Part shown: positions 1 to 64,000 of the stretch, piece by piece
Position numbering within the stretch: position 1 is the first letter of the stretch
Layout: every line of letters begins with the position of its first letter
Assembly (NCBI GenBank): GCA_963693015.1
Contig: OY843748.1
Location: forward strand, 1,024,395 to 1,088,394
Length of the DNA stretch: 64,000 nucleotides
Direction: 5' to 3'
Source of the DNA: a bacterium
GTDB taxonomy: Bacteria; JAAXHH01
Translations under genes and position numbers: made by a program
The notes under the pieces: generated by a model
What the model was told of the DNA's origin: nothing
Database searches by the model: none
What the model saw: only the letters and a program-made list of their open reading frames with translations

Positions 1-551
1 CCCAGCACGTTCCGTTCGGCCTTCGTGCTGTTCTCGAAGGGGATCTGTCCGTGAAGGTGGGAACCGGGGATGACCGTCATGGGCCCGTTTTCCTCGTCCA
101 CGTCGTCGATGGCCAGCCAGATCGTCACGACCTTGCTCGGGGTCAGGGGCCAGTAGGACGCGTCCTGGTGCCAGCTCACCCGCTGCACATCGCCCGGCAT
201 CTTGCAGAAGTAGTGGGTCATCTCGCAGATCAGCGTCTCGCCGACCAGGTCTTCCGCGTAGTCCAGTATCCGCTTGTTCATGGCCAGGTTGTAGATACCC
301 TCGCAGTGCCGCTGCCAGCCGTTGATGGAGTAGCTGTTGTACCCTTCCTTTTCGGCGCGGGCCATCAGGTCTTCGAAATACAGGCGGTTCTCCTCGGCCT
401 CCCGCGGAGTAAAAACGTCCAGGGGGCAGAGATATCCGTTTGCGTTGAAAAAGTCGACCTGTTCGCGCGAAAGTGTCCTGGTATTGTCGGTTCTTGCCGG
501 GAAAAAACGCAGTTCCCGCTTCATTTCGGGCAGGGCGTCGGTGATGGGCAT
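1..551 (-). CDS. Phytanoyl-CoA dioxygenase (PhyH) family Fe(II)/2OG oxygenase; C-terminus runs off the window edge
   Basis: My reverse-complement translation from the ATG at 551 reads MPITDALPEMKRELRFF...VTIWLAIDDVDEENGPMTVIPGSHLHG, matching the PhyH motif seen in the other paralogs here (AWIALDDVDEENG...SGSHK). It is absent from the ORF track because no stop codon lies inside the window. The plus-strand ORF 51..587 is its antisense shadow. Confidence 0.7.
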   Translation of the reverse strand, partial: MPITDALPEMKRELRFFPARTDNTRTLSREQVDFFNANGYLCPLDVFTPREAEENRLYFEDLMARAEKEGYNSYSINGWQRHCEGIYNLAMNKRILDYAEDLVGETLICEMTHYFCKMPGDVQRVSWHQDASYWPLTPSKVVTIWLAIDDVDEENGPMTVIPGSHLHGQIPFENSTKAERNVL

Positions 552-679
552 ATTCAGTCCCCGTTTGGAAGTAAGTATATCGGATAGCAGATGGGTATAC
601 CGGTCAGAAGAATCTCCGCAGGCAATATACCGGCACAAATCGCTTGAGACAACCCCTGGATTCGGTTAAATAACCCTGT

Positions 680-1534
680 ATGGACGATACCACGAACAGG
701 GCACTCCTTTCGCTCGACCTCGCTCCGGGCGCGTCGCTTGACGACGTGAAGAAATCGTACCGGGAGCTGGCGCTGATCTGGCATCCGGACAAGGTGCCCG
801 ACCGGGTGAAAGATCGGGCCACGGCGAAGTTCACGGAGATCAACGAGGCCTACCAGTGGCTCGTCCGGCACCCGGATAGCCTGCGGACGGCATCGTCTTC
901 CAGGTCATCATCCCAACGGAAACCGCCGCCTGGTTATCGCACTAGCTCGCGGACTTCCCATACCCAGTCGCAGCGTACCCGGACGGAGCATGCCCGGAGC
1001 GGCACCACCGGTCGAAGGGGCTCCGGCGCTTCTGGTCGAAGGGGCTCCGGCGCTTCCAGCCGAACGGGCTCCGGCACCTCCGGTCGAACGGGATCCGGAT
1101 CGTCAGCCGACCCAGCCGTTCAGCGTATTCATCGCGCAGCCCGAGGAACCTGGACAGACGTCCGCTCGGGACTGTACATCTACCCCGATATCGACGCCGA
1201 CCGGGCGACGAACTTCATCGTATCGCTGCATAGCAATCCAGGCTTCAGTGGCGTGGCCGTAACCGTGAACGACCTGCTGGTATTCTACGATATCGATGGT
1301 TCGGGCGAAGAAGGCGTGGCCATCACCCGGTCGAACCATCTGGTCAACAACAACACCGGGACACTATTCGACATCGGCGACTTGGTGGAAGTCCGGCTGA
1401 AAGAAGGTTTCTTTGTCCCCTGGGGCGAGATCAAGGTACGCAGAAAGGGACGCCGGGGGTTTGAATCCGCGGGTTACGCGGAGAAGGCGCCCGGACGGGC
1501 GCTCGCGAGCATCCTTAAGAACCTGGTCGCCTGA
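680..1534 (+). CDS. J-domain (DnaJ-like) protein with an RG/RS-rich low-complexity linker and a C-terminal domain of unknown function
   Basis: The N-terminus DVKKSYRELALIWHPDKVPD...EINEAYQWL is a canonical J domain with the HPD motif. The middle region is (GRRGSGAS)n low complexity. Confidence 0.8.
   Translation: MDDTTNRALLSLDLAPGASLDDVKKSYRELALIWHPDKVPDRVKDRATAKFTEINEAYQWLVRHPDSLRTASSSRSSSQRKPPPGYRTSSRTSHTQSQRTRTEHARSGTTGRRGSGASGRRGSGASSRTGSGTSGRTGSGSSADPAVQRIHRAARGTWTDVRSGLYIYPDIDADRATNFIVSLHSNPGFSGVAVTVNDLLVFYDIDGSGEEGVAITRSNHLVNNNTGTLFDIGDLVEVRLKEGFFVPWGEIKVRRKGRRGFESAGYAEKAPGRALASILKNLVA
1010..1105 (+). repeat. Coding tandem repeat of a 24-nt unit, 4 copies (ggtcgaaggggctccggcgcttct and variants), encoding GRRGSGAS repeats
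   Basis: Direct reading of 1010-1105 shows four consecutive 24-nt units with a few substitutions, in frame inside the J-domain protein gene. Confidence 0.7.
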
Positions 1535-1573
1535 TCAAGCCAAGTTTGAAAGCAGTGGTTACAGTATACGACC

Positions 1574-2257
1574 TCACACCGGCCACTGCTCCTTCCGGTA
1601 CCCCATGTCCCAGAACATCCACTCGTACCGGCTGGCCGTGACGTAGTGGTTCAGCATGGCTTCTCGGTCCTCCTTAGGAAGCCCCACGGAGACGCGGTTC
1701 GTGATTTCGAGGACGGCCACTACGCATTCGGCAAACTGCTCGCCGGCATAGGTGTCGATCCACTGCTGGTACATGGGATCGGGCGATCCCCGCTCGGCCA
1801 GCGCCTTGCCCACCTCCCAGTAGATCCAGTAGCACGGCAGCACGACGGCCACGACTTCGTGGTAGGGACGGCCGTAGGCCACCGACAGCAGGTAGCTCGT
1901 GTACGCCTGGCACGCGGGCGCCTTGGGGGTCGCCCAGACCTGGTCCGCCGACAGGCCGAAGACGTCGAAGAAGTGCTCCTGCATGGCCCGCTCTTCCACG
2001 AGACAACCTTTGGCGTGCTCGTTGAAGAGGATGATGCTGTCTTCGTCCGGCGCCTTGGCGGCGGCGAGGCTCAGGGCCCGGGCGTAGTCCTTGAGATACA
2101 GCGCGTCCTGGACGGTGTAGAACTCGAAGGCCGAGCGGTCGAGGTCGCCGGAAGTGAGTCCCTTGATGAAGGGATGGGCGAGGATCGCGTCGTAGATCGT
2201 AGCCGTCTCCGACCACATGAGATCGGTGATGGCGCCTGTCGCCGATGCGTTCGTCAT
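1574..2257 (-). CDS. tenA: TenA/thiaminase II family aminopyrimidine aminohydrolase
   Basis: 227 aa. FYTVQDALYL...CYWIYWEVG and the overall length are typical of the TenA/THI-4 family. Confidence 0.8.
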   Translation of the reverse strand: MTNASATGAITDLMWSETATIYDAILAHPFIKGLTSGDLDRSAFEFYTVQDALYLKDYARALSLAAAKAPDEDSIILFNEHAKGCLVEERAMQEHFFDVFGLSADQVWATPKAPACQAYTSYLLSVAYGRPYHEVVAVVLPCYWIYWEVGKALAERGSPDPMYQQWIDTYAGEQFAECVVAVLEITNRVSVGLPKEDREAMLNHYVTASRYEWMFWDMGYRKEQWPV

Positions 2258-2522
2258 CTGAACACTCCCTGATTACTCGCCTCACGGCTGAACAGTCGCA
2301 ACCTGATGGATCATATTCTGTGATATGATCTTACGATCGGTCTAAAATACATGTTTAAAGTATGTAATCAAACTGAAAGCGGGTTCATTGCATTCCCGTG
2401 TGTCCGGCGGATAAACGCTTACCGGGTCGGGAGAAATCTTGAGGTGGCATCGAAAACATATTGAAAATCGCATAAAAATATTGCATATATAAAAACGCAA
2501 GATTCCTCATTCGCGGGAGGGT
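2258..2522 (+). promoter_or_regulatory. AT-rich intergenic region upstream of the XRE-ImmA gene; candidate promoter or operator with repeated ATATTG-containing elements
   Basis: GC is sharply lower than in flanking DNA. It contains catattgaaaatcgcataaaaatattgcatatataaaaa immediately upstream of the GGGAGGG ribosome-binding site and ATG. No promoter spacing could be verified. Confidence 0.3.
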
Positions 2523-3632
2523 ATGATGACGACAGGGCTTATCGGCAGGCGGATCAAGGCGTTGCGAGAGGAACGCGGGCTCTCGCAAGAGCGTGTAGCG
2601 GAGATCTTCGGCTTCAGGGACCGGCAGACGGTATCGGCTATCGAGACGGGCGCCAGACGCGTGACGGCGGAGGAACTGCTGCTCGCTGTCGAAAGACTGG
2701 ACGCTCCGCTCGAGTACTTTACCGACCCGTTCCTGCTGGCGGGCGAAGGACGCTTCTCCTGGCGCCAGACCGGCGTCGACGTTGAACGGCTCGAAGCCTG
2801 TGAACAACGCGCCGGACGCTGGATCGGCGCGTTCCGCACCCTGGCGCCACGGGTCGGATACGAAACCCCGCTGATGCGGCGGGCGCTCGGACTCACCCGC
2901 CGTGCGCGTTTCGAGGACGCCATGGCGGCCGGCGAGCGGTTTGTCACCGAATTCGATCTCGGCGAAGTCCCCGCCGTGCATCTCGCGGACGTCATGGAAC
3001 GCGAGCTCGGCATCCTGGTGCTCATGATGGACGCCGAGCGCGGCATCTCGGGCGCGGCCTGCCGCCTGCCCGAACTCGACGCGGTGCTGATCGCGCGACG
3101 TGAAGTCATCGGACGCCGTCACTTCGATCTCGCCCATGAACTGTTTCACATCCTGACCTGGGATGCGATGCCGCCCAGGCACTCCGAAGAAGTGATGGAG
3201 ACCGGAGGCAACCGCGCCGAGCAACTCACCAACAACTTCGCGGCGGCGGTTCTGATGCCGGCCGCCACCCTGGCGAGGTTTGGAAGCTGGTCGGACCTCG
3301 CCGAAGATAAGTTGATCCGGAGGCTGCACGCGGTGGCGAACAAGTTGCGCGTGACGGCCTCGGCGCTAAGATGGCGGCTGGTCGCGCTCGGCAAATTGAA
3401 ACCTGCGACTGCGCGTTCCCTGCCGGATGCGGCATTGCGCAACAACAGACCAGACATCGCTGAGAACATCCCGCCCGCCCTGTTCTCTAAACCCTTCATG
3501 GAGGTGCTCGGACTTGCGATCGGGAGAGGCTGCGTCTCGGTGCGAAATGTTGCCGGTTTGCTCGACCTGAGCATCGAGGATCTCGTAGATCTCTTCGCAG
3601 CACATGGCGTCCAGTGTGCAATCGACCTGTGA
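2523..3632 (+). CDS. XRE-family HTH regulator fused to an ImmA/IrrE (COG2856, DUF955) zinc metallopeptidase domain
   Basis: The N-terminus IKALREERGLSQERVAEIFGFRDRQTVSAIETG is an XRE HTH. A HEXXH motif sits in DLAHELFHILTWDA. The GGGAGGG ribosome-binding site precedes the start; the ATG at 2526 may be the true start. Confidence 0.8.
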   Translation: MMTTGLIGRRIKALREERGLSQERVAEIFGFRDRQTVSAIETGARRVTAEELLLAVERLDAPLEYFTDPFLLAGEGRFSWRQTGVDVERLEACEQRAGRWIGAFRTLAPRVGYETPLMRRALGLTRRARFEDAMAAGERFVTEFDLGEVPAVHLADVMERELGILVLMMDAERGISGAACRLPELDAVLIARREVIGRRHFDLAHELFHILTWDAMPPRHSEEVMETGGNRAEQLTNNFAAAVLMPAATLARFGSWSDLAEDKLIRRLHAVANKLRVTASALRWRLVALGKLKPATARSLPDAALRNNRPDIAENIPPALFSKPFMEVLGLAIGRGCVSVRNVAGLLDLSIEDLVDLFAAHGVQCAIDL

Positions 3633-3638
3633 GGCGTC

Positions 3639-4145
3639 ATGGCTCGGCATCAGGGTGTAGTGCTGGTCGATACGAACGTCATACTGGAAGCCCACCGGAC
3701 TGGCTCGTGGCGGGCGTTGGCCGGTGGCTACCTTGTGGAAACTGTCCAGGACTGCGTCGATGAAACGCAGACGGGATTCCAACTTCGCCAGACGGAGTTG
3801 CGTATCGACGCAGGCGAATTGCGAGATTCCCTTAATGCGGTCCGTCCGGTTGGAAACCGCGAACGCGCAGGATTGGCTGTTCGTATCACCGATATCATGC
3901 TGGACAGGGGAGAGGCGTCGCTTTGGGCGCATGCACTGAGCAGGACCGATGCATGGGTCTTATGCGGACCGGACAAGGCAAGTCTTCGTTGCGGCGTCCG
4001 GCTAGGGTTCCGGGAGCAGTTGGTGTCACTCGAGGAACTCCTCGATGATGCAGGATACCGGTCAAGAACCACCCTGCGTTCCGCGTACACGAGGCGTTGG
4101 CATAAGCGTGTGCTCGGCGAGATACTTCTCCTGGAGAGGGAATAA
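3639..4145 (+). CDS. PIN-like (DUF4411-like) putative toxin partner of the XRE-ImmA protein
   Basis: 168 aa. The N-terminal strand VVLVDTNVILEAH resembles a PIN/DUF4411 start, with conserved acidic residues later (TDIML, CGPDKAS). The gene begins 6 nt after the stop of the upstream gene. The domain call rests on pattern similarity only. Confidence 0.5.
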   Translation: MARHQGVVLVDTNVILEAHRTGSWRALAGGYLVETVQDCVDETQTGFQLRQTELRIDAGELRDSLNAVRPVGNRERAGLAVRITDIMLDRGEASLWAHALSRTDAWVLCGPDKASLRCGVRLGFREQLVSLEELLDDAGYRSRTTLRSAYTRRWHKRVLGEILLLERE

Positions 4146-4147
4146 AC

Positions 4148-4921
4148 TCATCCCACCCGGTCCACGGCGCGGACGTGCTCCGCGTAGTCGGCGCTCCGGA
4201 AGTAGGCGCTATCCAGATTGTCCGTCTCCGTGGTCACTTTGGCGGTGGCCCAGTGCGTCGCGTAGCCGCGCCGCCAGCGGTCCGACGTATTGCGGCGCGA
4301 GGAGTGGAGGGTTTCCGAGTGGTGCAGCACCACGCCGCCCTTGCGCACCGGCGCCGCGGTCTCGTTCTCCCAGTCGATCAGATCGTCCGGCGGCGCCAGG
4401 TTGTAGGGCTGACCAAGGACCTCCACGTGATCGATGATCCCCTTCTTGTGCGAACCGGAGATGTACCGCAGGCAGCCGTTCTCCTCGTCCACGTCGTCAA
4501 GGGCGATCCAGGCCGTGATCACGTGGCCGCCCGGCGTGCACCTGAAATAGAAGTTGTCCTGGTGGTAAGGTTTCTCGGAGCCGAACCGCGGCGGTTTCAT
4601 GAAGAGCTGATCGCTCTTGAGCAGGGGTTCTTCACCGGTAATCCGCCGGAGCATATCACGAAGCCGGCCGTCCAGGGCGAAATTGCGGAACATCGGGTGG
4701 CGAAGATAGGGGCTGTCGATCTTCCGGGGCGCGGTCTCACCGGCCTCAGATCGGTCCAGCAGATAGCCCGCCATGGAGTCTTCCACGTCGATGGCATCCG
4801 CCGTTTCCAGGGCAAGTCGGGCGACCTCGTCGGCTTCTTCCGGCGCGAACACCCCTTCGACCACGAGCCAACCGTTCCGGTGGAATGTACGGACCTGTTC
4901 TTCACTGATCATTTCGCTCAT
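4148..4921 (-). CDS. Phytanoyl-CoA dioxygenase (PhyH) family oxygenase
   Basis: 257 aa. EEQVRTFHRNGWLVVEGVF...AWIALDDVDEENGCLRYISGSHKKG carries the His-x-Asp...His facial triad context. A GGATGG ribosome-binding site is present. Confidence 0.85.
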   Translation of the reverse strand: MSEMISEEQVRTFHRNGWLVVEGVFAPEEADEVARLALETADAIDVEDSMAGYLLDRSEAGETAPRKIDSPYLRHPMFRNFALDGRLRDMLRRITGEEPLLKSDQLFMKPPRFGSEKPYHQDNFYFRCTPGGHVITAWIALDDVDEENGCLRYISGSHKKGIIDHVEVLGQPYNLAPPDDLIDWENETAAPVRKGGVVLHHSETLHSSRRNTSDRWRRGYATHWATAKVTTETDNLDSAYFRSADYAEHVRAVDRVG

Positions 4922-5031
4922 CCATCCTGGAATTGCTGGTTATCCCTGGTTCCGTCTTGGTCTTCGCTGATCATCCCAACGTCCGTCCTGGTCACCGCCG
5001 GTCACCCAACATCCGTCCCGTTCTTTGCCGG

Positions 5032-5805
5032 TCATCCCGCATTTTCATTCCGCAGGGTATCCAGGTGCTCCTTCAGCACCTGCATGCCGTACCCCATGGG
5101 CGTGCCGACGTTGATATATCGGTAGCCCCAGTCGATTTTTTCCTGGATCTCCTCCATGCCGGCCAGCGTCGTGCCGGCCATGATCCCCGTGCCCTTCAGG
5201 CGCTTCGGAACATCACGCATGATCGCCTGCACTTCCTTCGAGTCCGTCTGGGTAATCACGCCCAGGGTGGCGGACAGGTCCGTGGGACCGACGAAGAGCA
5301 CGTCGATGCCTTCGACCTGCATGATCTCGTCGAGGTTCTCGTAGGCTTCCAGGCTCTCGATCTGGAGCACGAGGACGGTCTCGTCATTGGCGGTCCTGAC
5401 CACGTGGTTGAAATCGAGGCCCGCCATCATGGCCCAGTAAGGCGAGATGCCCCGGTTTCCTTCCGGCGCGTACCGGGCGTACCGTACGGCGCGCTCCGCC
5501 TCTTCGGCGGTGTTGACCTGGGGAATCATGACGGCCACGGAACCGATATCGTAGGCCTTCTTGACGAGGGCGGGATCGTTCCAGGCGATGCGGATCATGG
5601 GCGCCACGTCGTTCCGGCGCGCGATCACCGGGACCATGTCCAGCCCCTCGATCCATATGGAGGAATGTTCCGCATCGATCCAGAGAAAATCGATGTCTGA
5701 ATTGCACACCTGGGATGCCATGAACGAGGTGGGGGCGGGCAGCACCGTGCCCAGCAGCAGTTCGCAGTCGCGTATGCGCTGTTTCAGCGGATTGGGATAT
5801 TTCAT
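5032..5805 (-). CDS. HpcH/HpaI family aldolase (2-keto-3-deoxy-sugar acid / 2,4-dihydroxyhept-2-enedioate aldolase-like)
   Basis: 257 aa with the overall pattern of class II HpcH/HpaI aldolases (IDAEHSS..., VMIPQVNTAEEAERAVRYARYAPEGNRG). Its start abuts the stop of the upstream aminotransferase, suggesting an operon. Confidence 0.8.
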   Translation of the reverse strand: MKYPNPLKQRIRDCELLLGTVLPAPTSFMASQVCNSDIDFLWIDAEHSSIWIEGLDMVPVIARRNDVAPMIRIAWNDPALVKKAYDIGSVAVMIPQVNTAEEAERAVRYARYAPEGNRGISPYWAMMAGLDFNHVVRTANDETVLVLQIESLEAYENLDEIMQVEGIDVLFVGPTDLSATLGVITQTDSKEVQAIMRDVPKRLKGTGIMAGTTLAGMEEIQEKIDWGYRYINVGTPMGYGMQVLKEHLDTLRNENAG

Positions 5806-6966
5806 CTACAGTGCGCTCCGTTCCCGCTTGAAGGCGGAGATGAAGGCCTCGTTCTCGCGGGGCAGGCCGACGGAAATGCGCATGAAGCCTTCCATGTCGA
5901 AGGCCTGCCGGACATAGACCTTCTTCTCCCAGAGGCGGTCGATCAGCGTATTCACGTTGGGGCCGACCTCGACCGTGACGAAGATCGTCTGCGTGCGTAT
6001 GGGGCTGTACCCCATGGCTTCCAGTTCTTCGTAGAGGTACGCCTTCCCCTGGCGGGTGATCTCCACGGTGCGGCGCACGTGCTCCTGGTCGCCCAGCGCC
6101 GCCAGCGCCGCCACGGTCGACAGCGTGTTCTTGTTGAGCAGGCCGATGCTGAACCGCTGCATGCGTTCAAGGAGCGCGGGATGGGCGACGCCGTAACCGA
6201 CGCGCATGCCGCCGAGTCCGTAGGCCTTCGAGAAGGTCCTGGATATCAGCAGGTTCTCGACTTCCTTCGTCAGGGGAATCATGGACGGATAACCGGGATC
6301 GTCGACAAACTGGATGTACGCTTCGTCGACGCAGACGATGACGTCCTTCGGCATCGCCCGGATCGTCCGTTCCAGCGCGGCGGCGTCGAGGATCTGGCCG
6401 GTGGGGTTATTGGGATTGCAGATGCTGACGATCCGCGTGTTCTCGTCCACGGCCGCCGCCATGGCATCGAGATCCATCTGCCAGTCCCCGGTCAGCGGCA
6501 CCTTCTTGACGGCCTGTCCGAGCTCCTCGGCGGTCCTCGGGATGGACCGGTAGGATGGAAAAGCGGTGACCGCGTTTCCCGGCCGGTCCCAGAAAGCGGC
6601 GAGCGTCGCCGTCAACAGGATTTCCGATGACCCGACGCCCGTGAAGACCGTTTCTGGATCGACGCCGTGATGGGCCCCGAGGGCTTCCTCCAACTCGAAA
6701 TGCATGGTATAGCGGTTCATGCCGAACATCTTGCTTGCCACGGCCTCGACGGCCCGGTGCGAAGCCCCCAGCGGGTTTTCGTTGATACTCAGCTGCACCA
6801 GCAGCGGATCGTCGAGTCCGACGCCGTTCACCGGCATCGTCCCGGACCCGTTGACCATCTGGGCCGCCGCTTCCCAGACCGGCGTGCCCATCAGCGTCAC
6901 GCCTGCGCCGCCCAGCACGGTGCTGCGCAGAAAACTGCGCCGGTTCATGTCTTGTGCTTCAGCCAT
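5806..6966 (-). CDS. Class I/II PLP aminotransferase (histidinol-phosphate aminotransferase-like) with a Tat signal peptide
   Basis: The preferred start MAEAQDMNRRSFLRSTVLGGAGVTLMG at 6966 has GGAGG 5 nt upstream and gives a twin-arginine signal. The body LSINENPLG...VDEAYIQF...SRTFSKAYGLGGMRVGY is typical of class I/II aminotransferases. The ORF track extends to 7086, but that N-terminus has no ribosome-binding site. Confidence 0.8.
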   Translation of the reverse strand: MAEAQDMNRRSFLRSTVLGGAGVTLMGTPVWEAAAQMVNGSGTMPVNGVGLDDPLLVQLSINENPLGASHRAVEAVASKMFGMNRYTMHFELEEALGAHHGVDPETVFTGVGSSEILLTATLAAFWDRPGNAVTAFPSYRSIPRTAEELGQAVKKVPLTGDWQMDLDAMAAAVDENTRIVSICNPNNPTGQILDAAALERTIRAMPKDVIVCVDEAYIQFVDDPGYPSMIPLTKEVENLLISRTFSKAYGLGGMRVGYGVAHPALLERMQRFSIGLLNKNTLSTVAALAALGDQEHVRRTVEITRQGKAYLYEELEAMGYSPIRTQTIFVTVEVGPNVNTLIDRLWEKKVYVRQAFDMEGFMRISVGLPRENEAFISAFKRERSAL

Positions 6967-7244
6967 GACTGCCTCCGTATTCGATGGCGATCGGAAAGGA
7001 TATAATCTGGAAAGAAATGTGCGTTCGAAGCAGCGGAAAGTCAAAGTTTCTTTTGGTCTTGAAAAGGACGCTCGATATGGGTACACTGAACGGGTCCCGC
7101 ACGAAAACGAGCCGCGGATTCCGGCTATACGCGGGAGTGGTTAAGCACTCGCTGCGTCCGCCGTTTCCGGTTACACGCGGCCGAGGTCGACGCCGCATTC
7201 GCCGCAACGCCGCGTATCTACCCCTGCAATCACCAGGAGCGACC

Positions 7245-8255
7245 ATGTCCAAGATTGAATACCAGGATTTCGACCGGGGCATATGGGACGAGGAACTGGC
7301 CGATTACGTGCCGGAAACCGTCTACGACATGCACGTACACATGTGGTCGGAGCGGCATCGGGGAAAGCTTCCCCCGGACCCCACGGGGCTCCGGCTGGAG
7401 ATCGATTACCAGGACCACCTCGCCTGGGCGGAGAAGCTGTATCCGGGCCGCAAGATGCACTACCTGGTCCTCGGCACGCCGATCCCGGGGGGGATCGACA
7501 CCGAAGGGCACAACGACTGGATGGCCGAGGAGATGAAACAGGACCCCGAATCGGGGATCAACATGATGGTCACGCCCGACATGAGCCCCGACTACGTGGC
7601 CGCCCAGGTAAAAAGGCATGGCTTCCTGGGCCTGAAGCCGTACCGGACCTTCGCCCCGGATCCCACCCACTGCCGCATCCGGGACTTCCTGCCCGAATCC
7701 TTCATCGAGGTGGCCCACGACCTCGGACTGGCCATCACCATGCACATGTCCAAGCCCGAAGGCCCGGCGGATGCCGACAACCAGCGGGACCTGGCCTACT
7801 ACACGAAGCGGTATCCCCGCGCCCAGTGGATCCTCGCCCACTGCGCCCGGGCCTTCAACGCCTTCATGATGGAGCGGGCCATCCATTTCCTCACGGACCT
7901 GCCCAACATCTGGTACGACACCTCGGCGGTGAACGACCTTTATTCCCAATACCTGCTGATGAAGCACGAAGACCGCTCGCGCGTCATGTTCGGCTCGGAC
8001 AACGTGGTGGCGGGGTGCGCCCGGGGCAAGTACGTCACCTACGGGCGGGCGTGGACTTACTACGAGGGTACGACGGAAACGACGCCCCACTGCGATTCGC
8101 GGGCGACCCTGGTCATCTACGAGCAGCTGCGGCAGGAGAAACAGGTGGCGGACATGCTGGGCCTCACGTCGCAGGAGATCGAGGACCACTTCTCAGGCAA
8201 CGCCCGGCGGTTCCTGCGGGAAGTCCGCGGCCGGCAGGACTGGCGGACAGGATAG
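7245..8255 (+). CDS. Amidohydrolase-2 family metal-dependent hydrolase (TIM barrel; ACMSD-like)
   Basis: The start MSKIEYQ at 7245 follows AGGAGC. VYDMHVHMW, HCARAF and WYDTSA are consistent with PF04909-type amidohydrolases. The longer ORF beginning at 6984 overlaps the divergent upstream gene and is rejected. Confidence 0.75.
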   Translation: MSKIEYQDFDRGIWDEELADYVPETVYDMHVHMWSERHRGKLPPDPTGLRLEIDYQDHLAWAEKLYPGRKMHYLVLGTPIPGGIDTEGHNDWMAEEMKQDPESGINMMVTPDMSPDYVAAQVKRHGFLGLKPYRTFAPDPTHCRIRDFLPESFIEVAHDLGLAITMHMSKPEGPADADNQRDLAYYTKRYPRAQWILAHCARAFNAFMMERAIHFLTDLPNIWYDTSAVNDLYSQYLLMKHEDRSRVMFGSDNVVAGCARGKYVTYGRAWTYYEGTTETTPHCDSRATLVIYEQLRQEKQVADMLGLTSQEIEDHFSGNARRFLREVRGRQDWRTG

Positions 8256-8318
8256 GCCAGCGCACGTCTCATCGACTGATTCAGGATCCGGCGCAGCGGC
8301 ATCCCGGAGCGTGGCCTC

Positions 8319-9170
8319 CTATCCCCGCGACGGCTCCGCCATGCGCGCCCTGGCCTTGCGGACCTCTGCCACCAGGTGATCCTGGTGGGCCAGGGGCTGC
8401 TCCAGGTGCTTCATGCGCGCCGGACCGGCCGTCTCCAGCATGGCCTCGCCGTAGACGCTGTCGAGCCAGAACCGGGCGCCCGCGGCGATCTCGTTCTTCA
8501 GGAGTTGCATGTCCTTGTCGGCGAAACGGGCCGTGCAGTTGATCGTGAACATCCTGCGCCGGTCGCTCCCGCCCCAGGCGCTGTGCTTGGTGTTCTGGTT
8601 GAACACGACGACGTCGCCGGGCTGCGTCTCCAGCGCCACGGCGGGCACCTCCGAGCCGTCGATGCCCCAGTTTTCCCCCGATTTCCTGATCTGGGTTTCA
8701 AGCGATTCCGCATAGGCGTCGCCGTACCGGTGACTGCCCGGGATCACCCGCAACGCGCCGGTCTCCCGCGTCAGGGGGTCCAGATAGAAGGCCATCTTGA
8801 AGAAGATGCGGGGCGGCTTGCCGCGCATCTTGCCCGACCAGTCCGTATCGGAATGCCAGTTGGTATCGCTGACGTAGAAGTTGCCGTCGCTGCCCAGGTA
8901 CACGAAATCGTCGCCCAGCAGGCTGCTGAAGATGCCGTTGACGCGGGGATCGTCGATGAGCGAGGAAAGCACGGGATGCTGATCGATGAAGGGCACGATG
9001 CAGGACCGCGCCGTCCCGTCGTGGGGCTTGCCGTCGTGCCCGCCGCCGCGCTCTGTCCACACGGTCTCGAAGGCTTCGATGATCTCGTCTACCCGGTCCT
9101 TCAACAACCCGGGGAAACCGAGGAAGCCGAAGGTATCCATGAACGCCAGTTGTTCTTTCGTCAGTCGCAT
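8319..9170 (-). CDS. Phytanoyl-CoA dioxygenase (PhyH) family oxygenase
   Basis: Start MRLTKEQLAFMDTFGFLGFPGLL...; WHSDTDW and PGDVVVFNQNTKHSAWG are PhyH-like motifs. The upstream 43 codons of the track ORF have poor coding character. Confidence 0.8.
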   Translation of the reverse strand: MRLTKEQLAFMDTFGFLGFPGLLKDRVDEIIEAFETVWTERGGGHDGKPHDGTARSCIVPFIDQHPVLSSLIDDPRVNGIFSSLLGDDFVYLGSDGNFYVSDTNWHSDTDWSGKMRGKPPRIFFKMAFYLDPLTRETGALRVIPGSHRYGDAYAESLETQIRKSGENWGIDGSEVPAVALETQPGDVVVFNQNTKHSAWGGSDRRRMFTINCTARFADKDMQLLKNEIAAGARFWLDSVYGEAMLETAGPARMKHLEQPLAHQDHLVAEVRKARARMAEPSRG

Positions 9171-9343
9171 GGGCTGTTCTCCGCGATGGGTCCAGTGGTC
9201 GCAGTACCGCTCCTGTTTTAGGCTTGTTTGGGACCGATGGAACGAATACAATCCAGAATATAATGCGCTGCTACCGCGGCGTGACAAAAAACACACCATA
9301 AAGTCGCAATAAAATCGTTTGTCCCGCAGGAAGGAGCATCCCG

Positions 9344-10276
9344 ATGCGCCGATTTACCCGAACCCCCTACCTGTCCGGCCCGGACGACCCGGCATACCGT
9401 GAGATCCGGGGCGTGCTCGAACCCGGAGAGACGGTCCGGGTGGAGACCTACGGCGGCCACGACCAGGACTATCTGGCCAAGAAGGACCTGCGGGCCGGGG
9501 CGGTCATGGACGTGGACCCCTACCGCCACTCCCGTCCGTGCGGTCCCTTCCATATCGAGGGGATCGAGGCCGGCGACTGGGTGTCCGTGGAAATCATCGA
9601 CATGGAAGTCGGCGCCTACGGCTTCTACCGCAACGGCGGACCTCACTGGGGCAGCCTGCGCCTGATCGCGCCGGTGCGGGACGGCCTCGTCCATTTCCCA
9701 CCCGATTTCGTCGTCCCGGTCCGGCCCATGATCGGCGTCGTCCAGCTGGAGTCGGTGGCGCCCCACCAGATCGATACGGGCGGCAACATGGACTTCAACG
9801 CGATTCAGCCGGGGAGCACGGTGCACGTAAAGGCGCAGAAGCCGGGGGGACTGCTGACCCTGGGCGACGTGCACGCGCGGATGGGGGACGGCGAGCTGAC
9901 GGGTACTGGCGTGGAGATCGATTCGACGATCACGATGCGGGTGGACCGGTCACCCGGGTTTCCGTGCAGCGCGCCGGTCGTGGAGAAGACCCGGATCGTG
10001 GAGTCTCAGGAAGAGTACCTGACCAGCGGACAGGGCTACAACTGGGAAGAGGCCGTCAAGATCGCCTGGAGCGAGATGAACGCCCTGATCGCGGACCGGT
10101 ACGACACCACGGTGGAATACGCCAATCTCATCGTCGGCACCATCGCCGACGCCCGCCCGGGATACGCCGCCGGCCTGCTGAACCGCCGGGGCAACGCCGA
10201 CAAGGACGCGTACGTGACCTGCCAGATGGCGGTGACGAAGGAACTGCGGAGAACGGGTACGCCCTACGTGCCCTGA
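9344..10276 (+). CDS. Acetamidase/formamidase (FmdA/AmdA) family amidase
   Basis: 310 aa behind an AAGGAG ribosome-binding site. GDVHARMGDGELTGTGVE and the general layout fit the FmdA_AmdA family. Confidence 0.85.
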   Translation: MRRFTRTPYLSGPDDPAYREIRGVLEPGETVRVETYGGHDQDYLAKKDLRAGAVMDVDPYRHSRPCGPFHIEGIEAGDWVSVEIIDMEVGAYGFYRNGGPHWGSLRLIAPVRDGLVHFPPDFVVPVRPMIGVVQLESVAPHQIDTGGNMDFNAIQPGSTVHVKAQKPGGLLTLGDVHARMGDGELTGTGVEIDSTITMRVDRSPGFPCSAPVVEKTRIVESQEEYLTSGQGYNWEEAVKIAWSEMNALIADRYDTTVEYANLIVGTIADARPGYAAGLLNRRGNADKDAYVTCQMAVTKELRRTGTPYVP

Positions 10277-10347
10277 CTCTCGTACAACGCCCGGAAGGCG
10301 TTCAGTTCCTTCCTCTATCGCTGTGGTTTCGCCATGTCGGTGTCGTT

Positions 10348-10674
10348 CTACTGCAGGGGAGAAAAAGAAACCGGCGCGAGGATCCGGTTGGCCACCTCCG
10401 CCACCAGCACGCCGTTGATTTCGCTGTCGGCCTTGGCCTTGATCCAGGCGGGATCGGCCATGAACGCCGCCCAGGCCCGGTCGCGGTGGTTCGCGTCCTC
10501 GAAGGCCAGCAGGTAGGTGAGTTCGTGGTTGCTCGGGCCCACCACGGTCTGCCAGAAGCCGACCAGCTTCATGCCGTGTTTCTCGAAGAGGGGTACGGCG
10601 TGGTTGGTGAACCGGTTCAGGATATCCGGCACGCGGCCGGGCATGATTTTGTAGATGCGTTCTTCGTAGATCAT
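10348..10674 (-). CDS. NIPSNAP family protein
   Basis: 108 aa: MIYEERIYKIMPGRVPD...LVGFWQTVVGPSNHELTYLLAFEDANHRDRAW, matching NIPSNAP/dabb-like consensus. It lies downstream of the class V aminotransferase in the same operon. Confidence 0.75.
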   Translation of the reverse strand: MIYEERIYKIMPGRVPDILNRFTNHAVPLFEKHGMKLVGFWQTVVGPSNHELTYLLAFEDANHRDRAWAAFMADPAWIKAKADSEINGVLVAEVANRILAPVSFSPLQ

Positions 10675-10707
10675 TTCAGTTTCTCCCGAGGGCTGGTTCG
10701 TTGGAGA

Positions 10708-11853
10708 TCAGTCCAGGCCGGCCAGGCACGCGCCGCGCGCGACGTCGTATCCCTGTCGGCGCAGGTATTGCTCCAGGCCGACGAGGAAGGGCGTCACGGC
10801 CTCCAGGCTGGCGTTGTGCGCCATGTGGCCCACGCGTATCGACCGGTTTACGTAGTCTCCCAGGCCCAGGCCGATATGCATGCCATACTCGGCCTTCATG
10901 AAATCAGAGAAAGCTACGGGCTTGAACCGGTCTTCCGACAGGATGACCGTCATGTTGACGCAGGCGGCCCGCTCCTCGGCCATGACCTCCAACCCCATCG
11001 CGCGGACGCCTTCCCGCACCACGCGGGCCACCTTGCGGTGACGGGTCCAGGTGGCCTCGAGTCCCTCCTCCAGGATGGCGGCGGTGCTCTTCTCCAAAGC
11101 GACGAAGTTGTTGACGGGCATGGTGCCGGGATGGGGATGGACGTCGGCCTGCGTGACGGCGAAGTGCCGCAGGTTCTGCAGGTCGGTCATGAATCCACGG
11201 GGCTTCCGCCGCTCCTTCATGGCGTCCCAGGCCCGGTCGCCCACGGCCACGAGAGCCAGGCCCGGCGGCGCGCCCAGGGCCTTCTGAGAGGCGCACACCG
11301 TGACGTCGATGCCCCAGGCATCCATCAGGTATTGCTCGCCGCCCAGGGAAGCGATGGTATCCACCAGGACGAGCATGCCGTGTTCCCGGCCGGCGGCGGC
11401 CAGTTCATGGACCGGGTTGGCCACGCCGGTCGACGTCTCCCCGTGAACCATGAAGACGGCCTTCAGACCGGGGTTTTCGGCGGCCGCCTCGTGGACGTCC
11501 GACGCTTCAAACGACACGCCCCAGGGTTTCTTCAGCACCACCGAATCCAGCCCGAACGCCCTGGCGAGATCGTCCAGCCGCCGGCCGAACAGGCCGTTGT
11601 CGAGCGTCAGGATCCGGTCGCCGGGGTTGAACAGGCTGTTCATGACCACGTCGTTGGCCGTGTGGCCCGACCCCACGAGCACGAAGACCTCGCCTTCCGT
11701 CCCGATCACGCGCTGAAGATTGGATACGGTCTTGCGCCAGATCTCCACCCAGCGGTCGCCGTAGTGGGCGGTGAGGGGATCGTTCATGTGGGCTGCCACG
11801 TCCGGGCTGATTTCGACGGGGCCGGGGATCATCAAACGGTAGTGTTTACGCAT
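10708..11853 (-). CDS. Class V aminotransferase (serine-pyruvate / alanine-glyoxylate / AEP-pyruvate transaminase-like)
   Basis: Start MRKHYRLMIPGPVEISPDV at 11853. GSGHTANDVVMNS...CASQKALGAPPG shows the class V fold with a PLP lysine context. The track N-terminal extension to 12165 is low-complexity and is rejected. Confidence 0.8.
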   Translation of the reverse strand: MRKHYRLMIPGPVEISPDVAAHMNDPLTAHYGDRWVEIWRKTVSNLQRVIGTEGEVFVLVGSGHTANDVVMNSLFNPGDRILTLDNGLFGRRLDDLARAFGLDSVVLKKPWGVSFEASDVHEAAAENPGLKAVFMVHGETSTGVANPVHELAAAGREHGMLVLVDTIASLGGEQYLMDAWGIDVTVCASQKALGAPPGLALVAVGDRAWDAMKERRKPRGFMTDLQNLRHFAVTQADVHPHPGTMPVNNFVALEKSTAAILEEGLEATWTRHRKVARVVREGVRAMGLEVMAEERAACVNMTVILSEDRFKPVAFSDFMKAEYGMHIGLGLGDYVNRSIRVGHMAHNASLEAVTPFLVGLEQYLRRQGYDVARGACLAGLD

Positions 11854-12200
11854 CAAAGGCACCTGTGGATGGCTCCTGCGGGTGAGTTCAGTCGTCGTTT
11901 CCGCGCGCACGGAACAGCGCACGGAACATCGTTCGAATATACGGAGGCCAGGCGGGCGGATCAACAGAGAAAAACTGAAGGCGGGAAGGCGGGAAGGCGT
12001 ATCTCTATAGTGATCGTTCTTGGGGAAATGGGACATATATGCCTTGACTTGACCGGAAACCCTTTTTTTATTGTCTACGCCGGTTTTGGTGCGAAAAGAC
12101 GCACAGGCATGGAAGCACGCTCCGAAGTGCGGATGTATCCGGGGCCGAAGTGGATACTTCAACATCCCGGCGTATTGACGCCGGTACGAGGATAAAGTAA

Positions 12201-13973
<1,773 letters not shown>

Positions 13974-14033
13974 GCGAACGCGCCGGTTGTTTCCCGCGGG
14001 GAACCCGGCCCCTCGCCTAGTGGAGCAAGCATA

Positions 14034-15053
14034 TTGAAGTTGTACGACCGTGACGCCGCGCAGGAACTGCGTCACCTCCTGGGCAGGTTCACCCGAGCGC
14101 CGGTGGCCCACCTGCCCACGCCGCTACAGGACTGTCCTCGCCTCGGGGAGGCCCTCGGGGGCCCCCGCATTCTCTTCAAACGCGATGACATGACCGGGCT
14201 GGCCATGGGCGGTAACAAGGCCCGCCAGTTCACCTACTCGCTGGGTCCCGCCCTCGACAGCGGCTGCGACTACCTGCTCCACGGGTCCGATTCCCAGTCC
14301 AACCAGTCCGCGCAGACCGCCGCCGCCGCCGCCCGGCTCGGCATGAAGTCCATCGTGGTCATCCCGCGGGACCACAGATCCTACCCCGTTTCCGGCAACC
14401 TGCTGCTCGATCACCTTCTGGCGGACCAGATCAAGTACGTCTTTCCCCTGACCGTGAAGGACGAGTTGAAAAAGCAGATCGAGGAACTGGAAGCGAAGGG
14501 GTCGAAACCCTACGACACGAGCAGCGACGGGGCGATACTTCGCGCGGTGGCCTACGTGGACGCCGCCCTGGAACTTTGCGGGCAATTGGCACAGCGTGAC
14601 ATCGCGCCGAGGGCCATCTACACGAGTTCCATGACCTATACGATCGTCGGCCTGGTGGTCGGCCTCCGCGCCGTCTCCGCCTGCTTCAGGGCCGTCGGGC
14701 TCAATTACTGGGTGGGGGACGACCGGGAGATGCAGGAACGTCTCGCGCCCGTGGCCAACGAATGCGCCTCGGTCATCGGGCTCAAGCACACTTTCACGCC
14801 GGACGATTTCGATGTCACCTGCGCCTTCGCCAAACCGGATTTCGGCGAACCGTCGCGCACCAGCCTCGAAACCATGCGCCTGGTGGCGCAGACCGAGGGC
14901 ATCGTACTCGACCCGGTATACACGGCCAAGGCCATGGACGGCCTGGCCATACACATCAGGGAAGGGCGTTTCCAGACGGACGACACCGTCTTATTCCTGC
15001 ACACGGGAGGAACGCCCGCCATATTCGCCTACGGAGACGAGCTCTTCGGTTGA
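14034..15053 (+). CDS. PLP-dependent fold-type II enzyme of the ACC deaminase / D-cysteine desulfhydrase family
   Basis: TTG start preceded by GGAG. LPTPLQ...LFKRDDMTGLAMGGNKARQF resembles the ACC deaminase/DcyD family. Confidence 0.75.
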   Translation: MKLYDRDAAQELRHLLGRFTRAPVAHLPTPLQDCPRLGEALGGPRILFKRDDMTGLAMGGNKARQFTYSLGPALDSGCDYLLHGSDSQSNQSAQTAAAAARLGMKSIVVIPRDHRSYPVSGNLLLDHLLADQIKYVFPLTVKDELKKQIEELEAKGSKPYDTSSDGAILRAVAYVDAALELCGQLAQRDIAPRAIYTSSMTYTIVGLVVGLRAVSACFRAVGLNYWVGDDREMQERLAPVANECASVIGLKHTFTPDDFDVTCAFAKPDFGEPSRTSLETMRLVAQTEGIVLDPVYTAKAMDGLAIHIREGRFQTDDTVLFLHTGGTPAIFAYGDELFG

Positions 15054-15120
15054 GCCGCTCCGGTTGGAATTCACCAACCCATCCAAGAGAGGTAACGCTA
15101 TTTTGTTTCGCAGATCATCC

Positions 15121-15156
15121 AAGACGGCCAAGACGGCCAAGACGGCCAAGACGGCC
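15121..15156 (+). repeat. Tandem 9-nt repeat (aagacggcc) x4 immediately upstream of the second formamidase
   Basis: Direct reading gives aagacggccaagacggccaagacggccaagacggcc. The repeat is intergenic if the CDS starts at GTG 15214, or encodes KTAKTAKTAK if the TTG at 15103 is used. Confidence 0.6.
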
Positions 15157-15213
15157 AGAGCGTCAAAGACAGGCGGACCAGGCGGGCCAGAAAACGCAGG
15201 GCTGACCAGACGG

Positions 15214-16821
15214 GTGCCCAGAGACCAGGTGCAAGAGGTATTCAGCCCGAACGTCTCCCCGGCCATTACCGTCAGCCGCGGCGAGACCATCGTCGTGGAG
15301 ACACAGGACTGTTACAGGGGTCTTCTTACGGCAGCGCGTGAAACAGGTCGTGACGGCGACCGGTCCGATCAGGCCGATCGGGCCGATCGGGCCGCCGGAA
15401 TACCGGTAACCGGCCCCATCTACGTGGAAGAGGCCCATATCGGCGACGTCCTTTCCATACAGGTCAAGCAGATCAGTACGGCGGACAAGGGCGTATTCGC
15501 CGTGTGCCCGGAAACGGGCGTCCCCGGGCAGGATATCCAGAAACCGGGGGCACGTGTCCTTGAAGTCAACGAAGACCACGTCCAGCTGGACGACCGGCTC
15601 AAACTGCCGTTGCGCCCGGTCATCGGTAATCTGGGCGTCGCCGCGAAGCACGGGGAAATCGATACCGTATATCCGGGCAGGCACGGCGGCAACATGGACA
15701 CCCTGGAAATTACGACCGGTTCCCGGGTCTACCTCCCCGTTCAGGTCAACGGCGCCCTGCTGTCCCTGGGCGATATCAAGGCCTGCGTGGGCGACGGCCA
15801 GATCGCCGGTTCGGGGGTCGAAGTCGAAGCGGAGGTCACCCTGCGGGTGGACACGCTGCCGGGCGGCCGGTTTTCCTGGCCCCGGGTCGAATCGAAGGGC
15901 GAATGGGTCACCATCACGTCCGCGTCCACGGTCGACCAGGCGGTGCGCCTGGCGATCACCGAGATGGTGAAATGGATTACGCAGGACAAGGGACTCGATT
16001 TCGATACGGCCTACGCACTGGTGAGCCTGGGAGGCAGTCTCCGTGTCAGCCAGTGGGGGAACCCGCTGATCACCGCGCGCATGGTTTTTCCCAAGCGGCT
16101 GATCAACAAGCTCAAATCGGTGCCTACCGCTTCCGGACGGCTCAACTACAGGACCCTGCCGCCCGCGGCCAACGGCGGCACGGGTGGCGAAACGGTGGCT
16201 GAAGAAGCGGGACAAACGGCTGGCCGTTCGTCCCGACGTAGCGGTTCGGGCCGTTCTCAGCGTTCGTCGAGCCGATCCCGGCAATCCGGCGGCCGGCGCG
16301 GCACGCGACAGAAGTCGAACGGCGCCTCTTCTTCCGCGAGCGCCGAAAGCAGCCAGCAGGAAGCAGCACCGCAGCCGGAAGCTGCGTCAAGACAGGAAGC
16401 AGCACCGAATCCGGACGAGGCAGCGCAGCCGGATGGGGCAGCACGGCCGGACGATACTGTACAGCAGGAAGCAGCTCCGCAGCAGGAAGCTGCGTCACGA
16501 CAGGAAGCAGCTCCGCAGCAGGACGCAACAACGGAAACCCAGGACGTCGAGGCCGGTCCGGCAGCCGGGAAGGGTAACGGCCACGGAGACGGGACAAGTA
16601 GAACCGGCAGGAGCAGAACGTCAGGCAGGAGAAGAGCTTCGGGCAGGAGAAAGGCTTCCACCGCTAAAAAGGACGCGTCGTCCGATCCGGCGGAGGCATC
16701 TCCCGGTGTGACGGAAACCACGAATGAAGATACGCAGGCCGAAAACGGCGCTCAACCGGAAGCCGCCGACCGCAAACCTACCTTTGGAAGAAGGCAGCGA
16801 CGTACGGTCCGCAGGGCATAA
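15214..16821 (+). CDS. Acetamidase/formamidase family paralog with a roughly 250 aa C-terminal low-complexity tail (RS-rich with QQEAAP-type repeats)
   Basis: The catalytic body (SRGETIVVETQD...GDIKACVGDGQIAGSGVE) aligns with the paralog at 9344. The track ORF from 14812 overlaps the previous gene. The GTG at 15214 reproduces the N-terminal length of the paralog; an alternative TTG at 15103 has an AAGAGAGG ribosome-binding site. The tail continues in frame to 16821 with no stop codon. Confidence 0.65.
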   Translation: MPRDQVQEVFSPNVSPAITVSRGETIVVETQDCYRGLLTAARETGRDGDRSDQADRADRAAGIPVTGPIYVEEAHIGDVLSIQVKQISTADKGVFAVCPETGVPGQDIQKPGARVLEVNEDHVQLDDRLKLPLRPVIGNLGVAAKHGEIDTVYPGRHGGNMDTLEITTGSRVYLPVQVNGALLSLGDIKACVGDGQIAGSGVEVEAEVTLRVDTLPGGRFSWPRVESKGEWVTITSASTVDQAVRLAITEMVKWITQDKGLDFDTAYALVSLGGSLRVSQWGNPLITARMVFPKRLINKLKSVPTASGRLNYRTLPPAANGGTGGETVAEEAGQTAGRSSRRSGSGRSQRSSSRSRQSGGRRGTRQKSNGASSSASAESSQQEAAPQPEAASRQEAAPNPDEAAQPDGAARPDDTVQQEAAPQQEAASRQEAAPQQDATTETQDVEAGPAAGKGNGHGDGTSRTGRSRTSGRRRASGRRKASTAKKDASSDPAEASPGVTETTNEDTQAENGAQPEAADRKPTFGRRQRRTVRRA

Positions 16822-16984
16822 AGAAGGACGTGAGCCCGCTGGCGGCCTGTCCGGGGCGCCTGGGGCGCGGTATTTTATTGAAGTATAGCGAAGAGGTATA
16901 GCGAATCTACCGGACAACCGGAGCGGGATGCCGTAGCGCGATGCGGCTTCCGGCCGGCGGGATATGGGCGACCGGACGCGCGCT

Positions 16985-17374
16985 TCAGCTTCGCTTCGAC
17001 TCCACGTCGATCCGGAACTCGGTCTCGAACGCCGTGGTAAAGTCGAACACCTCGTCGAAATCCTCGATGGCGTCCTCTTCGGTTTTCCGCAGCAATCCCT
17101 CGTTGACCAGGTTGAAGACGATATCGCCGAAGTGGCGGGTCTTCGTGACGTTCCACTCCTCGAAGACCAGTTTCGCCGCGATGCCGAACCGTTCGATGGC
17201 AAAGTCCCTGATGCCCAGGGAGAGTTCCTTCCCCGTGATGTGCCTGCGGACGGTCAGTTTCTCCACCGTGTACGAAACCGCCTCCATGACGAAGAGGTAG
17301 GCCCGCCGGGGATAGCGGCCGTCGCTTTCAAGGATGCGGTCCAGTACTTCCTGCGGATCCTGTTCTTCCGACAA
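16985..17374 (-). CDS. Hypothetical conserved protein (129 aa, acidic)
   Basis: Host-like GC and codon bias. It lies 63 nt downstream of the membrane-protein gene on the same strand. No motif recognised. Confidence 0.5.
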   Translation of the reverse strand: MSEEQDPQEVLDRILESDGRYPRRAYLFVMEAVSYTVEKLTVRRHITGKELSLGIRDFAIERFGIAAKLVFEEWNVTKTRHFGDIVFNLVNEGLLRKTEEDAIEDFDEVFDFTTAFETEFRIDVESKRS

Positions 17375-17437
17375 ATTCAGACTCCCGGTGTAATCCTCTG
17401 CATCTTCTGTATCTATACCGCGAGGCGACTTGCCCGG

Positions 17438-19432
17438 TCACCAGGTCTGCACGGGATGGCCGGCCTGCGGGAACCACATCCAGTCCGCCGCGTAGGACAG
17501 GAACACGCCCAGTACGAATGCGACGAGCATGCCCAGTACGGCGGGTATGGCCTTGCGGTACAGCTGGATGCCGCCCACCTTCAGCAGCAGGGCCTTCACG
17601 AACCAGACCACGAAGACGGAGAACACGGAACTGACCATCCCCGGCGTCATGACCACGGCGAACCCGATGGGATGGAGCGACCACCAGGTGAACCGGTGGT
17701 GGGCCTGGATCAGCAGCGCGGTCACCAGGCCGCCGATGGCCATGAACCAGAATTCCGTGCCCGTGATCGCCTGCTCGTTGTTGATCCATTTCACCAGGTT
17801 GTCATAGGGTAGCTTGCTCCCCGTGTTGAAGGCGGGTTCCAGGAAATTCGACGCCCCGCTGTGGGTGTATCCCAGGTATACGGTGTAGGCCACTGCTACG
17901 ACGATGCTCAGGGCCAGCACCGCGGTGATCGTCCGGAACGCCCCCTTCCCGGTCCCCCCCATTTCGTCGTCCACCTTGGCGATATGCCCCATGGAGCACA
18001 TCCCGAGCGTCCGCCAGTTTCGGGCGTAGGCGTTGCCGATGGCCAGGTTGGTCAGGTCCCGCGTGCCGATGCTCCCGGATCCGATGACGGCCACGGTGAA
18101 ATCGTGGGTCTCGAAGGGCAGGTCCAGGAACACGATCCCCGTCTCCGCCACGATGCGGGTCACGCCTACGAACATGAGCAGCAGCGATCCCATCATGAAG
18201 GCGATGATGCCCAGGGACATCCCGGAGGCGTACAGCCAGCAGACGATGTACGTGACGCCGCCCAGGACGCCCAGCGCGGCCATGCGGTAGGAGAAGAACT
18301 CCCGCGAATCGTCCACGTGAGGGGCCTTTCCGATCGCCTTCATGAACACGTCCTTCAAGTGACGCCGCGCGGCCCAGAGGGCGAACAGGGAAAAGACGAG
18401 AAATCCCCCGGAATGCTGGGACTTGACGACCGCGAAGGCCTGGGGCACGCCGAGGCGGATCATGACGCCCTGCTGGATGATCATGATGACGAAGAAGACC
18501 CAGATGCTGAAGAGGACATTGAGGTTCGTGAAGTAACCGACCCCCGCCACCAGGAAATTGAACCGGATGGGTATGGCGGGGAAAGACCGGGCCAGTACGA
18601 GGGGGAAATTGTGCAAGGGGCCGATGGGGATCGAACTGACCCAGTTGAAGAACCCCACGATGTTCCACAGAAAGATGAATAGCGTGATGCCGAAGCCGTA
18701 CCAGAACAGTTTCGACTGCATCACGGCGGGAAGTCGGCTCCGGCCCGTTCCTTCTTCGATCAGGATCAGCGGGATCTGCGCCAGCGGGAAGGTCAGCCTT
18801 TCGTGTTCCACCCACTGCTTTCGCAGCATGACCATGGCCGAGGCGCCGACCACGAAGATCGCGAGGAAGAAGGTGATCCACCAGAAGAGCGGGATCATCC
18901 AGGCGTTCCGGAGCAGCCCCAGAAACGAGGGCCGACTTTCCGGCACACCTTCGAAGAACCACGAAATGGCCCGTTCCTCGTCGGGCACGATGAGCCACGA
19001 GGGCAGGTACCGAAAGAACAATTCCGCCCACTGGTTCTCCGTCGTGGCGTAGTAATGAGGCGCGGTAATGGCCGAGATCCAGTAGGAGCTGAAAGGCCAG
19101 GCGGGGATGGTGGACGCCGTGAAGACCAGGAAGAAAACGACGATGAGTTCGTTCCGGTTCAGCACCCAGGCCGGCAGGAAGACCCTGAACAGAGGGTTGA
19201 AGACCAGCAGGACCAGCAGGAAGGGGAACAGTGCGGCCACGGGCAGGTGGGTCAGGCTGATATAGGACGACCCGGTAACGTACGCCGCGTGGAGCGTCCA
19301 GACGTTCAGCAGGACGGACATGACGACGCCGATCAAAAGCGCCTTTTTGGTCAGTCCCGACGTGAGGGTGCGCGCCGGGCCTCCGCTTTCTTCTTTACCC
19401 GTCTGCGGGGGCGTGGTGCTGGTATTGGACAT
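17438..19432 (-). CDS. Polytopic membrane protein (664 aa, at least 12 predicted TM segments), putative transporter; paralog of 23399..25381
   Basis: Many hydrophobic segments (LLIGVVMSVLLNVWTL, VAALFPFLLVLLVFNPLF and others). It shares conserved blocks with the 660 aa protein at 23399 (RYLPSWLIVPDEE vs DTLPAWLVISGKTD; LRKQWVEHERLTFPL vs LRKQWVSHERLRFPL). Family not recognised. Confidence 0.75.
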   Translation of the reverse strand: MSNTSTTPPQTGKEESGGPARTLTSGLTKKALLIGVVMSVLLNVWTLHAAYVTGSSYISLTHLPVAALFPFLLVLLVFNPLFRVFLPAWVLNRNELIVVFFLVFTASTIPAWPFSSYWISAITAPHYYATTENQWAELFFRYLPSWLIVPDEERAISWFFEGVPESRPSFLGLLRNAWMIPLFWWITFFLAIFVVGASAMVMLRKQWVEHERLTFPLAQIPLILIEEGTGRSRLPAVMQSKLFWYGFGITLFIFLWNIVGFFNWVSSIPIGPLHNFPLVLARSFPAIPIRFNFLVAGVGYFTNLNVLFSIWVFFVIMIIQQGVMIRLGVPQAFAVVKSQHSGGFLVFSLFALWAARRHLKDVFMKAIGKAPHVDDSREFFSYRMAALGVLGGVTYIVCWLYASGMSLGIIAFMMGSLLLMFVGVTRIVAETGIVFLDLPFETHDFTVAVIGSGSIGTRDLTNLAIGNAYARNWRTLGMCSMGHIAKVDDEMGGTGKGAFRTITAVLALSIVVAVAYTVYLGYTHSGASNFLEPAFNTGSKLPYDNLVKWINNEQAITGTEFWFMAIGGLVTALLIQAHHRFTWWSLHPIGFAVVMTPGMVSSVFSVFVVWFVKALLLKVGGIQLYRKAIPAVLGMLVAFVLGVFLSYAADWMWFPQAGHPVQTW

Positions 19433-19537
19433 GGTGATTACGGATTCTTGTGGGGCTCCGTCGCCGCCGTGGACGGGTCCGATGCGCCGCCCTGCAGCGG
19501 ATGGGTCCGATACCCGGCCACTCGAAGGGCAACGCGG

Positions 19538-20908
19538 TTAATCCCAGGTGTTCAGACCCTCCCGGCCTAACGCCGGAAGGAGGACGAAGTGGTCGTCCGT
19601 TTCCTTCATCCTGTCCAGCAGAAGGCCATGGTGCCGCACGATTTCGTCCCTGTAAGCCGGATCCTCCAGCAGGTTGCGCTGCTCCCAGGGATCGTTCTCC
19701 AGGTCGAAGAACAGCCAGGGGCCGCCGCCGTGGTTGTCCCCGCGAACGGTGTACTTGTAGCGGGCGGACCGGAATCCGCGCCAGACCCAGTCGTGGAAGG
19801 CCACTCCCTGGCGCTGTTCGGCAATGAACTCGAGCATAACACCCTCTCTTTCAAGCCGGCCGAGGTTTCCGTGGATCAGCGGGGCCAGGTTCTCGCCGGG
19901 AAGGGCGTCCCTCGGCTTCAGGCCGGCCAGGCCCAGTATGGTGGGAAAAAGGTCCTCGGTGGATACGGGATCGTCGATTACGGCGCCGGCGCGGTCCGGG
20001 TGCCTGGGATCCGCCACGACAAGGGGTATCCCCGTGGACTCCTCGTAGGGCCACTGCTTTCCCCGAAGACCGTGGGCGCCCCCGAGTTCCCCGTGGTCCG
20101 ACAAGAACAGGACGACGGTCTCCCCGTGCAGTCCGGTGCGCAGCAGGAAGGCGCCCAGGCGGCCCATGTTCCAGTCCAGGTTCTCCACCATGGCGTAGTA
20201 CCGCTTCCGGTCGAGCATGATCCGTTCCATCGCCTCGGCATCGGCGGCATCGACGTTAGGCGGCACGACGATGTCCATCGCCTCCCAGGTGCGCCGTGAC
20301 GCCTCCGGCGCCTCGAAGGGATCATGGGGCGGCTCGACGGAGATCACCATGCAGAAGGGGCGGGACGGGTCCCGGCGTTCGAGGTAGTCCATGGCCAGAT
20401 CGAAGAGCCCGTCGGTCTGGTATCCTTCGACCGGCCTCGGCGTCGGATCGTCGTCCTCGAAATAAAAAGTATCGAAGGGACCATTCCTGAGCTCGAAACC
20501 CATCCATTTCTGCCAGCGGCCCCGGTAGGCTTTCTTCACGGGTGTCCGTCCGCACTGGACGGCGGATCCCATGCGTCCGTGGCCACCGTCGAGATGCCAT
20601 TTCCCCGTGTAGATCGTCTCGTACCCCGCCTCGTTGAATTCATCGGCCAGGGTCCGTTCCGCCGGAGACATCCTGTACTCGATCGCGGGGACCTTCCGGT
20701 CGTGGGCGTACAGGCCCGTCATGAACGTAAAGCGGAAAGGGACGCAGATAGGACAGGTCGAACTGGCGTTCTCGAAGCGGACGCCCCGGCCGGCCAGGGC
20801 GTCGACGTGGGGGGTGACGATGTTCGGGTCGCCGTAGGCGGACAGGGCCTGCCGCCGCAGTTGATCACTCAGCACGATCAGCACATTGGGCGGTGGAGCG
20901 GCCTTCAT
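19538..20908 (-). CDS. Sulfatase (S1 arylsulfatase family) without signal peptide
   Basis: 456 aa. The N-terminus MKAAPPPNVLIVLSDQLRRQ leads directly into the sulfatase core. The formylglycine motif CVPFRFTFMTG (C-x-P-x-R...TG) is present. No hydrophobic leader. Confidence 0.85.
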   Translation of the reverse strand: MKAAPPPNVLIVLSDQLRRQALSAYGDPNIVTPHVDALAGRGVRFENASSTCPICVPFRFTFMTGLYAHDRKVPAIEYRMSPAERTLADEFNEAGYETIYTGKWHLDGGHGRMGSAVQCGRTPVKKAYRGRWQKWMGFELRNGPFDTFYFEDDDPTPRPVEGYQTDGLFDLAMDYLERRDPSRPFCMVISVEPPHDPFEAPEASRRTWEAMDIVVPPNVDAADAEAMERIMLDRKRYYAMVENLDWNMGRLGAFLLRTGLHGETVVLFLSDHGELGGAHGLRGKQWPYEESTGIPLVVADPRHPDRAGAVIDDPVSTEDLFPTILGLAGLKPRDALPGENLAPLIHGNLGRLEREGVMLEFIAEQRQGVAFHDWVWRGFRSARYKYTVRGDNHGGGPWLFFDLENDPWEQRNLLEDPAYRDEIVRHHGLLLDRMKETDDHFVLLPALGREGLNTWD

Positions 20909-21126
20909 TCAGTCTTCCTCTTCCTGTCGCCGGGTGACGAAAGCACCATGGAAACGACCCGGCCGTCGGCGGCCCGTCAGACGGGGTCAAATAGGTTGTG
21001 TATCGATTGCGGCGCGGCTATATTGCCGGTGGACTGAGCGCTATATTTCCCGGTCAAGAGATTAACGATAATCGAAGGACAAATCAACAGGATTTACCGG
21101 CGCACGACGGTACGATCTCTTATCTC

Positions 21127-21978
21127 ATGAGCAAACCCGACGACCTGGACGTCTATCTGTTCGACCTGCAGGGCTTCATCCGCCTGGAGCAGGCGCTGAC
21201 CAAAGCGGAAGTAGCGGAACTGAACGCCTGCCTGGACGAGATCCCGCCTCTTTCACCGGGCGATTGGCACGGCTACGTCCACGCCCATACCTACGGCACC
21301 GTGGACGGCCTGAACCTGCAGCAGATCTACGAGGCGGGCGCGCCTTTCGAAGCCCTGATAGACCATCCATCCTGGATCGACAGGCTCAAGCACTTCGTGG
21401 GCGGGGAGGGCACCTTCGACTATGCCCACGGCCCCCTGTTCATCGACGAGAACTTTGCCAATTTCCGGGAACCGGGCGAGGCGATCGGGCTGCATTCCGG
21501 GGGATTCCCGCCCATCATGCGCAACGGATTCCGCTATCACGGCGGCCGGTTCATGTGCGGTCAGATCAACGTGCTGATCGCCCTGACCGACATCGGACCC
21601 GGGGACGGCGCCACCATGGTCATCCCCGGCAGCCACAAGTCCAACTTCAGCCATCCGGACTTCGCCCGGCACGCCATGAAGCCGAAAGGCGCTTCCGTGG
21701 AGGGGATCACCGCTTCGATGGAACTGCTCATGGAAGCCGGGGACGCCCTGCTGTTCGTGGACGGCATCTCCCACGGATCGGCCATGCGGCGTAACGCGGG
21801 CACGCGGCGCATCGTGGTCTACCGGTACGGTCCCTCCTGGGGCAACTTCCGCCACGGGTACCGGCCGTCCCCCGAACTGCTGGAACGCCTGACGCCCGAA
21901 CGGCGCCGGATCGTCTGGCCGCAGCACGACTCGCCTGAAGGCGCCCCTTACCACCAGCCGGGTCAGGGCGGAAAGTGA
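21127..21978 (+). CDS. Phytanoyl-CoA dioxygenase (PhyH) family oxygenase
   Basis: Start MSKPDDLDVYLFDLQGFIRLEQ at 21127. HSGGFPP and GATMVIPGSHKSNFSHPD are PhyH-like. The track start at 20998 lies in AT-rich, promoter-like sequence and is rejected. The 3' end overlaps the convergent sulfatase gene by 16 nt. Confidence 0.75.
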   Translation: MSKPDDLDVYLFDLQGFIRLEQALTKAEVAELNACLDEIPPLSPGDWHGYVHAHTYGTVDGLNLQQIYEAGAPFEALIDHPSWIDRLKHFVGGEGTFDYAHGPLFIDENFANFREPGEAIGLHSGGFPPIMRNGFRYHGGRFMCGQINVLIALTDIGPGDGATMVIPGSHKSNFSHPDFARHAMKPKGASVEGITASMELLMEAGDALLFVDGISHGSAMRRNAGTRRIVVYRYGPSWGNFRHGYRPSPELLERLTPERRRIVWPQHDSPEGAPYHQPGQGGK

Positions 21979-23324
21979 AACCGCCAGCGCAGCCGCCTCC
22001 GCAGCGTCTGCACGACATCCGGCCGTTCGTTGGCCACGTTTTCCTGCTCGTCCGGATCGTCTTCCAGGTCGTATAGTTCCGTCTCGCCCGTGTGGTGCGC
22101 GACCAGCTTGTGTTTCGCCGTGCGTACCAGCCTGAACTCCCGCAGCGCACTCGCCGCTTCCTCGCGATGGGTCGACCGTTCACCGGTCAGCACGGCGCGG
22201 AAGTCCATCGCGTCAATACCCTCCTGGGCGGGCAGCCCCGCGAGGGCGCACAGGGTCGGATTGACGTCGATCAGTTCCACGAGGGCGTCGCAGGCCCGTC
22301 CCCCCGGTATGCCTGGTCCGGCGGCGATGAGCGGCACGCGCAGGGCCGCCTCGTAGGGCACGGACTTCGTATACAGGCCGTGGTCGCCCAGCATTTCGCC
22401 GTGGTCGCTGGCGAAGACGACGATGGTGTCCTCCGCCATGCCCCTGCGTTCCACGGCCTCGATGATCCGTCCCACCTGATCGTCGATCAGTTCGATGGCC
22501 GCGCAGTACTGCCGGCGGGTAACGGCGATTTCGTCGTCGGACAGGTCGCGCCGCCGGGCGTTGACCCATTCGGGCTTCCCATCGCCCGTTGCAGGCACGG
22601 CCGGCGGCATGGCCGCGTCCCGGTACCGGTCGGCGTATGCGGCAGGCGGATCGAAGGGGTCGTGGGGGCCCACGAAGCTCACGAAGAGATGCCACGGGTA
22701 GTCGTCGGGCACGGCGTCGATCCATTCCACGGCGCGGCGGCCGATGTAGACGTCCTCGAAGGCCTCGGCAGGCAGCACCGAGTCGTGGGACGCGCCTGCG
22801 ATCCAGCCCCGTGCCCCGCGGTCCGCGTAATCCGCCCGGAAGCGTTCGAAGAGTCCCTGCTCCTCCAGCCAGAATCCGTAGGGGCCTCTCGGTTCGTCGG
22901 CCATGCCCGCGTGCATCTTGCCCTCGCATTCCACGGGATGGGTGAATCCCCAGCCGAATACCCGCGGCCGGTCGCCGCGGCGTCCGTTGTAGGGGTCGGG
23001 CTTGGCCAGATCCAGCTTCCCCACGCACCCGACCCGGTAGCCCGCGTCCCGCAGGCGGACATAATAGGGCGTGATATGGCGGGGCAGGTAGCAGTTGTTG
23101 TCCAGGCAACCAAGCCGCGCTGGCTGGTACCCGCTGGCCAGGCCGATGCGGGCCGGGGCGCAGACCGGCGCGTTCGTGGTGCACTGCGTAAAGCGGATTC
23201 CGCGGTCCGCCAGCCGGTCCAGGTTCGGCGTGCGTACGAAGGACGCCCCCGCGGCCGACAGGTAGTCGTGGCGGTGCTGGTCGTCCATGATGAAGAGGAG
23301 GTTGGGGCGTGTGGTACTGGCCAT
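21963..23324 (-). CDS. Sulfatase (S1 family) without signal peptide
   Basis: 453 aa. MASTTRPNLLFIMDDQHRHD at the N-terminus. Formylglycine motif CAPARIGLASG. No leader peptide. Confidence 0.85.
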   Translation of the reverse strand: MASTTRPNLLFIMDDQHRHDYLSAAGASFVRTPNLDRLADRGIRFTQCTTNAPVCAPARIGLASGYQPARLGCLDNNCYLPRHITPYYVRLRDAGYRVGCVGKLDLAKPDPYNGRRGDRPRVFGWGFTHPVECEGKMHAGMADEPRGPYGFWLEEQGLFERFRADYADRGARGWIAGASHDSVLPAEAFEDVYIGRRAVEWIDAVPDDYPWHLFVSFVGPHDPFDPPAAYADRYRDAAMPPAVPATGDGKPEWVNARRRDLSDDEIAVTRRQYCAAIELIDDQVGRIIEAVERRGMAEDTIVVFASDHGEMLGDHGLYTKSVPYEAALRVPLIAAGPGIPGGRACDALVELIDVNPTLCALAGLPAQEGIDAMDFRAVLTGERSTHREEAASALREFRLVRTAKHKLVAHHTGETELYDLEDDPDEQENVANERPDVVQTLRRRLRWRFHFPP

Positions 23325-23398
23325 GATGGCGTCTCGCTTCTGTCCCGGTTGATCCCGATCGCCATTCAGACGCTATCGGAGGTTTTTGAGGTCATGCC

Positions 23399-25381
23399 TC
23401 AGTTAATAAACGATTCGAACCTGTGGGGCGTCGCCGGAAACCACAGGCTGTCCGCCAGGTACGACAGCGCCATCCCGAGGACGTACCCCACCAGGACGCC
23501 GAGGAAGAGGGGCTGCGCCTTGCGGTAGAGCGCTCCGCCGCCCAGCCGAAGCAGGACCACCTGGATGATCCAGGCCAGCAGAAAGGGCAGGAACATGAAC
23601 CGCACGGTGTCCGCGGCCACGGCGACCAGGCCGATGGGATGCAGCGGCCACCAGAGGAACAGGTACCGCGCGAGAATCATCAGCATGTACAGGGCGACCC
23701 CGTTGCCGAAGAAGACCAGTTCCAGGTCCGATACGCTGCTCGCGCTGCTGTTCCACGTCATGATCGTGTTGTAGAAGAAGGGCACCAAGTCCCCGGGCTT
23801 GGAAAGGAGATTGTCGGCACCCACGGCATAGCCCGCGCTGATATAGTAGTAGAGGGAGGCGACCACGCTGGCGGCGAAGGCCAGGCAGATCCACAGAAAC
23901 AGGTGCCGGGTGGCCGGCCGCATCCAGCGCCGAAGATACGCGGTATGGGACAGCCCGATCATCGTGAAAGTCCGCCAGTTCCGGGCGAAAGCGTTCGTCA
24001 TGCCCAGCGCGGTGATGGTGGACGGGTTCATGTTTTCGGGACCGATGATGCCCCCGGTGAAGATGTTGGGGTTGACCGGCAGGTCCATGGCGACGAGCCC
24101 CGCCTCGGCGACGATGCGGGCCATGCCGAGATAGACGGTGAAGAGGACGGCCAGGATGACCACGCTGACCGGCAGCGACATGCCGATGCTGTAGAGCCAC
24201 GCCAGCAGGTAGAGCATGCCGACGATAAACCCGAAGACCGCGACGCGGTAGGAGAAGAACTCCTCCCCGTCATCGACCGACGGATCCCGCCGGAACGCCC
24301 TTCGCGCCACCGCCGCGAGGTGACGGCGGGCCATCCAGAGGCCCCAGGCCACCAGGGCGATCAGGGCGCCGATGGACTGCGTCCCCACCAGCCCGGTGGG
24401 CGACATGGTCGTCGCCGCCGAGATGCCGACCATGTTCAGCACACCGCGCTGCAGCGTGGTGAACAACAGGAAGAAGCACAGGCTGAAGAGGATCTCGGCA
24501 TTGATGAAGAAGGCGAAGCAGAGTACGAAGACGTTCAGTCTGATGGGAAGATCGGGGATGGAAGGGTGGACTTTGATGTACGCAAGATCGGGTCCCATGA
24601 TGGGTATGGGCGTTACGATGTCCCAGTAGGAAACGATATTCCATAGCACGGCCGCGAGCGACAGGCCCAGGCCGATCCGGAAGGCGGTCGTGCGGACCAT
24701 GGGCGGCTCGTCCTCGTCCTTCCGCACCCCCATCAGGTTGAGCGCCACCTCGCCCAGGGGAAACCGCAGCCGCTCGTGGCTGACCCACTGCTTCCGCAGG
24801 ATGACCACGATGCAGGCGCCGGTCCACATCAGGGCGGCGAAACACGACATCCACCAGAGCAGGGGCGAGATCCAGGCCATCCACGGGATCTGGTAACCCG
24901 GCGCGGCGCCCTCGTAGAAAACCCGCACCGCGTCGGTCTTGCCGCTGATCACCAGCCAGGCGGGCAGGGTGTCGAAGAACGTTTCCGCCCAGCGGTTTTC
25001 GGGACTGGCGTGGTAGAAGGGACCGGTGATGATGGACACCAGGTACCGCGTCATGCCCCAGTCGGGCACCATGGAGCCGATCAGGCCCATGGCGAAAATG
25101 ACGACCAGTTCGGAGGTCGCCAGGGCGTACCTGGGCGCGAGCGTCTTGAGCAGGACGTGGGGTCCCAGGATCAGCAGGAGGAAGGGAATGAGCAGTGCCG
25201 AGGGGAGATGGGCGTAGGTTACGTAGTTGTAGCCCGCGTGGTCGGCGGAGAATTGTCCCCACACGGCCACAACGACGGAAAGGGCGAGACCGATGACTCC
25301 CGCGCGCAGGGTTACGGCCGAGGAACCACGGGATCGCGATGTCTCTGGAGGCATGGCTTTCGCCTGTTCCGGGTTAGACAC
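23399..25381 (-). CDS. Polytopic membrane protein (660 aa), paralog of 17438..19432; putative transporter
   Basis: Same architecture and conserved blocks as the 17438 gene. Its start lies 6 nt downstream of the PhyH gene stop (25388), suggesting a PhyH-transporter-sulfatase operon on the minus strand. Confidence 0.75.
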   Translation of the reverse strand: MSNPEQAKAMPPETSRSRGSSAVTLRAGVIGLALSVVVAVWGQFSADHAGYNYVTYAHLPSALLIPFLLLILGPHVLLKTLAPRYALATSELVVIFAMGLIGSMVPDWGMTRYLVSIITGPFYHASPENRWAETFFDTLPAWLVISGKTDAVRVFYEGAAPGYQIPWMAWISPLLWWMSCFAALMWTGACIVVILRKQWVSHERLRFPLGEVALNLMGVRKDEDEPPMVRTTAFRIGLGLSLAAVLWNIVSYWDIVTPIPIMGPDLAYIKVHPSIPDLPIRLNVFVLCFAFFINAEILFSLCFFLLFTTLQRGVLNMVGISAATTMSPTGLVGTQSIGALIALVAWGLWMARRHLAAVARRAFRRDPSVDDGEEFFSYRVAVFGFIVGMLYLLAWLYSIGMSLPVSVVILAVLFTVYLGMARIVAEAGLVAMDLPVNPNIFTGGIIGPENMNPSTITALGMTNAFARNWRTFTMIGLSHTAYLRRWMRPATRHLFLWICLAFAASVVASLYYYISAGYAVGADNLLSKPGDLVPFFYNTIMTWNSSASSVSDLELVFFGNGVALYMLMILARYLFLWWPLHPIGLVAVAADTVRFMFLPFLLAWIIQVVLLRLGGGALYRKAQPLFLGVLVGYVLGMALSYLADSLWFPATPHRFESFIN

Positions 25382-25387
25382 GGGCGG

Positions 25388-26215
25388 CTACTCGATCCAG
25401 GGATCCAGGCGGAACAGTTTGCGTCCAAGGGGGGTGAGTGCGGCCAGGGCCTCCGGACTCAAGGGCCGGTCGGGGCCGGGCGCCAGCCGGGCCTCTTGTT
25501 CGGACAGGGGCTGCAGGCGGGTAAACTGGGCGATCCTCGGCGAAGCGTTGTGATTGGCGCTGGCGGAGTGGGGCATCAGGTGATGCATGAGCACGTAGTC
25601 GCCTGCGTCGCCCGTGACCTCCATGGACGACGGAAAATCGACGATTTTCCCCCAGCCGTCGTTGCGGGTCAGGCCGTCCGGTTCGTTGAGCATGATCTCC
25701 CGCACCCGGTTCGGCGCGCCGGGCACCACGTGGATGCCGCCGCCGTTTTCCTCCACCCTGTTCAGGTAATAGCATCCGCCGATGCCGATTCCCGTGCGCA
25801 GGAAACCCTCATTCAATTCCTCGGGACCTTTCGGCACGGCGTCGAGGTGGAGGTTCTGGAGCCGCCCCTCCATGGCGCGGTTCCGGAGGGTGATCCCCGC
25901 CGAGCCGTCCCACACCTGGATGTATTCGGTCCCCAGGATGTCCACGGCGGCGCCGTACAGTCCCTCGTTTTGCAGCAGCGGCAGCATCGCGGGTTCGAAA
26001 AAGCTGCCGTTCCCATCGGGATGATGGGGCTTGAACCGGCCGTGGTTCGCGTGATAGTGGTCCGGGATGACCAGGTCCCGCGGGATCAGGTCCAGCAGGA
26101 ACGCGCGGGCCCGGTTGACGACTTGGTCCTCCAGCGTCCCCTTCAGGACGATGTAGCCATCGGACCAGAATCGCGCCAGTTGCTCGGCGGTGAGGTAGCG
26201 GGGGTGGGTGGGCAT
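25388..26215 (-). CDS. Phytanoyl-CoA dioxygenase (PhyH) family oxygenase
   Basis: 275 aa. MPTHPRYLTAEQLARFWSDGYIVLKG...HHLMPHSASANH, a PhyH-like N-terminus and His-rich C-terminal motif. Confidence 0.8.
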   Translation of the reverse strand: MPTHPRYLTAEQLARFWSDGYIVLKGTLEDQVVNRARAFLLDLIPRDLVIPDHYHANHGRFKPHHPDGNGSFFEPAMLPLLQNEGLYGAAVDILGTEYIQVWDGSAGITLRNRAMEGRLQNLHLDAVPKGPEELNEGFLRTGIGIGGCYYLNRVEENGGGIHVVPGAPNRVREIMLNEPDGLTRNDGWGKIVDFPSSMEVTGDAGDYVLMHHLMPHSASANHNASPRIAQFTRLQPLSEQEARLAPGPDRPLSPEALAALTPLGRKLFRLDPWIE

Positions 26216-26264
26216 GAAAGAATGATAGCTCAGTTTGGAATTCAGATTACGTTCGATTTAGGGA

Positions 26265-26723
26265 TCACGGGCAGGTGTCCGGCCTTAACAGAGCTCTGTG
26301 GCTTCTGGTCTGATACACCCTCCCTCCGACAACTGATTTGAAGTCCGCATGCAGGTCAGTATCACCTGAAACCAACAGTTTAACTCCCGCTACACGAGCC
26401 AGCGCGATTATATCTGGGTCATCAGACTGCAACACTGGCAACGTGTTTTTGACCGTTTCAACGTCTTGCGCCGGATATTGCCTAAGACTATTGCTTTCGC
26501 GGTATCGGTCGAACTGCTGTCTCATCTTTTCGTGTCTGTCTAACTCCTGCTTCAGTTTCTCTGTTGGCGAATAAACCATTTTCCCCTTGCTTCTCATCCA
26601 CCTTCTAACCGGTTCCATATCTATGTTGTCGGGATTTACGTAGTCACTAAACTTATTGGCATCCAATATCAGACACATGTCTCCACTTTCATTTGGATAA
26701 GCCGAGCAGCTTATCCGATTCAT
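26265..26723 (-). CDS. Small PIN-like (DUF4411-like) protein, second gene of the low-GC ATPase module
   Basis: An internal start MCLILDANKF at 26678 sits 10 nt after the ATPase stop, behind AAGTGGAGA. LILDAN...DDPDIIALARVAGVKLLVSGDTDL shows a PIN-like pattern of conserved acidic residues. GC is clearly below that of flanking genes. Confidence 0.5.
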   Translation of the reverse strand: MNRISCSAYPNESGDMCLILDANKFSDYVNPDNIDMEPVRRWMRSKGKMVYSPTEKLKQELDRHEKMRQQFDRYRESNSLRQYPAQDVETVKNTLPVLQSDDPDIIALARVAGVKLLVSGDTDLHADFKSVVGGRVYQTRSHRALLRPDTCP

Positions 26724-28062
26724 CGATGAAGAAATCTCTGTAGCCTCGCGGAACGCCCAGCAGATTCGCCTGTTCGTCGAATCGAATGTTATGGACTTTT
26801 ACGTGGTTTCCAACAGGTTCCAGGTATATGAGTGATACATCCTCCGGTGCGATTCCTCCATTCATAATCTCAATTCGAGCTCTGTTTATCATAGCGTCGC
26901 TATGTGTCTCAATTACATACTTATGTTTCTCTCGTTTGATGGTTTCAATCAGCAACGAAGACAGCTCAGCCTGACCTTTGGGATGCAAATGGACCTCTGG
27001 TTGTTGCATCAGGAAGATCGCTCTTCGCCGCCCGTCTAGAATACGAACCAAGATGGGAAGTATCTGGTTTACACCGTATCCTACGTCAATCAGGTTCGCC
27101 TTGGGACCCTTGACCTTTACTTGCAACTGGAACGGATCCCCCGACGACCTTCCTAGCCTCCTTACATAAATATCAGTAAACAAGCCGGAAAACCTGCCAA
27201 ATTCGATCAGTCGATCTCGTAGTTTCTCCCAACTTTTCTTATCAGTCCTCGATATATTCATGAGAACCATAGGAATATCACTTCCTTCGGGACTGACGTC
27301 CTCCCTTAAAGGATTATAGGTACGTTGTGGACTAGACCGGATCGGTGCAAAACTATACATCTCAGGCTGACCGAATCCCGCGTTCTCGTAAAGGTGGTCC
27401 CATTCTTGGTCAAAGTGTTTCATCGTGTTTTTTTTGAATTCTTTAAATGCTTTCACCTCTTTGGGAATCGACTTCTTAGAGGCACCGAAAACTATGAGCG
27501 TATCATCGATAGTCGATCTCGGAAACATTTCCAACAGTGTTGAGTCGAACCATGACGCTTCTGACACTCTTAGTTTGAATTTCCCGGATTCCGCGCCTTC
27601 GATGTAATCAACTATTTCAACACCATGGAACAACTCCGGCTGTTTTTGTCGGACGATTTTCTGATCATTCCAGACAAAAAGGGCTTCGCCATAATCTGAT
27701 ACGATCTTCTGCTCCCTTAGAACGGGCTCGGAACCTCTCTCTTTCGCAGCCAATGTCAATGAATACTCGATTGATTCACTGTCTGCATCGGCTTGTAACT
27801 CACAGCCAATCAGAAAACGATCCAGCTTGGGATTTGATCTCCTTACAATTTCGGAAAACGCACCCATCTGGTAAGGGTTTACGTTGAAATCCAATCCAGA
27901 GCGCCTTCCGCAGATGAAATCATGTGCCGTATGCAAACAGCCCAGCGCAGTGGTCTTGCCCGTGCTGTTCTCACCCACCAGGAACGTAAGCGGCCGGATT
28001 TCAAATACTTGCCTGCCGGCGAAACATCGAACGTCTTCCAGGATAAGTTTGCGTACGTCCAT
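26689..28062 (-). CDS. AAA_21/AAA_15-type ABC-like ATPase (OLD/AbiL-type N-terminal ATPase fold) with a C-terminal extension
   Basis: 457 aa. Walker A FLVGENSTGKTTALG near the N-terminus. Distal Walker B and H-loop block IFLMQQPEVHLHP...VIETHSD. Low GC. Confidence 0.75.
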   Translation of the reverse strand: MDVRKLILEDVRCFAGRQVFEIRPLTFLVGENSTGKTTALGCLHTAHDFICGRRSGLDFNVNPYQMGAFSEIVRRSNPKLDRFLIGCELQADADSESIEYSLTLAAKERGSEPVLREQKIVSDYGEALFVWNDQKIVRQKQPELFHGVEIVDYIEGAESGKFKLRVSEASWFDSTLLEMFPRSTIDDTLIVFGASKKSIPKEVKAFKEFKKNTMKHFDQEWDHLYENAGFGQPEMYSFAPIRSSPQRTYNPLREDVSPEGSDIPMVLMNISRTDKKSWEKLRDRLIEFGRFSGLFTDIYVRRLGRSSGDPFQLQVKVKGPKANLIDVGYGVNQILPILVRILDGRRRAIFLMQQPEVHLHPKGQAELSSLLIETIKREKHKYVIETHSDAMINRARIEIMNGGIAPEDVSLIYLEPVGNHVKVHNIRFDEQANLLGVPRGYRDFFIDESDKLLGLSK

Positions 28063-28115
28063 TTACCTGACTCCGCGGTTTGCTAATGGGGCGACCGCCG
28101 TTTCGGTTCTCCCCT

Positions 28116-28865
28116 TCACACCGCCCAGTACTTCCAGAGGTCCTCTGGAATCTCGTATCGGAAGGACTGCTCCAGGTGTCGTTCGTGGTTCCAGCGGGCG
28201 AAGAGGGCGAAGCGCGGCGAATGGCTGGTGTTTTCGGATCCATTGTGGGTCAGGTAGGAATGCCAGAGCACCACGTCGCCGGCCTTGGCAGCGAATTCCC
28301 TGCCGCCGGTGGTCGGGTTGTCGCAGAACACGTCCCAAGAGAAGCCCTCAATCTCAAGGAAACTGCCGTCCACATGGGACGGATGCTCAAGAAAATACCG
28401 GTGGGCGGCGTGGTGGCTTCCGGGCCAGTAGATCAAGGCGCCGCCGCCGGGTTCCACGTCGTACAGGTAGGCCGTCGCGCCGATCATGAAGGGCAGCCAG
28501 CGTCCCCCGTAGGCGTCGATATGGCCTGTTTTCGGCATTTCCCACGACTTCCCGGGCTCGGGCCAGCGTATGATGGGAATGCCGTCACCCGCGACAAATG
28601 TGCCGCCGCTGAGCTGGTCGATGATCGCCATCATCCGCGGATGGTGCACGAGCGCCGATTCCGGTGGGTCGTATTCGTACCCGTCGAGGCCGCTCGTCTC
28701 CCTCGGCCAGGTCGCGGGGTCCTCCAGGGTGCCGTCAAGCGCCCGCCAGATCTGACGCCGCCATCCCTTGAGGGTTTCTTCGTCGAACACGTCCTTCAAA
28801 ACCAGGTAGCCGTTCAGCTTGAAGTGGGCGATCTGCTGGGCGTTCAGGGGCTGTGAAGCGGACAT
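28116..28865 (-). CDS. Phytanoyl-CoA dioxygenase (PhyH) family oxygenase
   Basis: 249 aa. QQIAHFKLNGYLVLKDVF...HHAAHRYF...LWHSYLTHNGSEN. Confidence 0.8.
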   Translation of the reverse strand: MSASQPLNAQQIAHFKLNGYLVLKDVFDEETLKGWRRQIWRALDGTLEDPATWPRETSGLDGYEYDPPESALVHHPRMMAIIDQLSGGTFVAGDGIPIIRWPEPGKSWEMPKTGHIDAYGGRWLPFMIGATAYLYDVEPGGGALIYWPGSHHAAHRYFLEHPSHVDGSFLEIEGFSWDVFCDNPTTGGREFAAKAGDVVLWHSYLTHNGSENTSHSPRFALFARWNHERHLEQSFRYEIPEDLWKYWAV

Positions 28866-29124
28866 TTGTGTTCCTCAGAGGCGTATGAAATAGTTGCGAA
28901 GACCGTTAATCCATCCCGGATCAAGGCTGCTATCGGCCGGCGAAGATTGACTCTGCTTTAAGGTGTCTGAAGAACACGGACCGATCATGGATCAAAGATG
29001 AACTTAAGCGGCGTGGCACACCCTGTCAAGACCCGCGGCATTCGAGGCCGAGCCGTCCTGCAAAAGGACGGTTCGTTCCTGCTTGACACGATGCACGTAA
29101 CCCGTATACCATTGCAGAATGCCG

Positions 29125-29164
29125 GGCGCATGCAGAGCGCCAGGCGTATGCAGAGCGCCAGGCG
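29125..29164 (+). repeat. Two tandem copies of an approximately 20-nt unit (gcgcatgcagagcgccaggc / gtatgcagagcgccaggcgc) in a divergent intergenic region
   Basis: Direct reading. It lies in the 416-nt spacer between divergent genes (PhyH at 28865 on the minus strand and the hypothetical at 29281 on the plus strand). Confidence 0.5.
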
Positions 29165-29280
29165 CAACTCCGGTCATCAGTAATCAGTACTCTTTTCACA
29201 TTTCAACCGTTCAACCACATTGTCCGCGGCGACTGCGCGACAAAAGGACATCGCGCAAGCGGTAAAAGGGACCTGACGCA

Positions 29281-29643
29281 ATGCAATCGGAAATCAGGCA
29301 ATGGATCGCCGAGAGCCGCAAGAAACTGGAGGGGAAGGGACTGGACGACGGGGACCTGGACCGGTTGGAAACGCTCCTAGATGACGAGCCCCGGCCGAAG
29401 ATCATGTATCTGACCGCACGGTCGACCAATATGCGGTCCGGGATCGTCGGCTGGGTCGTGTTCGTCCCGGGCGAGAAGCCGCAGCTCAGGCTGCCGGGCG
29501 ACGAGCCGCCCTACGAATCGGTGCTGGAGGCCGTGGCCGACGGGTGGCGCGTGGTGCAGTACCCCATCCCCAAGCTCTACGAATACAAGGACCTTGAAAA
29601 CGATTACGTGGGTTTCGATTTCATACTCGAAAAGTGGAACTGA
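29281..29643 (+). CDS. Hypothetical small protein (120 aa)
   Basis: Host-like codon usage. Its stop TGA lies inside the GAGGAGG ribosome-binding site of the downstream PhyH gene, suggesting co-transcription. Confidence 0.5.
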   Translation: MQSEIRQWIAESRKKLEGKGLDDGDLDRLETLLDDEPRPKIMYLTARSTNMRSGIVGWVVFVPGEKPQLRLPGDEPPYESVLEAVADGWRVVQYPIPKLYEYKDLENDYVGFDFILEKWN

Positions 29644-29656
29644 GGAGGCGCTTAAG

Positions 29657-30460
29657 ATGGCTGAGATCAGACCGACGATGACCGATGACGACGTGATGGA
29701 TTTCGTGGCGAAGGGATACGCGGTGCTGGAAACCATGGTGGATCCCGATTTCAATGAGCGGTGCCGCAACCAGGAGCCAGGACGCGCGAAGGACCTGGTC
29801 GGTTCACCCGAATTCATCCGCGAGGTCCTGCTCCATCCCCGGCTGGCGGGCGTGATCCGTTCGCTGCTCGGCCCCAATTTCCTGATGCCGACGGGAGGCC
29901 ACCATCACCTGATAAGCGAGCCAGTGGCGGGACAGGACTGGCATTCGGACGGCATTTCCGGTCTCGGTTACGAGATCAACGAACTCCAGTGCTACTATTA
30001 TCCGCAGGACGTGAATATCGAAGACGGGCCGACCATGATCCTGCCTGGTTCCCATTGCCGGGCGGTCAACCGCGACGCCCTGGCCCACTACGGGGATCTC
30101 ATGGGCCAGCTTTCGCTTGTCGTAAAGGCCGGCACCGTGGCCATAACCCGGTACGGCATCTGGCACCGGGCCGGTCCGAAGCTCAATCACAAACCCCGCA
30201 GCATGATCAAGTTCTCCTACTTCCGCAACGAGGCGCCGCGGCGCGACTGGGTGATCGATTCGGAAGAAATCCCCGCGTACCGGGATCGTCCGGCCGCGCC
30301 TTACACGAGCGGGGTGGAATCCTACCGGGACCTGAGACGCCGCATCCACACGTGGAACTGGCTCTGCGGGCTCAGCGAGGAAGAATTCATGACCCACGAC
30401 CGGTGGCGACCGGCCTACGAGACCGGTACGCAGCCCGTCGAGGAAGTCGCCATTCAGTGA
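29657..30460 (+). CDS. Phytanoyl-CoA dioxygenase (PhyH) family oxygenase
   Basis: The start MAEIRPTMTDDDVMDFVAKGYAVLE at 29657 follows GAGGAGG at 9 nt spacing. HHLISEPVAGQDWHSDG is PhyH-like. The track start at 29594 overlaps the previous gene. Confidence 0.8.
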   Translation: MAEIRPTMTDDDVMDFVAKGYAVLETMVDPDFNERCRNQEPGRAKDLVGSPEFIREVLLHPRLAGVIRSLLGPNFLMPTGGHHHLISEPVAGQDWHSDGISGLGYEINELQCYYYPQDVNIEDGPTMILPGSHCRAVNRDALAHYGDLMGQLSLVVKAGTVAITRYGIWHRAGPKLNHKPRSMIKFSYFRNEAPRRDWVIDSEEIPAYRDRPAAPYTSGVESYRDLRRRIHTWNWLCGLSEEEFMTHDRWRPAYETGTQPVEEVAIQ

Positions 30461-30504
30461 TCGTATAGGCGCGCCCCGATGATGCCATCGAAGGGGAGAC
30501 TGGA

Positions 30505-30662
30505 GCGGCCGGCTGGCGTGCTTGGCCGGAACGGGCGGCTGGAGCGCTTGACCGGAGCGGGCGGCTGGAGCGCCCGATTGAAGCGGGCGGCTGGAGCGCT
30601 TGACCGGAACGGTCGGCTGGAGCGCCCGATTGAAGCGGCCGGCGGGAACGACCGGCCGGAGC
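30505..30662 (+). repeat. Intergenic tandem repeat, about 25-26 nt unit x6 with two alternating variants (ggcggctggagcgcttgaccggagcg / ggcggctggagcgcccgattgaagcg)
   Basis: Direct reading of 30497-30662. Units abut with no unique spacers. It sits between the PhyH gene (end 30460) and the bicupin gene (start 30670). Confidence 0.7.
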
Positions 30663-30669
30663 GGACAAT

Positions 30670-31485
30670 ATGCGGATAACGCACACCAGGCGCGATGAAA
30701 TGCATCTCGGCGTCAGCCACGGCGGCGCCGCGGCGAGCTATTTCAACCCGGGGTTCGACGCGACGGCATTCAAGTCACCCTGGGGATTCATCCACTCGGT
30801 CATCTTCCCGCCCGGCAGCGGCATCGGCCAGCACAGCCACACCCACGCGGAAGAGATCTTCGTCACCATAGACAACGCCATGCAGTTCACCCACAACGGC
30901 CGCACGGCCGAAGTCGTGGGCGGCGCCGCGGTGCCCCTGCGCTCGGGGGAATCCCACGGCATCTACAACCACACGGACCAGGATACCTGGTTCTTCAATT
31001 TCCACTGCGTGGATACGGTCCGAGAACCGAAGCACGAGGACTTCGACGACCCGCGCATCGAGGTCGAGTTGGAGTCCACGGACCGGCTGCCCGTGGGACG
31101 GTTCGACCGCGCCCTGCTCAAGCCCCGACGGCACCACGGCGGACGGGGAGAGGTGCTCTTCCGGGAGGTGTGGGGAAGCCGGGATTTCCAGACGAATTTC
31201 GAATACCTCTGCCACGTCCTGCTGCCGCCGGGCACCTCCGTGGGCTATCACCGGCACGAGATCGTGGACGAGGCCTACATGATCATGAACGGCAGCGGAC
31301 GGATGACGGTGGACGAAGAGACAGCAGAGGTCGTCCGCGGGGACGCGATCCCGAATAACATGGGCGGCGCCCACGGCATCTTCAACCACACGGACGAAGA
31401 CCTCGAGCTCTTCGTCGTCGGCGTGAGCCTGGAGAAAGGCAGGGTGGACGCGACCGACCTGGGCGATGACCTGGCGGGACGCTGA
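30670..31485 (+). CDS. Bicupin (two cupin_2 domains) protein
   Basis: 271 aa with two His-containing cupin motifs (GQHSHTHAEEIFV...GESHGIYNH and GYHRHEIVDEAYM...GGAHGIFNH). Confidence 0.7.
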   Translation: MRITHTRRDEMHLGVSHGGAAASYFNPGFDATAFKSPWGFIHSVIFPPGSGIGQHSHTHAEEIFVTIDNAMQFTHNGRTAEVVGGAAVPLRSGESHGIYNHTDQDTWFFNFHCVDTVREPKHEDFDDPRIEVELESTDRLPVGRFDRALLKPRRHHGGRGEVLFREVWGSRDFQTNFEYLCHVLLPPGTSVGYHRHEIVDEAYMIMNGSGRMTVDEETAEVVRGDAIPNNMGGAHGIFNHTDEDLELFVVGVSLEKGRVDATDLGDDLAGR

Positions 31486-31520
31486 ACAACCAGGCATCCC
31501 ATGGAAACCGGAATCAACCT

Positions 31521-32324
31521 ATGACAGACGCAACCTTTCAAGCCCACGTGCTGGACCTGAAGGTCGAAGGATACACCATGCTGAAGGACCAGTTGACGGC
31601 GGAGGAATGCGCCGAAGCGCGTAAGGAACTGGCGGCCCGCTACCCCGACCGCGAGCGGGGCGGTTTCGAGTGGCTGTTCAACAAGGCGCGGGTCTTCGAG
31701 CGGTTCTACCAGCTTCCCGATCTCCTGCGGCTGGTCCGCCACTTTCTCGGACCCGACGCGCTCCTGAGCGCCGTGTACGGTTCGGTGGTCATGCCCGGCG
31801 AGGGCGGCGGAGGCCTGCATTCCGACAGCGGCATCACCGGGCACAACCGCGAGGCGTCCATGGCGGCGGCCGACGAGGGCCGGCGGATCACGAGCCATCC
31901 CATTGCCTTCAACGTGATCTTCTGCCTGAGTCCCTTTACCGGGACCAACGGCGCCACCGAGTTCGTCCCCGGCAGCCACCGGTTCGAGTATCTGAACGTG
32001 CCCGACTCGGCCTACGACAACGCCCGGACCGCCGTCGCCCCGGAAGGATCGCTCGTGCTCTTCGACGTCAACACCTGGCACGGCACGACGAAGAACCAGA
32101 CCGACGAGCCGCGCTACGCCGTGCTCAGTCCCTGGCGCCGCCGCTGGACCAAGTGCGAATACGAGATGGCCCGCGTGGTGAAGCCCGACGTGCTCGAACG
32201 GGCGGGCGAAGACGGGCCGGTCATCTTCGGTTTCCAGGCCCAGTCGCCCTACACCGAACTGTGGCAGTGGGACCGTGAAGAGGGCGGACCGAAGCCGGAG
32301 TTCAGCCACTTGCGGCGGGACTGA
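31521..32324 (+). CDS. Phytanoyl-CoA dioxygenase (PhyH) family oxygenase
   Basis: 267 aa. FQAHVLDLKVEGYTMLKDQL...GGGLHSDSG...TEFVPGSHRF. Confidence 0.8.
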   Translation: MTDATFQAHVLDLKVEGYTMLKDQLTAEECAEARKELAARYPDRERGGFEWLFNKARVFERFYQLPDLLRLVRHFLGPDALLSAVYGSVVMPGEGGGGLHSDSGITGHNREASMAAADEGRRITSHPIAFNVIFCLSPFTGTNGATEFVPGSHRFEYLNVPDSAYDNARTAVAPEGSLVLFDVNTWHGTTKNQTDEPRYAVLSPWRRRWTKCEYEMARVVKPDVLERAGEDGPVIFGFQAQSPYTELWQWDREEGGPKPEFSHLRRD

Positions 32325-32444
32325 AGCCGGTTGAAACGCGCAGCACCGCCGGATAAGCGAGCTGACGGCACCGCGGCGGGACTGACTCTGCCAGACGAAT
32401 GACCGGAAGGTACGGCGCGGCCGAGATGAGGACCGGAGGAACCC

Positions 32445-33566
32445 GTGAAAATCACCGACGTAAAAGTGCACCTGGTCGAGTCCTGGCGAAAATCGACGGA
32501 CATCGGTTCGCCGTGGATCTTCGTGCAGGTCTATACCGACGAGGGCGTCGTGGGCCTGGGGGACGCCACGAACTGGCCGGGCGGCACGATCATCGCCCAG
32601 TCCGTGGAGGAACTGGGCAAGCTCATCATCGGAGAGGATCCCTTCCATATCGAGTACCTGTACCACCGCATGTACTACGCCCTGGAGCAGATCGGGCAGA
32701 CCGGCGCGGTCATCGCGGCCGTCAGCGGCATCGAGATCGCCCTATGGGACATCGTGGGCAAGGCCACCGGCCAGCCCATCTACAACCTCATCGGCGGACC
32801 GTGCCGCGACCGCATCCGGTTCTACAGCCACGCGTCCGATCCGGAGGAATGCGCACAGCTGGCTGAAAAGGGCGTCACCGCCATCAAGGCGTACTTCCCC
32901 GCCGACCCGCTGGTCAGGGGGGAGCGCATCGACTCGCCTCGCTCCGTCACGCTGCGGGAAGAGAAGTTGGCCCTGGAACACATGCGCCGGTGCCGCGAGG
33001 CCGTGGGCGACGAGGTGGACCTCTGCACCGACGTGGGATGCCGGTACACCACGAGCGCCGCGATCCGCATCGGCAACCGGCTGGAGGAAATCGGCCTGCT
33101 GTTCTACGAGGAACCGGTCCACCCGGAGAACATCGACGCCCTGGCCCGGGTGACCGCGTCCGTCAACGTGCCGGTGTGCGTGGGCGAGCGGCGGTACACG
33201 CGCTTCGGCTTCCGGGACCTGATCGCCGCCCAGGCGGTGGACATGATCATGCCCGACGTGGTGCGCACGGGCGGCATCATGGAGACCAAGAAGATCGCCG
33301 CCATGGCCGAAAGCTACTACATGCAGGTCTCGCCCCACAATCCGAACAGCGCCTTGTCGACGACAGCGAGTCTTCACGTCATGGCCAACATCCCGAACGC
33401 CCTGGTGCTCGAATTCGTGGACGAAAAATGGGACGCCCCCTGGCGTGACGACCTGCTGACCGATCCGCCGGTCGTGGAAAGCGGCTATTTCCGGCTCCCC
33501 GAGAAACCGGGACTGGGAACGGAACTGAACATGGACGTCGTGGATAAGTATCGGTTCACCGGTTAA
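32445..33566 (+). CDS. Mandelate racemase/muconate lactonizing enzyme (enolase superfamily; D-galactonate dehydratase-like)
   Basis: GTG start behind GGAGGA. MKITDVKVHLV...VQVYTDEGVVGLGDAT...IEIALWDIVGKATGQPIYNLIGG and the metal-ligand region (DVGCRY, EEP, VSPHN) fit the MR/MLE family. Confidence 0.85.
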   Translation: MKITDVKVHLVESWRKSTDIGSPWIFVQVYTDEGVVGLGDATNWPGGTIIAQSVEELGKLIIGEDPFHIEYLYHRMYYALEQIGQTGAVIAAVSGIEIALWDIVGKATGQPIYNLIGGPCRDRIRFYSHASDPEECAQLAEKGVTAIKAYFPADPLVRGERIDSPRSVTLREEKLALEHMRRCREAVGDEVDLCTDVGCRYTTSAAIRIGNRLEEIGLLFYEEPVHPENIDALARVTASVNVPVCVGERRYTRFGFRDLIAAQAVDMIMPDVVRTGGIMETKKIAAMAESYYMQVSPHNPNSALSTTASLHVMANIPNALVLEFVDEKWDAPWRDDLLTDPPVVESGYFRLPEKPGLGTELNMDVVDKYRFTG

Positions 33567-33604
33567 GGGGCAAAGGGGCAGAGGGGCAAAGGAGCAGGGC
33601 CAAT

Positions 33605-34849
33605 ATGCAATTGCATGACGACAGGCGGACCAACCGCGCGGACAACATACAGGGGGCCGAGATCCGACTTCCGACCTCGGACCTGACCGCGGACCTGGGT
33701 TTTTTCATGAAGACCCTGGGGTTCCGCATGGACAAGATCTACCCGGCGGACTACCCGACGGTCTCCGTGCTGTCGGGCCACGGGCTCACCATCCGCCTGG
33801 AGCAGGGCGCCTCCGAACCGCCCGGTACGCTCCGTATCCTCTGCCGCGATCCGGCGGCCCTGGCGGGTGGGGAGACCGAACTCACCGCGCCGAACGGCAC
33901 CCGGGTCGAGATCGCACAGGCCGATCCACCCCTGGAGATCCCGCCGACGCAGCACGCCTTCCTGGTGCGGCGCCTCAAGGACAACACGCCCTGGGTGATC
34001 GGCCGCGCCGGCATGCACTACCGCGACCTGGTGCCCGGCCGCCTCGGCGGGAGCATCATCGCCTCCCACATCCGCATTCCCGACGCCGGACCCGTACCCG
34101 ACGTCGTGCACTACCACACCGTGGGTTTCCAGTTGATCTTCGCGTATAGGGGCGAGGTGAAGCTCGTCTATGAAGACCAAGGGCCGCCCTTCATGCTGAA
34201 GGCGGGAGACTGCGTGATCCAGCCCCCGGAGATCCGGCACCGCGTGCTCGAATCGTCCGAGAACCTGCAGGTGATCGAGATCGGCGTGCCGGCGGACCAC
34301 GTGACCACCATCGACCACGAGGTGGAACTGCCGACCGGGGTGCTGAATCCCGATCGCGTCTTTGGCGGGCAGACGTTCTGCCGCCACCAGCTCAAGGACG
34401 CGGTATGGGAACCGTGGAGAATCGAAGGATTCGAAGCGAGGGAAACGGGCATCGGCGCGGCGACCGGCGGCGTGGCCTCGGTGCAGGTCGCCCGGGTGAC
34501 CGGTGGGTCGAACGGGGCCGCGAAGGGCAGTTCGAAGGAGGACGCAACTGGCGGCTCGATCGGCAGCGGGAACGGCGCGAACGGCGGGAACGGCGGTTCA
34601 GCCGGCGATGGCGGCGAACAGGTCACGAGCCACGCGGGCGACATCCTGTTCACCTTCGTCATGGAGGGAGCGTGTACGCTCAACGGGGAGAACCAGGGCG
34701 CGCACCGGCTGGAGGCGGGTGACGCCTACGTCATCCCGCCCCACACGAAGACCTCCCTGACAGACCGCTCGGACGACCTCGAACTCCTCGAGGTGGCGCT
34801 CCCCGCGCGGTTCAAGACCATCGTGCACGGGGATCTGAGCCTGGCCTGA
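33605..34849 (+). CDS. Cupin-domain protein with an N-terminal VOC/glyoxalase-like segment and an internal Gly/Asn/Ser-rich linker
   Basis: 414 aa. Cupin motifs HYHTVGFQLIF...GDCVIQPPEIRHRV and GDILFTFVMEG...GDAYVIPPHTK, with a GGSNGAAKGSS...GNGANGGNGGSAGDGG linker between them. Confidence 0.6.
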   Translation: MQLHDDRRTNRADNIQGAEIRLPTSDLTADLGFFMKTLGFRMDKIYPADYPTVSVLSGHGLTIRLEQGASEPPGTLRILCRDPAALAGGETELTAPNGTRVEIAQADPPLEIPPTQHAFLVRRLKDNTPWVIGRAGMHYRDLVPGRLGGSIIASHIRIPDAGPVPDVVHYHTVGFQLIFAYRGEVKLVYEDQGPPFMLKAGDCVIQPPEIRHRVLESSENLQVIEIGVPADHVTTIDHEVELPTGVLNPDRVFGGQTFCRHQLKDAVWEPWRIEGFEARETGIGAATGGVASVQVARVTGGSNGAAKGSSKEDATGGSIGSGNGANGGNGGSAGDGGEQVTSHAGDILFTFVMEGACTLNGENQGAHRLEAGDAYVIPPHTKTSLTDRSDDLELLEVALPARFKTIVHGDLSLA

Positions 34850-34915
34850 GGGGACGGAAGCCTGGCAACTTTTTCCCGCACCGGACGAATCAGCCGCTAC
34901 ACCCCTTCCGAATCG

Positions 34916-35770
34916 TCACACGCCCAACACTCCGCGCAATCGGTCGGACGCCCGGCTCAGCACCGTGGGCGGCACAGGGACGTGGTTGTACTCGGAGAAG
35001 CGCCTGTAGGCCCAGTAGGCGGCGTACTGGGATTGAAATACGTAGCGCATCCGGTTCGACGTGACGGGCGCGCCCCGGTGCCAGCACTGGTTGTTCTGCA
35101 GGTAGACGTCTCCCGCCTTGCAGAAGGCCGAGACCGGTCCCCTGCCTTCGAACTCGGGACTTTCCTGGCTGTTGGGATCTCTGCCGGAATACTGGCTGCC
35201 CGGCACGAACTGCGTAGGACCATCCTCGACCGAATCGATATCGGTAAGCGCCATCTGGATGGTGAACCACTGCACCGGCATGCGGACGCGGGGGTCGTGG
35301 CGGGGCACGTCGTCCGGCAGCGGGAACTCCACCCGGTCGTCCACGTGCCAGAGATCGATCGCCTGCCCCGGCGCGTTGCGGATCACGTTCTGGCCGCAGA
35401 ACTTGCAGTCCTCGCCCACGACCGCCTCGGCCAGGCTCAGGATCGGCTCCCGGATCAGCATGTCCACGAACACCGCGTCCAGTTCCAGCGTGTTGCGCAG
35501 CACGAATCCGTCCCCCCGCCCGCTCACGTAATCGGTGCCGGCCAGTACGGGATCGTTGAAACACCGGTCCGTCACCTCGCGGAGGGCATCGACTTCATCC
35601 CGGGTCAGCACCCCGGGGATGAGAGCGAATCCGTCCCGGTGGAAATCCGTGAGGATGGCCTCCATTTTGGCGTCGTCGAGACGCTCTCCTGGAAGTATGC
35701 GATTTGAGATCAATGTTAGCTCCTGTCGGCTGGCGCGTAAGCAGGTTACGTCAGGTAAAGGACACGTCAT
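34916..35770 (-). CDS. Phytanoyl-CoA dioxygenase (PhyH) family oxygenase
   Basis: 284 aa. LDDAKMEAILTDFHRDGFALIPGVL...WHVDD...QFVPGSQ. Confidence 0.8.
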   Translation of the reverse strand: MTCPLPDVTCLRASRQELTLISNRILPGERLDDAKMEAILTDFHRDGFALIPGVLTRDEVDALREVTDRCFNDPVLAGTDYVSGRGDGFVLRNTLELDAVFVDMLIREPILSLAEAVVGEDCKFCGQNVIRNAPGQAIDLWHVDDRVEFPLPDDVPRHDPRVRMPVQWFTIQMALTDIDSVEDGPTQFVPGSQYSGRDPNSQESPEFEGRGPVSAFCKAGDVYLQNNQCWHRGAPVTSNRMRYVFQSQYAAYWAYRRFSEYNHVPVPPTVLSRASDRLRGVLGV

Positions 35771-35827
35771 GGAAACGCTGCCGGTAAACCCCAGCGGCGG
35801 TCGCGGTTGGCGGGCGCATTGGATTGC

Positions 35828-35855
35828 TTGACATCTTGCGCCTTCCCGCTATTAT
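35828..35855 (+). promoter_or_regulatory. Near-consensus sigma70-type promoter (TTGACA-16 nt-TATTAT) upstream of the MTase-HNH fusion gene
   Basis: TTGACA at 35828-35833, a 16-nt spacer, then TATTAT at 35850-35855. This is about 90 nt upstream of the ATG at 35947. Confidence 0.4.
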
Positions 35856-35946
35856 GGCATGACCATAGACTATGGCTTCGACGTTGAATACTCAACCGTT
35901 TTCCCGATTGCACCGTACGCTTGCGCAGGATTTCCGGCAAGAATGA

Positions 35947-37788
35947 ATGCCCGACCGTATGGAGCGGGAAAACGCTCATCAGTTCAACCAGGCATATCCT
36001 GGCTACCCGCGACAGTCCTGCCTTGTCCCCATGAGCAGCACCAGCTACTACGACCTCAACACGGACGCCCTCATCGCCCGGTATGACGGAGTCGATCCTG
36101 CCGACGTCCACGCGGACTGGGCGCCGGCGCACCTGCGTGAAGAACCGGGCTTCGCCTGCGACATCGGCGCCGGCTCCGGACGCGATGCCAATTGGCTTGC
36201 GGGCATGGGATGGGAAGTCGTGGCGGTGGAACCGAGCGCGTTGCGGAACCGCGCTGCGGAACGCTCCCATCCACGCGTCGTCTGGATGAACGACACGCTG
36301 CCGGACCTGCGGGTCCTGCGCGCGCTCGGCCGGCGGTTCGACCTGATTCTGCTGAGCGCCGTGTGGATGCACGTGGCGCCGAAGGTCCGGGAACGGGCGT
36401 TCCGCATGCTTACCGAGTTGCTCAATCCGTCCGGACTGCTGGTAATCACGCTGCGACGGGGCGGAGACGCCGCGGAAAACTCCGCCCGGGGATTTCACGA
36501 CACTTCGGCAGAGGAACTCATCGGTTTCGCCAACCGCCGGGCCGTCGCGCTGCGCGGCCGCTCGACGCAGCCGGACCTGACCCGCCCGGGCATACATTGG
36601 GAATCGCTGGTCTTCGCCATTCCGGACGATGGCACCGGCAGCCTGCCGCTGCTGCGCCACGTGATCGTGAACGACAACAAGTCTTCGACCTACAAGCTGG
36701 GGCTGCTTCGGACCCTGGTGCGGCTCGCCGAAACGGCGCCGGGGCTGGTCATCAGTCGCACGGACGACTACGTGGAAATCCCCTTCGGCGCCGTCGGTCT
36801 GTACTGGCTGAAGCAATACCTGCCCCTGGTCCTTCATCATCGACTGCCGCAACGCCCTTCCGGGCCGGGCGGATATGGCTGGACAAAGGAATCGTTCTAC
36901 CGTCTTGGGGAGGTTTCGCCTTCCGACCTTCGACTCGGCGCCCGGTTTGATTCGGACCGGGCCGTCACCCTTACCCGCGCCATAAACGACGCCTGCGCCA
37001 ATATCGAGCGAATGCCGGTACGCTATATCACGTATCCCGCTTCCGGCGACCGGCAACTGTTCGAATCCGGGTTTTCCAGAACGCGGGCGGCCGCCCGGCC
37101 CATCGTTCTGTCGCGCGAATACCTGGCGCAGTTCGGCCGATTCAGGATTCCCGCACTGCTATGGCAGGCACTCGGTCAGTTCGCATGCTGGCTGGATCCG
37201 GTCATCGTACGCGAATGGCGGCAGCTGACTTCGAACTGGGATGGCCCGGCAAACCTGCGCGGTGCTGCGCGCTGGGCGACCGACACCGGCCAACCTGCCG
37301 CCCTGGTCCGGGAAAGCGGGGCGGAAACAGCACCGAACGACCCCTTCGATTGGACCGAAAGCCGCTACGACACCAGCATGGCCGTCGAACGGGCGAAGCA
37401 GTTGCGCGATGACGGATTCGCACTCACCTGCGTCTGGTCCGCAGCGCGCATTCGAACCGCTCCGCACATCGACCACTGTTTTCCGTGGGCGCGCTGGCGC
37501 AACAACGATCTCTGGAACCTGATGCCGGCCCGCGGCAGCATCAACCTCAGCAAGAGCGACCGGCTGCCCTCGTCCAGCGCCATGGCCGACGCGCGAGACC
37601 GCATGCTGGAGTGGTGGCGGCACGCATGGGTCCAATCGCCGCGGGAAGACCGGTTTTTCATGGAAGCGCGGTACTCTTTGCCGGGGCTCGAAGACGACAC
37701 GCCCAGGTTGGAAGACATCTTCACTGCCGCCCAGCACCAGCGCGCGCGCCTCAAACAGGATCAGCAACTGATCGAGTGGCAGACTTGA
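35947..37788 (+). CDS. Fusion protein: N-terminal class I SAM-dependent methyltransferase domain, middle domain of unknown function, C-terminal HNH-like nuclease motif
   Basis: 613 aa. Motif I FACDIGAGSGRDANWLAGMGWEVVAVEPS resembles small-molecule class I methyltransferases; no DPPY/NPPY motif. C-terminal HIDHCFPWARWRNNDLWNLMPARGSINLSKSD is HNH-like. Confidence 0.65.
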   Translation: MPDRMERENAHQFNQAYPGYPRQSCLVPMSSTSYYDLNTDALIARYDGVDPADVHADWAPAHLREEPGFACDIGAGSGRDANWLAGMGWEVVAVEPSALRNRAAERSHPRVVWMNDTLPDLRVLRALGRRFDLILLSAVWMHVAPKVRERAFRMLTELLNPSGLLVITLRRGGDAAENSARGFHDTSAEELIGFANRRAVALRGRSTQPDLTRPGIHWESLVFAIPDDGTGSLPLLRHVIVNDNKSSTYKLGLLRTLVRLAETAPGLVISRTDDYVEIPFGAVGLYWLKQYLPLVLHHRLPQRPSGPGGYGWTKESFYRLGEVSPSDLRLGARFDSDRAVTLTRAINDACANIERMPVRYITYPASGDRQLFESGFSRTRAAARPIVLSREYLAQFGRFRIPALLWQALGQFACWLDPVIVREWRQLTSNWDGPANLRGAARWATDTGQPAALVRESGAETAPNDPFDWTESRYDTSMAVERAKQLRDDGFALTCVWSAARIRTAPHIDHCFPWARWRNNDLWNLMPARGSINLSKSDRLPSSSAMADARDRMLEWWRHAWVQSPREDRFFMEARYSLPGLEDDTPRLEDIFTAAQHQRARLKQDQQLIEWQT

Positions 37789-37881
37789 CCGCGGCATGAC
37801 GAAGACGGGGCCGCCGGCCCTGGCCATTCGTGGTCGGGCATACCCCCTACACCAGTTCAACTCCAGGAGTGATCACCAGCT

Positions 37882-38724
37882 ATGGAACTCTCAGAACGGA
37901 TAAATCGGCTATACACCGAAGCGGCCGGGGCCGACCGGGACGAAGCCCGCGCAGCCTTCGCGGAACTCCGAACCGAACTCTCGCGTGGACGGGTGCGCGC
38001 GGCCGAGCCCGACCCTTCGTCTCCGACGGGCTGGCGCGTCAACTCATGGGTCAAGGAGGGCATCCTGGTGGGGTTCCGCTGCGGCGACGTGGTAGCCTTC
38101 GAATCTCCAAGCACCGAATCGCCCTGGCTCGACAAGGACACGCTTCCGCTTCGCCCGCTTTCAGCCGAATCGAACGTCAGGATCGTGCCGGGGGGCTCGT
38201 CGGTGCGGGACGGGGCCTACCTGGGAGCAGGCGTCATCTGCATGCCGCCCATGTACGTCAATATCGGCGCCTACGTCGGGGACGGAAGCATGATCGATTC
38301 GAATGCGCTCGTGGGGTCCTGCGCGCAGGTCGGCAGGAACGTCCACGTCAGCGCCGGGGCGCAAATCGGCGGCGTGCTCGAACCGGTTGGCGCCCTGCCG
38401 GTGATCGTCGAGGACGAAGCGCTTGTCGGCGGCAACACGGGGATTTACGAAGGCGCGGTCGTCAAGCGGCGAGCGGTCATCGGGGCCGGTACCATACTGA
38501 CCGGGTCCACCCCGATCTACGACCTGCCCCGCAAACGCATCATCAGGCCCGCCGCGGGTGAACAGACCGTCGTGCCGGAGGACGCGGTCGTCGTCCCTGG
38601 CGCGCGCGCCGTCACAAGCGGCGCGGGCCCTGAATGGGGACTTTCGCTCGCCACGCCGGTCATCGTCAAATACCGCGACGACCGCACGGACACCCGCACG
38701 GAACTCGAGGCATGGATTCGGTAG
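37882..38724 (+). CDS. dapD: 2,3,4,5-tetrahydropyridine-2,6-dicarboxylate N-succinyltransferase (hexapeptide-repeat acyltransferase)
   Basis: 280 aa with left-handed beta-helix hexapeptide repeats (GAYLGAGVICMPPMYVNIGAYVGDGSMIDSNALVGSCAQVGRNVHVSAGAQIGG), typical of short-form DapD. Confidence 0.8.
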   Translation: MELSERINRLYTEAAGADRDEARAAFAELRTELSRGRVRAAEPDPSSPTGWRVNSWVKEGILVGFRCGDVVAFESPSTESPWLDKDTLPLRPLSAESNVRIVPGGSSVRDGAYLGAGVICMPPMYVNIGAYVGDGSMIDSNALVGSCAQVGRNVHVSAGAQIGGVLEPVGALPVIVEDEALVGGNTGIYEGAVVKRRAVIGAGTILTGSTPIYDLPRKRIIRPAAGEQTVVPEDAVVVPGARAVTSGAGPEWGLSLATPVIVKYRDDRTDTRTELEAWIR

Positions 38725-38734
38725 CTGCTCCGTC

Positions 38735-39721
38735 CTACCCCTCGTCCATCACGGCCTGGATCATGGCCTGGATGTACCCGAACTCGTAGGCGAAGGCCTG
38801 CCGGTAGCTGTCGGGGTCCCTGTGCCCCGGCGCGTGGTCCGGCACGCACATGTGCGGGTAGCCGACTTCTTTGAGCGCCTGCATGTTGCGGTGCATGTTC
38901 ATCACGCCCTCGTCGGGCCAGACCTCCTGGAACTTGTTGCGGCCTCCGACGATGTTGCGGAAGTGGCAGAGGAAGATCTTGTTGCGCGAACCCAGATAGC
39001 GGATAATGTCCGGCACCTCGTTGCGCGGGTCGAGCGAACTCTCCGCCATGCAGCCCAGGCAGAGGTTGACACCGTGATAGGGACTGGGGCAGATCTCGAT
39101 GAACTTTTTGAATCCGTCAAAGCCGCCGAGTACCCGGTCCACGCAGCGATATCCGGGCGGCAGCCACGGGTCGCAGGGATGGCAGGCCATGCGGACCTTG
39201 CACTCCGTCGCCACCGGGATCACCCGTTCCAGGAAGTAGGTGATGCGGGCCCAGTTCATCTCGGCGGTCACGGGCTCGTCGTACCGCGGCGGCCGGTCCT
39301 TCGCCTTCTCCAGGTCCCAGGTGCTGTAGATGGACCCGCCGCGTCCGGGCGGATCGCTCTCGGTGCGCTGGTTCTCCATCTCGCACAGGTAGTATTTGAT
39401 CGCGGGGATGCCCGCTTCCGAGGCCTGGCGCACCATGTTGCAGACCAGTTCGATTTCCCTGTCGCCTTCCTCGTATTTTCCCAGCATGTAGTTGGGCACC
39501 TGGCCGCCGTCCACGTTCAGGTCGGCGATGGGCAGGGCCACCATCTCCATATCGATCCCGAAACGGGCGCACTTCTCCTTCTTTGCCGCCAGTTCCTCCA
39601 CGTCCCAGCCGTATTCCCGATGGAAGGTGACGTTGAGCTCGCTCTTGTTGAAGACGCCGTGGCGGGCCAGGTATTCCAGGTCTTCGTCCGCCGTGCTGAA
39701 CTGCTGCGTACCGACGTGCAT
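38735..39721 (-). CDS. Mannonate dehydratase (UxuA)-like / xylose-isomerase-like TIM-barrel enzyme
   Basis: The start MHVGTQQFSTADEDLEYLARHGV at 39721 has GGAGGT 6 nt upstream. KVRMACHPCDPWLPPGYRCVDRVLG...LCHFRNI...CVPDHAPGH resembles UxuA. The track N-terminal extension to 40225 is low-complexity and overlaps the next gene. Confidence 0.65.
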   Translation of the reverse strand: MHVGTQQFSTADEDLEYLARHGVFNKSELNVTFHREYGWDVEELAAKKEKCARFGIDMEMVALPIADLNVDGGQVPNYMLGKYEEGDREIELVCNMVRQASEAGIPAIKYYLCEMENQRTESDPPGRGGSIYSTWDLEKAKDRPPRYDEPVTAEMNWARITYFLERVIPVATECKVRMACHPCDPWLPPGYRCVDRVLGGFDGFKKFIEICPSPYHGVNLCLGCMAESSLDPRNEVPDIIRYLGSRNKIFLCHFRNIVGGRNKFQEVWPDEGVMNMHRNMQALKEVGYPHMCVPDHAPGHRDPDSYRQAFAYEFGYIQAMIQAVMDEG

Positions 39722-39734
39722 GAGAACCTCCGGG

Positions 39735-40853
39735 TTATGTAAACTTGATGCCCAGTATCCGCGCGGCCGTGCCGCCCATGATCGCGGCCAGGTCCGCCTC
39801 GCTGAGAAACCCCGCGTACTTCTCGATCCAGTCCCGGGACTGGCGGTAGGTGCAGAACCGGTTCTGGAAGGGCATGTCCGTGCCCCACAGCAACCGGTCG
39901 GCACCGATCCGGTCGACCATCTCCTCCAGGGCCGGCAAGGCCTCGCGGTAGGGAAAGTCGAAGAGGTCGCCGATGCGCACGGGAAAGCAGACTTCCATGC
40001 TGAGATTAGGGTTCTCGTAGGGCCGCCACAGGCCTTCCGGCAGCACGAGCCGGTCGCCGTCGATGAACATGCGCCACGGGAAGCCGTGGGTGATGCTGCA
40101 GACCGTGTCCGGGTACCGGTCCATCCAGTCCATGAGCACGCCGAGTTCGTCCAGGTAACCCTGCGTGAGGTCGGCATGGTAGCCGAGCACGGGCCCGGCG
40201 CCCAGGGTAAAGAAAACCGGTACATTCAGGGCGGCCACGGCATCCCAGAACGGGCGGTAAACGCCCCCGCTCCAGGGCTGCCTGCTTCCGTGGTAGGCCA
40301 GCGTGGCATTGAACTTGACGGCGTGCAGGCCGTGGGTGCGCGCGGCGCGTTCGATTTCCCCGATCACCCGGTCCGTTTCCGCGGCGATGCGCCATTCGTC
40401 CACGGGCGCCATGGAGTACAGCCGGCCGGGAAAGGCGGCGACGCATTCGGCCTGAAAGGCGCTGTCGCGGTTCAGCATGGGATTGGTATGGAGCAGGGCG
40501 GCGTCCACGCCCGCGTAGTCCATCTCGGCGACCAGGCCGTCGGGCGTGTATTCCAGGTTGCGGAGGTGGGGCGGGTAGAACTGCTTGGTGCAGTCTTCGC
40601 CGTCGATCGTCCACACCACGCGTCCGTGGGTGGGGTCTACGCGGAAGTCCACGTCGGGGAGCGTGGACCAGTCGCCCGGCGACGCGGGCGCGATCGCCTC
40701 CGACGAGGCGGGCGCCCGGTCCCGGACCCGCCAGGCCGGCTGGTGGTGGACCGCGTGCTCGGCCTGCATCCACCGGAGGTGCTCACGGGCGTCGGCGTAC
40801 CCGGCCTTCGCGTCTCCCGGCGGGAAGCAGTACGCATGGGAATCGATGATCAT
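39735..40853 (-). CDS. Amidohydrolase-2 family metal-dependent hydrolase
   Basis: 372 aa. MIIDSHAYCFPP...LLHTNPM...LLWGTDMPF, a PF04909-like pattern. Confidence 0.7.
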   Translation of the reverse strand: MIIDSHAYCFPPGDAKAGYADAREHLRWMQAEHAVHHQPAWRVRDRAPASSEAIAPASPGDWSTLPDVDFRVDPTHGRVVWTIDGEDCTKQFYPPHLRNLEYTPDGLVAEMDYAGVDAALLHTNPMLNRDSAFQAECVAAFPGRLYSMAPVDEWRIAAETDRVIGEIERAARTHGLHAVKFNATLAYHGSRQPWSGGVYRPFWDAVAALNVPVFFTLGAGPVLGYHADLTQGYLDELGVLMDWMDRYPDTVCSITHGFPWRMFIDGDRLVLPEGLWRPYENPNLSMEVCFPVRIGDLFDFPYREALPALEEMVDRIGADRLLWGTDMPFQNRFCTYRQSRDWIEKYAGFLSEADLAAIMGGTAARILGIKFT

Positions 40854-40893
40854 GGAACGGGGTTGGGTCCCCTGGTGAAATCGGAAACGGTCC

Positions 40894-42075
40894 CTAGCTC
40901 TCGAAGGTCCGGATGGTACGGGTCACCTGGCCGTTGCTCTCCCAGTAGGTCTTCTTGCCCGCCAGATAAGGGTCGTCCGGCGCCGGCTGCACCGTGCCGG
41001 CCATCGTTACGCCCCGCGACGTGATCGTATGCTCGCCGGGGGACGGGCGGTCCCAGTCCAGCCGCCAGAACTTCCAGGCGTATTCGGCGTCCTCGCCCTC
41101 GATGACCTCGGCGGTCTGCCACGGACCGTCGTCAATGCGCACCTGCACCTCCCTGAGCGGCTCGCCCCAGGCCGCGCCGTAGATCCGGTGCAGGGGGCCG
41201 ACCCGGGTGACCCGCGCCGTGACGGAATTGATGCGGGCCTTGCCCACGGACTCCTGGCGCCACACGGTCTCCCCGTTGTGGGTCTCCTCGCGGACCGTGA
41301 CATAGTCCCGCGAAATGAACCGGCCCATGTACCGGGTCGTGCGCACCTCGATGCGCTTCAGCCATTTCACCTGGGTGATGCCGTACCAGCCGGGGACAAT
41401 GAGACGCAAAGGGTATCCGTGCTTCGGCGGCAGCGTCTGGCCGTTCACCTCGTAGCACAGCAGGATGTCCGGATCCATGGCCTGCGCCATGGTCAGCGAC
41501 CGGGCGAAGTTCTGCTTCATGGTCACCGGTTCGCTGCGCCGGGGCGTGATGACTTCCTCCCCTTCGTCGTGACCGAAGAAAACCACCTCGATGCCGTTGT
41601 CCCACACCCCCGCCCGCTCCAGGATCGGCGCCAGCGGCGTGCCGGTCCACCGGGCGTTATACACGCCGCCGCGAAACACGGGCACGCCCCGGTTGCCCGA
41701 GCATTCGAGCGTGAAGTCGAGCTCTCTGCGCGGCAGGGACTTGATCTCGTCCAGGTCCAGGTTGAGCTTCTGCCTCACCGCGCCCGAAACCTCGAGGCTG
41801 TAGTTCTGCCCGTCCACCGTCGGCTCGGGATAGTGGCTGGCCGAAAAGAACTGGTCCACGGGCGTGATCCACGACTCCAGGCCGTTCCAGTCCAGCAGGA
41901 CGAAATCGGGCGTGCGCGGCGGACCGAACTCGTCAATCCAGTCCACGGGCGTTTCGTCCCGGGCCAGCTCGGCCAACTGGGCCAGCACGTGGGAAGGCAG
42001 CAGCGTCATGCCGGCCGCGGCGAGTCCGCCCCTGATCAGTACGTCCCGACGGGACAGGTTGGTTTTCCCAGCCAT
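40894..42075 (-). CDS. Sulfite-oxidase-family molybdopterin oxidoreductase with a Tat signal peptide
   Basis: The start MAGKTNLSRRDVLIRGGLAAAGMTLLP at 42075 has GGGAGGA 6 nt upstream. The Moco cysteine motif TLECSGNRG and the downstream dimerisation-like domain are present. The track extension to 42408 is rejected. Confidence 0.8.
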   Translation of the reverse strand: MAGKTNLSRRDVLIRGGLAAAGMTLLPSHVLAQLAELARDETPVDWIDEFGPPRTPDFVLLDWNGLESWITPVDQFFSASHYPEPTVDGQNYSLEVSGAVRQKLNLDLDEIKSLPRRELDFTLECSGNRGVPVFRGGVYNARWTGTPLAPILERAGVWDNGIEVVFFGHDEGEEVITPRRSEPVTMKQNFARSLTMAQAMDPDILLCYEVNGQTLPPKHGYPLRLIVPGWYGITQVKWLKRIEVRTTRYMGRFISRDYVTVREETHNGETVWRQESVGKARINSVTARVTRVGPLHRIYGAAWGEPLREVQVRIDDGPWQTAEVIEGEDAEYAWKFWRLDWDRPSPGEHTITSRGVTMAGTVQPAPDDPYLAGKKTYWESNGQVTRTIRTFES

Positions 42076-42096
42076 ATGCGTATCCTCCCGGCTAAG

Positions 42097-42200
42097 CCGG
42101 TTCGCTCCGGCGGCCCCGGTTTGCTCCGGCGGCTCCAAGTCACTCCGGCGGCACCGACTGGCTCCGGCGACCGGTTCGCTCCGGCGGCCCCGGTTCACTG
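42097..42200 (+). repeat. Tandem 19-nt repeat x5.5 (ccggttcgctccggcggcc and variants; core gctccggcgg) about 22 nt upstream of the molybdoenzyme start codon
   Basis: Direct reading of 42097-42200. It is intergenic between the molybdoenzyme (minus strand) and the sialidase-like gene (plus strand). Confidence 0.7.
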
Positions 42201-42365
42201 AGTCAATTCGGTTTGGGATGTGATGCTGATGATCGGTACTATGATACATTGAGCGGGCCGAGCAGATCAAGGGCAATGTGTGGCTGTTGACAAGCGCGCC
42301 CCATCCGGGTAGTATCGATTGTCCATCACGAACGCCGGAGGTCTTGTATCTGGAGGTCTTGTAAA

Positions 42366-43520
42366 ATGAACGACATGCTCGCCGAAGATTACCTCGTGCT
42401 GGCTTCATCGCCCGACCCGGAGAACGTGTACGCCGGATCGCCCTCGATCGCCCGCATGCGCTCCGGCCGCCTGCTGGCCAGTTACGAGTGGTTTCGCGCC
42501 AAACCCAACAAGGAAGCGGTGCCGAATTCTACCGAGGTGCTGGTCAGCGACGACGACGGTGCCACGTGGACCCTGGCGGCCTGCCAGGATTTTATCTGGG
42601 CAACGATATGGTCTCATGAAGACGACGCCTATCTCATCGGAAACAGGCGAAAGAGCCGGGATATTATCATCGGCCGGTCTCGCGACGGCGGCTTTACCTG
42701 GGAAGGACCGGTCACGCTCTTCGAGGGGAAGCACCACTGCGCGCCTACGCCCGTACTGATCCACAACGGCCACGCCTACCGCGCCTTCGAGACCTGCGAC
42801 GCGCCCAGCCGCTTCGACTGGAAATCGCTGGTGGTGGCCGGCGACCTTTCGCGGGACCTCCTGGATCCGGCAGCCTGGCGCATGTCCAACCACGTCCGGT
42901 TCCCGGGCATCCCCGACGTGCTATCGCAGCGGAAGTACCCGGAAAGCCTGGAAGACAAGGTGCCGGCCGACAGCTTCCTCGAGGGCAATATCGTGCTGGT
43001 GGACGGCGAGATCCGGATGATCATGCGCACGATCGTCGACGGGCACACGACATCCAGCCTGGCCTCCATCGGCCGGGTCGAGGACGACGGACGGAACCTC
43101 GACTACCGATTCCTCCAGTACCACCCCATGCCGGGCGCCCAGTGCAAGTTCCAGATCGTCCACGACGAAGTGGGCGGGCTGTACTGGACCACGGTGACCC
43201 TGTCCACCAACCCGTGGCAGGACCGGGAACCCCTCCGGCGCATCGGTTTCAGCGGTCCTCCGGGCAACGAGCGGCGCATCCTCATGCTCATGTACAGCGT
43301 GGACGCCCTCAACTGGTTCCAGGCCGGCTGCGTGGCCATGAGCAGGAGCATGATGGAGTCCTTCAGCTACGCCTCGCAGGTCATCTCAGGAGACGATCTC
43401 CTGGTCGTCGCTCGCACCGCCCGCGGCGGCAAGAACCAGCACGACACCAACCTGGTCACCCTCCACCGGGTGAAGGGATTCCGCGATCTGGCGCTGGATC
43501 TGCGGCCGGTGGATGTGTGA
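42366..43520 (+). CDS. BNR/Asp-box repeat protein (sialidase/glycoside-hydrolase-like beta-propeller), no signal peptide
   Basis: 384 aa with Asp-box motifs SDDDGATWT and SRDGGFTW. Confidence 0.65.
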   Translation: MNDMLAEDYLVLASSPDPENVYAGSPSIARMRSGRLLASYEWFRAKPNKEAVPNSTEVLVSDDDGATWTLAACQDFIWATIWSHEDDAYLIGNRRKSRDIIIGRSRDGGFTWEGPVTLFEGKHHCAPTPVLIHNGHAYRAFETCDAPSRFDWKSLVVAGDLSRDLLDPAAWRMSNHVRFPGIPDVLSQRKYPESLEDKVPADSFLEGNIVLVDGEIRMIMRTIVDGHTTSSLASIGRVEDDGRNLDYRFLQYHPMPGAQCKFQIVHDEVGGLYWTTVTLSTNPWQDREPLRRIGFSGPPGNERRILMLMYSVDALNWFQAGCVAMSRSMMESFSYASQVISGDDLLVVARTARGGKNQHDTNLVTLHRVKGFRDLALDLRPVDV

Positions 43521-43563
43521 TAAAGATACCGCGTTACTTGCCGGCCTGATGGAGGATGAATTG

Positions 43564-43917
43564 ATGAGAACCAACGGCGTGAAGACCAAGCACCGATTCG
43601 ACGACACGAGAATCGAACAGGGCAGCGGCAATGTCTTCGCCGACCTGGAACTCCCGAACGCCGACATGCATCTACTCAAGGCGGAGTTGGTCGCACGAAT
43701 CGACAGAATCATCCGCCGACGCGGCCTGAAACAGGTGGAGGCAGCAAAGCTGCTAGGGTTGTCTCAACCTGACGTGTCGCGCCTGCTGCGGGGTAACTTC
43801 CAAGAGTATTCGATGGAACGGCTTCTGCGTCTCCTGACTACGCTGGGACGAGACGTGAGCATCGTAATCAGTGAGTCGCCCTCGGAACGGCCGGGACGGC
43901 TCAGCATAGAAGCGTGA
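43564..43917 (+). CDS. XRE-family HTH protein of the extended-N-terminus antitoxin type (COG5606-like), apparently orphan
   Basis: The start at 43564 has GGAGGA 7 nt upstream. ...GSGNVFADLELPNADMHLLKAELVARIDRIIRRRGLKQVEAAKLLGLSQPDVSRLLRGNF... fits the antitoxin-type XRE pattern. GC starts to fall here. Confidence 0.65.
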   Translation: MRTNGVKTKHRFDDTRIEQGSGNVFADLELPNADMHLLKAELVARIDRIIRRRGLKQVEAAKLLGLSQPDVSRLLRGNFQEYSMERLLRLLTTLGRDVSIVISESPSERPGRLSIEA

Positions 43918-44121
43918 ACCGCCATCCAGGCCAAGCTCCTCCACGATCGGGGTTGGAAATCCGAACTATGGAAATTGGATTTGGCGTTTTGTATCGGATT
44001 GTGAAGGACCTCGTCGCGCACGAAGTGGAGTCGAATCAACTTGGGTCGCGCCATGGACTCGTCAAAGTAGCAGTCGACAGCCTCCTTCACGTTGCTGATG
44101 AAGTAGGCCGTATCCTCGAAA

Positions 44122-45324
44122 TCAAGCGTTCGGTCCGGCCGGGTCCGGCTCGAAATGGAACGTTACCCGGACGAATCTGTCGCGTTCGAAGTTTTCGAGC
44201 GTCGGCTCCGTCCCGTTGAAGTTGCGCATGGCGTGGCGCATGGCAAGCCAGCCCCTGCCGCGGCGTTCCATGAGCCCGCGCACGACCATGGCGTTCGCCA
44301 TCATCTCGTTGCGCGATCGGGGGGCGCCACCCATCTGCGCCTGTTCGACCGTCATGTGGTTCGGGAGCGCGCCAGGGCTGGTCACCACGATGCGGTCGTC
44401 GAAGACCTCCAGCATCACCTGGGAGCCGGCGATGGCGTAGTCCCGGTGAATGACCGCGTTCACCAACGCCTCGCGGAGCACGTCTTCCGGGATGAGCGGG
44501 ACGTCCTCGCGGTAGAGTCCCCTGTAAATCTCTCTTCTCCCCAGGCTGCGGAACCACCCCATGGACCGGTGAACCTGCTCGTCCAGCCGTCCACGGCCCT
44601 CGCCCGCGCTCAGAACGTCGGATGCCTGGTCGACGCCTCCGTACCTGGCGCATTGGATGAACAGGCTCGTGGCGTGCGGAAACCCCTGGGGGTCCTTGCC
44701 GAAGACCATCAGGCCGTAAAGGGTTGGGCGGAGCGTCCCGTTCAGGCGGTCGCATACCGAGGCGTTGCGCAAATCGCTCTCAACGTCAGGCTGCGGAACA
44801 TCCTCCACGCGCATGCCCTGCGCCCGCATGTACGAGCGAAACGCGTTCATTTCGATGTCGTCCGCGGTCGCGGACGCGATGACCTGCTGCTCCGTGAGGA
44901 CCAGGCCGAAGACGTTGAACAGTTCCTGCAACTCGGAAGGAGAAGGCGCCGCGGTGGCGCGGCCCCGACGGATCCAGAAGCGCCCGTCATAGCTGAACGG
45001 CTCGTATCCCCGCCGCTGGCGAGGAACGTCAACCCAGTGCACCCATCCGGCATCCGTGAGATACCGGTCGCACTCAGCGGTGACCGGCGTGCCGCAGCCG
45101 TTCTGCAGGAAGTTCGTCAGCCGTTCCTGCGCGCTTTCCGGGTCTTCCCGCGCTCCCGCTACGACGCCGGAGTTGTCTACACCGATGACGAGCAGTCCCC
45201 CGTCGCCGTTGGCGAATGCGCACAGCGTCCTGCCGAGAGAACTGAAGTCACCGAGTCCCCGCTTGAATTCCGTGTGGCTGTTCTCTCCGCTTTTGATGCG
45301 CCGCTGCACTTCCGGCCAATCCAT
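44122..45324 (-). CDS. AlbA_2 (Schlafen-like divergent AAA) plus HATPase_c_4 domain protein; putative DNA-binding or ATP-binding regulator
   Basis: 400 aa. N-terminal ENSHTEFKRGLGDFSSLGRTLCAFANGDGGLLVIGVDNSG is AlbA_2-like. The C-terminal LREALVNAVIHRDY...GRG block is RecG-C/HATPase_c_4-like. Confidence 0.7.
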   Translation of the reverse strand: MDWPEVQRRIKSGENSHTEFKRGLGDFSSLGRTLCAFANGDGGLLVIGVDNSGVVAGAREDPESAQERLTNFLQNGCGTPVTAECDRYLTDAGWVHWVDVPRQRRGYEPFSYDGRFWIRRGRATAAPSPSELQELFNVFGLVLTEQQVIASATADDIEMNAFRSYMRAQGMRVEDVPQPDVESDLRNASVCDRLNGTLRPTLYGLMVFGKDPQGFPHATSLFIQCARYGGVDQASDVLSAGEGRGRLDEQVHRSMGWFRSLGRREIYRGLYREDVPLIPEDVLREALVNAVIHRDYAIAGSQVMLEVFDDRIVVTSPGALPNHMTVEQAQMGGAPRSRNEMMANAMVVRGLMERRGRGWLAMRHAMRNFNGTEPTLENFERDRFVRVTFHFEPDPAGPNA

Positions 45325-45459
45325 GCGCGCCTCTCAATGAACGCCTCTCTAATGTACGCCTCTCAGAACCCGTTATTTTGTTGCCGCCGCCGGAAGACTT
45401 CGTCGTCGCCGTCCACGGTGTGGACCATAGCATCTCGAACGGATGCCGACTCTCTCTGT

Positions 45460-45498
45460 CAGACCGGCTCTCCGAGCTATCAGACTGGCTTGCCGAGC
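45460..45498 (+). repeat. Two 18-nt imperfect direct repeats (cagaccggctctccgagc / cagactggcttgccgagc) in a divergent promoter region
   Basis: Direct reading. It lies between the AlbA_2 gene start (45324, minus strand) and the giant HTH gene start (45872, plus strand). The intergenic region 45325-45871 is AT-rich. Confidence 0.4.
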
Positions 45499-45871
45499 GT
45501 CTGAACTCCGGCCAGCCACCGCATTTGCAATGGTAATGATAAACGTATTCGGCGGGTGCGGCAATCCATAATGGCGATCCGGATTGAGATTGCGACCTCG
45601 ACATGTATTCACTTTGATCCCGACAGTGCTGTTTTGAATAATGCGGAAAACCATGCAGGCGAGATGGACGTCGCCGTGATCACCGACCAAGGTCGAGTTC
45701 GACCTACAGATGACGCACGATTCGGATTTCGCCCCTTAACCCGGATGTGCGAAATGCAGTTAATCCTTATGTTCACGATTTTGTATTGCGTAACGATACA
45801 GAATACAGTATATTCCGGCATAACAGTAATCCATAAAGTACAGCATCTCCGATTCACAAAGGATACAAGCC

Positions 45872-48800
45872 ATGGCCCAATACGGAACCACTGAGGATAA
45901 TATCCATCCTGGAGCATATGTCAGTCGGGAGGTCATCCCGAAGGGTATGTCGGTCACTAAAGCCGCAGAACTGCTTGGAGTAGGACGACCGGCATTGTCC
46001 AACTTTCTGAACGGCAATGCGGCCCTGTCACAGGAGATGGCACTACGACTCGAACGCACCTTCGGAGCTGACCGAGAAGCCCTGCTTGATCTCCAGGCAA
46101 AGTATGATCGTCGCGACGAAGCCATTGATACACCTGTCGCCGCCGGCCGCCACGCGCCGACGCTGGTCCAGATTACAGCCCGGAGAATCGAGGAGTGGGC
46201 CGACACGATAGTCGCCAGGGAAGAATTGCCCGCGCTACTGCGACGGCTCGTCTACTCAACCGGGAACCAACTCACTCGTGTCGACTTCCCCGCCTTCGAC
46301 AACGCCCAACGGCCCGGATGGGACGGCGAGGTCGAGTTGCCGGTCCCGACGCCCTGGATACCAGCCGGCCGGTCAGGATGGGAATTCGGGTGCAGTGAAA
46401 GACCCGCAACCAAGGCAAACGCAGATTACACGAAGCGCGTCCGGGCGTTTCCTTCAGGGGAACGGCGCAAAAGGACATTTGTTTTCGTCACGCCGCGCAA
46501 CTGGCCAGGGAAAGGCAAATGGGCTGCAGAGAAAGCGGCTCAGGGGGACTGGAAAGATGTGCGCGCCTATGATGCAAGCGATCTGGAACAGTGGCTCGAA
46601 CAGTCCGCCGAGACGCAGGTATGGTTCTCCGAACGGCTCGGAGTTCCGATTGAGGGCTTCCGGTCGCCCGAAATGTGCTGGTCCGATTGGGCTAATGTTT
46701 GCGAACCAGTCCTGTCACCTTCGCTGTTCTCGTTAGCCGAAGGTTCTATCGATGACTTTAATCGGTGGTTGAGTGCGCAGCCAGAACGGAATTTCATCGT
46801 GTCCGCCGACTCCCCCGACGAGGCGCTTGCATTCGCATGCCATGTTGTACGGGAGGCGAAATCCGATGTTGGCGAGCCCGGCGCCGGTGCACTCGTATTT
46901 GACACGCCGGAGTCCATACGGCGGTTCCGCGCATCGAATACCGCCCCGCGCATAGCAATCATCCACAACGCCGTGGTCGAGAGGGAGATCGGGGATCTCT
47001 GCCGGAGTTGCCACGTCATCATCATGCGACCCGCCAATGATGTAGATGTCGACCCCGATATCCGCCTCAAGCTACCGAGTTGGCAGTACTTATCGGACGC
47101 ATTGACATCCATGGAGATAGACGAGGACAGGATCGACAGGCTCATTCGAGAATCGGGTCGGTCACCGGCCGTATTGCGCAGACGGCTATCCACAGTACCT
47201 GCAATCCGCAATCCCGCCTGGTCCGGGAACCCTCAGATTGCCCGCAAGCTGTTACCAGCAGCCTTGGTCGGCGCCTGGAGCAAAGCCTCAACGGCCGACC
47301 TTGAGGTTGTCCGAAGACTCGTCCGTACGGACGATGACAACGTCGTGGAAGACCGTGTCATGGAGTTATTGAACCTCCCGGATTCACCCCTCTGGTCTAG
47401 AGGAGATTATCGGGGTGTGGTCTCGCGCATCGATGCGCTGTTTGGCATTGCCAGATTCGTTACCGGAGAGGCACTCAATATGTTCTTTTCCGAGGCCGAA
47501 CGTGTGCTATCCGAGTCCGACCCCGCACTTGACCTGCCCGAAAACGAAAGATGGACCGCCGCGGTGCATGGCAAGGTACGCGCTTATTCGGCCGCCCTAC
47601 GACAGGGAATCCGTGAAATGCTGGTGATTCTTGCCATCCATGGGAACCACCTGTTCCGAGATCGGCTGAACGTTGATCTTGAGAACAGGGTATCCTCACT
47701 TATTCGTGATTTGTTGACTCCCCTGACGCTCGATATCCTGCTTTCGCACCAAGAAGACCTTCCAGTTTACGCCGAAGCAGCCCCCGACGGCTTTCTCAAG
47801 ATCATCGAAGACGACCTAGATAAGCCGAATCCGGTCGTGTTCGGGCTGCTGAAGCCGGTTGACGCTAGTCTATTTGAAGATTGTCCGCGAACGGGGCTTT
47901 TATGGGCACTGGAATGTCTGGCCTGGAAGCATCCTTCAAAGGTGAGCTTGATACTCGCGAAAATGACGAGGATCCGTATCGATGACAACTGGGCGCACAA
48001 GCCCCTCGACAGCCTTCAGGCGATCTATCGATTTTGGATACCGCAGACCGCAGCTACCCTCGAAGATCGGGTGCGAGGACTTAAACTACTTGCGAACCGC
48101 AATCCGGAAGTTTGCTGGCAAATCTGTGTCGCTCAGTTCGATACTGGTCCACAATCCGCAACGCCCGCTTATCGGCCGCGCTGGCGCGACGAGGCGGAAG
48201 GCTCGGGTCATGGCGTTTCGCACGCACAGATCGTCGAATTCAGGAAGAAGGTGTTCGGCCTCATCCTACAGTGGCTGAACCACGACCATCGGACGCTTGG
48301 CGATCTTGTCGAGCGGTTTCATGGCTTTACCGACGAAGACCAATCTACAATCTGGGACCTGATTGAGGCCTGGGCGGTCGCCGCAGCGGACGACGGGACC
48401 AAATCCGAACTACGCGAACGAATCCGCGAAAAAATGTTCACTCGTAGTGGTATGCGACGGCGTATGCCGGAAGAATCTCTGGCTCGAGCGCGTACGGCAT
48501 ATGACCTGCTGAAACCGCAGGATCCGGTGGATCGAAATTCCTGGCTATTCAAAGACTACTGGATCGAACCATCCGCCGATGGAATCGAAGGTGAAGACAC
48601 CGAGAACCACGAAGATATTGTTCGCCAACTTCGTAGTTCCGCCATGGGAGAGATATGGTCGGAACGTGGTTTCCAGGGGGTGGCCGCTGTCCTGGTTAAT
48701 TGCGCGGTGCCCATGGACGTTGGGGACGCCCTGAACGTCCACATCACGGATTCCGGAGCGAGAGTCTGTTTCCTGCGACAGTGCCTCTCGGTTGCCGACT

Positions 48801-49951
48801 TGGAGTCAGAGATGGACCTGTGCATTCGCGGGTTTCTCAGGTCGATTGAGGAAGAGGCTCGTGCCGAAATCCTGGCAAAGGCAGCCCAAGACTTCGCTTC
48901 GGATCACATTGCCCGACTGTACCGTTGCGCACCGTTTTGCCAGCATACCTGGCGCCTGGTCGACGCATATGACAAAGTAGTCCAGGACCGTTACTGGCAA
49001 GCGGTCATACCGGACAGGGTTCGCTTTACGGAAGAAGAAGAAGAATTATCCGAGTTTGTAGACCGCATGCTGGATGCGAAACGACCCCGTGACGCGTTTC
49101 ACTTCACGCGTTTCGACTATTCGAAGATTGAAACGTCGCAGTTGCAGCGTCTACTTCTAGGCCTCGTCGCAGTGGACGCGGTTCCAGATGAAAGTTACCA
49201 TCACCAACTAAACAGCCATGACGTCGCGGATGCGATGCGGGAACTAAGCGGTCGAGTCGGGATAGATCGATCGGAGATGGCCAAGATGGAGTTCATGTTC
49301 ATCCAGACTCTAAGTCACAGTGAATACGGGATTCCCAATTTGGAACGTTTGGTGGCCGAGTCGCCCATTGACTTTGTCCGGATCCTGGCACTGAGTTTCA
49401 GGCGTAAAGATGGTGGCCAGGATCCCCGCGAATGGGACATAGCGAACGCGGCCAACCGTGCCAAACTGGCAAGCGCGGCTTACCGAGTTCTTATGCATAT
49501 GAGTTTCATTCCCGGAACCACAGATGATGATATAGATGAAGCATACCTGTCACGGTGGATCGCGGAAGCACGACGACTCAGCGCCGAACACGGGCGCGAG
49601 GTAGCGGGTGACCACTACATAGGCCAGATCCTGGCAAGAGGTCCGGCAGACGAGAACGGCGTAAAACCCTGTCAGGCGGTCTCAGCGGCTATGGAAAAGG
49701 TCGGTTCTGAAGAAATCGCTTCCGGATTCTTAATCGGAGTCCTCAACGCACGCGGGGTGGTTTGGCGATCTCACGAGGAAGGGGGGAAGCAGGAACGTGA
49801 ACTCGCGGACATGTACCGCAACTGGGCCTCGCTACGTTCCCCAGACTTTCCCTACGTCGGAAGTATCCTGGAGAAAATCGCTGAAGACTACGACCGTCAG
49901 GCTCAAAGAGAAGACGACAGGGTGGAAATCGAACGCAGGCTGGAGCATTGA
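45872..49951 (+). CDS. Giant (1359 aa) protein: N-terminal HigA-like HTH antitoxin-type domain fused to a large uncharacterised body (central unknown domain plus long helical-repeat region)
   Basis: N-terminal HPGAYVSREVIPKGMSVTKAAELLGVGRPALSNFLNGNAALSQEMALRLERTFG matches the HigA/VapI HTH. No Walker A or nuclease motif was found in the remaining 1270 aa. The region is lower in GC than the chromosome backbone. The stop lies 58 nt before the next gene. Confidence 0.7.
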   Translation: MAQYGTTEDNIHPGAYVSREVIPKGMSVTKAAELLGVGRPALSNFLNGNAALSQEMALRLERTFGADREALLDLQAKYDRRDEAIDTPVAAGRHAPTLVQITARRIEEWADTIVAREELPALLRRLVYSTGNQLTRVDFPAFDNAQRPGWDGEVELPVPTPWIPAGRSGWEFGCSERPATKANADYTKRVRAFPSGERRKRTFVFVTPRNWPGKGKWAAEKAAQGDWKDVRAYDASDLEQWLEQSAETQVWFSERLGVPIEGFRSPEMCWSDWANVCEPVLSPSLFSLAEGSIDDFNRWLSAQPERNFIVSADSPDEALAFACHVVREAKSDVGEPGAGALVFDTPESIRRFRASNTAPRIAIIHNAVVEREIGDLCRSCHVIIMRPANDVDVDPDIRLKLPSWQYLSDALTSMEIDEDRIDRLIRESGRSPAVLRRRLSTVPAIRNPAWSGNPQIARKLLPAALVGAWSKASTADLEVVRRLVRTDDDNVVEDRVMELLNLPDSPLWSRGDYRGVVSRIDALFGIARFVTGEALNMFFSEAERVLSESDPALDLPENERWTAAVHGKVRAYSAALRQGIREMLVILAIHGNHLFRDRLNVDLENRVSSLIRDLLTPLTLDILLSHQEDLPVYAEAAPDGFLKIIEDDLDKPNPVVFGLLKPVDASLFEDCPRTGLLWALECLAWKHPSKVSLILAKMTRIRIDDNWAHKPLDSLQAIYRFWIPQTAATLEDRVRGLKLLANRNPEVCWQICVAQFDTGPQSATPAYRPRWRDEAEGSGHGVSHAQIVEFRKKVFGLILQWLNHDHRTLGDLVERFHGFTDEDQSTIWDLIEAWAVAAADDGTKSELRERIREKMFTRSGMRRRMPEESLARARTAYDLLKPQDPVDRNSWLFKDYWIEPSADGIEGEDTENHEDIVRQLRSSAMGEIWSERGFQGVAAVLVNCAVPMDVGDALNVHITDSGARVCFLRQCLSVADLESEMDLCIRGFLRSIEEEARAEILAKAAQDFASDHIARLYRCAPFCQHTWRLVDAYDKVVQDRYWQAVIPDRVRFTEEEEELSEFVDRMLDAKRPRDAFHFTRFDYSKIETSQLQRLLLGLVAVDAVPDESYHHQLNSHDVADAMRELSGRVGIDRSEMAKMEFMFIQTLSHSEYGIPNLERLVAESPIDFVRILALSFRRKDGGQDPREWDIANAANRAKLASAAYRVLMHMSFIPGTTDDDIDEAYLSRWIAEARRLSAEHGREVAGDHYIGQILARGPADENGVKPCQAVSAAMEKVGSEEIASGFLIGVLNARGVVWRSHEEGGKQERELADMYRNWASLRSPDFPYVGSILEKIAEDYDRQAQREDDRVEIERRLEH

Positions 49952-50009
49952 ACGGTTTCAAGACGTTGATACGTCAATTGGACCCGTGAACAAGAACAGG
50001 ATATTCCAC

Positions 50010-52667
50010 ATGACTAATCCTTCCGAAGCAACTGGCAGCGATTCTCACGATCAAGGCACGGGTAGTGTAGCCGATCCTCTGGCCGATATCCTCGCTTGGT
50101 CTCGGAATTGCCCTGTATGGCAACGTGACGCGCTACGACGCCTATGTATCAAGGGTAGGCTGGACGAGTCCGACACGTCAGACCTCATATCCCTCTGCAA
50201 GCACAGGGGAAAGGACGCTACTGTATTTACTGCAGAGCATATTCCCGATCCGGATGCTGCATCAGCGACGTTAAATCTAAGGACCATCCGAGGTGTAAAG
50301 AACGTAAACGCCCTGAAACCGGATGAAGTCCTCACCTTCGGAAAGAAGGAGAAGGGCCTGACCGTTGTGTACGGTGACAACGGAGCGGGTAAATCGGGAT
50401 ACGCCCGTATTCTCAAGCAAGTCTGCCGGTCGCGCGCACCTGCGAACCAAAACGGTATTCTCCCTAACATCCATGCAGAGACAGCTGGACAACAACAGGC
50501 TGTTATCGAGTACACTGCCGACGGAGAAAACAAATGCGCGAAGTGGACAGCTGATCATACCGATAACACCGCGCTCTCCGGAATCAGTATTTTTGACCGC
50601 AATACCGCCAACGTTCATGTGCAAAATGCGAACGATGTCGCCTACACGCCCATGCCGATGCGCGTGCTTGAGCAACTCGCTGAAATCTGCAAGCAGGTTA
50701 GTCAACGTATCAAACAGGACATCCAAGAACTTGAACAGTTGACCCCGGCAATCATCCGGCGACCGCAGTGCCATGACGACACGGCGGTCGGCAAGCTGAT
50801 CGCCAGACTCGGCGAACAAACGAAGGTACAGGAAGTTCGCGCTCTCGCGACTTTAAACGATGCTGAGAAAGCTCGGATGGCAACGCTCCAGGGTGATATA
50901 GGGACCGATCCCCACAATAAAGCACGCCAGGTCAGGGCGCTGAGGGATCGTCTAGATGCGTTCAGTACGAAGTTCGAGGCATTGCAGAAAGCTGTTGACG
51001 ATGAACAGGTCGTCCACCTTATGGCCTTGAATAAGGTATATCAAACCGCGCGGACGGCAGCCGAGGCCGCTGCCGGAGATCTCTTCGCCGACGAGCCGTT
51101 GCCCGATATCGGCACCGATGTGTGGCGCACGCTTTGGGACGCGGCCCGGCACTACTCAGAGGAACGGGTTTACCCGGACGAGTCATTTCCGTTCACGGGC
51201 GACGACGCTCGGTGTGTACTGTGTCAGCAAGAATTGAACGACGATGCGGCCGACCGGTTTAAACGCTTTGAGGATTTTGTTAAAGACGACACGAAGCGGA
51301 AGGAAAACATGGCCGGTGAAGAGTACCGAGCCGCGCTTGACGAGATCGTCCGTGCTGATATTACCATCGCAGATATTCAGGCCACGATCGCTCTGATCCG
51401 CGACGAGTTGAATGACGATGAACTGGCTGAAACCGCAGGTCGGGCAGCGGTGACGCTGAAATGGCGAATACGTGCGATCCGCCGTAACCATAGGCTCGGG
51501 AACCAGGCCGCCCTTCCCACAGCCGCGACCTGGCCTGCCGATGCCGTCGCCGTTCACACCACCAACCTGTCGGATCGAATACGAGTTTTGCTCGCAGAGA
51601 ACGAGTCCGAGGAACGCAGGCGGATGCGCACCGAGTTCGCGGAACTGAAGGACCGCGAATGGCTGGCAACGATACAGAACGATATCATTGCGGAGATAGA
51701 CCGCCGAAAGAGGCGGGCTATGCTCAAGGAGACCCTCAAGGATACGACGACAAATCGGATCACGACCAAGAGCGGGGAAATTGCCGAGCGGCTTGTAACG
51801 AATGCCTTGCGCGAGCGGTTTACAGATGAGATCGCCAAATTGGACCTTAGAGCACTAAAGATAGAACTTCGTAAGGGACAGGCGAACTACGGTATACCGC
51901 GCTTCAAGGTCAGCCTGATCGGAAAACCTGATGCGCCGCTCGGCGAGGTCCTGAGCGAGGGTGAGCACCGTTGCGTCGCGCTGGCAGCGTTTCTCGCAGA
52001 ACTGGCCACTACGGAAAGCCGGTCGGCGATCGTGTTCGACGACCCCGTTTCGTCGCTTGATCACATGCACCGCAAATCGGTAGCATACAGGTTGGCCGAA
52101 GAAGGCAAATCTCGGCAGGTTATAGTCTTTACGCACGATATCGCATTCCTGTTCCTGCTCGATCAGGCATGCCGCGAAAAGGGTGCGCTTATTGCCTTCC
52201 GAAGTGTGTCACGCAACGACGACTACGCGGGACTCGTTCAACAGGACCCGCCAGTGCGCGCCCAGTCGCTCGACAAGGTGATCGACGGGTTGCAGAAGCA
52301 GTTCGACAACGAGAAATACTTCTACGAGAGCGGCGAACATAACCAATGGGAGCGAACCGTGGACGGGTTGCAAAAACGCTTGCGTGTTACATGGGAACGA
52401 GCCGTCGAGGAGGCTCTCAGCCCGGTATTCAAGCGCCTTTCCGATAAGGTGGACACCACAGGACTGGCGAAGGTCACTGTATTGAAGATAGATGACTGCA
52501 ACAAGATGCGCGAAGCTTACGGTCGCTGTTCGCCCTTACTGCACAGTGCGCCGGATGCTCTTAACCGACCAATTCCACCGCCTGGAGCCGTGCAGGCAGA
52601 GATCACCACATTGCGAACGTGGGTTGCAGACATAAGGCAACGCCAAGGCGAGATCGACCGGATGTAG
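50010..52667 (+). CDS. RloC-like AAA_13 family Rad50/SMC-type ATPase with coiled-coil zinc hook
   Basis: The start MTNPSEATG at 50010 is preferred; the track start at 49797 overlaps the upstream gene. Walker A VVYGDNGAGKSGYARI. Coiled-coil middle region with CVLCQQEL (a CxxC hook). ABC signature LSEGEHRCVALAAFLAEL, Walker B IVFDDPVSSLD, H-loop VIVFTHD, and a roughly 180 aa C-terminal tail. Confidence 0.7.
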   Translation: MTNPSEATGSDSHDQGTGSVADPLADILAWSRNCPVWQRDALRRLCIKGRLDESDTSDLISLCKHRGKDATVFTAEHIPDPDAASATLNLRTIRGVKNVNALKPDEVLTFGKKEKGLTVVYGDNGAGKSGYARILKQVCRSRAPANQNGILPNIHAETAGQQQAVIEYTADGENKCAKWTADHTDNTALSGISIFDRNTANVHVQNANDVAYTPMPMRVLEQLAEICKQVSQRIKQDIQELEQLTPAIIRRPQCHDDTAVGKLIARLGEQTKVQEVRALATLNDAEKARMATLQGDIGTDPHNKARQVRALRDRLDAFSTKFEALQKAVDDEQVVHLMALNKVYQTARTAAEAAAGDLFADEPLPDIGTDVWRTLWDAARHYSEERVYPDESFPFTGDDARCVLCQQELNDDAADRFKRFEDFVKDDTKRKENMAGEEYRAALDEIVRADITIADIQATIALIRDELNDDELAETAGRAAVTLKWRIRAIRRNHRLGNQAALPTAATWPADAVAVHTTNLSDRIRVLLAENESEERRRMRTEFAELKDREWLATIQNDIIAEIDRRKRRAMLKETLKDTTTNRITTKSGEIAERLVTNALRERFTDEIAKLDLRALKIELRKGQANYGIPRFKVSLIGKPDAPLGEVLSEGEHRCVALAAFLAELATTESRSAIVFDDPVSSLDHMHRKSVAYRLAEEGKSRQVIVFTHDIAFLFLLDQACREKGALIAFRSVSRNDDYAGLVQQDPPVRAQSLDKVIDGLQKQFDNEKYFYESGEHNQWERTVDGLQKRLRVTWERAVEEALSPVFKRLSDKVDTTGLAKVTVLKIDDCNKMREAYGRCSPLLHSAPDALNRPIPPPGAVQAEITTLRTWVADIRQRQGEIDRM

Positions 52668-52842
52668 TAACGCCGAACCGGTGGTGCTCAGTTTGCGCCA
52701 TTACCTCATTGTCGGGTTTCGCTTGAAGTTTTGACCCAATTCCTGCGGGGTTGTCCAGAGTTTAGACCGCAGATTGAGCGTCACGCAAATTACGGATTTA
52801 ACCGGTGCTGGGCGGCATCGTTATGTATCCGGAGGACCGCGA

Positions 52843-53730
52843 ATGGCGAATACGATCATCTACAAGGAAACGCATGAGATCATAAACTGGTTGGACACTG
52901 CGTTGAAGATGGAATGGCAGAAATACGCAGCTACCCCGGTGAGGTCAGACGTAGACCCGGAGCATATGGTAGCCCAGGGTTGGGGATACGTTATTGCAGG
53001 ATACTCACTGATTGAACAAGGCCTCAAGGCAGTGCTGCACTTACGCGGCGTCGAACCGCCGAAGACGCATGTGTTAAGCGATCTGCACACCAGATTACCT
53101 TCAGGGGATCAGGACGTATTAAGAACATACTACGACGACTTCCGCTATACTTTCCCTGGTATGCGTGCGTTCCCACTGGCATCGTTCGACAAGTATCTGG
53201 TGAATCTGGACGGTGTAAAGAACAGCCAAGATCGATACTTCGGTGCGACTGATTGGCGTTACTTCCTGACCGAGGAAAAAAGTGGAGCGTCGATGCCGCT
53301 GGTAAGCGTCAACGTAATGCATGAGGTCGCGTTCGGTTGCGTAATGATAGTTGAGTCAATCTACAAGGACGAGGATCTGACGGAGAGGTACACATACAGT
53401 TGGCGGCTTCAAAGGGAAAGATCGAAACTGTTATCAATCTGGTTTTCGAACCGCATTAACTCGCTTGGATGGGGGCAGGAAGGCGACCGGATCGAGATAC
53501 TTTGGGGGCCGGACTACAATGATCGGTACGACTATCTAGCGTTCAAAGACGATCGACACCAGTGGTTCTTTGCGCCGCTTCCAAACGCGGAGGAAACCAA
53601 GCTTTCGATGATAGACAAGCGGCAAGAACTGAAATCATTCGACCTCGAGAAAGGGTTCTGGAACCATGGTACCGCTAGTGGTATGCCGGAGAGGCGTCAT
53701 GAATCCGAGCCACGTCACATCATGTATTAG
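52843..53730 (+). CDS. Hypothetical protein (296 aa), island cargo of unknown function
   Basis: Start MANTIIYKETHEI at 52843 with GGAGGA 7 nt upstream. No motif recognised. It lies between the RloC-like ATPase and the Type ISP gene. Confidence 0.5.
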   Translation: MANTIIYKETHEIINWLDTALKMEWQKYAATPVRSDVDPEHMVAQGWGYVIAGYSLIEQGLKAVLHLRGVEPPKTHVLSDLHTRLPSGDQDVLRTYYDDFRYTFPGMRAFPLASFDKYLVNLDGVKNSQDRYFGATDWRYFLTEEKSGASMPLVSVNVMHEVAFGCVMIVESIYKDEDLTERYTYSWRLQRERSKLLSIWFSNRINSLGWGQEGDRIEILWGPDYNDRYDYLAFKDDRHQWFFAPLPNAEETKLSMIDKRQELKSFDLEKGFWNHGTASGMPERRHESEPRHIMY

Positions 53731-53886
53731 CCGATGGTTGTTGCTCTGCTGGAGACCGTGGTAGATTGTAACGTCTGGATATACTGCCACTCGGGTACCA
53801 GCTATCAAGCACAAGGTGATAATCGCTTCGGGCGGTCTGGGCTAGCTGGTAGCTACGTCGACTATCGCCGGAATACCATCTCCATC

Positions 53887-56800
53887 TCACTCCGCACCAC
53901 GCTCGTTGGAAATGGTCGGCTCGCGGCTCATTCGGGCTCTCCAGTCTCTGATCGTCTCGATAGCGATCCCCGTCGTCTGAGTTGCGGCCTGGTCAAGACA
54001 CTCCCGCACTTCGTCATCTGTGGCATACTTCCACGGCTTGACCGGCATGTGCCTGACGTGTTCATATGCTTCGGCGAGAGTAGCAGGACTTGTCGCCTTG
54101 AAATCCGGAACGGGTAGTGTGGCCAGTTCAGCTTGAGAAAAAGAGGGGTTTGACAAGGTTGACCCTCGTTTCATTAGAAATCCAAGTGCTCCGAGCGTGC
54201 TGTTACACCATGCACACAGTGCTTTCGCCTCACTGAGACTGATTGTCTTGTCTTGGATAGGAACCCACATCGACCCGACAGTCGGTGCGTTGCTCAAAAT
54301 TGAAAGCAACCTTCCAGACTGTGTATTGAACCTTGCCGCGAGTAGGACATGTCCAGCCTGTTTACGGTAACGAGCGGCAAGGGCAGGCTTCTTATCAGCG
54401 ACAGCCTGCTCCGGGACTGCCTCCATGGTGGTCCGTAGATCCTTCGACCGACCCCAGAACACGCGGTAGCCGTCACCACCTTCTCCATCGTCGACCGGAC
54501 TAAACGCATCGCGAATCCTCCGACCGGCAGGTCCGAGCAGGGATCGTTGGCCAAGCGGCACGAGTCCGTGTTCTTTTTCGAGTTGCATCGCAGCGTCAAC
54601 AAGTACCGGATCCAGAAACTGGCACGGGCGCCAATCGCCGTCCCTGATGCGCACCTCAGGCTGTTCGTAAACGGTAATCCACTTCCCTGCGTCGTCCGCC
54701 TCTATGGCTTCGACCACCTCAATGGCCTCCGCAGTATTCGAAGGCATGACGCGCAACGAAATGAAACGGGTGGGCTGCCTATCGCCATCCTCGGGCCTGC
54801 TTCCATCACGCCTGCAAACAAGCAGCGACTCGTGTATGGCGGTGTTCTCGCTGAAATTGGGTCTTCGCGGATCATGGCTTGTAACGACGGTCTCGACGTG
54901 GAATCTCTCGGCAAGGTATTTCCGTTCCGCCAGACCGCCGGAACCAGTACAAGCCGTGGTGGGGATTACCTTGGCAAGCGTTCCTCCCCGTGCCCCACGT
55001 ATCAGCATGTCGGCGAGGGGGGTAAAGTAGGTACTGAGGCTATTGGCCGTGACGACGCCTTTCGCCCCCTGATCTCTGCGTTCCAGAAATTTCTGTATAC
55101 CGAGTTCATGGCGTTGCATCGCCTTCCGGCCGTCCTCGCCGTACTTCCTGCTTCTGTTCTCGTTCGCGGTAAAAGGGGCATTCATGATGACAACATCGAG
55201 GTTGCGCAAACGGAATCGGAACATATCACTTTCAATAACTTGGGAGGGATCTATTGCATTAACCTGAGCCGCTTCAAGGGTTGAGAGTGAACGCACCGGC
55301 ACGATCATAGCACGCAGATCTCGGGCGTCATCCGCAGTGCTTAAAACCTCTAGTGATCCAGCCTTCGTAGTCCCGTCACTCTGTGGTCCGTGAGGCATAG
55401 TGAACAAGTTCATGCGCGCGTAGTCGACTGTAGGTGCACCGAGAGTCATATTGCAGGCGGCGAGTTGAATTCCATGCTGATTTATGTCTAGACCGCAAAG
55501 CACGTCTTCAACGAGTCGACGGTGCAGACGATTACGAGCTTCACCATTTAATTCTTGGCTACCTTCACAGCGGTCTTTGATTGTTTTCAGGGTCGCCATG
55601 AGCAGCGTCCCCGTTCCGCACGCCGGATCCATGATTCTAAGGTTTGCAACCGCTTCAGAGTCATTCCAGTCGATGAAACTCTCACTTAGTGCCATGCGTG
55701 CCAGCATGACCGCCGAAAGGTTGTTCGTGTAGAATGCACCGTCACTTTTAGCTGAACCGAGAATTCGGTGGTAAAGTGGCCCCGCATGATCATGGCCAAG
55801 ATCGCTCAGTGAGTCGGCAACACGGTTCGCACACTCGGCAACGACACGAATCGCGTTATCGACCGCAGTTCCTTCACGTAGCGCACCGAGTACAGCCAGA
55901 GCAGGTCGGAAAACCGGAGCATAATCCTTTTCTAAGATCGCCTCCCATGCGATTTGAAGTACCTCTCTTGGGTTGCTCGAACCTGCAACTCTGTCGAGGC
56001 GCAATATAGTCTTCATCTCCGGTTCGTCCCGAAGCCTGCGCTGGAGTAGGCAGGCGTTGCAGAGCATGAGTGCCGCGATCGTGCAGATCCCCTTGGCACC
56101 ACCATCGTCTTCGGGCACCAAGTCAAGCGCTTCTGCGAGCGGACCTTCCATGCCTTCTTCCTGGAGTACCCTACTAGCATGTAAAACTGCATCGACGATT
56201 TCATCAGCCACGACTTGACCCGGTCTACCAAGCCCTGAAGCTGCCGCAACCTGCGCATAAATCCCCTGTTCAGCTTCCTTTAAATCGAGTCTCTGCTGGA
56301 TATTTCCTGGTTGTGTTTCACGAACCACGCCGGGAGGTTTGGTTGTTCCGTTAGACGTACTTTGTTCGTAAACTTTTACGAAAGTAGCCGGGGATTCGGC
56401 CAAACGTCCATCATGGGCTTGTAGTGCACGGAGAACGCGTCCGACCGTCTGATATCCCTCGGTTCCTCGCTCAAGTGCCGCCGCGACATCACTTCCGGGT
56501 TCCACGATTACTGGTACAATAATGTATCCGAAACGCTTACCTGGCGCTTTCCTCATGACCCGCCCAACGGCCTGAACTACATCAATCTGACTGTCTCTCG
56601 GATCGAGGAATGCAACTGCGTCCAACTGAGGTACGTCGACGCCTTCAGTGAAAAGTTTTACGTTGCAGACTAATCTGCACTCATCTTCTCGATTTACCTG
56701 AGCGAGCGCTCTAAGCTCCAGATTGCGTTGGAGTGCACTATTGGACGCATCCAGGTGATTGGCGATTACCTTCATTGCACGTCCATCTTTCATTCGCCTT

Positions 56801-58320
56801 GTAGTTGCTCTGAGTACTTCGCTTTCCATGAGCGCGCCTGCATACCACTTCGATCGCGCAATGCTGTTCGCAAACGCCATGGTGCGAGGAAGCTTTCCCG
56901 GTTGCTCAAGGACTGTGCCTTCAGTGACCCCGTTCACCGCAAGAGATACGCCCAGAACCCGAGTCATTTCGTTCGTCGTTGGAGTGTTCTTTTGCTTCGA
57001 AGTAGTTTCCAGAATTTCGAGCCTTCGACGGAGCCCGGGGGTTACACTCGCGCTACTCACGCCCAGAACAATGACGCGGTAATCCGAAAGCATACCGTGC
57101 TCAACAGCCTCGGCAAACGGGAGGTGGTGGAACAGCGGTCCATAGACGTGGTGATCGTTCATGTCGACGACTTCGACGCCTTGCTCAGCGAGTTTTCGTT
57201 TTGAACGTTGGGTGTATATTCGCGGTGTTGCGGTCATGTAGAGTCTTTTTCGGGCTCGCAGCCGCTCCTCATCGTGAAACTCTTGAAAGTCGACCTTTCG
57301 GAATCCGTTCGATTTTCGCTCACCTAGAAGTGCTCCAGTCGTCCGGTGGGCTTCATCAGCGATCGCCAGATCAAACATCGGAGCGTTGTGTGTTTCCTGC
57401 GCCTCAGTGACACGTCCCAGTGAGTGATAAGTACAGAACACGACGCTAGTTGGACCTGCACCGGTAAGCGCAGCGGCGATCTTGGCCGGATCCGTTGTAA
57501 CCGGACACTCCAGCTCAGAAATCCGGATATCTTCATTTTCGTTACGCCCACCTGCGGTCGGATCGGAGCAAACGACAATACACTCAAGCTTACGCGTTGT
57601 CTGCCGTAGCCATTCACGCCGGGCTTGAGAGACCAGTGCGATAGTCGGTGCCGCAAAAAGTATCCGCTGGCCGTCTTCAACAACCTGCTCTGCGATACGA
57701 AGTGAGGTGAATGTCTTGCCTGTACCACAAGCCATTACGAGCCGACCACGGTCGTGGTTGGATAATCCATTAACAGTATCTTCAATTGCCTCTACCTGAA
57801 GCGGCCAGGGATCCTGTATAGGTCGCTCGGTGTCCTGTTCTTCGACCTGAATATTGAGGTACTCGCGGAAATCAACCTGCGTAACTTGGGGATTAGCGTT
57901 CTGGATAGCATTTTCCGCATTTGGACCCCACCGGCATGTGGCAACTATCCACCGTAGCTGGTAAATCTCCTGCTGAGATCCTCCGAGAAACTTGTCGATC
58001 TCGCCCTTTCCTAAAGTATGACCTTCCTCATAACATTTGCACTGGATGGCAACCCATTCTCCAGTGGTTCGCCGTGCAACTAAGTCGATTCCTATATCGC
58101 GACCATCAAGTCCGGTCAACGCTTCGCGCTCCGGCCAATCTGGCCAACGCCATATTTCGTCTATTTCGAATTCGGCCTGTTGCAGCGCAATGCGCATGAA
58201 CAACTGCTCGAACCAGCGTCCCTTTTCGGATTCGTCACGGCTTTCTGAACGAATGCGTTTGAGGATCTCGCCAGCACTCGGCCGACCGCCTAAATCGAGA
58301 TTGATCTGGACGTTTGTCAT
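53887..58320 (-). CDS. Single-polypeptide Type ISP-like restriction-modification enzyme: Mrr-type PD-(D/E)xK nuclease + SF2 helicase-like motor + gamma-class N6-adenine methyltransferase + C-terminal target-recognition region
   Basis: About 1477 aa. Nuclease GIDLVARR...VAIQCKCYEE (D...QxK). Motor motifs ACGTGKTFT (I), IADEAHRTTG (DEAH, II), YMTATPRI (III) and QAVGRVMR (VI). Methyltransferase motif I IMDPACGTGTLLMA and motif IV VIMNAPF (an NPPF variant). The start at 58320 (MTNVQ) or 58356 is uncertain. Confidence 0.65.
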   Translation of the reverse strand: MTNVQINLDLGGRPSAGEILKRIRSESRDESEKGRWFEQLFMRIALQQAEFEIDEIWRWPDWPEREALTGLDGRDIGIDLVARRTTGEWVAIQCKCYEEGHTLGKGEIDKFLGGSQQEIYQLRWIVATCRWGPNAENAIQNANPQVTQVDFREYLNIQVEEQDTERPIQDPWPLQVEAIEDTVNGLSNHDRGRLVMACGTGKTFTSLRIAEQVVEDGQRILFAAPTIALVSQARREWLRQTTRKLECIVVCSDPTAGGRNENEDIRISELECPVTTDPAKIAAALTGAGPTSVVFCTYHSLGRVTEAQETHNAPMFDLAIADEAHRTTGALLGERKSNGFRKVDFQEFHDEERLRARKRLYMTATPRIYTQRSKRKLAEQGVEVVDMNDHHVYGPLFHHLPFAEAVEHGMLSDYRVIVLGVSSASVTPGLRRRLEILETTSKQKNTPTTNEMTRVLGVSLAVNGVTEGTVLEQPGKLPRTMAFANSIARSKWYAGALMESEVLRATTRRMKDGRAMKVIANHLDASNSALQRNLELRALAQVNREDECRLVCNVKLFTEGVDVPQLDAVAFLDPRDSQIDVVQAVGRVMRKAPGKRFGYIIVPVIVEPGSDVAAALERGTEGYQTVGRVLRALQAHDGRLAESPATFVKVYEQSTSNGTTKPPGVVRETQPGNIQQRLDLKEAEQGIYAQVAAASGLGRPGQVVADEIVDAVLHASRVLQEEGMEGPLAEALDLVPEDDGGAKGICTIAALMLCNACLLQRRLRDEPEMKTILRLDRVAGSSNPREVLQIAWEAILEKDYAPVFRPALAVLGALREGTAVDNAIRVVAECANRVADSLSDLGHDHAGPLYHRILGSAKSDGAFYTNNLSAVMLARMALSESFIDWNDSEAVANLRIMDPACGTGTLLMATLKTIKDRCEGSQELNGEARNRLHRRLVEDVLCGLDINQHGIQLAACNMTLGAPTVDYARMNLFTMPHGPQSDGTTKAGSLEVLSTADDARDLRAMIVPVRSLSTLEAAQVNAIDPSQVIESDMFRFRLRNLDVVIMNAPFTANENRSRKYGEDGRKAMQRHELGIQKFLERRDQGAKGVVTANSLSTYFTPLADMLIRGARGGTLAKVIPTTACTGSGGLAERKYLAERFHVETVVTSHDPRRPNFSENTAIHESLLVCRRDGSRPEDGDRQPTRFISLRVMPSNTAEAIEVVEAIEADDAGKWITVYEQPEVRIRDGDWRPCQFLDPVLVDAAMQLEKEHGLVPLGQRSLLGPAGRRIRDAFSPVDDGEGGDGYRVFWGRSKDLRTTMEAVPEQAVADKKPALAARYRKQAGHVLLAARFNTQSGRLLSILSNAPTVGSMWVPIQDKTISLSEAKALCAWCNSTLGALGFLMKRGSTLSNPSFSQAELATLPVPDFKATSPATLAEAYEHVRHMPVKPWKYATDDEVRECLDQAATQTTGIAIETIRDWRARMSREPTISNERGAE

Positions 58321-58494
58321 GGGATTGACCTTGAACAAGGTAGTACCGGGAACCACCCGGAACGGGGTGGAACGCTTCTGTCAACACGCGATTCCACAAT
58401 CAACTCTTGTTCAGTTGAGATCGGCAAAGGCGCAGATCACGAATTAGGAAGGTTGACGATCAGACGGTCAAAGCCAAGATGGTCCACTACCTTC

Positions 58495-58863
58495 TCACCC
58501 ATGTTGACTCGCCGATGTTTGATCCAAGTCAGTTGGGATTACCGATTCAAGCAAACGAATCAGTTCTGGCAAATCGTCCTCGACCGTCTTCCAGACTGTA
58601 TCGAGATTAATGTCGAAATAGGCATGTACGAGTCGATTGCGCATTCCGATGATCCGCTGCCACGGCATCTCTGACAAACGGCTACGCGTGGGTTCTGATA
58701 TCTGCGTCGCCGCCTCGCCAACAATCTCGATATCCTTGATTAACGCGAGGACGAGTTGGCGATCGTTGTCCAGGTCACTACGCGCATGTCCCTGAACGAA
58801 GGAAACTGCTTCCCGCGCGGCGTCCAACATGTGCCGTAAACGGATTTCGTCATCCCTGCTCAT
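58495..58863 (-). CDS. hepT: HepT (HEPN/DUF86) toxin
   Basis: 122 aa. The Rx4HxY motif in [14 protein letters not shown] is diagnostic of DUF86 HEPN ribonucleases. It overlaps the upstream MntA gene by 14 nt. Confidence 0.8.
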
Positions 58864-59155
58864 ACTGAACCTCCGCAGTGTCGATGACCTCCTGGCGGAA
58901 GTAACGACTCAAATCCTCCGGAGTTCGCAGGTCCACCTCCCGACCGCCAAACAATTCGGATAGCTCAATCTCCAATCCGGCCATGCCCAGCAGACCGGGA
59001 GTGTGGCCTGGTGCGAACTCGACCAGTACGTCGATATCGCTCTCCGGGCCAAAATCCGTCCGCAACGCCGATCCGAAAATGGCAAATCGCCGTATACCGT
59101 GATTTTGACAAAAAGCTGCCAATTTAGTTTTTGGGATCGACCACTGTGCGTTCAT
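58850..59155 (-). CDS. mntA: MntA nucleotidyltransferase antitoxin (minimal NTase)
   Basis: 101 aa. [21 protein letters not shown] carries the GS...DxD NTase motif. The classic mntA-hepT order with overlap is present. Confidence 0.8.
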
Positions 59156-59961
59156 GGCTGCAAAACCCGGTCTGCGTCAATGTCGAAGCCAGCGGCTTTC
59201 AATTCCCGGGCGAGTGCCATCTTCCATGCGCCCAGTTCGTCAAGGACGATATAGACAACCCCCTCGAAGTCAGAAGGAGTTTCGATGTCATGCGCCCTCA
59301 GAGCACATACCTTTTCGCGACCCAACTTCCCGATGAAGAATCCGAGTTCGAGAATCACGTTCTGACGGGCTCGGGGCTTTAAATTACCCTGATCCTCCTC
59401 GGCCGCGCCGATGTCGTCGGGCGTCAGCAGAACCACGGCGAAACCCGCATCCGCATGGTCCTCGAATTTCTCGATGATCGTACGGCCTCTATTTGCCTGC
59501 TCGTGCAGGATAATCGGTTCGAGTTCCAGCCTTGACAGGAATCTTGCAACCGCGTCCCTGGCACGCTCATCGTGACCATGAACGACAAAGACTTTCTTTG
59601 TCGCCGATCCCTTATCGTCACGGCCCGTATCTGGTGCTTTAAAATCACCCTGATCTGAGGGTTGTTTCACCGTTTCTGCTTCATCTTCCCAAAAGTACTT
59701 GATCTCATCGAGACCTGACGCGACATGGGAAACCATGGTTCTCAGGTATTCACGAAAACCACTGAGGGTCTTATTGTGAGTTTTTGGAAGTAGTGTAAAC
59801 TGAGAGCTTTCCTCACCAAATATGTTGGTAAAAGCGGTATAAACGTCACGTATCCATTTTTGGACTTCCGGAGAGCTTTCATCCTCCATATCCAGCTCCG
59901 AAGCCTCATCTACCAAACTCTGTAATCGTTCAATTGCAATTGACTTTCGGACTGTCGTCAT
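59152..59961 (-). CDS. TIR-like (COG4271/DUF1863-type) nucleotide-binding domain protein with an N-terminal helical domain
   Basis: The preferred start [13 protein letters not shown] at 59961 has GGAG 9 nt upstream. The C-terminal block [64 protein letters not shown] matches my recollection of the bacterial TIR-like consensus. The stop overlaps the mntA start (ATGA). Confidence 0.55.
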
Positions 59962-60278
59962 CGCGTCAACTCCATGATCCTCATATAATCGAGCTTTCCG
60001 ATCGACGTTATACTGCCCCGCACGGACCGAGTTTACCCGGCGCAGTAAAACCAGAATCACCAGCTTGTAGACAGAAAAGCATTTCTTGACGCAGTGTCGT
60101 ACGCTCCTTGTCGTAAAAGATACATGTGCGCTAAATGGGGTCAACTCAGTTTCTGGGATACGTCAAATCCTACAATCGCGTGCTATTGCACTGTGTCGTC
60201 GACACCGTAATGTTCTTGGAAGTTATGCTTTTCCGATCGACAGCGCAGCCTCCGTAAGTCCGTCAGTTTTCAAGTCCG

Positions 60279-60755
60279 TCAGTTTTCGATCGGCGCCGCC
60301 GCCACGTGTTCCAGCCCGTACTCCTCCCGCAGGCGAGCCATCTCGGCTTTCAATTCCTCTGGGTCCGCGGTGTCCGGCGGTATGCGCTTTAGCAGCCGGT
60401 CGGAAGCCTCGAAGAACCGGTCCAGCCCCGCGGGCGTGCAGATCAGCATGATCACCGCCGGATCGTCCCCGTCATTCCAGAAGGAATGGGGCCGGTAGCC
60501 TGGTACGGTCACCATCTGGCCAGCTTTGAGCACGAAGGCGCTTTCGTGGAGGAATTGGAAGGTCAGGGCGCCCTTGACGACCAGGAACATCTCGATGAAG
60601 GCGTGGCGGGTGAAGACGGGCGGCGGACTGTGGGGCGGTTCGACGCATTCGATGACCGTCACGCGGTCCTCCGTCGCGGACCCTGGCGTCTTTATCCGCA
60701 CGTTCTGGCCCATGAGTGTGTTGAGCCAGTCGCCTCTGTTGCCGTCGCCTTCCAT
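60279..60755 (-). CDS. Cupin-domain protein
   Basis: 158 aa. A single cupin fold with a His-containing motif (TRHAFIEMFLVVKGALTFQF...GYRPHSFWN). Host-like high GC returns here. Confidence 0.65.
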   Translation of the reverse strand: MEGDGNRGDWLNTLMGQNVRIKTPGSATEDRVTVIECVEPPHSPPPVFTRHAFIEMFLVVKGALTFQFLHESAFVLKAGQMVTVPGYRPHSFWNDGDDPAVIMLICTPAGLDRFFEASDRLLKRIPPDTADPEELKAEMARLREEYGLEHVAAAPIEN

Positions 60756-60820
60756 GCCCTTCCTCCGTCAACCTGTCGGTACCCGCCCCCGTCAATCATC
60801 TCCCGCCCTTCGTCACCGCT

Positions 60821-63800
60821 TCACGCCGGTCCCGCCACCGCCTCACGCCGCCCCCCGCCGATCATCCCCCGCCCTTCGTCGGCATAGACCTTCTTGACCT
60901 CCTGGTCCACGGTGCGCCATACGAGGAACTGCTTGCGCAGGACGTTGAGAAAACGCCGGTTCAGCCGCTGCCAGGAGTCCACGTCGCCGCTTTCCCGGTG
61001 TATATCCACCCAGACCGCGTACAGATCGCGTTCCTGCTCCGCGGGCGCCGCGCTCAGGGCCACGCGCTGGCTGACGCCCGTGTCGTAGGGCGCAAGCCAG
61101 GTCTTCATCGCGATCACGTACGTTACCACGGACTCCTCGCCGGTGCCCGTCAGGACCACCTCGTCGGTCATGAAGTTGCCCAGCGTGCTCTCGCCGTATG
61201 ACTCGAAGAACCGCGTCAGGTAGGCGTAGAGCCCCAGCGTCTCCGTGCGGCTGATGGTGAAGGGGAACTCGAAGCTCCAGTCGTCGCCGTCGGGCTCGGG
61301 GAAGGCCCATTGCCGGTTGACGTCCGGCACGGCCATCTGGGACGCCTTGCGGGCCGGGTAGACCGTCGAGAGCAAGACCACCGCCATGACCATGGCCGTG
61401 GAAGCCACTGCGGAGAGGGAGGAATAGTTCAGGGTCAGTCCCGCCAGCAACTGGTATTCGGTGATGCCCCGGGCCACGGTCTGGCCGATGAGGTAGCCGG
61501 ACATGCCCCCGATGACGGCGTACATGGCCGCCTCCGCCATGAAGAGGGCGCCGATATGGGCCGGCGCCAGGCCCACGGCGCTGTACACCCCTATTTCGCT
61601 GAAGCGTTCGTAGACGGCGTTCATCATGGTGTTCAGGATGATGAGGGCGGCCACGACCATGGGGATGAAGAGGTTGCCGAGGCCGGACAGGGAACTGAGG
61701 GACATGGCGCTGTACACGGCGACCTCCCCGCCGACGGCGGCCACCACCGGTATCCCCAGGCGCTGCATGAAGCGCTCGATCCGCTCGAGGGCGGTTTCAT
61801 CGGAGGGGAAACGAACCGCCACGGAACGGAGGGTGCCGCCGAGGTCGTTCACGAAGGCCTGCGGCGCCAGGATGAGGTTCGCGGCCGGCATGTGTTCGAA
61901 CTTCGCCATCTGGACCGGTTCCTCGTCGTAGTCCATGAGGGCGAGTTCCGTGAGCAGATCGTGGCCCGTCGCCGCGTAATCTACCGGCGTGAGCGGCTCG
62001 CCGTCCAGGTCGGTAATACGCTCCAGGGCAGCCGCGTCGAACATGCCGATCACCTCGTAGGGCTTGCCGAAGATCATGATCTCCGACCGTCCCGTGTCCT
62101 CTTCCGACATGCCCAGCAGTTCGGCCATTTGCGTCGGAATGATGCACACGTCCCTTTCATCGGCGGCGAACCACCGTCCCGCCGTCAACGCCCGGTCGAG
62201 GCCGCTCACGTCGCGCTCCTCCGGCAGCAGTCCCAGCATGGCCGAGGCGTAGGTTGACCTCGGCGTCCCGTCTTCCCCGGTCCGGTCGACTTTCACGAAA
62301 GTCTGATCACCCGGAAAATTCCCGGAATACCACGTCCTGGATACGATGGTGATGCCCTGGTCTTCGGCTTCCGACGATCCGAATTCGGAGCGCACGTACT
62401 CGTGCGTCTGCTTCTGCAATGCCGCCCAGTTGGGATTTCGCACCAGGAATCCCGTGTATGCGGCCTCCGTATCCTGGCTCACCTTCTGCAGGCGGAGGAA
62501 GGTCTGCACGGACGTGAAGGAAAGTACGGTGAACACGAGGAGCACGAGGGTGGCGCACGTGAGCAGCGTCCGGGCCTTGCGCTTGCGCATGTTGCCGATC
62601 CCCAGGGCAAAAGCCGTGGCCAGGGCGCTCGAACGCCGCACGTCGGTGGCCTGCACCGTGCGGCCGTCCTGCCGGACCTCGCGCATGGTCTGGGTGAACC
62701 GGCCCGAGATGAGCCAGATGACCACGGCCGCCAGGGCGAAGGTGATGAAGGCGAGGAGCACGATATCGGGCGCGGTGGTGATCTGGAAGGCCGGATGGGT
62801 GAAGCGCAGCAGTCCGTATGCGGCCAGGAAGATGCCGAAGGTGACGGCAATCCGCTTGTACACGTTGGCGAATCCGAAGACCAGGCGCTCCAGGGCGTAG
62901 GCGAAGGGGATCACCAGCACCATGTAGAACAGCACGCCCTTGACGACGTCGTTGGCCGTCCCCGTGGCGTCGGGGTAGGCGCGGGACTCGTATCCCCACG
63001 CGGCTCGGGCGTGCTTGATGAACCGGTCCCACTGCAGGCTCTGCCGGGCGGCCTCGGCCCGGTCCAGCAGGCGCCCCGCCTCCCGGTGGAAGTCGTCCAG
63101 CCGGGTGTTGCTCACGCCGACGGACCTGAGCGCGGCGATCCGCGCCTCGTCCAGGTGCCACATGTCCTTCGCGACCTGGTACGAGGTAAGGGGTATGGAG
63201 CCGATCCCCGAATCGAACCCGATCCCCTCGGGATGCTGCGCGTCCGCGTTGGTCAGGATCAGGCGGCGGCCGAACAGGCCGGTCGACATGGTGGCCTTGA
63301 ACCGGCTTCCCGGCGGCATGAAGACCACGGCGGTGTCTTCCTCGTAGGAAAACCCCGTGGTCCACCCCCCTTCCTGGAAGGTCATGCCCCATTCCAGGGG
63401 CGGATTGCCCGATTCGTCCAGGACCACGGCCTCGTTGAGCCGGGTCAGAAAGCGCGGGTCCACCAGGTCGTAGATGTTGGTCGCCTCCGACCGGAAGACC
63501 ACCGTGGGTTTCTCCTTGTCCACCCAGTCCATCGTGATCTCGAGGGGGTAGGCGCCTTCGCCGTAGGGACCCCGGTCCGGCGCGTAGATGATCTCCCCCG
63601 TTTCCGGGTCCATGACGTAGCCTTCCGTCGGGTACGTACGCCCCGCCTCCAGTTCGGTGCATTCGGCCACGCCCGCGCTGTCGGCCACCACGAAGATCTC
63701 GTTCTTCACCCCGCTGATGGTCTTGTTGTAGCGGCGGAACCGGACCACGGCGCCGGGCTTGGGCTTGCTCGGGATGTAATCCTCCCGGGGGTCGAATTCC

Positions 63801-63967
63801 ACGACCCGGATGCGGCCGTTCACGAAGCGGTCCTCGAGCTGCATCTTGAAATCGGGAAACAGGCGGGGGTCGTTGACGCCGCGGCCGAACAGCTCGGTCA
63901 GCAGGACGGCCTGCGTGTACACGTTGTGGAAGTTGACCTGGTCGAGGTCGTCGATGGGGGTGTCCAC
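60821..63967 (-). CDS. Large FtsX-like (MacB/DUF214-type) ABC transporter permease with two permease domains; the N-terminus may extend beyond the window
   Basis: 1048 aa with blocks of TM helices separated by large soluble domains (LTCATLVLLVFTVLSFTSVQTF, then MVVAALIILNTMMNAVYERFSEIGVYSAVG...), typical of fused double-FtsX permeases. Only 33 nt remain upstream of the first ATG. Confidence 0.6.
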   Translation of the reverse strand: MDTPIDDLDQVNFHNVYTQAVLLTELFGRGVNDPRLFPDFKMQLEDRFVNGRIRVVEFDPREDYIPSKPKPGAVVRFRRYNKTISGVKNEIFVVADSAGVAECTELEAGRTYPTEGYVMDPETGEIIYAPDRGPYGEGAYPLEITMDWVDKEKPTVVFRSEATNIYDLVDPRFLTRLNEAVVLDESGNPPLEWGMTFQEGGWTTGFSYEEDTAVVFMPPGSRFKATMSTGLFGRRLILTNADAQHPEGIGFDSGIGSIPLTSYQVAKDMWHLDEARIAALRSVGVSNTRLDDFHREAGRLLDRAEAARQSLQWDRFIKHARAAWGYESRAYPDATGTANDVVKGVLFYMVLVIPFAYALERLVFGFANVYKRIAVTFGIFLAAYGLLRFTHPAFQITTAPDIVLLAFITFALAAVVIWLISGRFTQTMREVRQDGRTVQATDVRRSSALATAFALGIGNMRKRKARTLLTCATLVLLVFTVLSFTSVQTFLRLQKVSQDTEAAYTGFLVRNPNWAALQKQTHEYVRSEFGSSEAEDQGITIVSRTWYSGNFPGDQTFVKVDRTGEDGTPRSTYASAMLGLLPEERDVSGLDRALTAGRWFAADERDVCIIPTQMAELLGMSEEDTGRSEIMIFGKPYEVIGMFDAAALERITDLDGEPLTPVDYAATGHDLLTELALMDYDEEPVQMAKFEHMPAANLILAPQAFVNDLGGTLRSVAVRFPSDETALERIERFMQRLGIPVVAAVGGEVAVYSAMSLSSLSGLGNLFIPMVVAALIILNTMMNAVYERFSEIGVYSAVGLAPAHIGALFMAEAAMYAVIGGMSGYLIGQTVARGITEYQLLAGLTLNYSSLSAVASTAMVMAVVLLSTVYPARKASQMAVPDVNRQWAFPEPDGDDWSFEFPFTISRTETLGLYAYLTRFFESYGESTLGNFMTDEVVLTGTGEESVVTYVIAMKTWLAPYDTGVSQRVALSAAPAEQERDLYAVWVDIHRESGDVDSWQRLNRRFLNVLRKQFLVWRTVDQEVKKVYADEGRGMIGGGRREAVAGPA

Positions 63968-64000
63968 GAACTCGCGGACGTCGAAGACCGTGGCGAAGGA

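Follow-up and report, generated by a model that had tools for sequence, protein, structure and literature searches.

A conserved island of nine divergent PhyH-family oxygenase genes in a sponge-associated Latescibacterota lineage

Results

Nine PhyH (PF05721) genes lie within positions 1-35,848 of the window, the whole 64,000-nucleotide stretch of DNA that was analyzed, and the other 28 kb are without any. The island that they form is a real, conserved feature composed of intact genes. PhyH accounts for 9 of its approximately 33 genes, a density far above chance expectation: by our own calculation, the binomial probability is approximately 1e-8 even at a background of 1.9%, the share of genes reported as PhyH in PhyH-rich Poribacteria. 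With a probability of roughly 0.55, we read positions 1-35.8 kb as a stable catabolic island of the chromosome that acts on small polar compounds taken up by the cell, with a distinct substrate for each of the nine oxygenases. The closest genomes to the window are sponge and coral MAGs, two of them classified by GTDB as Latescibacterota, and relatives sampled from the sponge Ircinia ramosa are assigned to Latescibacterota by GTDB. These observations support an uncultivated, sponge-associated Latescibacterota lineage as the host, in keeping with the origin suggested by an earlier, sequence-only reading of this DNA.

The PhyH genes

All nine genes that the sequence-only reading had placed as PhyH-like score above the PF05721 gathering cut-off of 22 bits, and none was lost on the HMM check. 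That reading had counted at least 10 paralogs, with PhyH-like neighbors extending the series. A six-frame PhyH-profile search of the whole window returned exactly the nine known genes and no tenth; beyond the left edge, as seen in a relative, lie Ada/Ogt, a sigma factor and SBP_bac_5, and no further PhyH.

Each PF05721 score is given here with the span for which it is listed. PhyH #1 (3..551(-); 72 bits, 3-665(-)) is present as its N-terminal 183 amino acids, which bear the HxD (WHQDAS), and its C-terminus is lost at the window edge; full-length orthologs of 273-281 amino acids have the distal His and Arg. Its family comprises 4,324 matches at 60-93% identity across phyla, and PhyH #1 itself is closest to MysH and CytC3 in the PDB. 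PhyH #2 (4148..4921(-); 134.5 bits, 4151-4939(-)) closes an operon in the order aminotransferase, HpcH aldolase, PhyH. In the PDB it is closest to PHYHD1 (E=3e-24), its identity to tested 2'-O-methyl-nucleoside demethylases is 24-28%, and H120/D122/H206 are invariant among 48 sequences, with R217 in 47 of them. PhyH #3 (8319..9170(-); 52 bits, 8322-9353(-)) carries the HxD...H...R motif, is nearest to EctD (E=1e-5), and is 64% identical to an ORF in a Gemmatimonadota MAG (L037).

PhyH #4 (21127..21978(+); 65 bits, 20995-21975(+)) has a variant metal site, H123-x-G125...D212-x3-H216, plus R228, and this motif is kept in 119 of its 120 top homologs. It matches the H-x-G...D-x3-H site described for HygX (PMC13374393), whereas the other eight paralogs are of the H-x-D...H type. 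HygX is also the best PDB match of PhyH #4 by sequence (E=1.5e-11) and, as entry 4xca, the best Foldseek match of its AF2 model (E=9e-13). PhyH #5 (25388..26215(-); 24.4 bits, 25391-26257(-), barely over the cut-off) is the first gene ahead of transporter 2 and sulfatase 2. It is a divergent, rare subfamily: it has no PDB match, and its matches at E<=1e-3 number 130 of 1.84 billion representative clusters. H123/D125/H216/R227 are invariant, and hhalign relates it to the #6 group with a probability of 98.5%.

The triad and Arg are likewise invariant in PhyH #6 (28116..28865(-); 53 bits, 28119-28874(-)), nearest to SnoK (E=4e-6), in PhyH #8 (31521..32324(+); 65 bits, 31470-32321(+)), nearest to DhiD, EasH and FtmOx1, and in PhyH #9 (34916..35770(-); 68 bits, 34919-35848(-)), nearest to KanJ (E=3e-6). 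PhyH #7 (29657..30460(+); 38 bits, 29414-30457(+)) is without a PDB sequence match; hhalign gives probabilities of 92.6% to #9 and 92.7% to #1, and H96/D98/H170/R181 are invariant.

Thus the His-x-Asp...His triad, for which a check had been proposed, is found in the families of eight paralogs (for #1, the distal His is seen through orthologs), with #4 as the HygX-type variant. The full H-x-D...H...R motif (H-x-G...D-x3-H...R in #4) is invariant in every ortholog set, apart from Arg exceptions in #2, as given above, and in #4, where Arg is present in 35 of 36 sequences. For the six genes tested, #4-#9, dN/dS is 0.07-0.18, similar to neighboring genes; these genes are under purifying selection.

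Pairwise identity among the nine paralogs is only 23-33%, and no two have the same nearest solved relative by PDB sequence comparison. In addition, the identity of #1, #3 and #4 to proteins from other phyla is 60-77%, far above that to any neighbor in the window. These observations argue that the island is a co-location of anciently diverged PhyH subfamilies, and not the product of on-the-spot duplication, as the local expansion first proposed would have it; only the pairs #1/#2 and #5/#6 resemble old duplicates. Because no paralog reaches an NCBIfam equivalog cut-off and identity to characterized enzymes is only 20-30%, we assign no substrate to any of them. The comparison with characterized members yielded PDB relatives for most paralogs, #5 and #7 excepted; many of the nearest ones have sugars or nucleoside riboses as substrates (PHYHD1, SnoK, EvdO2, HygX, KanJ). 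PHYHD1-type enzymes, one of them poribacterial, have been shown to O-demethylate 2'-O-methyl ribose (PMC12709175). Signal peptides are absent from all of the PhyH proteins.

Importers, sulfatases and other enzymes

The sequence-only reading had made no mention of the two sulfatases, a pair of polytopic DUF6785/DUF6784 membrane proteins or a low-GC defense insert. The membrane proteins (protein 1, 17438..19432(-), PF20581 361 bits and PF20580 66 bits; protein 2, 23399..25381(-), PF20581 354 bits) are 36% identical and have about 12-14 TM segments, protein 1 showing approximately 13 hydrophobic segments. The AF2 model of protein 2 (pLDDT 85.4, pTM 0.85) matches barley Yellow Stripe 1 over its full length in Foldseek (7wsr/7wst, E=5e-9, TM 0.65-0.73), with all subsequent matches at E>0.1. 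Both are therefore predicted to be importers of the OPT/Yellow-Stripe fold, a fold match at 11-12% identity that carries no substrate information. Downstream of transporter 1 is a small ORF (16988..17437(-)) without a Pfam match, 71-93% conserved in relatives.

Both sulfatases, which sit among the PhyH genes, are of the Cys type with CxPxR: sulfatase 1 (CVPFR; 19538..20908(-), PF00884 161 bits) has arylsulfatase and choline-sulfatase as best NCBIfam matches, under the cut-offs, and sulfatase 2 (CAPAR) lies at 21963..23324(-) (PF00884 136.5 bits). Since neither N-terminus reads as a signal peptide, both are predicted to be cytoplasmic.

Pfam confirmed most of the remaining enzymes that had been named from the sequence. 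The operon closed by PhyH #2 includes a HisC-like class I/II PLP aminotransferase (5806..7086(-); PF00155 175.6 bits; TIGR01141 251.6 bits, under the 276.55 cut-off) and an HpcH/HpaI-type class II aldolase (5032..5805(-); PF03328 107 bits), whose best NCBIfam matches, HpaI, KD-rhamnonate aldolase and GarL, are all under their cut-offs. A class V aminotransferase (10708-12165(-); PF00266 84.7 bits; best matches BhcA, pyridoxamine-pyruvate transaminase and PhnW, all under cut-offs) is followed by a NIPSNAP protein (10348-10707(-); PF07978 90 bits). The gamma-glutamyltransferase (GGT; 12201..13973(+); PF01019 519 bits) exceeds the TIGR00066 cut-off of 358 with 534 bits and has an N-terminal signal-like hydrophobic segment at residues 8-26. 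The enzyme called ACC-deaminase-like belongs to the D-Cys desulfhydrase/ACC deaminase/cysteate sulfo-lyase family of PLP enzymes (14034..15053(+); PF00291 108 bits), with CuyA as its best NCBIfam match (251 bits versus a 450 cut-off). The two formamidases are acetamidase/formamidase-family (FmdA/AmdA) proteins, one at 9344..10276(+) with a partial profile match (PF03069 66 bits) and the other at 15121..16821(+) (93 bits), its start taken from an independent 566-aa call in a near-identical contig (L089). The MR/MLE enolase-superfamily enzyme (32445..33566(+); PF13378 214 bits, PF02746 69 bits) is acid-sugar-dehydratase-like and best matches galactonate dehydratase (252 bits versus 311).

Other counts were revised. 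In place of 4-5 cupin proteins there are two bicupin proteins, A (30670..31485(+); two Cupin_2 stretches, 61 bits; generic cupin matches only in PDB) and B (33605..34849(+); two Cupin_2 stretches plus Cupin_6 and Cupin_3). In place of three amidohydrolase-2 enzymes, one Amidohydro_2 enzyme lies inside 1-35,770 (6984..8255(+); PF04909 68 bits) and a second at 39735-40853(-). The latter is flanked by a UxuA/xylose-isomerase-like TIM barrel (about 38735-39740(-)) and a molybdopterin oxidoreductase of the SorA/SoxC sulfite-dehydrogenase family (40894-42408(-)). NCBIfam scores in this flank, 38735..42408, are under the cut-offs (SorA 146 bits versus 600); from its proximity, it is possibly linked to the island. 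The plus-strand operon begins with a small ORF (29266..29643(+)) without a Pfam match, 72-90% conserved in relatives and predicted as a gene of 120 aa in L089. We found no common regulator or riboswitch linking the island operons.

Conservation of the island

Gene order is conserved at 72-98% amino acid identity in at least 13 species-representative genomes of Latescibacterota associated with sponges and corals, one of them a closed 3.97-Mb chromosome; this comparison covers window positions 13-38 kb, with the left third seen in two fragments (L091 and L094). Independent gene calls in L089 agree with the island genes. Together, paralog divergence, invariant catalytic residues, low dN/dS and multi-species synteny indicate neither an assembly artifact nor a recent burst of near-identical duplicates, two of the outcomes that had been named as grounds for doubt.

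Only the inserts vary. The low-GC insert (26265..28062(-); GC 0.49), with an AAA_15/AAA_21 ATPase whose best PADLOC match is NsnB-like (130 bits) and a small ORF, occurs in only five close relatives; it is of a defense type and stands outside the metabolic island. Insert-free relatives have the order PhyH #6, PhyH #5, importer, sulfatase. The second interruption, at 0.7-4.1 kb, is a defense/toxin-antitoxin type insert that also varies between relatives.

Farther afield, importer, sulfatase and PhyH occur together again in the closest genome, at another locus, and in loci of Poribacteria, and PhyH adjoins a sulfatase in marine metagenome contigs for 4 of 13 distant #2 homologs. Among 61 distant DUF6785 loci, PhyH lies within 1.5 kb in only three and a sulfatase in one, and only 3 of 31 loci with a #2 homolog have HpcH next to it. 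Subfamily neighborhoods are therefore not conserved beyond close relatives, which counts against the catabolic-island reading.

Discussion

Alternative explanations

Some of the gene content would fit a locus of the polysaccharide-utilization type that targets sulfated glycans of the host (glycosaminoglycan- or fucoidan-like), with sulfatases stripping the polymer and PhyH enzymes modifying its sugar residues: two sulfatases, an acid-sugar-type dehydratase, the HpcH aldolase, the UxuA-like enzyme and an Amidohydro_2 with weak resemblance to fuconolactonase. Next to one ortholog of #4, in a marine Gemmatimonadota genome, are two Hepar_II_III_C proteins and a sulfatase, and relatives of the lineage have been discussed as sponge-glycan degraders (PMC8163846). 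We nevertheless consider such a locus unlikely, as Pfam finds no GH, PL, carbohydrate esterase, SusC/D or TonB-dependent receptor in 1-43 kb, the sulfatases and all PhyH proteins are without signal peptides, and the predicted OPT-fold secondary carriers suit small solutes. Equally doubtful is scavenging of sulfur, nitrogen or phosphorus, and not carbon harvest, by TauD/AtsK/PhnY-like oxygenolytic cleavage of organosulfonates, sulfate esters and phosphonates. The CuyA-like enzyme, the SorA/SoxC-family molybdoenzyme 5 kb away, the sulfatases, nitrogen release by GGT, amidases and aminotransferases, and weak matches to a methylphosphonate hydroxylase model would suit it, as would the link of some poribacterial PhyH genes to 2-aminoethylphosphonate use (PMC3909097). 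However, the CuyA, SorA and methylphosphonate hydroxylase scores are all far under curated cut-offs, the window has no PhnZ-type HD phosphohydrolase, TauD-family PF02668 protein or sulfonate/phosphonate ABC transporter, and the aldolase and dehydratase genes indicate carbon flow.

A biosynthetic gene cluster, in which PhyH oxygenases would tailor a natural product derived from a sugar or amino acid, is suggested by nearest solved homologs that belong largely to pathways for antibiotics or mycosporines (SnoK, EvdO2, HygX, KanJ, MysH, DhiD, EasH) and by the natural-product producers known among sponge symbionts. This bias mirrors which enzymes were crystallized, at identities of only 20-30%, and we regard the explanation as improbable. 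Pfam detected no NRPS, PKS or glycosyltransferase genes in 1-43 kb, and genes for terpene cyclases, RiPPs and sugar nucleotides are also absent; sulfatases, GGT, amidases and aldolases serve degradation; and #1 and #4 are single-copy orthologs that many phyla share at 60-77% identity, with unrelated surroundings. It is slightly harder still to credit that unrelated genes gathered in a permissive hot spot, their density having no pathway meaning. The variable inserts, the defense island beyond it at 43.5-60 kb and the differing subfamily neighborhoods among phyla point that way, but the metabolic genes keep their order and orientation in the same 13 or more species, genes for importer, sulfatase, cupin and dehydratase share tight co-directional operons with PhyH, and chance accounts poorly for nine PhyH genes in 33.

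A proposed catabolic island for diverse small compounds

In the catabolic island that we favor, several short operons would join the nine PhyH oxygenases to two importers, two sulfatases, PLP enzymes, an aldolase, a dehydratase, bicupins and amidases. Small polar, host-derived, partly sulfated compounds would be imported from the sponge mesohyl; candidates are sugars, sugar acids and amino-acid derivatives that carry sulfate, O-/N-alkyl or amino groups. Inside the cytoplasm, sulfate esters would be cleaved, and each oxygenase would hydroxylate an otherwise inert C-H on its own substrate. Hydroxylation may release a blocking group through an unstable hemiacetal or hemiaminal (demethylation, deamination or desulfation), or may supply the hydroxyl for a downstream transaminase, aldolase or dehydratase. 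In the operon of aminotransferase, HpcH aldolase and PhyH #2, for example, a 4-hydroxy-2-oxo acid could be cleaved to pyruvate and an aldehyde.

The catabolic direction first proposed from the sequence is thus retained, but not the single family of related recalcitrant substrates, as paralog diversity argues for diverse ones. Nothing supports branched-alkyl or quaternary-amine substrates; the two sulfatases among the PhyH genes make a connection with sulfated compounds plausible. PhyH over-representation in sponge symbionts has already been published for Poribacteria (Kamke 2014), the earlier PhyH-rich sponge-symbiont phylum, and the island described here extends the same pattern to Latescibacterota.

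Nine divergent PhyH genes within 36 kb

Because the window is GC-rich (GC 0.60-0.67, except for a dip at 26-28 kb and lower values at about 44-60 kb), genes were called by third-position GC, and about 50 of the resulting products were then scanned against Pfam. Nine of these, numbered #1 to #9 from left to right, exceed the PF05721 (PhyH) gathering cut-off of 22 bits, with scores of 24.4 to 134.5 bits. As stop-to-stop open reading frames they lie at 3-665(-) (#1, 72 bits), 4151-4939(-) (#2, 134.5 bits), 8322-9353(-) (#3, 52 bits), 20995-21975(+) (#4, 65 bits), 25391-26257(-) (#5, 24.4 bits), 28119-28874(-) (#6, 53 bits), 29414-30457(+) (#7, 38 bits), 31470-32321(+) (#8, 65 bits) and 34919-35848(-) (#9, 68 bits). 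An earlier sequence-only reading of this DNA had listed nine PhyH coordinates, each of which proved to be PF05721 above the gathering score. Its total of at least ten was too high, as a six-frame search of the whole window with a PhyH profile returned these nine only, and none in the remaining 28 kb. In a relative, no PhyH gene was found beyond the left edge; Ada/Ogt, a sigma factor and SBP_bac_5 occupy the adjoining DNA instead, so the series stops there.

PhyH genes make up 9 of the roughly 33 genes in the island (approximately 1-35.8 kb), a density far above chance: by our own binomial calculation, P is about 1e-8 even at a background of 1.9%, the share of genes reported for PhyH-rich Poribacteria. 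The sampled share of PF05721 is 9 of about 50 genes in the window, against 1 of 21 and 0 of 19 in comparison loci L092 and L093. Among the partner genes, Pfam agreed with the sequence-only reading on an HpcH aldolase, two aminotransferases, GGT, a PALP enzyme, an MR/MLE enzyme and two FmdA/AmdA-family proteins. Its three amidohydrolases shrink to one Amidohydro_2 protein inside the range it gave, its four to five cupin proteins are two bicupin proteins, and it had overlooked two sulfatases, two DUF6785/DUF6784 membrane proteins and a low-GC defence insert.

Old subfamilies with intact catalytic residues

Pairwise identity among the nine paralogs is 23-33% where BLASTP detects any. Profile-profile comparison of the ortholog groups (hhalign) places all nine in one superfamily, in which #5, the weakest PF05721 scorer, is linked to #6 at 98.5% probability, and the only other closer pair is #1/#2 (99%). 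The nearest solved relatives differ from paralog to paralog, and every one is distant: MysH and CytC3 for #1, PHYHD1 for #2, EctD for #3, HygX for #4, SnoK for #6, DhiD and EasH for #8, and KanJ for #9, with none found for #5 or #7 in a PDB sequence search. Close homologs of single paralogs occur in other lineages. Paralog #1 has 4324 database relatives; identity is 60-93% in the best 120, among which are proteins named as Latescibacteria, Gemmatimonadetes, Poribacteria and Chloroflexota. For #3, a Gemmatimonadota ORF shows 64% identity. Paralog #5 is rare, with 130 representative clusters at E<=1e-3, and eight at 1e-30, among 1.84 billion. The local expansion proposed in the sequence-only reading does not fit as an on-the-spot burst, given identities of 23-33% and such varied, distant solved relatives. 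On these comparisons, the island is best described as old PhyH subfamilies gathered together.

Paralogs #2, #3 and #5-#9 have the canonical iron-binding H-x-D/E...H triad, which does not vary among their orthologs. In #1, which is cut by the window edge, the HxD is visible, and full-length orthologs carry the distal His and the Arg. This PhyH-family Arg, about 10-12 residues after the distal His, binds the C5 carboxylate of 2OG. It was found in all eight full-length paralogs and is invariant in the orthologs of #3 and #5-#9, as well as present in 47 of 48 sequences for #2 and 35 of 36 for #4. Measured against three relatives, dN/dS is 0.07-0.18 for #4-#9, which places these six under purifying selection, and neighbouring genes fall in the same range. 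Judged by their sequences, the nine PhyH genes are real and predicted to be functional, neither artefacts nor recent copies.

None of the nine approaches the NCBIfam equivalog cut-offs for ectoine hydroxylase, chlorinating enzyme, methylphosphonate hydroxylase or pentalenolactone hydroxylase. An EctD identity was rejected, the best score with TIGR02408 being 29.9 bits against a cut-off of 336.5 bits. A SyrB2/CytC3-type halogenase, in which the carboxylate ligand is replaced by Ala or Gly with no substitute carboxylate, was likewise rejected: the best score with TIGR01762 (cut-off 226 bits) is 56 bits, from #1, which has HxD. The 'halogenase' label on homologs of #1 is an automatic JGI annotation.

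A HygX-type iron site in a widespread orthogroup

Paralog #4 has LHSGG where the other paralogs have HxD, and FVDGISHGS at the distal His, giving a metal site of H123-S-G125 ... D212-G-I-S-H216. This H-x-G...D-x3-H motif is kept in 119 of the top 120 homologs, and an E-x3-H version appears in homologs that are about 30% identical and come from genomes labelled Planctomycetota, Gemmatimonadota and Latescibacterota. Since the relocated Asp is invariant and stands four residues before the distal His, we reject a halogenase reading of the HxG. To our knowledge, such a relocated-carboxylate site has so far been described in one antibiotic pathway enzyme only. A 2026 review presents H-X-G with E-X3-H as a peculiarity of that enzyme, HygX, the hygromycin B orthoester synthase (PMC13374393).

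HygX is also the top PDB sequence match for #4 (E=1.5e-11) and the top Foldseek match (E=9e-13) for its AF2 model (pLDDT 73.8, pTM 0.79). At E<=1e-3 the model has 377 matches in the PDB, with PhyH-type 2OG oxygenases ranking first, and #4, the one PhyH paralog modelled, is thereby predicted to adopt the double-stranded beta-helix fold. Both HygX (PDB 4XC9/4XCA/4XCB) and #4 have Gly where H-x-G lacks the carboxylate, and both place an acidic residue four positions ahead of the distal His, as E-x3-H in HygX and as D-x3-H in #4. The two are only about 20% identical. A HygX-type orthoester synthase is marked by Lys137 filling the vacated ligand position and by a gene within an orthosomycin or aminoglycoside cluster; in #4 an Asn aligns with Lys137, and the neighbours are sulfatases and importers, with aminoglycoside genes absent. 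HygX orthology is ruled out by the identity of about 20%, the Lys137 to Asn change and the varied context of the orthologs.

The #4 orthogroup comprises 3069 relatives, of which the best 120 are 70-91% identical across at least five phyla and include Latescibacteria, Gemmatimonadota, Handelsmanbacteria, Zixibacteria and Anaerolineae proteins. Among 120 cluster representatives, 42% of positions are at least 95% conserved. Gene context is not conserved in three phyla, with one marine Gemmatimonadota ortholog near a sulfatase and two heparinase-II/III-like proteins and others among housekeeping genes. This lack of shared context suggests that the orthogroup may be a stand-alone enzyme with one conserved substrate.

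Predicted importers, sulfatases and operon layout

The two DUF6785/DUF6784 proteins (importer 1, 17438-19432(-); importer 2, 23399-25381(-)) contain about 12-14 hydrophobic segments. A model built with AF2 from 43 aligned sequences (pLDDT 85.4, pTM 0.85) has a single significant PDB match, barley Yellow Stripe 1 (7WSR/7WST; Foldseek E=5e-9, probability 1.0), with TM 0.65-0.73 over the full length at 11-12% identity, all other hits having E>0.1. The two families thus share a full-length fold and are both polytopic membrane proteins of 600-700 amino acids. Unlike OPT/Yellow Stripe transporters, the DUF6785/6784 proteins are filed by Pfam as domains of unknown function, and they gave no match to the Pfam OPT model. 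From the modelled fold, we read them as probable remote OPT-fold secondary importers. Known OPT substrates are oligopeptides, glutathione and metal-chelates, and these need not apply here. We found no papers on DUF6785. MAGs of Latescibacterota, Poribacteria, Gemmatimonadota and Omnitrophota carry several paralogs of this kind each, often with two at one locus (loci L038-L067).

Both sulfatases (sulfatase 1, 19538-20908(-); sulfatase 2, 21963-23324(-)) are of the Cys-type, with CxPxR motifs CVPFR and CAPAR, and their catalytic domains begin at the N-terminus. As neither has a signal peptide, they should act in the cytoplasm. Their best NCBIfam matches are arylsulfatase and choline-sulfatase.

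The genes are arranged in short operons. Reading in the direction of transcription, the minus strand carries aminotransferase, HpcH and PhyH #2; sulfatase 1, importer 1 and a small ORF; and PhyH #6, a variable insert, PhyH #5, importer 2 and sulfatase 2. The plus strand carries GGT, PALP and an FmdA-like gene, and also a small ORF, PhyH #7, bicupin, PhyH #8, MR/MLE and a second bicupin. The two small ORFs, at 16988-17437(-) (about 130 amino acids, after importer 1) and 29266-29643(+) (about 120 amino acids, before PhyH #7), each sit inside an island operon, have no Pfam match and are 71-93% conserved in relatives. Among the partner enzymes, GGT alone reaches an NCBIfam equivalog cut-off. The best match of the MR/MLE enzyme is galactonate dehydratase (252 versus a cut-off of 311), those of HpcH are keto-deoxy-sugar-acid aldolases, and a PDB search with the bicupins gave generic cupins only. 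Rfam and tRNA scans found no riboswitch or tRNA in the window.

Conservation of the island in sponge-associated relatives

Species-representative genomes were scanned with the DUF6785 protein. The scan gave a closed 3.97-Mb MAG chromosome, OZ241838.1, with a DUF6785 protein of 94% amino acid identity, and at 87-88% a dozen further genomes labelled Gemmatimonadetes or Latescibacterota, from sponges and one coral. The same clade (relatives L004-L011) appears as 'Gemmatimonadetes/Gemmatimonadota' in some NCBI records and as 'Latescibacterota' in others. Two 'Gemmatimonadetes'-labelled MAGs, IRC1_bin_16 and SB0665_bin_8 (Ircinia ramosa; about 3.8 Mb), are placed in Latescibacterota by the GTDB-based table of Robbins et al. 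2021.

For the segment at 13-38 kb of the window, gene order is kept across at least 13 genomes at 72-98% amino acid identity, and only an ATPase insert at 26.3-28.1 kb comes and goes among them. A contig of an independent metagenome, PANK22-1 scaffold_48, has a DUF6785 protein 99% identical to ours, and its gene calls agree. Exact-sequence queries with GGT, PhyH #2 and TenA gave no hit. From the island's left third, the series Amidohydro_2, aminotransferase, HpcH, PhyH #2, TenA is seen again in loci L091 and L094. Importer, sulfatase and PhyH also stand together at a second locus in the closest genome, along with GFO/IDH/MocA oxidoreductases and a xylose-isomerase-like TIM barrel (1 PhyH in 21 genes), and in two Poribacteria loci, L062 and L064; a third locus has no PhyH in 19 genes.

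Further afield these associations thin out. Among 61 DUF6785 loci of other lineages, a PhyH gene lies within 1.5 kb in three and a sulfatase in one, and PhyH genes occur overall once every 49 kb, compared with once every 4 kb in the island; a general PhyH-DUF6785-sulfatase module is rejected on these counts. Similarly, the aminotransferase-(HpcH)-PhyH #2 arrangement holds in close relatives, and HpcH adjoins #2 homologs of at least 48% identity in only 3 of 31 loci, so that a widely conserved operon is rejected: it is kept in close relatives and a few others only. Being sparse outside close relatives, these modules are more aptly seen as lineage-level arrangements than as universal operons. 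Sulfatases do flank 4 of 13 #2 homologs at 41% identity or less, all in marine metagenomes (L157, L162, L163 and L166). Tight multi-PhyH clusters also occur in uncultivated marine bacteria (L135, L141 and L172), with four within 5 kb in L141. By these contigs and the sulfatase-flanked #2 homologs, PhyH clustering and PhyH-sulfatase pairing reach beyond sponge symbionts.

Inserts and defence genes

The insert at 26265-28062(-), with GC 0.49, splits the operon of PhyH #6 and #5. Besides a small ORF, it contains the gene of an AAA_15/AAA_21 ATPase (PADLOC NsnB-like, 130 bits); as only five of the close relatives have it, it is a variable defence-type insertion. Between PhyH #1 and #2, the variable segment 674-4145 holds a DnaJ-domain protein, TenA (thiaminase II), which scores above its NCBIfam cut-off, a protein with HTH-XRE and M78 (IrrE-like) domains and a 170-aa ORF that looks PIN-like at its N-terminus, VLVDTNVILEAH. 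In relative L091, the two PhyH genes are separated by a PemK toxin and UvrD-like genes besides TenA.

At the right border of the PhyH island, 35947-37788(+) encodes a 613-aa protein, conserved in some relatives, with an N-terminal SAM methyltransferase, a C-terminal HNH_4 endonuclease motif and a weak PADLOC mad2 hit. Beyond it, 43474-60144 (GC 0.52-0.60) is a defence island comprising an HTH_37 protein, a Schlafen/AlbA_2 + HATPase_c_4 protein, a PDC-S06 ATPase (637 bits), a HEPN-like protein, a 1489-aa Mrr_cat-ResIII-N6_Mtase type IIG restriction enzyme, a HepT toxin and a PDC-S35 / CAP12-type TIR protein. Directly upstream of the PDC-S06 ATPase gene, and overlapping it, is a 1359-aa ORF at 45872-49951(+) with an N-terminal HTH_3 match only and no PADLOC hit.

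Comparison with known systems

The closest precedent is found in Poribacteria. In 2014, PF05721 was reported as the most abundant Pfam family in single-cell genomes of these sponge symbionts, at more than 1.9% of genes versus less than 0.049% in every other genome then available; the 305 sequences formed 193 clusters at 60% identity and mostly had no assignable function (Kamke et al. 2014, PMC3909097). Transcripts of phyH are abundant in hospite (PMC5087111). Our lineage resembles Poribacteria in being an uncultivated sponge symbiont with many diverse PF05721 genes, mostly without assignable function, and in the co-occurrence of PhyH with sulfatases and DUF6785 proteins, in Poribacteria at L062 and L064. 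It differs in phylum, as the relatives of the window belong to GTDB Latescibacterota, and in that nine genes form a syntenic local cluster within 36 kb, whereas the published point is a genome-wide frequency. No report of PhyH enrichment in sponge Latescibacterota was found in the searchable literature, PhyH is not mentioned in the PAUC34f and reef-sponge MAG papers, and we found no literature relevantly linking PhyH, sulfatase and sponge.

PHYHD1/FJS enzymes, including an active poribacterial one, O-demethylate 2'-O-methyl nucleosides (Stonkus et al. 2025, PMC12709175). Among solved structures, #2 matches PHYHD1 best (E=3e-24, over residues 72-231 only), and O-demethylation at a sugar hydroxyl by way of hydroxylation is the type of chemistry we propose for the island. 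Unlike these enzymes, #2 shares its operon with an aminotransferase and an HpcH aldolase, a setting that does not point to nucleoside salvage, and its identity to five tested bacterial, viral and plant enzymes is 23-29%. Being only 24-28% identical to the tested demethylases, #2 may be given a PHYHD1-type activity as a lead, not as an assignment.

AtsK and TauD provide another comparison, as Fe(II)/2OG enzymes that cleave sulfate esters and sulfonates alongside hydrolytic sulfatases. The island is similar in combining Fe(II)/2OG oxygenases with sulfatases and, by implication, sulfated small molecules. AtsK and TauD are members of the TauD family (PF02668) and not of PhyH, and Pfam found no PF02668 match among the window proteins.

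A putative catabolic island for small host-derived compounds

We infer, with a probability of about 0.55, that the island serves the cytoplasmic catabolism of small polar compounds, some of them sulfated, that are imported from the surroundings within the sponge host. The PhyH enzymes would each hydroxylate a substrate of their own, and hydroxylation would bring about release of a blocking group or make the product ready for transamination, aldol cleavage or dehydration. HygX, KanJ, SnoK and EvdO2, which act on sugar moieties, are counted with PHYHD1 as sugar-directed precedents.

The sulfatases could also belong to a locus for sulfated polymers resembling a polysaccharide utilisation locus. 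We regard this as rather unlikely: no glycoside hydrolase, lyase, SusC/D or TonB receptor was found by Pfam among the roughly 40 proteins scanned from 1-43.5 kb, so that the SusC/SusD or TonB-dependent receptor with hydrolases or lyases that characterises such loci is missing. Scavenging of S, N or P from sulfonates or phosphonates is just as doubtful. The best NCBIfam match of the PALP enzyme is cysteate sulfo-lyase CuyA, at 251 versus a cut-off of 450, and that of a molybdoenzyme at 40.9-42.4 kb is SorA/SoxC sulfite dehydrogenase, at 146 versus 600. PhnY/PhnZ phosphonate cleavage was rejected, with no HD-domain protein in the window and at most 39 bits with the methylphosphonate hydroxylase model against a cut-off of 500.

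A biosynthetic cluster, in which the PhyH enzymes would act on a secondary metabolite as HygX does, is improbable, since the core scaffold enzymes are missing: no NRPS, PKS, terpene cyclase, RiPP precursor or glycosyltransferase was matched by Pfam in 1-43 kb. The least probable reading is co-location without pathway meaning, to be weighed with the sparse associations in distant loci on one side and the gene order shared by close relatives on the other.

Returning to catabolism of small host compounds, a more far-reaching version, which we offer tentatively and hold to be unlikely as a whole, is that sponge Latescibacterota and, convergently, Poribacteria share an undescribed catabolic strategy. 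Small sulfated or methylated host metabolites would be taken up by OPT-fold (DUF6785/6784) proteins, and cytoplasmic sulfatases together with a specialised PhyH battery would strip their blocking groups oxidatively, with #4 representing a large cross-phylum orthogroup of about 70% identity that has a HygX-type site and a conserved primary-metabolic substrate. P450-dependent O-demethylation, which opens methylated algal sugars, offers an analogy for such oxidative stripping.

The PhyH enrichment known from Poribacteria is thus now found in a second sponge-symbiont phylum, packed into a compact island. What is new relative to Poribacteria, besides the phylum, is the compact cluster (syntenic where compared), the partner genes, the transporter fold and the HygX-type site in a widespread orthogroup. 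Two results may be of use outside this island: the fold-based OPT-like assignment of DUF6785/6784, and the wide distribution of the variant iron site among environmental bacteria. The island itself provides a short, defined set of enzymes and operons for experiment and points to small imported compounds, not polymers. The substrates, if found, would show which host-derived molecules feed dominant sponge symbionts.

What the first reader, a model, noticed from the sequence alone, without database searches (positions are those of the whole stretch)
17438..26215. Two paralogous modules of a leaderless sulfatase, a 660 aa unclassified membrane protein and a PhyH oxygenase
One module runs from 20908 down to 17438 on the minus strand (sulfatase then membrane protein) with the divergent PhyH gene at 21127-21978. 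The other is the minus-strand operon PhyH (26215-25388), membrane protein (25381-23399), sulfatase (23324-21963). Both pair a formylglycine-motif sulfatase that lacks any signal peptide (implying a cytoplasmic substrate) with a roughly 660 aa polytopic membrane protein that I cannot place in a transporter family. The two membrane proteins share conserved blocks but are diverged. This suggests import of a sulfated compound followed by cytoplasmic desulfation and oxygenase attack.
Basis: partly seen in the sequence, partly recalled or inferred. Interest (0 to 1): 0.55.

Follow-up and report, generated by a model that had tools for sequence, protein, structure and literature searches.

The report
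OPT-like importers beside leaderless sulfatases
Two neighbouring gene clusters in an uncultured marine or sponge-associated bacterium each pair a signal-less sulfatase with a 660-residue membrane protein from an unstudied family (Pfam DUF6785/DUF6784) whose predicted fold matches the plant iron-chelate/oligopeptide (OPT) transporters, which suggests the cell imports sulfated compounds and removes the sulfate inside.

Summary
The six genes are real and lie at the stated coordinates. Both sulfatases carry C-x-P-x-R at residues 55-59 and start directly at the catalytic domain, so no signal peptide can fit.

The two membrane proteins are 36% identical. They are not unclassifiable: both match Pfam DUF6785 + DUF6784 over their full length. 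AlphaFold models of both (pLDDT 84 and 88) match only barley Yellow Stripe 1, an OPT-superfamily proton symporter (Foldseek E about 1e-8, TM 0.6-0.7). Sequence support is marginal: hhalign P = 4e-4, and no Pfam OPT hit.

"Two paralogous modules" is overstated. The sulfatases share 28% identity, the PhyH proteins barely align, and the gene orders differ.

The family is large (6,756 clusters at 50% identity) and multi-copy per genome. It sits next to many kinds of cytoplasmic catabolic enzymes; only 4 of 16 subfamilies have a sulfatase nearby. Relatives of either transporter at 53-63% identity have no sulfatase neighbour.

PhyH A is a HygX-like variant (H-x-G...D-x3-H), conserved across phyla in unrelated contexts, and probably not part of the module.

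Import followed by cytoplasmic desulfation is plausible but inferred.

The parts
16985..17374 (-). 129-aa conserved ORF, 63 bp downstream of memA; possibly the last gene of operon A; function unknown
   Evidence: Good coding signature (GC3 0.83). No Pfam hit. Present in the same position in orthologous loci L004-L010 and L053 and in L001. A relative lies two genes downstream of the DUF6785 gene in Planctomycetota MAG L055.
17438..19432 (-). memA: 664-aa DUF6785 + DUF6784 membrane protein with a predicted OPT/YSL-fold; proposed secondary transporter
   Evidence: Pfam PF20581 E 7.6e-108 and PF20580 E 3.6e-18. AF2 model pLDDT 83.6, pTM 0.83. Foldseek against PDB finds only 7wsr_A/7wst_A (HvYS1), E 1e-8, TM 0.59-0.66. 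hhalign against a YSL profile gives P = 4e-4 over 189 colinear columns.
19538..20908 (-). sulfA: 456-aa formylglycine-type (S1) sulfatase with no signal peptide
   Evidence: PF00884 E 5e-47 starting at residue 7, plus SGSH_C. C55-V-P-F-R59. In-frame stop directly upstream of the ATG. Closest solved structures are arylsulfatase 7snj, exo-L-galactose-6-sulfatase 7lha and YidJ 2qzu (E about 1e-42). Below all NCBIfam equivalog cut-offs.
21127..21978 (+). PhyH A: 283-aa Fe(II)/2OG oxygenase with a HygX-like relocated carboxylate (H123-S-G125 ... D212-x3-H216). Transcribed divergently from sulfA; its 3' end overlaps sulfB by 16 bp. Probably not part of the module.
   Evidence: PF05721 E 9e-18. Motif from alignments A3 and A6. 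Closest solved structure is HygX 4xc9, E 1e-11. The HygX motif is described in PMC13374393. Relatives 67-78% identical occur across phyla in unrelated contexts.
21963..23324 (-). sulfB: 453-aa formylglycine-type sulfatase with no signal peptide; choline-sulfatase-like
   Evidence: PF00884 E 1.4e-39 starting at residue 7. C55-A-P-A-R59. Best solved relatives are choline sulfatases 6fny, 7pth and 6g5z (E about 1e-47). TIGR03417 scores 237.7 bits against a cut-off of 433.
23399..25381 (-). memB: 660-aa DUF6785 + DUF6784 membrane protein with a predicted OPT/YSL-fold; proposed secondary transporter
   Evidence: PF20581 E 1.1e-105 and PF20580 E 5.7e-18. 36% identical to memA. AF2 model pLDDT 87.6, pTM 0.89. 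Foldseek finds only HvYS1, E 1.5e-8, TM 0.64-0.72.
25388..26215 (-). PhyH B: 275-aa Fe(II)/2OG dioxygenase with the canonical H-x-D...H motif; first gene of operon B, ending 6 bp before memB
   Evidence: PF05721 E 3.5e-5, 24.6 bits against a cut-off of 22. H-L-D and the distal His align with the other paralogs. Conserved in the syntenic locus L001.

Best explanation
The region holds two separate catabolic operons: PhyH B-memB-sulfB, and sulfA-memA-(orf129). They belong to an uncultured Latescibacterota/PAUC34f-like bacterium.

Shown:
- memA and memB belong to the uncharacterised Pfam family DUF6785 + DUF6784.
- Their predicted fold is that of the OPT/Yellow-Stripe transporters. Those are proton-coupled symporters proposed to work by an elevator mechanism, and they carry mid-sized anionic or peptide-like solutes.
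- Both sulfatases are cytoplasmic by sequence.

Inferred:
- Each transporter imports a small to mid-sized sulfated organic solute, such as a sulfated sugar or oligosaccharide fragment, or a choline-sulfate-like ester for module B.
- The co-transcribed formylglycine sulfatase removes the sulfate in the cytoplasm.
- In operon B the PhyH dioxygenase oxidises the substrate or product.
- PhyH A is most likely an independent, widely conserved enzyme that happens to lie between the two operons.
- The family as a whole is a general, multi-paralog uptake system whose members are recruited into many different catabolic clusters. The sulfatase pairing is one lineage-specific use of it.
For: - Family and fold. 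HvYS1 is the only significant hit for two separately predicted models built from the same 45-sequence set (the paralogs are 36% identical). Its fold had no structural homologs when it was solved (PMC9691689).
- Weak colinear profile match at P = 4e-4. It pairs invariant E95 with the YSL 'TRQEN' Glu, and 'LRKQWVEHERLxFPL' with 'LRK..DYKLtYPSG'.
- Cytoplasmic sulfatases. Secreted PDB homologs align from residues 24-45 of their chains; cytoplasmic choline sulfatases align from residues 5-8, as these two do.
- 40 of about 42 sulfatases within 6 genes of a DUF6785 gene in related genomes are also leaderless.
- Same strand and short gaps of 6, 74 and 105 bp.
- Synteny is conserved in nine related loci (L001, L004-L007, L009, L010, L053).
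- Independent subfamilies also sit in sulfatase-containing clusters: L037-L057 have sulfatase-SDR-SDR-DUF6785, L044 has sulfatase-DUF6785, and L065/L066/L070 also qualify.
- Neighbours of the family are overwhelmingly cytoplasmic catabolic enzymes: TIM-barrel isomerases, SDRs, luciferase-like monooxygenases, PhyH, MR_MLE, GGT.
- The family is large (6,756 clusters at 50% identity) and multi-copy (at least 9 copies in the 3.97-Mb genome OZ241838.1).
Against: - No transport or enzyme assay exists for any family member.
- The Pfam OPT model does not hit any of 45 members even at E <= 10. The hhalign probability is only 34%.
- The sulfatase pairing is lost in relatives at 53-63% identity.
- With orthologs collapsed, sulfatase density within 3 genes is about 7.5%, against 2.7% at 4-6 genes. 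The numbers are small and the genomes are sulfatase-rich, with 5% of called genes in these loci being sulfatases.
- No FGE or anSME maturase is present in the window.
- The substrate cannot be named. Both sulfatases fall below all equivalog cut-offs.
Confidence: 0.5

Rival explanations
1. The adjacency has no shared substrate. The DUF6785 proteins are transporters for other solutes, and the sulfatases lie next to them only because these genomes are packed with sulfatase and PhyH genes.
For: - Sulfatases make up about 5% and PhyH about 4% of all called genes in the 80 loci. The window alone has 7 PhyH genes.
- Only 4 of 16 DUF6785 subfamilies have a sulfatase within 3 genes.
- Relatives at 53-63% identity lack sulfatase neighbours.
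- PhyH A's subfamily is clearly independent of the module.
Against: - Co-directional genes with gaps of 6-105 bp in two separate operons.
- The same pairing has arisen with unrelated sulfatase and DUF6785 subfamilies (L037-type, L044, L065-type).
- A cytoplasmic sulfatase logically needs an importer for a charged substrate.
Confidence: 0.25
2. The 'sulfatases' are really formylglycine-dependent phosphonate- or phosphate-monoester hydrolases (PMH/PehA-like members of the alkaline-phosphatase superfamily). The transporters would then import organophosphorus esters rather than sulfate esters.
For: - NCBIfam PehA model hits at E 3e-44 and 2e-49.
- PDB hits include phosphonate monoester hydrolases 2vqr, 2w8s and 4upk (E 1e-21 to 1e-30).
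- That clade is also cytoplasmic and uses formylglycine (established knowledge).
Against: - Better scores to arylsulfatase and choline-sulfatase models and structures.
- PehA scores are far below the cut-off (151-169 bits against 900).
- No phosphonate or phosphate metabolism genes nearby.
Confidence: 0.1
3. The DUF6785 proteins are not importers. They could be exporters or have a non-transport membrane role, and the resemblance to HvYS1 would then be fold convergence or a modelling artefact.
For: - The evidence is fold-level only, plus a marginal profile signal.
- AlphaFold models are not experimental structures.
- The HvYS1 proton-site Asp residues could not be mapped onto the family.
Against: - Two separately predicted, confident models give the same single significant hit with full-length alignment of 664-690 columns.
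- No hit to GT-C, Wzy, flippase or other non-transporter folds.
- The neighbours are catabolic, not biosynthetic or export-related.
- Characterised OPT members are importers (PMC9691689; abstracts listed).
Confidence: 0.1

Closest known systems
OPT / Yellow-Stripe-like transporters (Pfam PF03169, TC 2.A.67); structural reference HvYS1 (PDB 7wsr/7wst)
   Same: - Similar size, about 660 against 678 residues.
- Predicted whole-chain fold match (TM 0.59-0.72, Foldseek E about 1e-8) for both window proteins.
- Colinear weak profile similarity in the N-terminal third, including an invariant Glu and an 'R-K-x...-L-x-[FY]-P' block.
- Multi-paralog families.
   Different: - No Pfam OPT hit at E <= 10.
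- 11-16% identity in the structural alignment.
- The HvYS1 Cys250-Cys671 disulfide, the C-terminal dimerising strand and the proton-site Asp446/490/494 were not shown to be conserved.
- Known OPT substrates are peptides, glutathione, metal-nicotianamine, folates and muropeptides, not sulfate esters.
- Distribution here is Latescibacterota, Gemmatimonadota, Zixibacteria and similar uncultured bacteria.
Choline-O-sulfate utilisation (BetC choline sulfatase plus a dedicated importer) and cytoplasmic arylsulfatase AtsA systems
   Same: - Logic of importing a sulfate ester and hydrolysing it in the cytoplasm with a leaderless formylglycine sulfatase.
- sulfB's closest solved relatives are choline sulfatases (E 1e-47).
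   Different: - sulfB scores 238 bits against the 433-bit equivalog cut-off.
- No betA, betB or betI genes nearby.
- In those systems the importer is, from general knowledge, an ABC or BCCT transporter, not a DUF6785 protein.
Bacteroidota polysaccharide-utilisation loci with periplasmic sulfatases
   Same: Clustering of sulfatases with uptake components and carbohydrate-active or oxidative enzymes. The window also has MR_MLE, UxuA-like, HpcH aldolase and cupin genes nearby.
   Different: - No SusC/SusD genes.
- The sulfatases are cytoplasmic rather than periplasmic.
- The proposed uptake step is an inner-membrane OPT-like secondary carrier.
HygX (orthoester-forming Fe/2OG oxygenase of hygromycin B biosynthesis)
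   Same: PhyH A's closest solved relative (E 1e-11). Both have the unusual H-x-G motif with the acidic ligand moved to four residues before the distal His.
   Different: - Asp instead of Glu at the relocated position.
- HygX Lys137 corresponds to Asn148 here.
- PhyH A is not in an aminoglycoside gene cluster and is conserved at about 70% identity across phyla.

Membership tests
Pfam DUF6785 + DUF6784 | Full-length match to PF20581 followed by a C-terminal PF20580 match above the gathering scores | tested here: met
   memA scores 361.6 and 66 bits; memB scores 354.5 and 65.4 bits; cut-offs are 25 and 26.4. All 45 aligned relatives have both domains.
OPT superfamily (PF03169 / TC 2.A.67) | Sequence match to the Pfam OPT model | tested here: not met
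   None of the 45 family members hit PF03169 even at E <= 10.
OPT superfamily (PF03169 / TC 2.A.67) | YS-core plus scaffold fold as in HvYS1 | tested here: met
OPT superfamily (PF03169 / TC 2.A.67) | Profile-profile homology to bona fide OPT/YSL proteins | tested here: inconclusive
   hhalign A1 against 26 plant YSLs: P = E = 4.2e-4, probability 34%, 189 colinear columns in the N-terminal third only. Against the single HvYS1 sequence, E = 0.23. The YSL profile was narrow (Neff 2.1).
OPT superfamily (PF03169 / TC 2.A.67) | Proton-coupled substrate uptake; conserved core acidic residues (HvYS1 Asp446/490/494) | not testable with these tools
The family has invariant R426, E430, D437 and D650, but their equivalence to the HvYS1 residues was not established.
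S1 formylglycine sulfatases | PF00884 domain with the C/S-x-P-x-R motif near the N-terminus | tested here: met
   C55-V-P-F-R59 in sulfA and C55-A-P-A-R59 in sulfB, read directly.
S1 formylglycine sulfatases | A maturase (FGE or anSME) encoded in the genome | not testable with these tools
   None of the genes scanned against Pfam in the window is an FGE or anSME. The rest of the genome was not available.
Choline sulfatase BetC (TIGR03417 equivalog) | Score above the NCBIfam equivalog cut-off | tested here: not met
   sulfB 237.7 bits and sulfA 178.2 bits, against a cut-off of 433.45.
PhyH-type Fe(II)/2OG dioxygenases | PF05721 match and the H-x-D/E...H facial triad | tested here: met
   PhyH B: 24.6 bits against a cut-off of 22, with H-L-D and the distal His. 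PhyH A matches PF05721 (65.7 bits) but has H-S-G with D212 four residues before H216, as in HygX.
Fe/2OG halogenases | H-x-G/A motif with no compensating carboxylate ligand | tested here: inconclusive
   PhyH A has an invariant H-S-G. It also has an invariant Asp at the position of HygX's relocated Glu, which argues for an oxygenase. Metal coordination was not modelled.

The most novel reading that the evidence does not exclude
DUF6785/DUF6784 is a large, previously unrecognised prokaryotic branch of the OPT/Yellow-Stripe elevator-transporter fold. It would serve as the main multi-paralog organic-solute uptake system of Latescibacterota/PAUC34f, Gemmatimonadota and Zixibacteria. In sulfatase-rich marine and sponge-associated lineages, dedicated paralogs would import sulfated compounds for cytoplasmic desulfation. 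That would be a route to sulfated organic matter different from the periplasmic PUL model of Bacteroidota.
Probability: 0.3. Interest if true: 0.65.

Novelty: new variant of a known kind. Interest (0 to 1): 0.45.

Why it matters
- Sulfated polysaccharides and esters are a major marine and host-derived carbon and sulfur pool. Many uncultured sulfatase-rich bacteria encode sulfatases without export signals, and how the charged substrates reach them is unclear.
- Assigning a 6,700-cluster family of unknown function to a transporter fold, and finding members co-operonic with cytoplasmic sulfatases, gives a concrete and testable candidate for that missing uptake step.
- It also extends the OPT fold, known mainly from plant and fungal peptide and metal-chelate carriers, into abundant environmental bacteria.
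- As it stands this is an annotation advance backed by structure prediction, not a demonstrated mechanism.

Tried and rejected
- Literature search for DUF6785, DUF6784, PF20581 and PF20580: no papers.
- A1 profile against PDB sequences: no hit at E <= 10.
- Pfam at E <= 10 on 45 members: no OPT or any other transporter family.
- NCBIfam: nothing for the membrane proteins.
- Bacterial OPT seed in the fetched loci: none found. The OPT profile therefore had to be built from plant YSLs only. HvYS1's true sequence was recovered from PDB alignments.
- hhalign alternative alignments: no further significant segments.
- Rfam and tRNA scans of the window: nothing.
- Promoter and terminator scans: no more sites than in shuffled sequence.
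- Family-wide sulfatase enrichment at the adjacent position: rejected after collapsing orthologs. A refined census gives only a modest, small-number excess within 3 genes.
- Halogenase reading of PhyH A's H-x-G: considered unlikely, because a HygX-like relocated Asp is invariant.
- Recent duplication of a whole module: rejected.
Full report
**1. Observation**

The ORF listing reproduces all six ORFs at the coordinates given. Their codon-position GC pattern (GC3 0.80-0.88, GC2 about 0.44) is that of real genes in this 63% GC genome. The overlapping shadow ORFs lack this pattern.

Pfam assigns:
- 19538-20908(-) and 21963-23324(-) to Sulfatase PF00884 + SGSH_C
- 21127-21978(+) and 25388-26215(-) to PhyH PF05721
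- 17438-19432(-) and 23399-25381(-) to DUF6785 (PF20581, full-length, E about 1e-106 to 1e-108) plus a C-terminal DUF6784 (PF20580, E about 1e-18)

The membrane proteins are therefore not unplaceable. They belong to a named family with no described function. No paper in the library mentions that family, and NCBIfam has no model for it.

**2. Leaderless sulfatases**

- Both proteins begin MKAAPPPNVLIVLSDQ... and MASTTRPNLLFIMDDQ...
- The Pfam sulfatase model aligns from its first position at residue 7.
- The ORFs are already the longest possible. A TGA lies immediately upstream of the sulfA ATG.
- Both carry C-x-P-x-R at residues 55-59.
- Secreted sulfatases in the PDB align from residues 24-45 of their chains. 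Cytoplasmic choline sulfatases align from residues 5-8, as these two do.
- sulfB is closest to choline sulfatases (E about 1e-47). sulfA is closest to assorted carbohydrate sulfatases and arylsulfatases (E about 1e-42). Both are far below every NCBIfam equivalog cut-off, so no substrate can be assigned.
- No FGE or anSME maturase is among the window's annotated genes.

**3. Are these paralogous modules?**

- memA and memB are 36% identical end to end.
- The sulfatases are only 28% identical.
- The two PhyH proteins give one local alignment at E = 3e-4.
- Gene order differs. Operon B is PhyH-mem-sulf. Operon A is sulf-mem-orf129, with PhyH A transcribed divergently.

These are two independently assembled clusters drawing on the same three superfamilies, not a duplicated unit.

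**4. What the membrane proteins are**

- An alignment of 45 diverse relatives (A1) gave an AlphaFold2 model of memA with pLDDT 83.6 and pTM 0.83.
- Foldseek against the PDB returned only two significant hits, both barley Yellow Stripe 1. 7wsr_A had E 1.1e-8 and 7wst_A had E 7e-8, with probability 1.0, TM 0.59-0.66 and about 688 aligned columns. The next hit had E 0.025 and TM 0.14.
- A separate model of memB (pLDDT 87.6, pTM 0.89) gave the same answer: E 1.5e-8 and 4e-8, TM 0.64-0.72.
- HvYS1 is a proton-coupled, elevator-type symporter of the OPT superfamily. Its YS-core/scaffold fold had no structural homologs when it was solved (PMC9691689). The match is therefore specific.

Sequence support is weak:
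- No family member hits Pfam OPT even at E <= 10.
- The family profile against HvYS1 alone is not significant.
- Against a profile of 26 plant YSLs, hhalign gives P = E = 4.2e-4 (probability 34%) over 189 colinear columns of the N-terminal third. It pairs the invariant E95 with the YSL 'TRQEN' Glu, and 'LRKQWVEHERLxFPL' with 'LRK..DYKLtYPSG'.

I conclude that the proteins very probably work like OPT-type secondary transporters. Membership of the OPT family in the sequence sense is not established.

**5. Family-level context**

An exhaustive profile search finds 6,756 clusters at 50% identity with E <= 1e-3, and 2,234 with E <= 1e-30. Named sources are Latescibacteria, Zixibacteria, Gemmatimonadota and a few others. 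Genomes hold many copies: at least 9 in the 3.97-Mb OZ241838.1. These are often tandem or convergent pairs.

Pfam on the 109 immediate non-DUF neighbours in 70 loci gives:
- xylose-isomerase-like TIM barrels: 12
- sulfatases: 11, of which 7 are orthologs of sulfA
- SDRs: 10
- luciferase-like monooxygenases: 10
- GGT: 7
- FAD enzymes, epimerases, MR_MLE and others: fewer

One common operon is TIM-barrel - DUF6785 - luciferase-like monooxygenase - PhyH - DMFA2-like.

Further observations:
- Collapsing 94 family genes into 16 subfamilies, 4 have a sulfatase and 4 a PhyH within 3 genes. Sulfatase density is about 7.5% at offsets 1-3 and 2.7% at offsets 4-6.
- The exact window arrangement is conserved only in close relatives: L001, L004-L007, L009, L010 and L053, with memA at 81% identity or more.
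- memA relatives at 58-63% identity sit beside PhyH + MR_MLE, an SDR, or unknown genes.
- memB relatives at 53-54% identity have no sulfatase or PhyH neighbour.
- Other subfamilies have independently acquired sulfatase partners: sulfatase-SDR-SDR-DUF6785 in L037-L057, sulfatase-DUF6785 in L044, and L065/L066/L070.
- About 40 of 42 sulfatases near family genes are leaderless.

The picture is a general importer family recruited into diverse cytoplasmic catabolic clusters, with sulfatase clusters as one recurrent use.

**6. The PhyH genes**

PhyH B has the canonical H-x-D...H triad and ends 6 bp before memB. It is plausibly part of operon B.

PhyH A is different. Six other PhyH paralogs in the window have H-x-D. 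PhyH A has H123-S-G125, and uniquely has an Asp four residues before the distal His (D212...H216). Its closest solved relative is HygX (E 1e-11). HygX has exactly this relocated-carboxylate arrangement, H-X-G...E-X3-H (PMC13374393).

The motif is invariant in 19 relatives that are 67-74% identical to PhyH A, from Latescibacteria, Gemmatimonadota, Zixibacteria, Handelsmanbacteria and Chloroflexota. Their neighbours have nothing in common: AraC, UbiA, esterases, RraA/GFO-IDH/heparinase. PhyH A is therefore most likely a stand-alone, strongly conserved enzyme of unknown function, not a component of module A.

**7. Mechanism and confidence**

The best-supported model (confidence about 0.5) has these steps:
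- An OPT-like proton symporter imports a sulfated organic solute (inferred).
- A cytoplasmic formylglycine sulfatase removes the sulfate. The cytoplasmic location is shown by sequence; the activity is inferred.
- In operon B a 2OG dioxygenase acts on the substrate or product (inferred).

Rivals:
- adjacency without a shared substrate in a sulfatase- and PhyH-dense genome (0.25)
- the hydrolases being PMH/PehA-type phosphonate or phosphate esterases (0.1)
- the membrane proteins not being importers (0.1)

**8. Novelty**

The components belong to known superfamilies, and the DUF family is already catalogued. I found no paper assigning it to the OPT/YSL fold or linking it to cytoplasmic sulfatases. 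I rate this a new variant of a known kind. It is of moderate interest as a testable candidate for the missing uptake step that feeds cytoplasmic sulfatases in uncultured marine and sponge-associated bacteria.

**Limitations**

- The fold evidence rests on predicted models and one search program.
- The OPT profile was plant-only.
- Gene calls in related loci used a GC3 heuristic.
- The census covers the 80 best of more than 580 loci.

Noticed in passing
window 21127-21978 (+): PhyH A has an invariant H-S-G...D-x3-H iron motif (HygX-like relocated carboxylate). It belongs to a subfamily that is 67-78% identical across at least five phyla (3,069 hits) with no consistent gene neighbours. This is an unusually conserved Fe/2OG enzyme of unknown function.
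   Followed up: partly
window 26265-28062 (-): A low-GC (0.49) two-gene insert lies next to operon B. It holds a 457-aa AAA ATPase hitting the PADLOC models NsnB and PDC-M55A (E about 1e-36 to 1e-38) and AriA (E about 2e-18), plus a 152-aa partner with no hit. The syntenic relative L001 has DUF4325 + PIN in the same slot, so this is a variable defence or toxin-antitoxin slot.
   Followed up: partly
window 44122-60144: A lower-GC (0.52-0.60) defence island. It holds a Schlafen/AlbA_2-HATPase_c_4 protein, a 1,359-aa HTH protein with no defence-model hit, PDC-S06 (E 1e-191), a type IIG restriction-methyltransferase (E 3e-160) and a PDC-S35/TIR protein (E 1e-82).
   Followed up: partly
window 8319-9299(-), 21127-21978(+), 25388-26215(-), 28116-28865(-), 29594-30460(+), 31521-32324(+), 34916-35770(-): Seven PhyH-family dioxygenase genes lie within 27 kb. 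They are interspersed with cupins, MR_MLE, amidohydrolases, FmdA amidases, GGT and NIPSNAP, forming a dense oxidative and amidolytic catabolic region.
   Followed up: partly
window 16985-17374 (-): A 129-aa acidic ORF with no Pfam hit sits immediately downstream of memA. It is conserved in all orthologous loci, and a relative lies two genes downstream of the DUF6785 gene in Planctomycetota MAG L055.
   Followed up: no
loci L037-L057, L050, L051, L058, L062, L063, L078, L081: DUF6785 genes often occur as tandem or convergent pairs of diverged paralogs. Since HvYS1 is a homodimer, these pairs might form heterodimers.
   Followed up: no
window 12201-13973 (+) and 7 of 109 neighbours in related loci: Gamma-glutamyltranspeptidase genes recur next to DUF6785 genes. 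Some OPT transporters carry glutathione, so a gamma-glutamyl or peptide substrate is possible for some subfamilies.
   Followed up: no
window 14812-16821 (+): The FmdA/AmdA amidase ORF is 669 aa here, against 503 aa in the syntenic relative L001. It carries a long low-complexity Ser/Arg/Gln/Glu/Ala-rich C-terminal tail. Neither the start site nor the tail was examined.
   Followed up: no

What the first reader, a model, noticed from the sequence alone, without database searches (positions are those of the whole stretch)
26265..28062. Low-GC insertion of an AAA_21-type ATPase plus small PIN-like protein between PhyH paralogs
The two genes are much more AT-rich than their neighbours and interrupt a same-strand array of PhyH, transporter and sulfatase genes. 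The ATPase has an N-terminal Walker A and a distal Walker B/H-loop of the OLD/AbiL/Septu type. Its downstream partner is not the usual HNH, TOPRIM or DUF4276 (RloB) protein but a roughly 137 aa protein with a PIN/DUF4411-like pattern of acidic residues. This is a candidate small two-gene abortive-infection or defence module with an unusual effector.
Basis: partly seen in the sequence, partly recalled or inferred. Interest (0 to 1): 0.65.

Follow-up and report, generated by a model that had tools for sequence, protein, structure and literature searches.

The report
ABC-ATPase plus PIN nuclease defence pair
A horizontally acquired two-gene cassette, a nucleotide-binding sensor ATPase followed by a small PIN-type nuclease, sits in a variable hotspot between two metabolic genes. 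It is an uncharacterised sister family of a recently validated anti-phage system (HEC-03), not a new kind of system.

Summary
Window 26265-28062 carries two minus-strand genes at 47% GC against 64% in the flanks. This is the lowest-GC 1.8-kb stretch in the 64 kb, and close relatives have an empty site.

Gene 1 (457 aa) is an ABC ATPase, not an AAA+ ATPase. It belongs to the NsnB/HEC-03 "DUF3696" clade and has an invariant degenerate Walker B (QQPE in place of DEPE).

Gene 2 (137 aa, true start at 26678) is a PIN-fold protein. The model has pLDDT 94 and its top PDB matches are VapC toxins. The catalytic D-E-D-D set is conserved in 95-100% of 245 homologues.

The ATPase gene lies directly upstream of the PIN gene in 78 of the 80 genomes fetched (the other two have only a partial or displaced ATPase match). 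In about 16% of them the pair is embedded between mod and res of a type III restriction-modification (R-M) system. It is lower in GC than its flanks in 77 of 78 genomes. At this very site the alleles are shuffled among relatives.

The "unusual effector" claim is overstated. An ABC ATPase plus PIN pair is already validated as anti-phage system HEC-03, and Menshen uses a related ATPase with a PIN-like adaptor. This PIN family is only weakly related to the HEC-03 PIN and is not detected by PADLOC.

Verdict: a probable abortive-infection-type defence pair and a new variant of a known kind. Function is inferred, not shown.

The parts
26689..28062 (-). ABC ATPase gene (457 aa), NsnB/HEC-03-like 'DUF3696-type' clade
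   Evidence: ORF. Pfam AAA_15 4.5e-17 and AAA_21 1e-12. PADLOC NsnB 3.6e-38 over the full length, PDC-M55A 4.8e-36, the HEC-03 ATPase model 1.7e-22, AriA 1.9e-18. AF2 model pLDDT 71.6, with top PDB matches SMC/Rad50 heads and PtuA. 28% identical over 180 aa to the HEC-03 ATPase, E 5e-17.
27949..27975 (-). Walker A / P-loop, residues 30-38 (GENSTGKTT)
   Evidence: G30, E31, N32, S33, T34, G35, K36 and T38 are invariant in 76 of 76 homologues; residue 37 is T or S.
27373..27705 (-). Variable middle region of the ATPase (about aa 120-230; ABC 'insert' region), candidate sensor surface
   Evidence: Poorly conserved in 76 homologues. dN/dS is 0.33-0.38 here against 0.07-0.08 in the rest of the gene. 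Identity drops to 15-40% in same-site alleles L093 and L095. Parts of the AF2 model are low-confidence here.
27064..27087 (-). ABC signature-motif position, residues 326-333 (DVGYGVNQ; 'GxG' as in NsnB)
   Evidence: D326, G328, Y329, G330 and Q333 are invariant. The Menshen paper reports SGG replaced by GxG in NsnB.
26980..27015 (-). Degenerate Walker B plus LHP motif, residues 350-361 (FLMQQPEVHLHP)
   Evidence: Q353 in 76 of 76, Q354 in 75 of 76, and P355-E356 invariant. The canonical D-E pair is absent. HEC-03 has E-Q at this position and NsnB has E-N.
26899..26910 (-). H-loop / sensor histidine, residues 385-388 (ETHS)
   Evidence: E385 76 of 76, T386 75 of 76, H387 75 of 76, S388 76 of 76.
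26692..26850 (-). Conserved C-terminal region of the ATPase (about aa 405-457), equivalent to DUF3696; candidate PIN-docking tail
   Evidence: Strongly conserved block. The homologous region of the distant family member in L007 hits Pfam DUF3696 above threshold (30.8 bits, 3.5e-7). The window protein itself gives no DUF3696 hit at E<=1. The docking role is inferred from AlphaFold3 models of Menshen.
26265..26678 (-). PIN-fold nuclease gene (137 aa; the ORF is open upstream to 26723)
   Evidence: AF2 pLDDT 93.9, pTM 0.88. Foldseek PDB top hits are VapC toxins and archaeal PIN proteins, probability 0.99-1.0, TM 0.5-0.6. 15 of 29 family members hit Pfam PIN, best 4e-9. The putative catalytic residues D6 (26661-26663), E45 (26544-26546), D87 (26418-26420), D106 (26361-26363) and D112 (26343-26345) are conserved in 95-100% of 245 homologues.
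28063..28115 (-). Upstream junction of the insertion (between the PhyH stop and the ATPase start; GGAG 8 nt before the ATG)
   Evidence: Homology to empty-site contig L096 ends at 28116. No sigma-70-like promoter was found. Sequence.
26216..26264 (-). Downstream junction of the insertion (between the PIN stop and the PhyH start)
   Evidence: Homology to L096 resumes at about 26203. No terminator and no flanking direct or inverted repeats.

Best explanation
This is a mobile two-gene anti-phage (abortive-infection-type) module, built like HEC-03 and like the NsnB-NsnC core of Menshen.

Proposed mechanism, all inferred:
- The ABC ATPase oligomerises and holds the PIN nuclease through its conserved C-terminal (DUF3696-like) region.
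- Its fast-evolving middle insert senses an infection cue.
- Nucleotide binding drives a conformational change that releases or activates the PIN protein. Binding rather than fast hydrolysis is suggested because the Walker B acidic pair is replaced by Gln-Gln.
- The PIN protein then cleaves RNA in a metal-dependent way, most likely tRNA or rRNA as VapC toxins do. This stops translation and phage production.

Shown here: the folds, the motifs, the strict gene pairing, the insertion, the R-M embedding, purifying selection, and allelic shuffling.
Inferred: defence function, complex formation, trigger, substrate, and the role of ATP.
For: 1. Folds and motifs. The ATPase is an ABC ATPase of the defence clade. 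The PIN fold keeps an intact D-E-D-D set.
2. Same architecture and gene order as HEC-03. In that system both genes are required for phage defence in E. coli and induction is toxic. The ATPases are homologous (E 5e-17).
3. Strict linkage. In 78 of 80 species-level genome loci an ATPase homologue ends within a few nucleotides upstream of the PIN gene on the same strand. This also holds for a distant family member.
4. Guilt by embedding. In 13-14 of 80 loci the pair sits between the type III Mod and Res genes, at median distances of 3 and 29 nt.
5. Mobility. The pair is lower in GC than its flanks in 77 of 78 genomes from about a dozen phyla. Empty sites exist in relatives.
6. Hotspot behaviour. 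In relatives whose flanking proteins are 84-95% identical, the ATPase is 53-60% and the PIN 54-82% identical, with independent reassortment: L024 has ATPase 90% and PIN 56%, L093 has ATPase 55% and PIN 82%. A different DUF4325+PIN cassette occupies the same site in L092.
7. Selection. Both genes are under purifying selection (dN/dS 0.07-0.22), and the ATPase insert evolves 4-5 times faster.
8. Mechanistic precedents. Menshen NsnB4-NsnC2 models place the PIN-like domain between two DUF3696 tails. PARIS and Septu regulate a bound nuclease through an ABC ATPase.
Against: - No experiment exists on this family.
- The window PIN protein itself hits neither Pfam PIN nor any PADLOC model. Profile comparison with the HEC-03 PIN family is weak (probability 62-72%, 41-59 columns).
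- Foldseek E-values to VapC are only about 1e-2, and profile searches against PDB sequences were not significant.
- The window ATPase has no DUF3696 hit.
- In the window there is no adjacent defence gene, promoter or terminator.
- Gln-Gln in Walker B could mean a non-hydrolysing protein, so ATPase-driven regulation may not apply.
- No complex model could be computed with the tools available.
Confidence: 0.62

Rival explanations
1. It is a guard of restriction-modification systems, a retaliation module like PrrC or PARIS. The pair would be triggered specifically when a phage anti-restriction factor disables the neighbouring type III R-M enzyme. The stand-alone copy in the window would then be a detached, perhaps idle or re-targeted, copy. 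This is a more specific version of the main explanation.
For: The pair is embedded between mod and res with spacers of 3-30 nt in 13-14 of 80 genomes from several phyla. Payne et al. note that PrrC is found almost exclusively embedded in type I R-M systems and suggest that anti-restriction proteins could trigger embedded PARIS or Gabija systems.
Against: About 80% of loci, including the window, have no Mod or Res homologue within 6 kb. The pair is nevertheless kept under purifying selection there. HEC-03 works without its host system in E. coli lacking R-M systems.
Confidence: 0.2
2. It is a toxin-antitoxin-like addiction cassette. The PIN protein would be a VapC-like toxin and the ATPase its unconventional antitoxin, stabilising the genomic region or R-M locus without a dedicated anti-phage role.
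For: The PIN protein is VapC-like. Expression of HEC-03 is toxic. The small cassette is mobile and low in GC, and a different PIN cassette (DUF4325+PIN) occupies the same site in L092.
Against: The partner is a 457-aa ABC ATPase with an invariant P-loop and a fast-evolving insert, not a small labile DNA-binding antitoxin. The toxin gene lies downstream. No relative was found on plasmids or phages, where addiction modules are common. The closest characterised architecture defends against phage and needs both genes.
Confidence: 0.12
3. The PIN protein is a non-catalytic adaptor or RNA-binding module, like the inactive PIN (inPIN) domains of Menshen NsnC. The real effector would be encoded elsewhere, or the pair would only sense.
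For: The ATPase scores best against NsnB models. In Menshen every PIN-like domain examined lacks the catalytic residues and is predicted to dock on NsnB.
Against: D6, E45, D87, D106 and D112 are 95-100% conserved in 245 homologues. The protein is stand-alone (130-160 aa) in nearly all of the 150 best-scoring representative clusters listed, with no fused effector. No third gene is conserved.
Confidence: 0.06
4. It is a housekeeping nucleic-acid maintenance pair: a RecF/SMC-like ATPase with a processing nuclease used in DNA repair or RNA maturation.
For: Weak matches to SMC_N, RecF and Rad50. The ATPase model resembles SMC and Rad50 heads.
Against: The distribution is patchy, with empty sites in close relatives. 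GC and GC3 are foreign to the host. Alleles turn over at one locus. There is no coiled coil. The NCBIfam scores are far below the family cut-offs.
Confidence: 0.03

Closest known systems
HEC-03 (Hma-embedded candidate 03; Pseudomonas cichorii WP_025259138.1 + WP_025259137.1; Payne et al., bioRxiv 10.1101/2024.01.29.577857)
   Same: A two-gene cassette in the same order: a roughly 460-aa DUF3696-type ABC ATPase followed immediately by a roughly 140-160-aa VapC-like PIN protein. The ATPases are homologous (28% identity over 180 aa, E 5e-17) and share the motifs VG[FY]GV.Q, [EQ]QPE.HLHP and E[ST]HS, with a non-canonical Walker B. Both are found embedded in DNA-modification-based defence systems.
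   Different: The PIN families are only marginally related by profile comparison (probability 62-72% over 41-59 columns). No PADLOC HEC-03 PIN-model hit was found for the window protein, and only 3 of 29 family members hit at 1.4e-3. The ATPase matches the HEC-03 model only over its C-terminal half and scores higher against NsnB. The hosts are mostly uncultured marine lineages and the embedding system is type III R-M, not Hma. Note that the PADLOC model names A and B appear swapped relative to the preprint text.
Menshen (NsnA-NsnB-NsnC; Millman et al. 2022; analysed in PMC12065111)
   Same: This is the best ATPase match: the NsnB model at 3.6e-38 over the full length. The NsnB peculiarities are shared: Arg at the Q-loop position, GxG instead of SGG, and a non-acidic Walker B. 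The downstream partner starts with a PIN-fold domain, which in Menshen is predicted to be clamped by two DUF3696 tails.
   Different: There is no NsnA (ParB-DUF262) gene; the upstream gene is PhyH. The partner is PIN only, with no C-terminal BECR, Toprim or PLD effector. The PIN keeps its catalytic D-E-D-D set, whereas the Menshen inPIN domains lack it.
PARIS (AriA-AriB) and Septu / retron-Eco7 (PtuA-PtuB)
   Same: An ABC ATPase oligomer paired with a small nuclease whose activity it controls. The ATPase hits the AriA, PtuA and GajA models and the PtuA structures.
   Different: The effectors there are TOPRIM (AriB) or HNH (PtuB), not PIN. Those ATPase families are more distant (E 1e-9 to 1e-18, against 1e-38 for NsnB).
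AbiL / RloA-RloB / HEC-01 (ABC ATPase + DUF4276/RloB Toprim protein)
   Same: An AAA_15/AAA_21-type ATPase plus a small downstream effector, often inside R-M loci.
   Different: The partner here is not DUF4276/RloB. There is no such Pfam or PADLOC hit, and the fold is PIN.
VapBC type II toxin-antitoxin systems
   Same: The small protein has a VapC-like PIN fold and the acidic quartet.
   Different: There is no VapB-type antitoxin. The partner is a large ABC ATPase encoded upstream. The family also has conserved Cys2, Cys136 and His127, which are not part of the canonical PIN D-E-D-D catalytic set.

Membership tests
HEC-03 | DUF3696-type ABC ATPase component | tested here: inconclusive
   The PADLOC HEC-03 ATPase model hits at 1.7e-22 but covers only residues 212-448. 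BLASTP against the tested HEC-03 ATPase gives 28% identity over 180 aa, E 5e-17. There is no Pfam DUF3696 hit in the window protein, but the homologous ATPase in L007 hits it above threshold.
HEC-03 | PIN-domain partner of the HEC-03 family, immediately downstream | tested here: inconclusive
   Position and fold agree. The window protein has no HEC-03 PIN-model hit at E<=1. 3 of 29 family members hit at 1.4e-3. hhalign against the HEC-03 PIN family gives probability 62.5%, and 71.6% against the single sequence.
HEC-03 | Both genes required for phage defence | not testable with these tools
   Shown only for the P. cichorii system.
Menshen | NsnA (ParB-DUF262 + ParBDB) gene upstream of the ATPase | tested here: not met
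   The upstream gene is PhyH. No third neighbour is conserved in the 80 loci apart from Mod and Res.
Menshen | NsnB-type ABC ATPase (R at the Q-loop, GxG signature, non-DE Walker B, DUF3696 tail) | tested here: met
   NsnB model 3.6e-38, covering profile positions 3-343 of 345. R242, GYG and QQ are invariant. The tail is homologous to a DUF3696-positive relative.
Menshen | NsnC: N-terminal inactive PIN domain plus a C-terminal toxin domain | tested here: not met
   The partner is 137 aa and PIN only, and the catalytic residues are conserved.
AbiL / RloAB (HEC-01-like) | DUF4276/RloB Toprim-like partner | tested here: not met
   No DUF4276 or RloB hit in Pfam, NCBIfam or PADLOC, and the fold is PIN.
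PIN-domain superfamily (VapC-like) | PIN fold (Rossmann-like alpha/beta/alpha core) | tested here: met
   AF2 pLDDT 93.9. Foldseek PDB top hits are VapC, PAE0151, AF0591 and Utp24, with probability up to 1.0 and TM 0.5-0.61, though E is only about 1e-2.
PIN-domain superfamily (VapC-like) | Four conserved acidic residues (D-E-D-D) | tested here: met
   D6 96%, E45 95%, D87 100%, D106 99% (also D112 99%) in 245 sequences. The weak VapC alignment places D6 and D87 on the VapC 'FDTN' and 'LPDAIILATA' motifs. The geometry was not inspected because no coordinates were available.
PIN-domain superfamily (VapC-like) | Sequence match to Pfam PF01850 | tested here: inconclusive
   The window protein has no hit. 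15 of 29 family members hit at E<=1, best 4e-9.
ABC ATPase (OLD/AAA_15-like defence clade) | Walker A, signature region, H-loop and ABC head fold | tested here: met
ABC ATPase (OLD/AAA_15-like defence clade) | Canonical Walker B hhhhDE (catalytic glutamate) | tested here: not met
   The motif is hL[LM]QQPE, with Q353 in 76 of 76 and Q354 in 75 of 76.
VapBC toxin-antitoxin | Small VapB antitoxin gene upstream of the PIN toxin | tested here: not met
   The upstream gene is the 457-aa ATPase in the 78 of 80 loci with a full adjacent match.

The most novel reading that the evidence does not exclude
[quoted passage not shown] In it the PIN domain would be both the docking module and the effector. 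The ATPase would be an ATP-binding but essentially non-hydrolysing switch (invariant Gln-Gln Walker B) whose hypervariable insert sets phage specificity. The cassette would spread among phylogenetically unrelated symbionts of sponges and corals, often as a guard wired into type III R-M operons.
Probability: 0.22. Interest if true: 0.65.

Novelty: new variant of a known kind. Interest (0 to 1): 0.45.

Why it matters
If the inference holds, it adds a large family to the ABC-ATPase-plus-nuclease class of anti-phage systems. The family comprises 1,842 clusters at 50% identity with E<=1e-3, and current tools (Pfam, PADLOC, NCBIfam) do not annotate it.

It offers a natural experiment for two open questions raised by the HEC-03 and Menshen papers. 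The first is whether ATP binding or ATP hydrolysis controls the effector; here the catalytic pair is naturally Gln-Gln. The second is what the PIN-like domain that docks on DUF3696 ATPases originally did; here it still looks catalytic.

The same-site allele series (empty, several reassorted ATPase/PIN combinations, and an alternative PIN cassette) gives ready-made chimeras for mapping specificity to the ATPase insert. It also extends the 'guilt by embedding' approach to type III R-M systems and to the defence repertoire of uncultured sponge and coral symbionts.

Tried and rejected
- Sequence-profile searches of the PIN family against PDB chains were not significant. VapC 7by2_B scored E 0.45.
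- Foldseek against viral structures gave nothing informative.
- No flanking direct or inverted repeats, recombinase or tRNA explain the insertion.
- No sigma-70-like promoter, no terminator beyond chance, and no Rfam family were found in the region.
- No relatives of the PIN protein were found in the plasmid or phage collections, or in IMG/VR with the two peptide patterns. Alignment A4 was too diverse for a pattern scan.
- The 136-aa ORF upstream of the ATPase in R-M-embedded loci was considered as a third component and rejected. It corresponds to the C-terminal part of Mod in other genomes and is absent from stand-alone loci.
- A 327-aa protein with a C-terminal match (P0332) has no ATPase neighbour. 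It was left unresolved.
- The Krishnan et al. 2020 classification of ABC ATPases is not held in the library.
- Co-variation between the ATPase C-terminus and the PIN protein was not pursued. Physical linkage confounds it, and the same-site alleles show no tight coupling (L024: tail 81-90% identical, PIN 56%).
Full report
OBSERVATION

Two minus-strand ORFs lie at 26689-28062 (457 aa) and 26265-26723 (152-aa ORF). GC drops to 0.44-0.49 across them, against 0.62-0.70 on both sides. The pair is 0.469 GC and its 5-kb flanks are 0.645. It is the lowest 1.8-kb stretch in the 64-kb window (z = -3.4). Third-codon-position GC is 0.50 and 0.54, against 0.82-0.88 in the four neighbouring genes.

There is a PhyH dioxygenase on each side (28116-28865 and 25388-26215), then a DUF6785/DUF6784 membrane protein and a sulfatase, all on the same strand.

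The small gene almost certainly starts at the ATG at 26678, 10 nt after the ATPase stop and preceded by GGAG. 223 of 245 homologues begin with Met at this position and 222 follow it with Cys.

IT IS AN INSERTION INTO A HOTSPOT

A scan of metagenome contigs with the flanking PhyH protein found orthologous loci.
- In L096 (flanking proteins 86-93% identical) and L117 the two PhyH genes are adjacent, separated by 135 and 107 nt.
- Nucleotide homology to the window ends exactly at the PhyH stop (28116) and resumes at about 26203.
- No repeats, recombinase or tRNA mark the junctions.
- Contigs L090 and L091 (97% nucleotide identity) and nine further genomes (82-86% nucleotide identity over about 13 kb) carry an ATPase-PIN pair at the same site.

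In those relatives the flanking proteins are 84-95% identical to the window's, but the ATPase is only 53-60% identical and the PIN 54-82%. The two genes reassort:

| Locus | ATPase identity | PIN identity |
|---|---|---|
| L024 | 90% | 56% |
| L093 | 55% | 82% |
| L095 | 60% | 54% |

. L092 carries a different low-GC cassette at the same site, DUF4325 (STAS-like) plus a PF01850 PIN protein.

Against L091, synonymous divergence is 0.28 in ATPase codons 1-230, but 0.026 in codons 231-457 and 0 in the PIN gene. This indicates a recombination breakpoint inside the ATPase gene.

Both genes are under purifying selection. dN/dS for the ATPase is 0.12-0.22, and the flanking genes give 0.07-0.15. ATPase residues 120-230 evolve 4-5 times faster at non-synonymous sites (0.33-0.38, against 0.07-0.08 for the rest of the gene).

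THE ATPASE

Pfam gives AAA_15 (4.5e-17) and AAA_21 (1e-12). In PADLOC the best models are:
- Menshen NsnB (3.6e-38, full length)
- PDC-M55A (4.8e-36)
- the HEC-03 ATPase model (1.7e-22, C-terminal half only)
- AriA, HEC-01A, GajA and PtuA, all more weakly

The AF2 model (pLDDT 71.6) matches SMC and Rad50 heads and the Septu/retron PtuA protein (E 5e-11 to 1e-8). It is therefore an ABC ATPase, not an AAA+ ATPase.

In 76 homologues the following motifs are conserved:
- The P-loop GENSTGK[TS]T is invariant.
- The Q-loop position is an invariant Arg (R242).
- The signature is DVGYGV[SN]Q.
- The H-loop is ETHS.
- The Walker B reads hL[LM]QQPEVHLHP. The canonical Asp-Glu pair is Gln-Gln in 76 of 76 and 75 of 76 sequences.

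The Menshen paper reports the same oddities for NsnB: R for Q, GxG for SGG, and EN for DE. The tested HEC-03 ATPase has EQ at the Walker B position.

The C-terminal 50 residues are strongly conserved. The window protein gives no DUF3696 hit, but the homologous ATPase next to the most distant PIN family member hits DUF3696 above threshold.

THE SMALL PROTEIN

The window protein has no Pfam, NCBIfam or PADLOC hit of its own. Other evidence places it in the PIN superfamily.
- 15 of 29 family members hit Pfam PIN (best 4e-9) and 6 hit PIN_3. Only one hits DUF4411, weakly.
- AF2 gives pLDDT 93.9 and pTM 0.88 with alternating beta/alpha elements.
- Foldseek against the PDB returns VapC toxins and archaeal PIN proteins at the top. 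Probability is 0.99-1.0 and TM 0.5-0.61, although E is only about 1e-2.
- In 245 homologues D6, E45, D87, D106 and D112 are 95-100% conserved, which is the PIN D-E-D-D pattern. Cys2, Cys136 and His127 are also conserved.

An exhaustive profile search finds 1,842 representative clusters at E<=1e-3 and 1,299 at E<=1e-10. Nearly all of the 150 best-scoring clusters listed are stand-alone proteins of 130-160 aa.

LINKAGE AND CONTEXT ELSEWHERE

Of 307 loci found in one-genome-per-species contigs, the best 80 were fetched. In 78 of them an ATPase homologue ends just upstream of the PIN gene on the same strand. The other two show partial or displaced matches. A more distant member shows the same pairing, next to a serine recombinase and an RHS toxin.

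The only recurrent non-syntenic neighbours are a type III R-M Mod gene (13 loci, median 3 nt upstream) and a Res gene (14 loci, median 29 nt downstream). The pair is therefore embedded inside the R-M operon.

The pair is lower in GC than its flanks in 77 of 78 genomes, by 9.6 points on average.

The record titles are dominated by the following groups:
- Poribacteria (27)
- Latescibacterota (12)
- Binatia (10)
- Gammaproteobacteria
- Nitrospirales
- Entotheonella
- Gemmatimonadota
- others

From my own knowledge these are typical sponge and coral symbiont lineages, so this looks like horizontal spread within that community. No relatives were found in the plasmid, phage or IMG/VR collections.

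COMPARISON WITH KNOWN SYSTEMS

HEC-03 comes from Pseudomonas cichorii (Payne et al., bioRxiv 10.1101/2024.01.29.577857). It is a DUF3696 ABC ATPase followed by a VapC-like PIN protein. It protects E. coli from phages, both genes are required, and induction is toxic.
- The window ATPase is 28% identical to the HEC-03 ATPase over 180 aa (E 5e-17).
- The PIN families align only over the D..IALA...D.D.H region (hhalign probability 62-72%).

Menshen (PMC12065111) pairs NsnB with NsnC. In AlphaFold3 models the N-terminal inactive PIN domain of NsnC is clamped between two DUF3696 tails of an NsnB tetramer. PARIS and Septu regulate a bound nuclease in a similar way.

The window system has no NsnA and no C-terminal toxin domain, and it keeps the PIN catalytic residues. 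It is therefore not Menshen. By sequence it is not clearly a member of the HEC-03 family either. It has the same architecture and most likely works in the same way.

MECHANISM (INFERRED)

- An ATPase oligomer sequesters the PIN protein through its C-terminal region.
- The variable insert (about aa 120-230) senses infection.
- Nucleotide binding then switches the complex and frees or activates the PIN RNase. Binding is emphasised because of the Gln-Gln Walker B.
- The outcome is abortive infection.

Rival explanations are an R-M guard (a more specific version of the same idea), a plain addiction module, a non-catalytic PIN adaptor, and a housekeeping function. They are weighed in the Rival explanations section.

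VERDICT

This is an uncharacterised sister family of a known kind of system. It has three features of interest: an invariantly degenerate Walker B, a catalytically intact PIN where Menshen has an inactive one, and a well-resolved hypervariable hotspot.

Noticed in passing
window 45800-60200: A second block of lower GC (0.53-0.58) looks like a separate defence island. It holds a 1359-aa protein with only an N-terminal HTH_3 match (45872-49951, +), a 956-aa AAA_13/SMC_N ABC ATPase (49797-52667, +), a 318-aa ORF with no hit, a 1489-aa fused Mrr_cat_2 + ResIII + Helicase_C + N6_Mtase enzyme resembling type ISP R-M (53887-58356, -), and a 330-aa protein with a CAP12/Pycsar TIR effector domain at 6.5e-40 (59152-60144, -).
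   Followed up: partly
L092:1772-2853 (LXNJ01012910.1): In a close relative, the same intergenic site between the two PhyH genes holds a different low-GC cassette (0.47 against 0.60). It consists of a DUF4325 STAS-like protein (123 aa, 7.5e-16) and a PF01850 PIN protein (4.1e-11).
   Followed up: partly
window 26265-26678 (protein residues C2, H110, H127, C136): The PIN family conserves Cys2 (91%), Cys136 (98%) and His127 (87%), plus His110. The HEC-03 PIN family likewise ends in a conserved C-P-x-H motif. This may be a metal site or a redox-sensitive pair. It could not be checked without the model coordinates.
   Followed up: no
L005:2791-4479 (also L033): Inside the same type III R-M operon, just upstream of the ATPase-PIN pair, there is a Peptidase_M78 (ImmA/IrrE-like) gene and a DUF4411 (PIN-like) gene, with an Imm_superinfect gene further upstream. 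Several small cassettes are therefore stacked between mod and res.
   Followed up: no
window 20000-34000 and L090: The region is an array of PhyH paralogues (at least three in the window and five or more in L090) interleaved with sulfatases, DUF6785 membrane proteins, cupin proteins and an enolase-superfamily gene. It looks like a sulfated-substrate utilisation cluster, of the kind I associate with sponge symbionts.
   Followed up: no
PADLOC-DB models HEC-03A and HEC-03B: The PADLOC model named HEC-03B hits the ATPase, and HEC-03A hits members of the PIN family. The preprint text calls the ATPase HEC-03A and the PIN protein HEC-03B. The labels appear to be swapped between the database and the paper.
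   Followed up: no
L089:3186-4169 (P0332): A 327-aa protein matches the PIN profile over its C-terminal 135 residues (E 2.6e-30). It has no ATPase neighbour and lies among housekeeping genes (thymidylate kinase, DNA polymerase III delta', a tRNA synthetase). It may be a fusion or a mis-called ORF.
   Followed up: no
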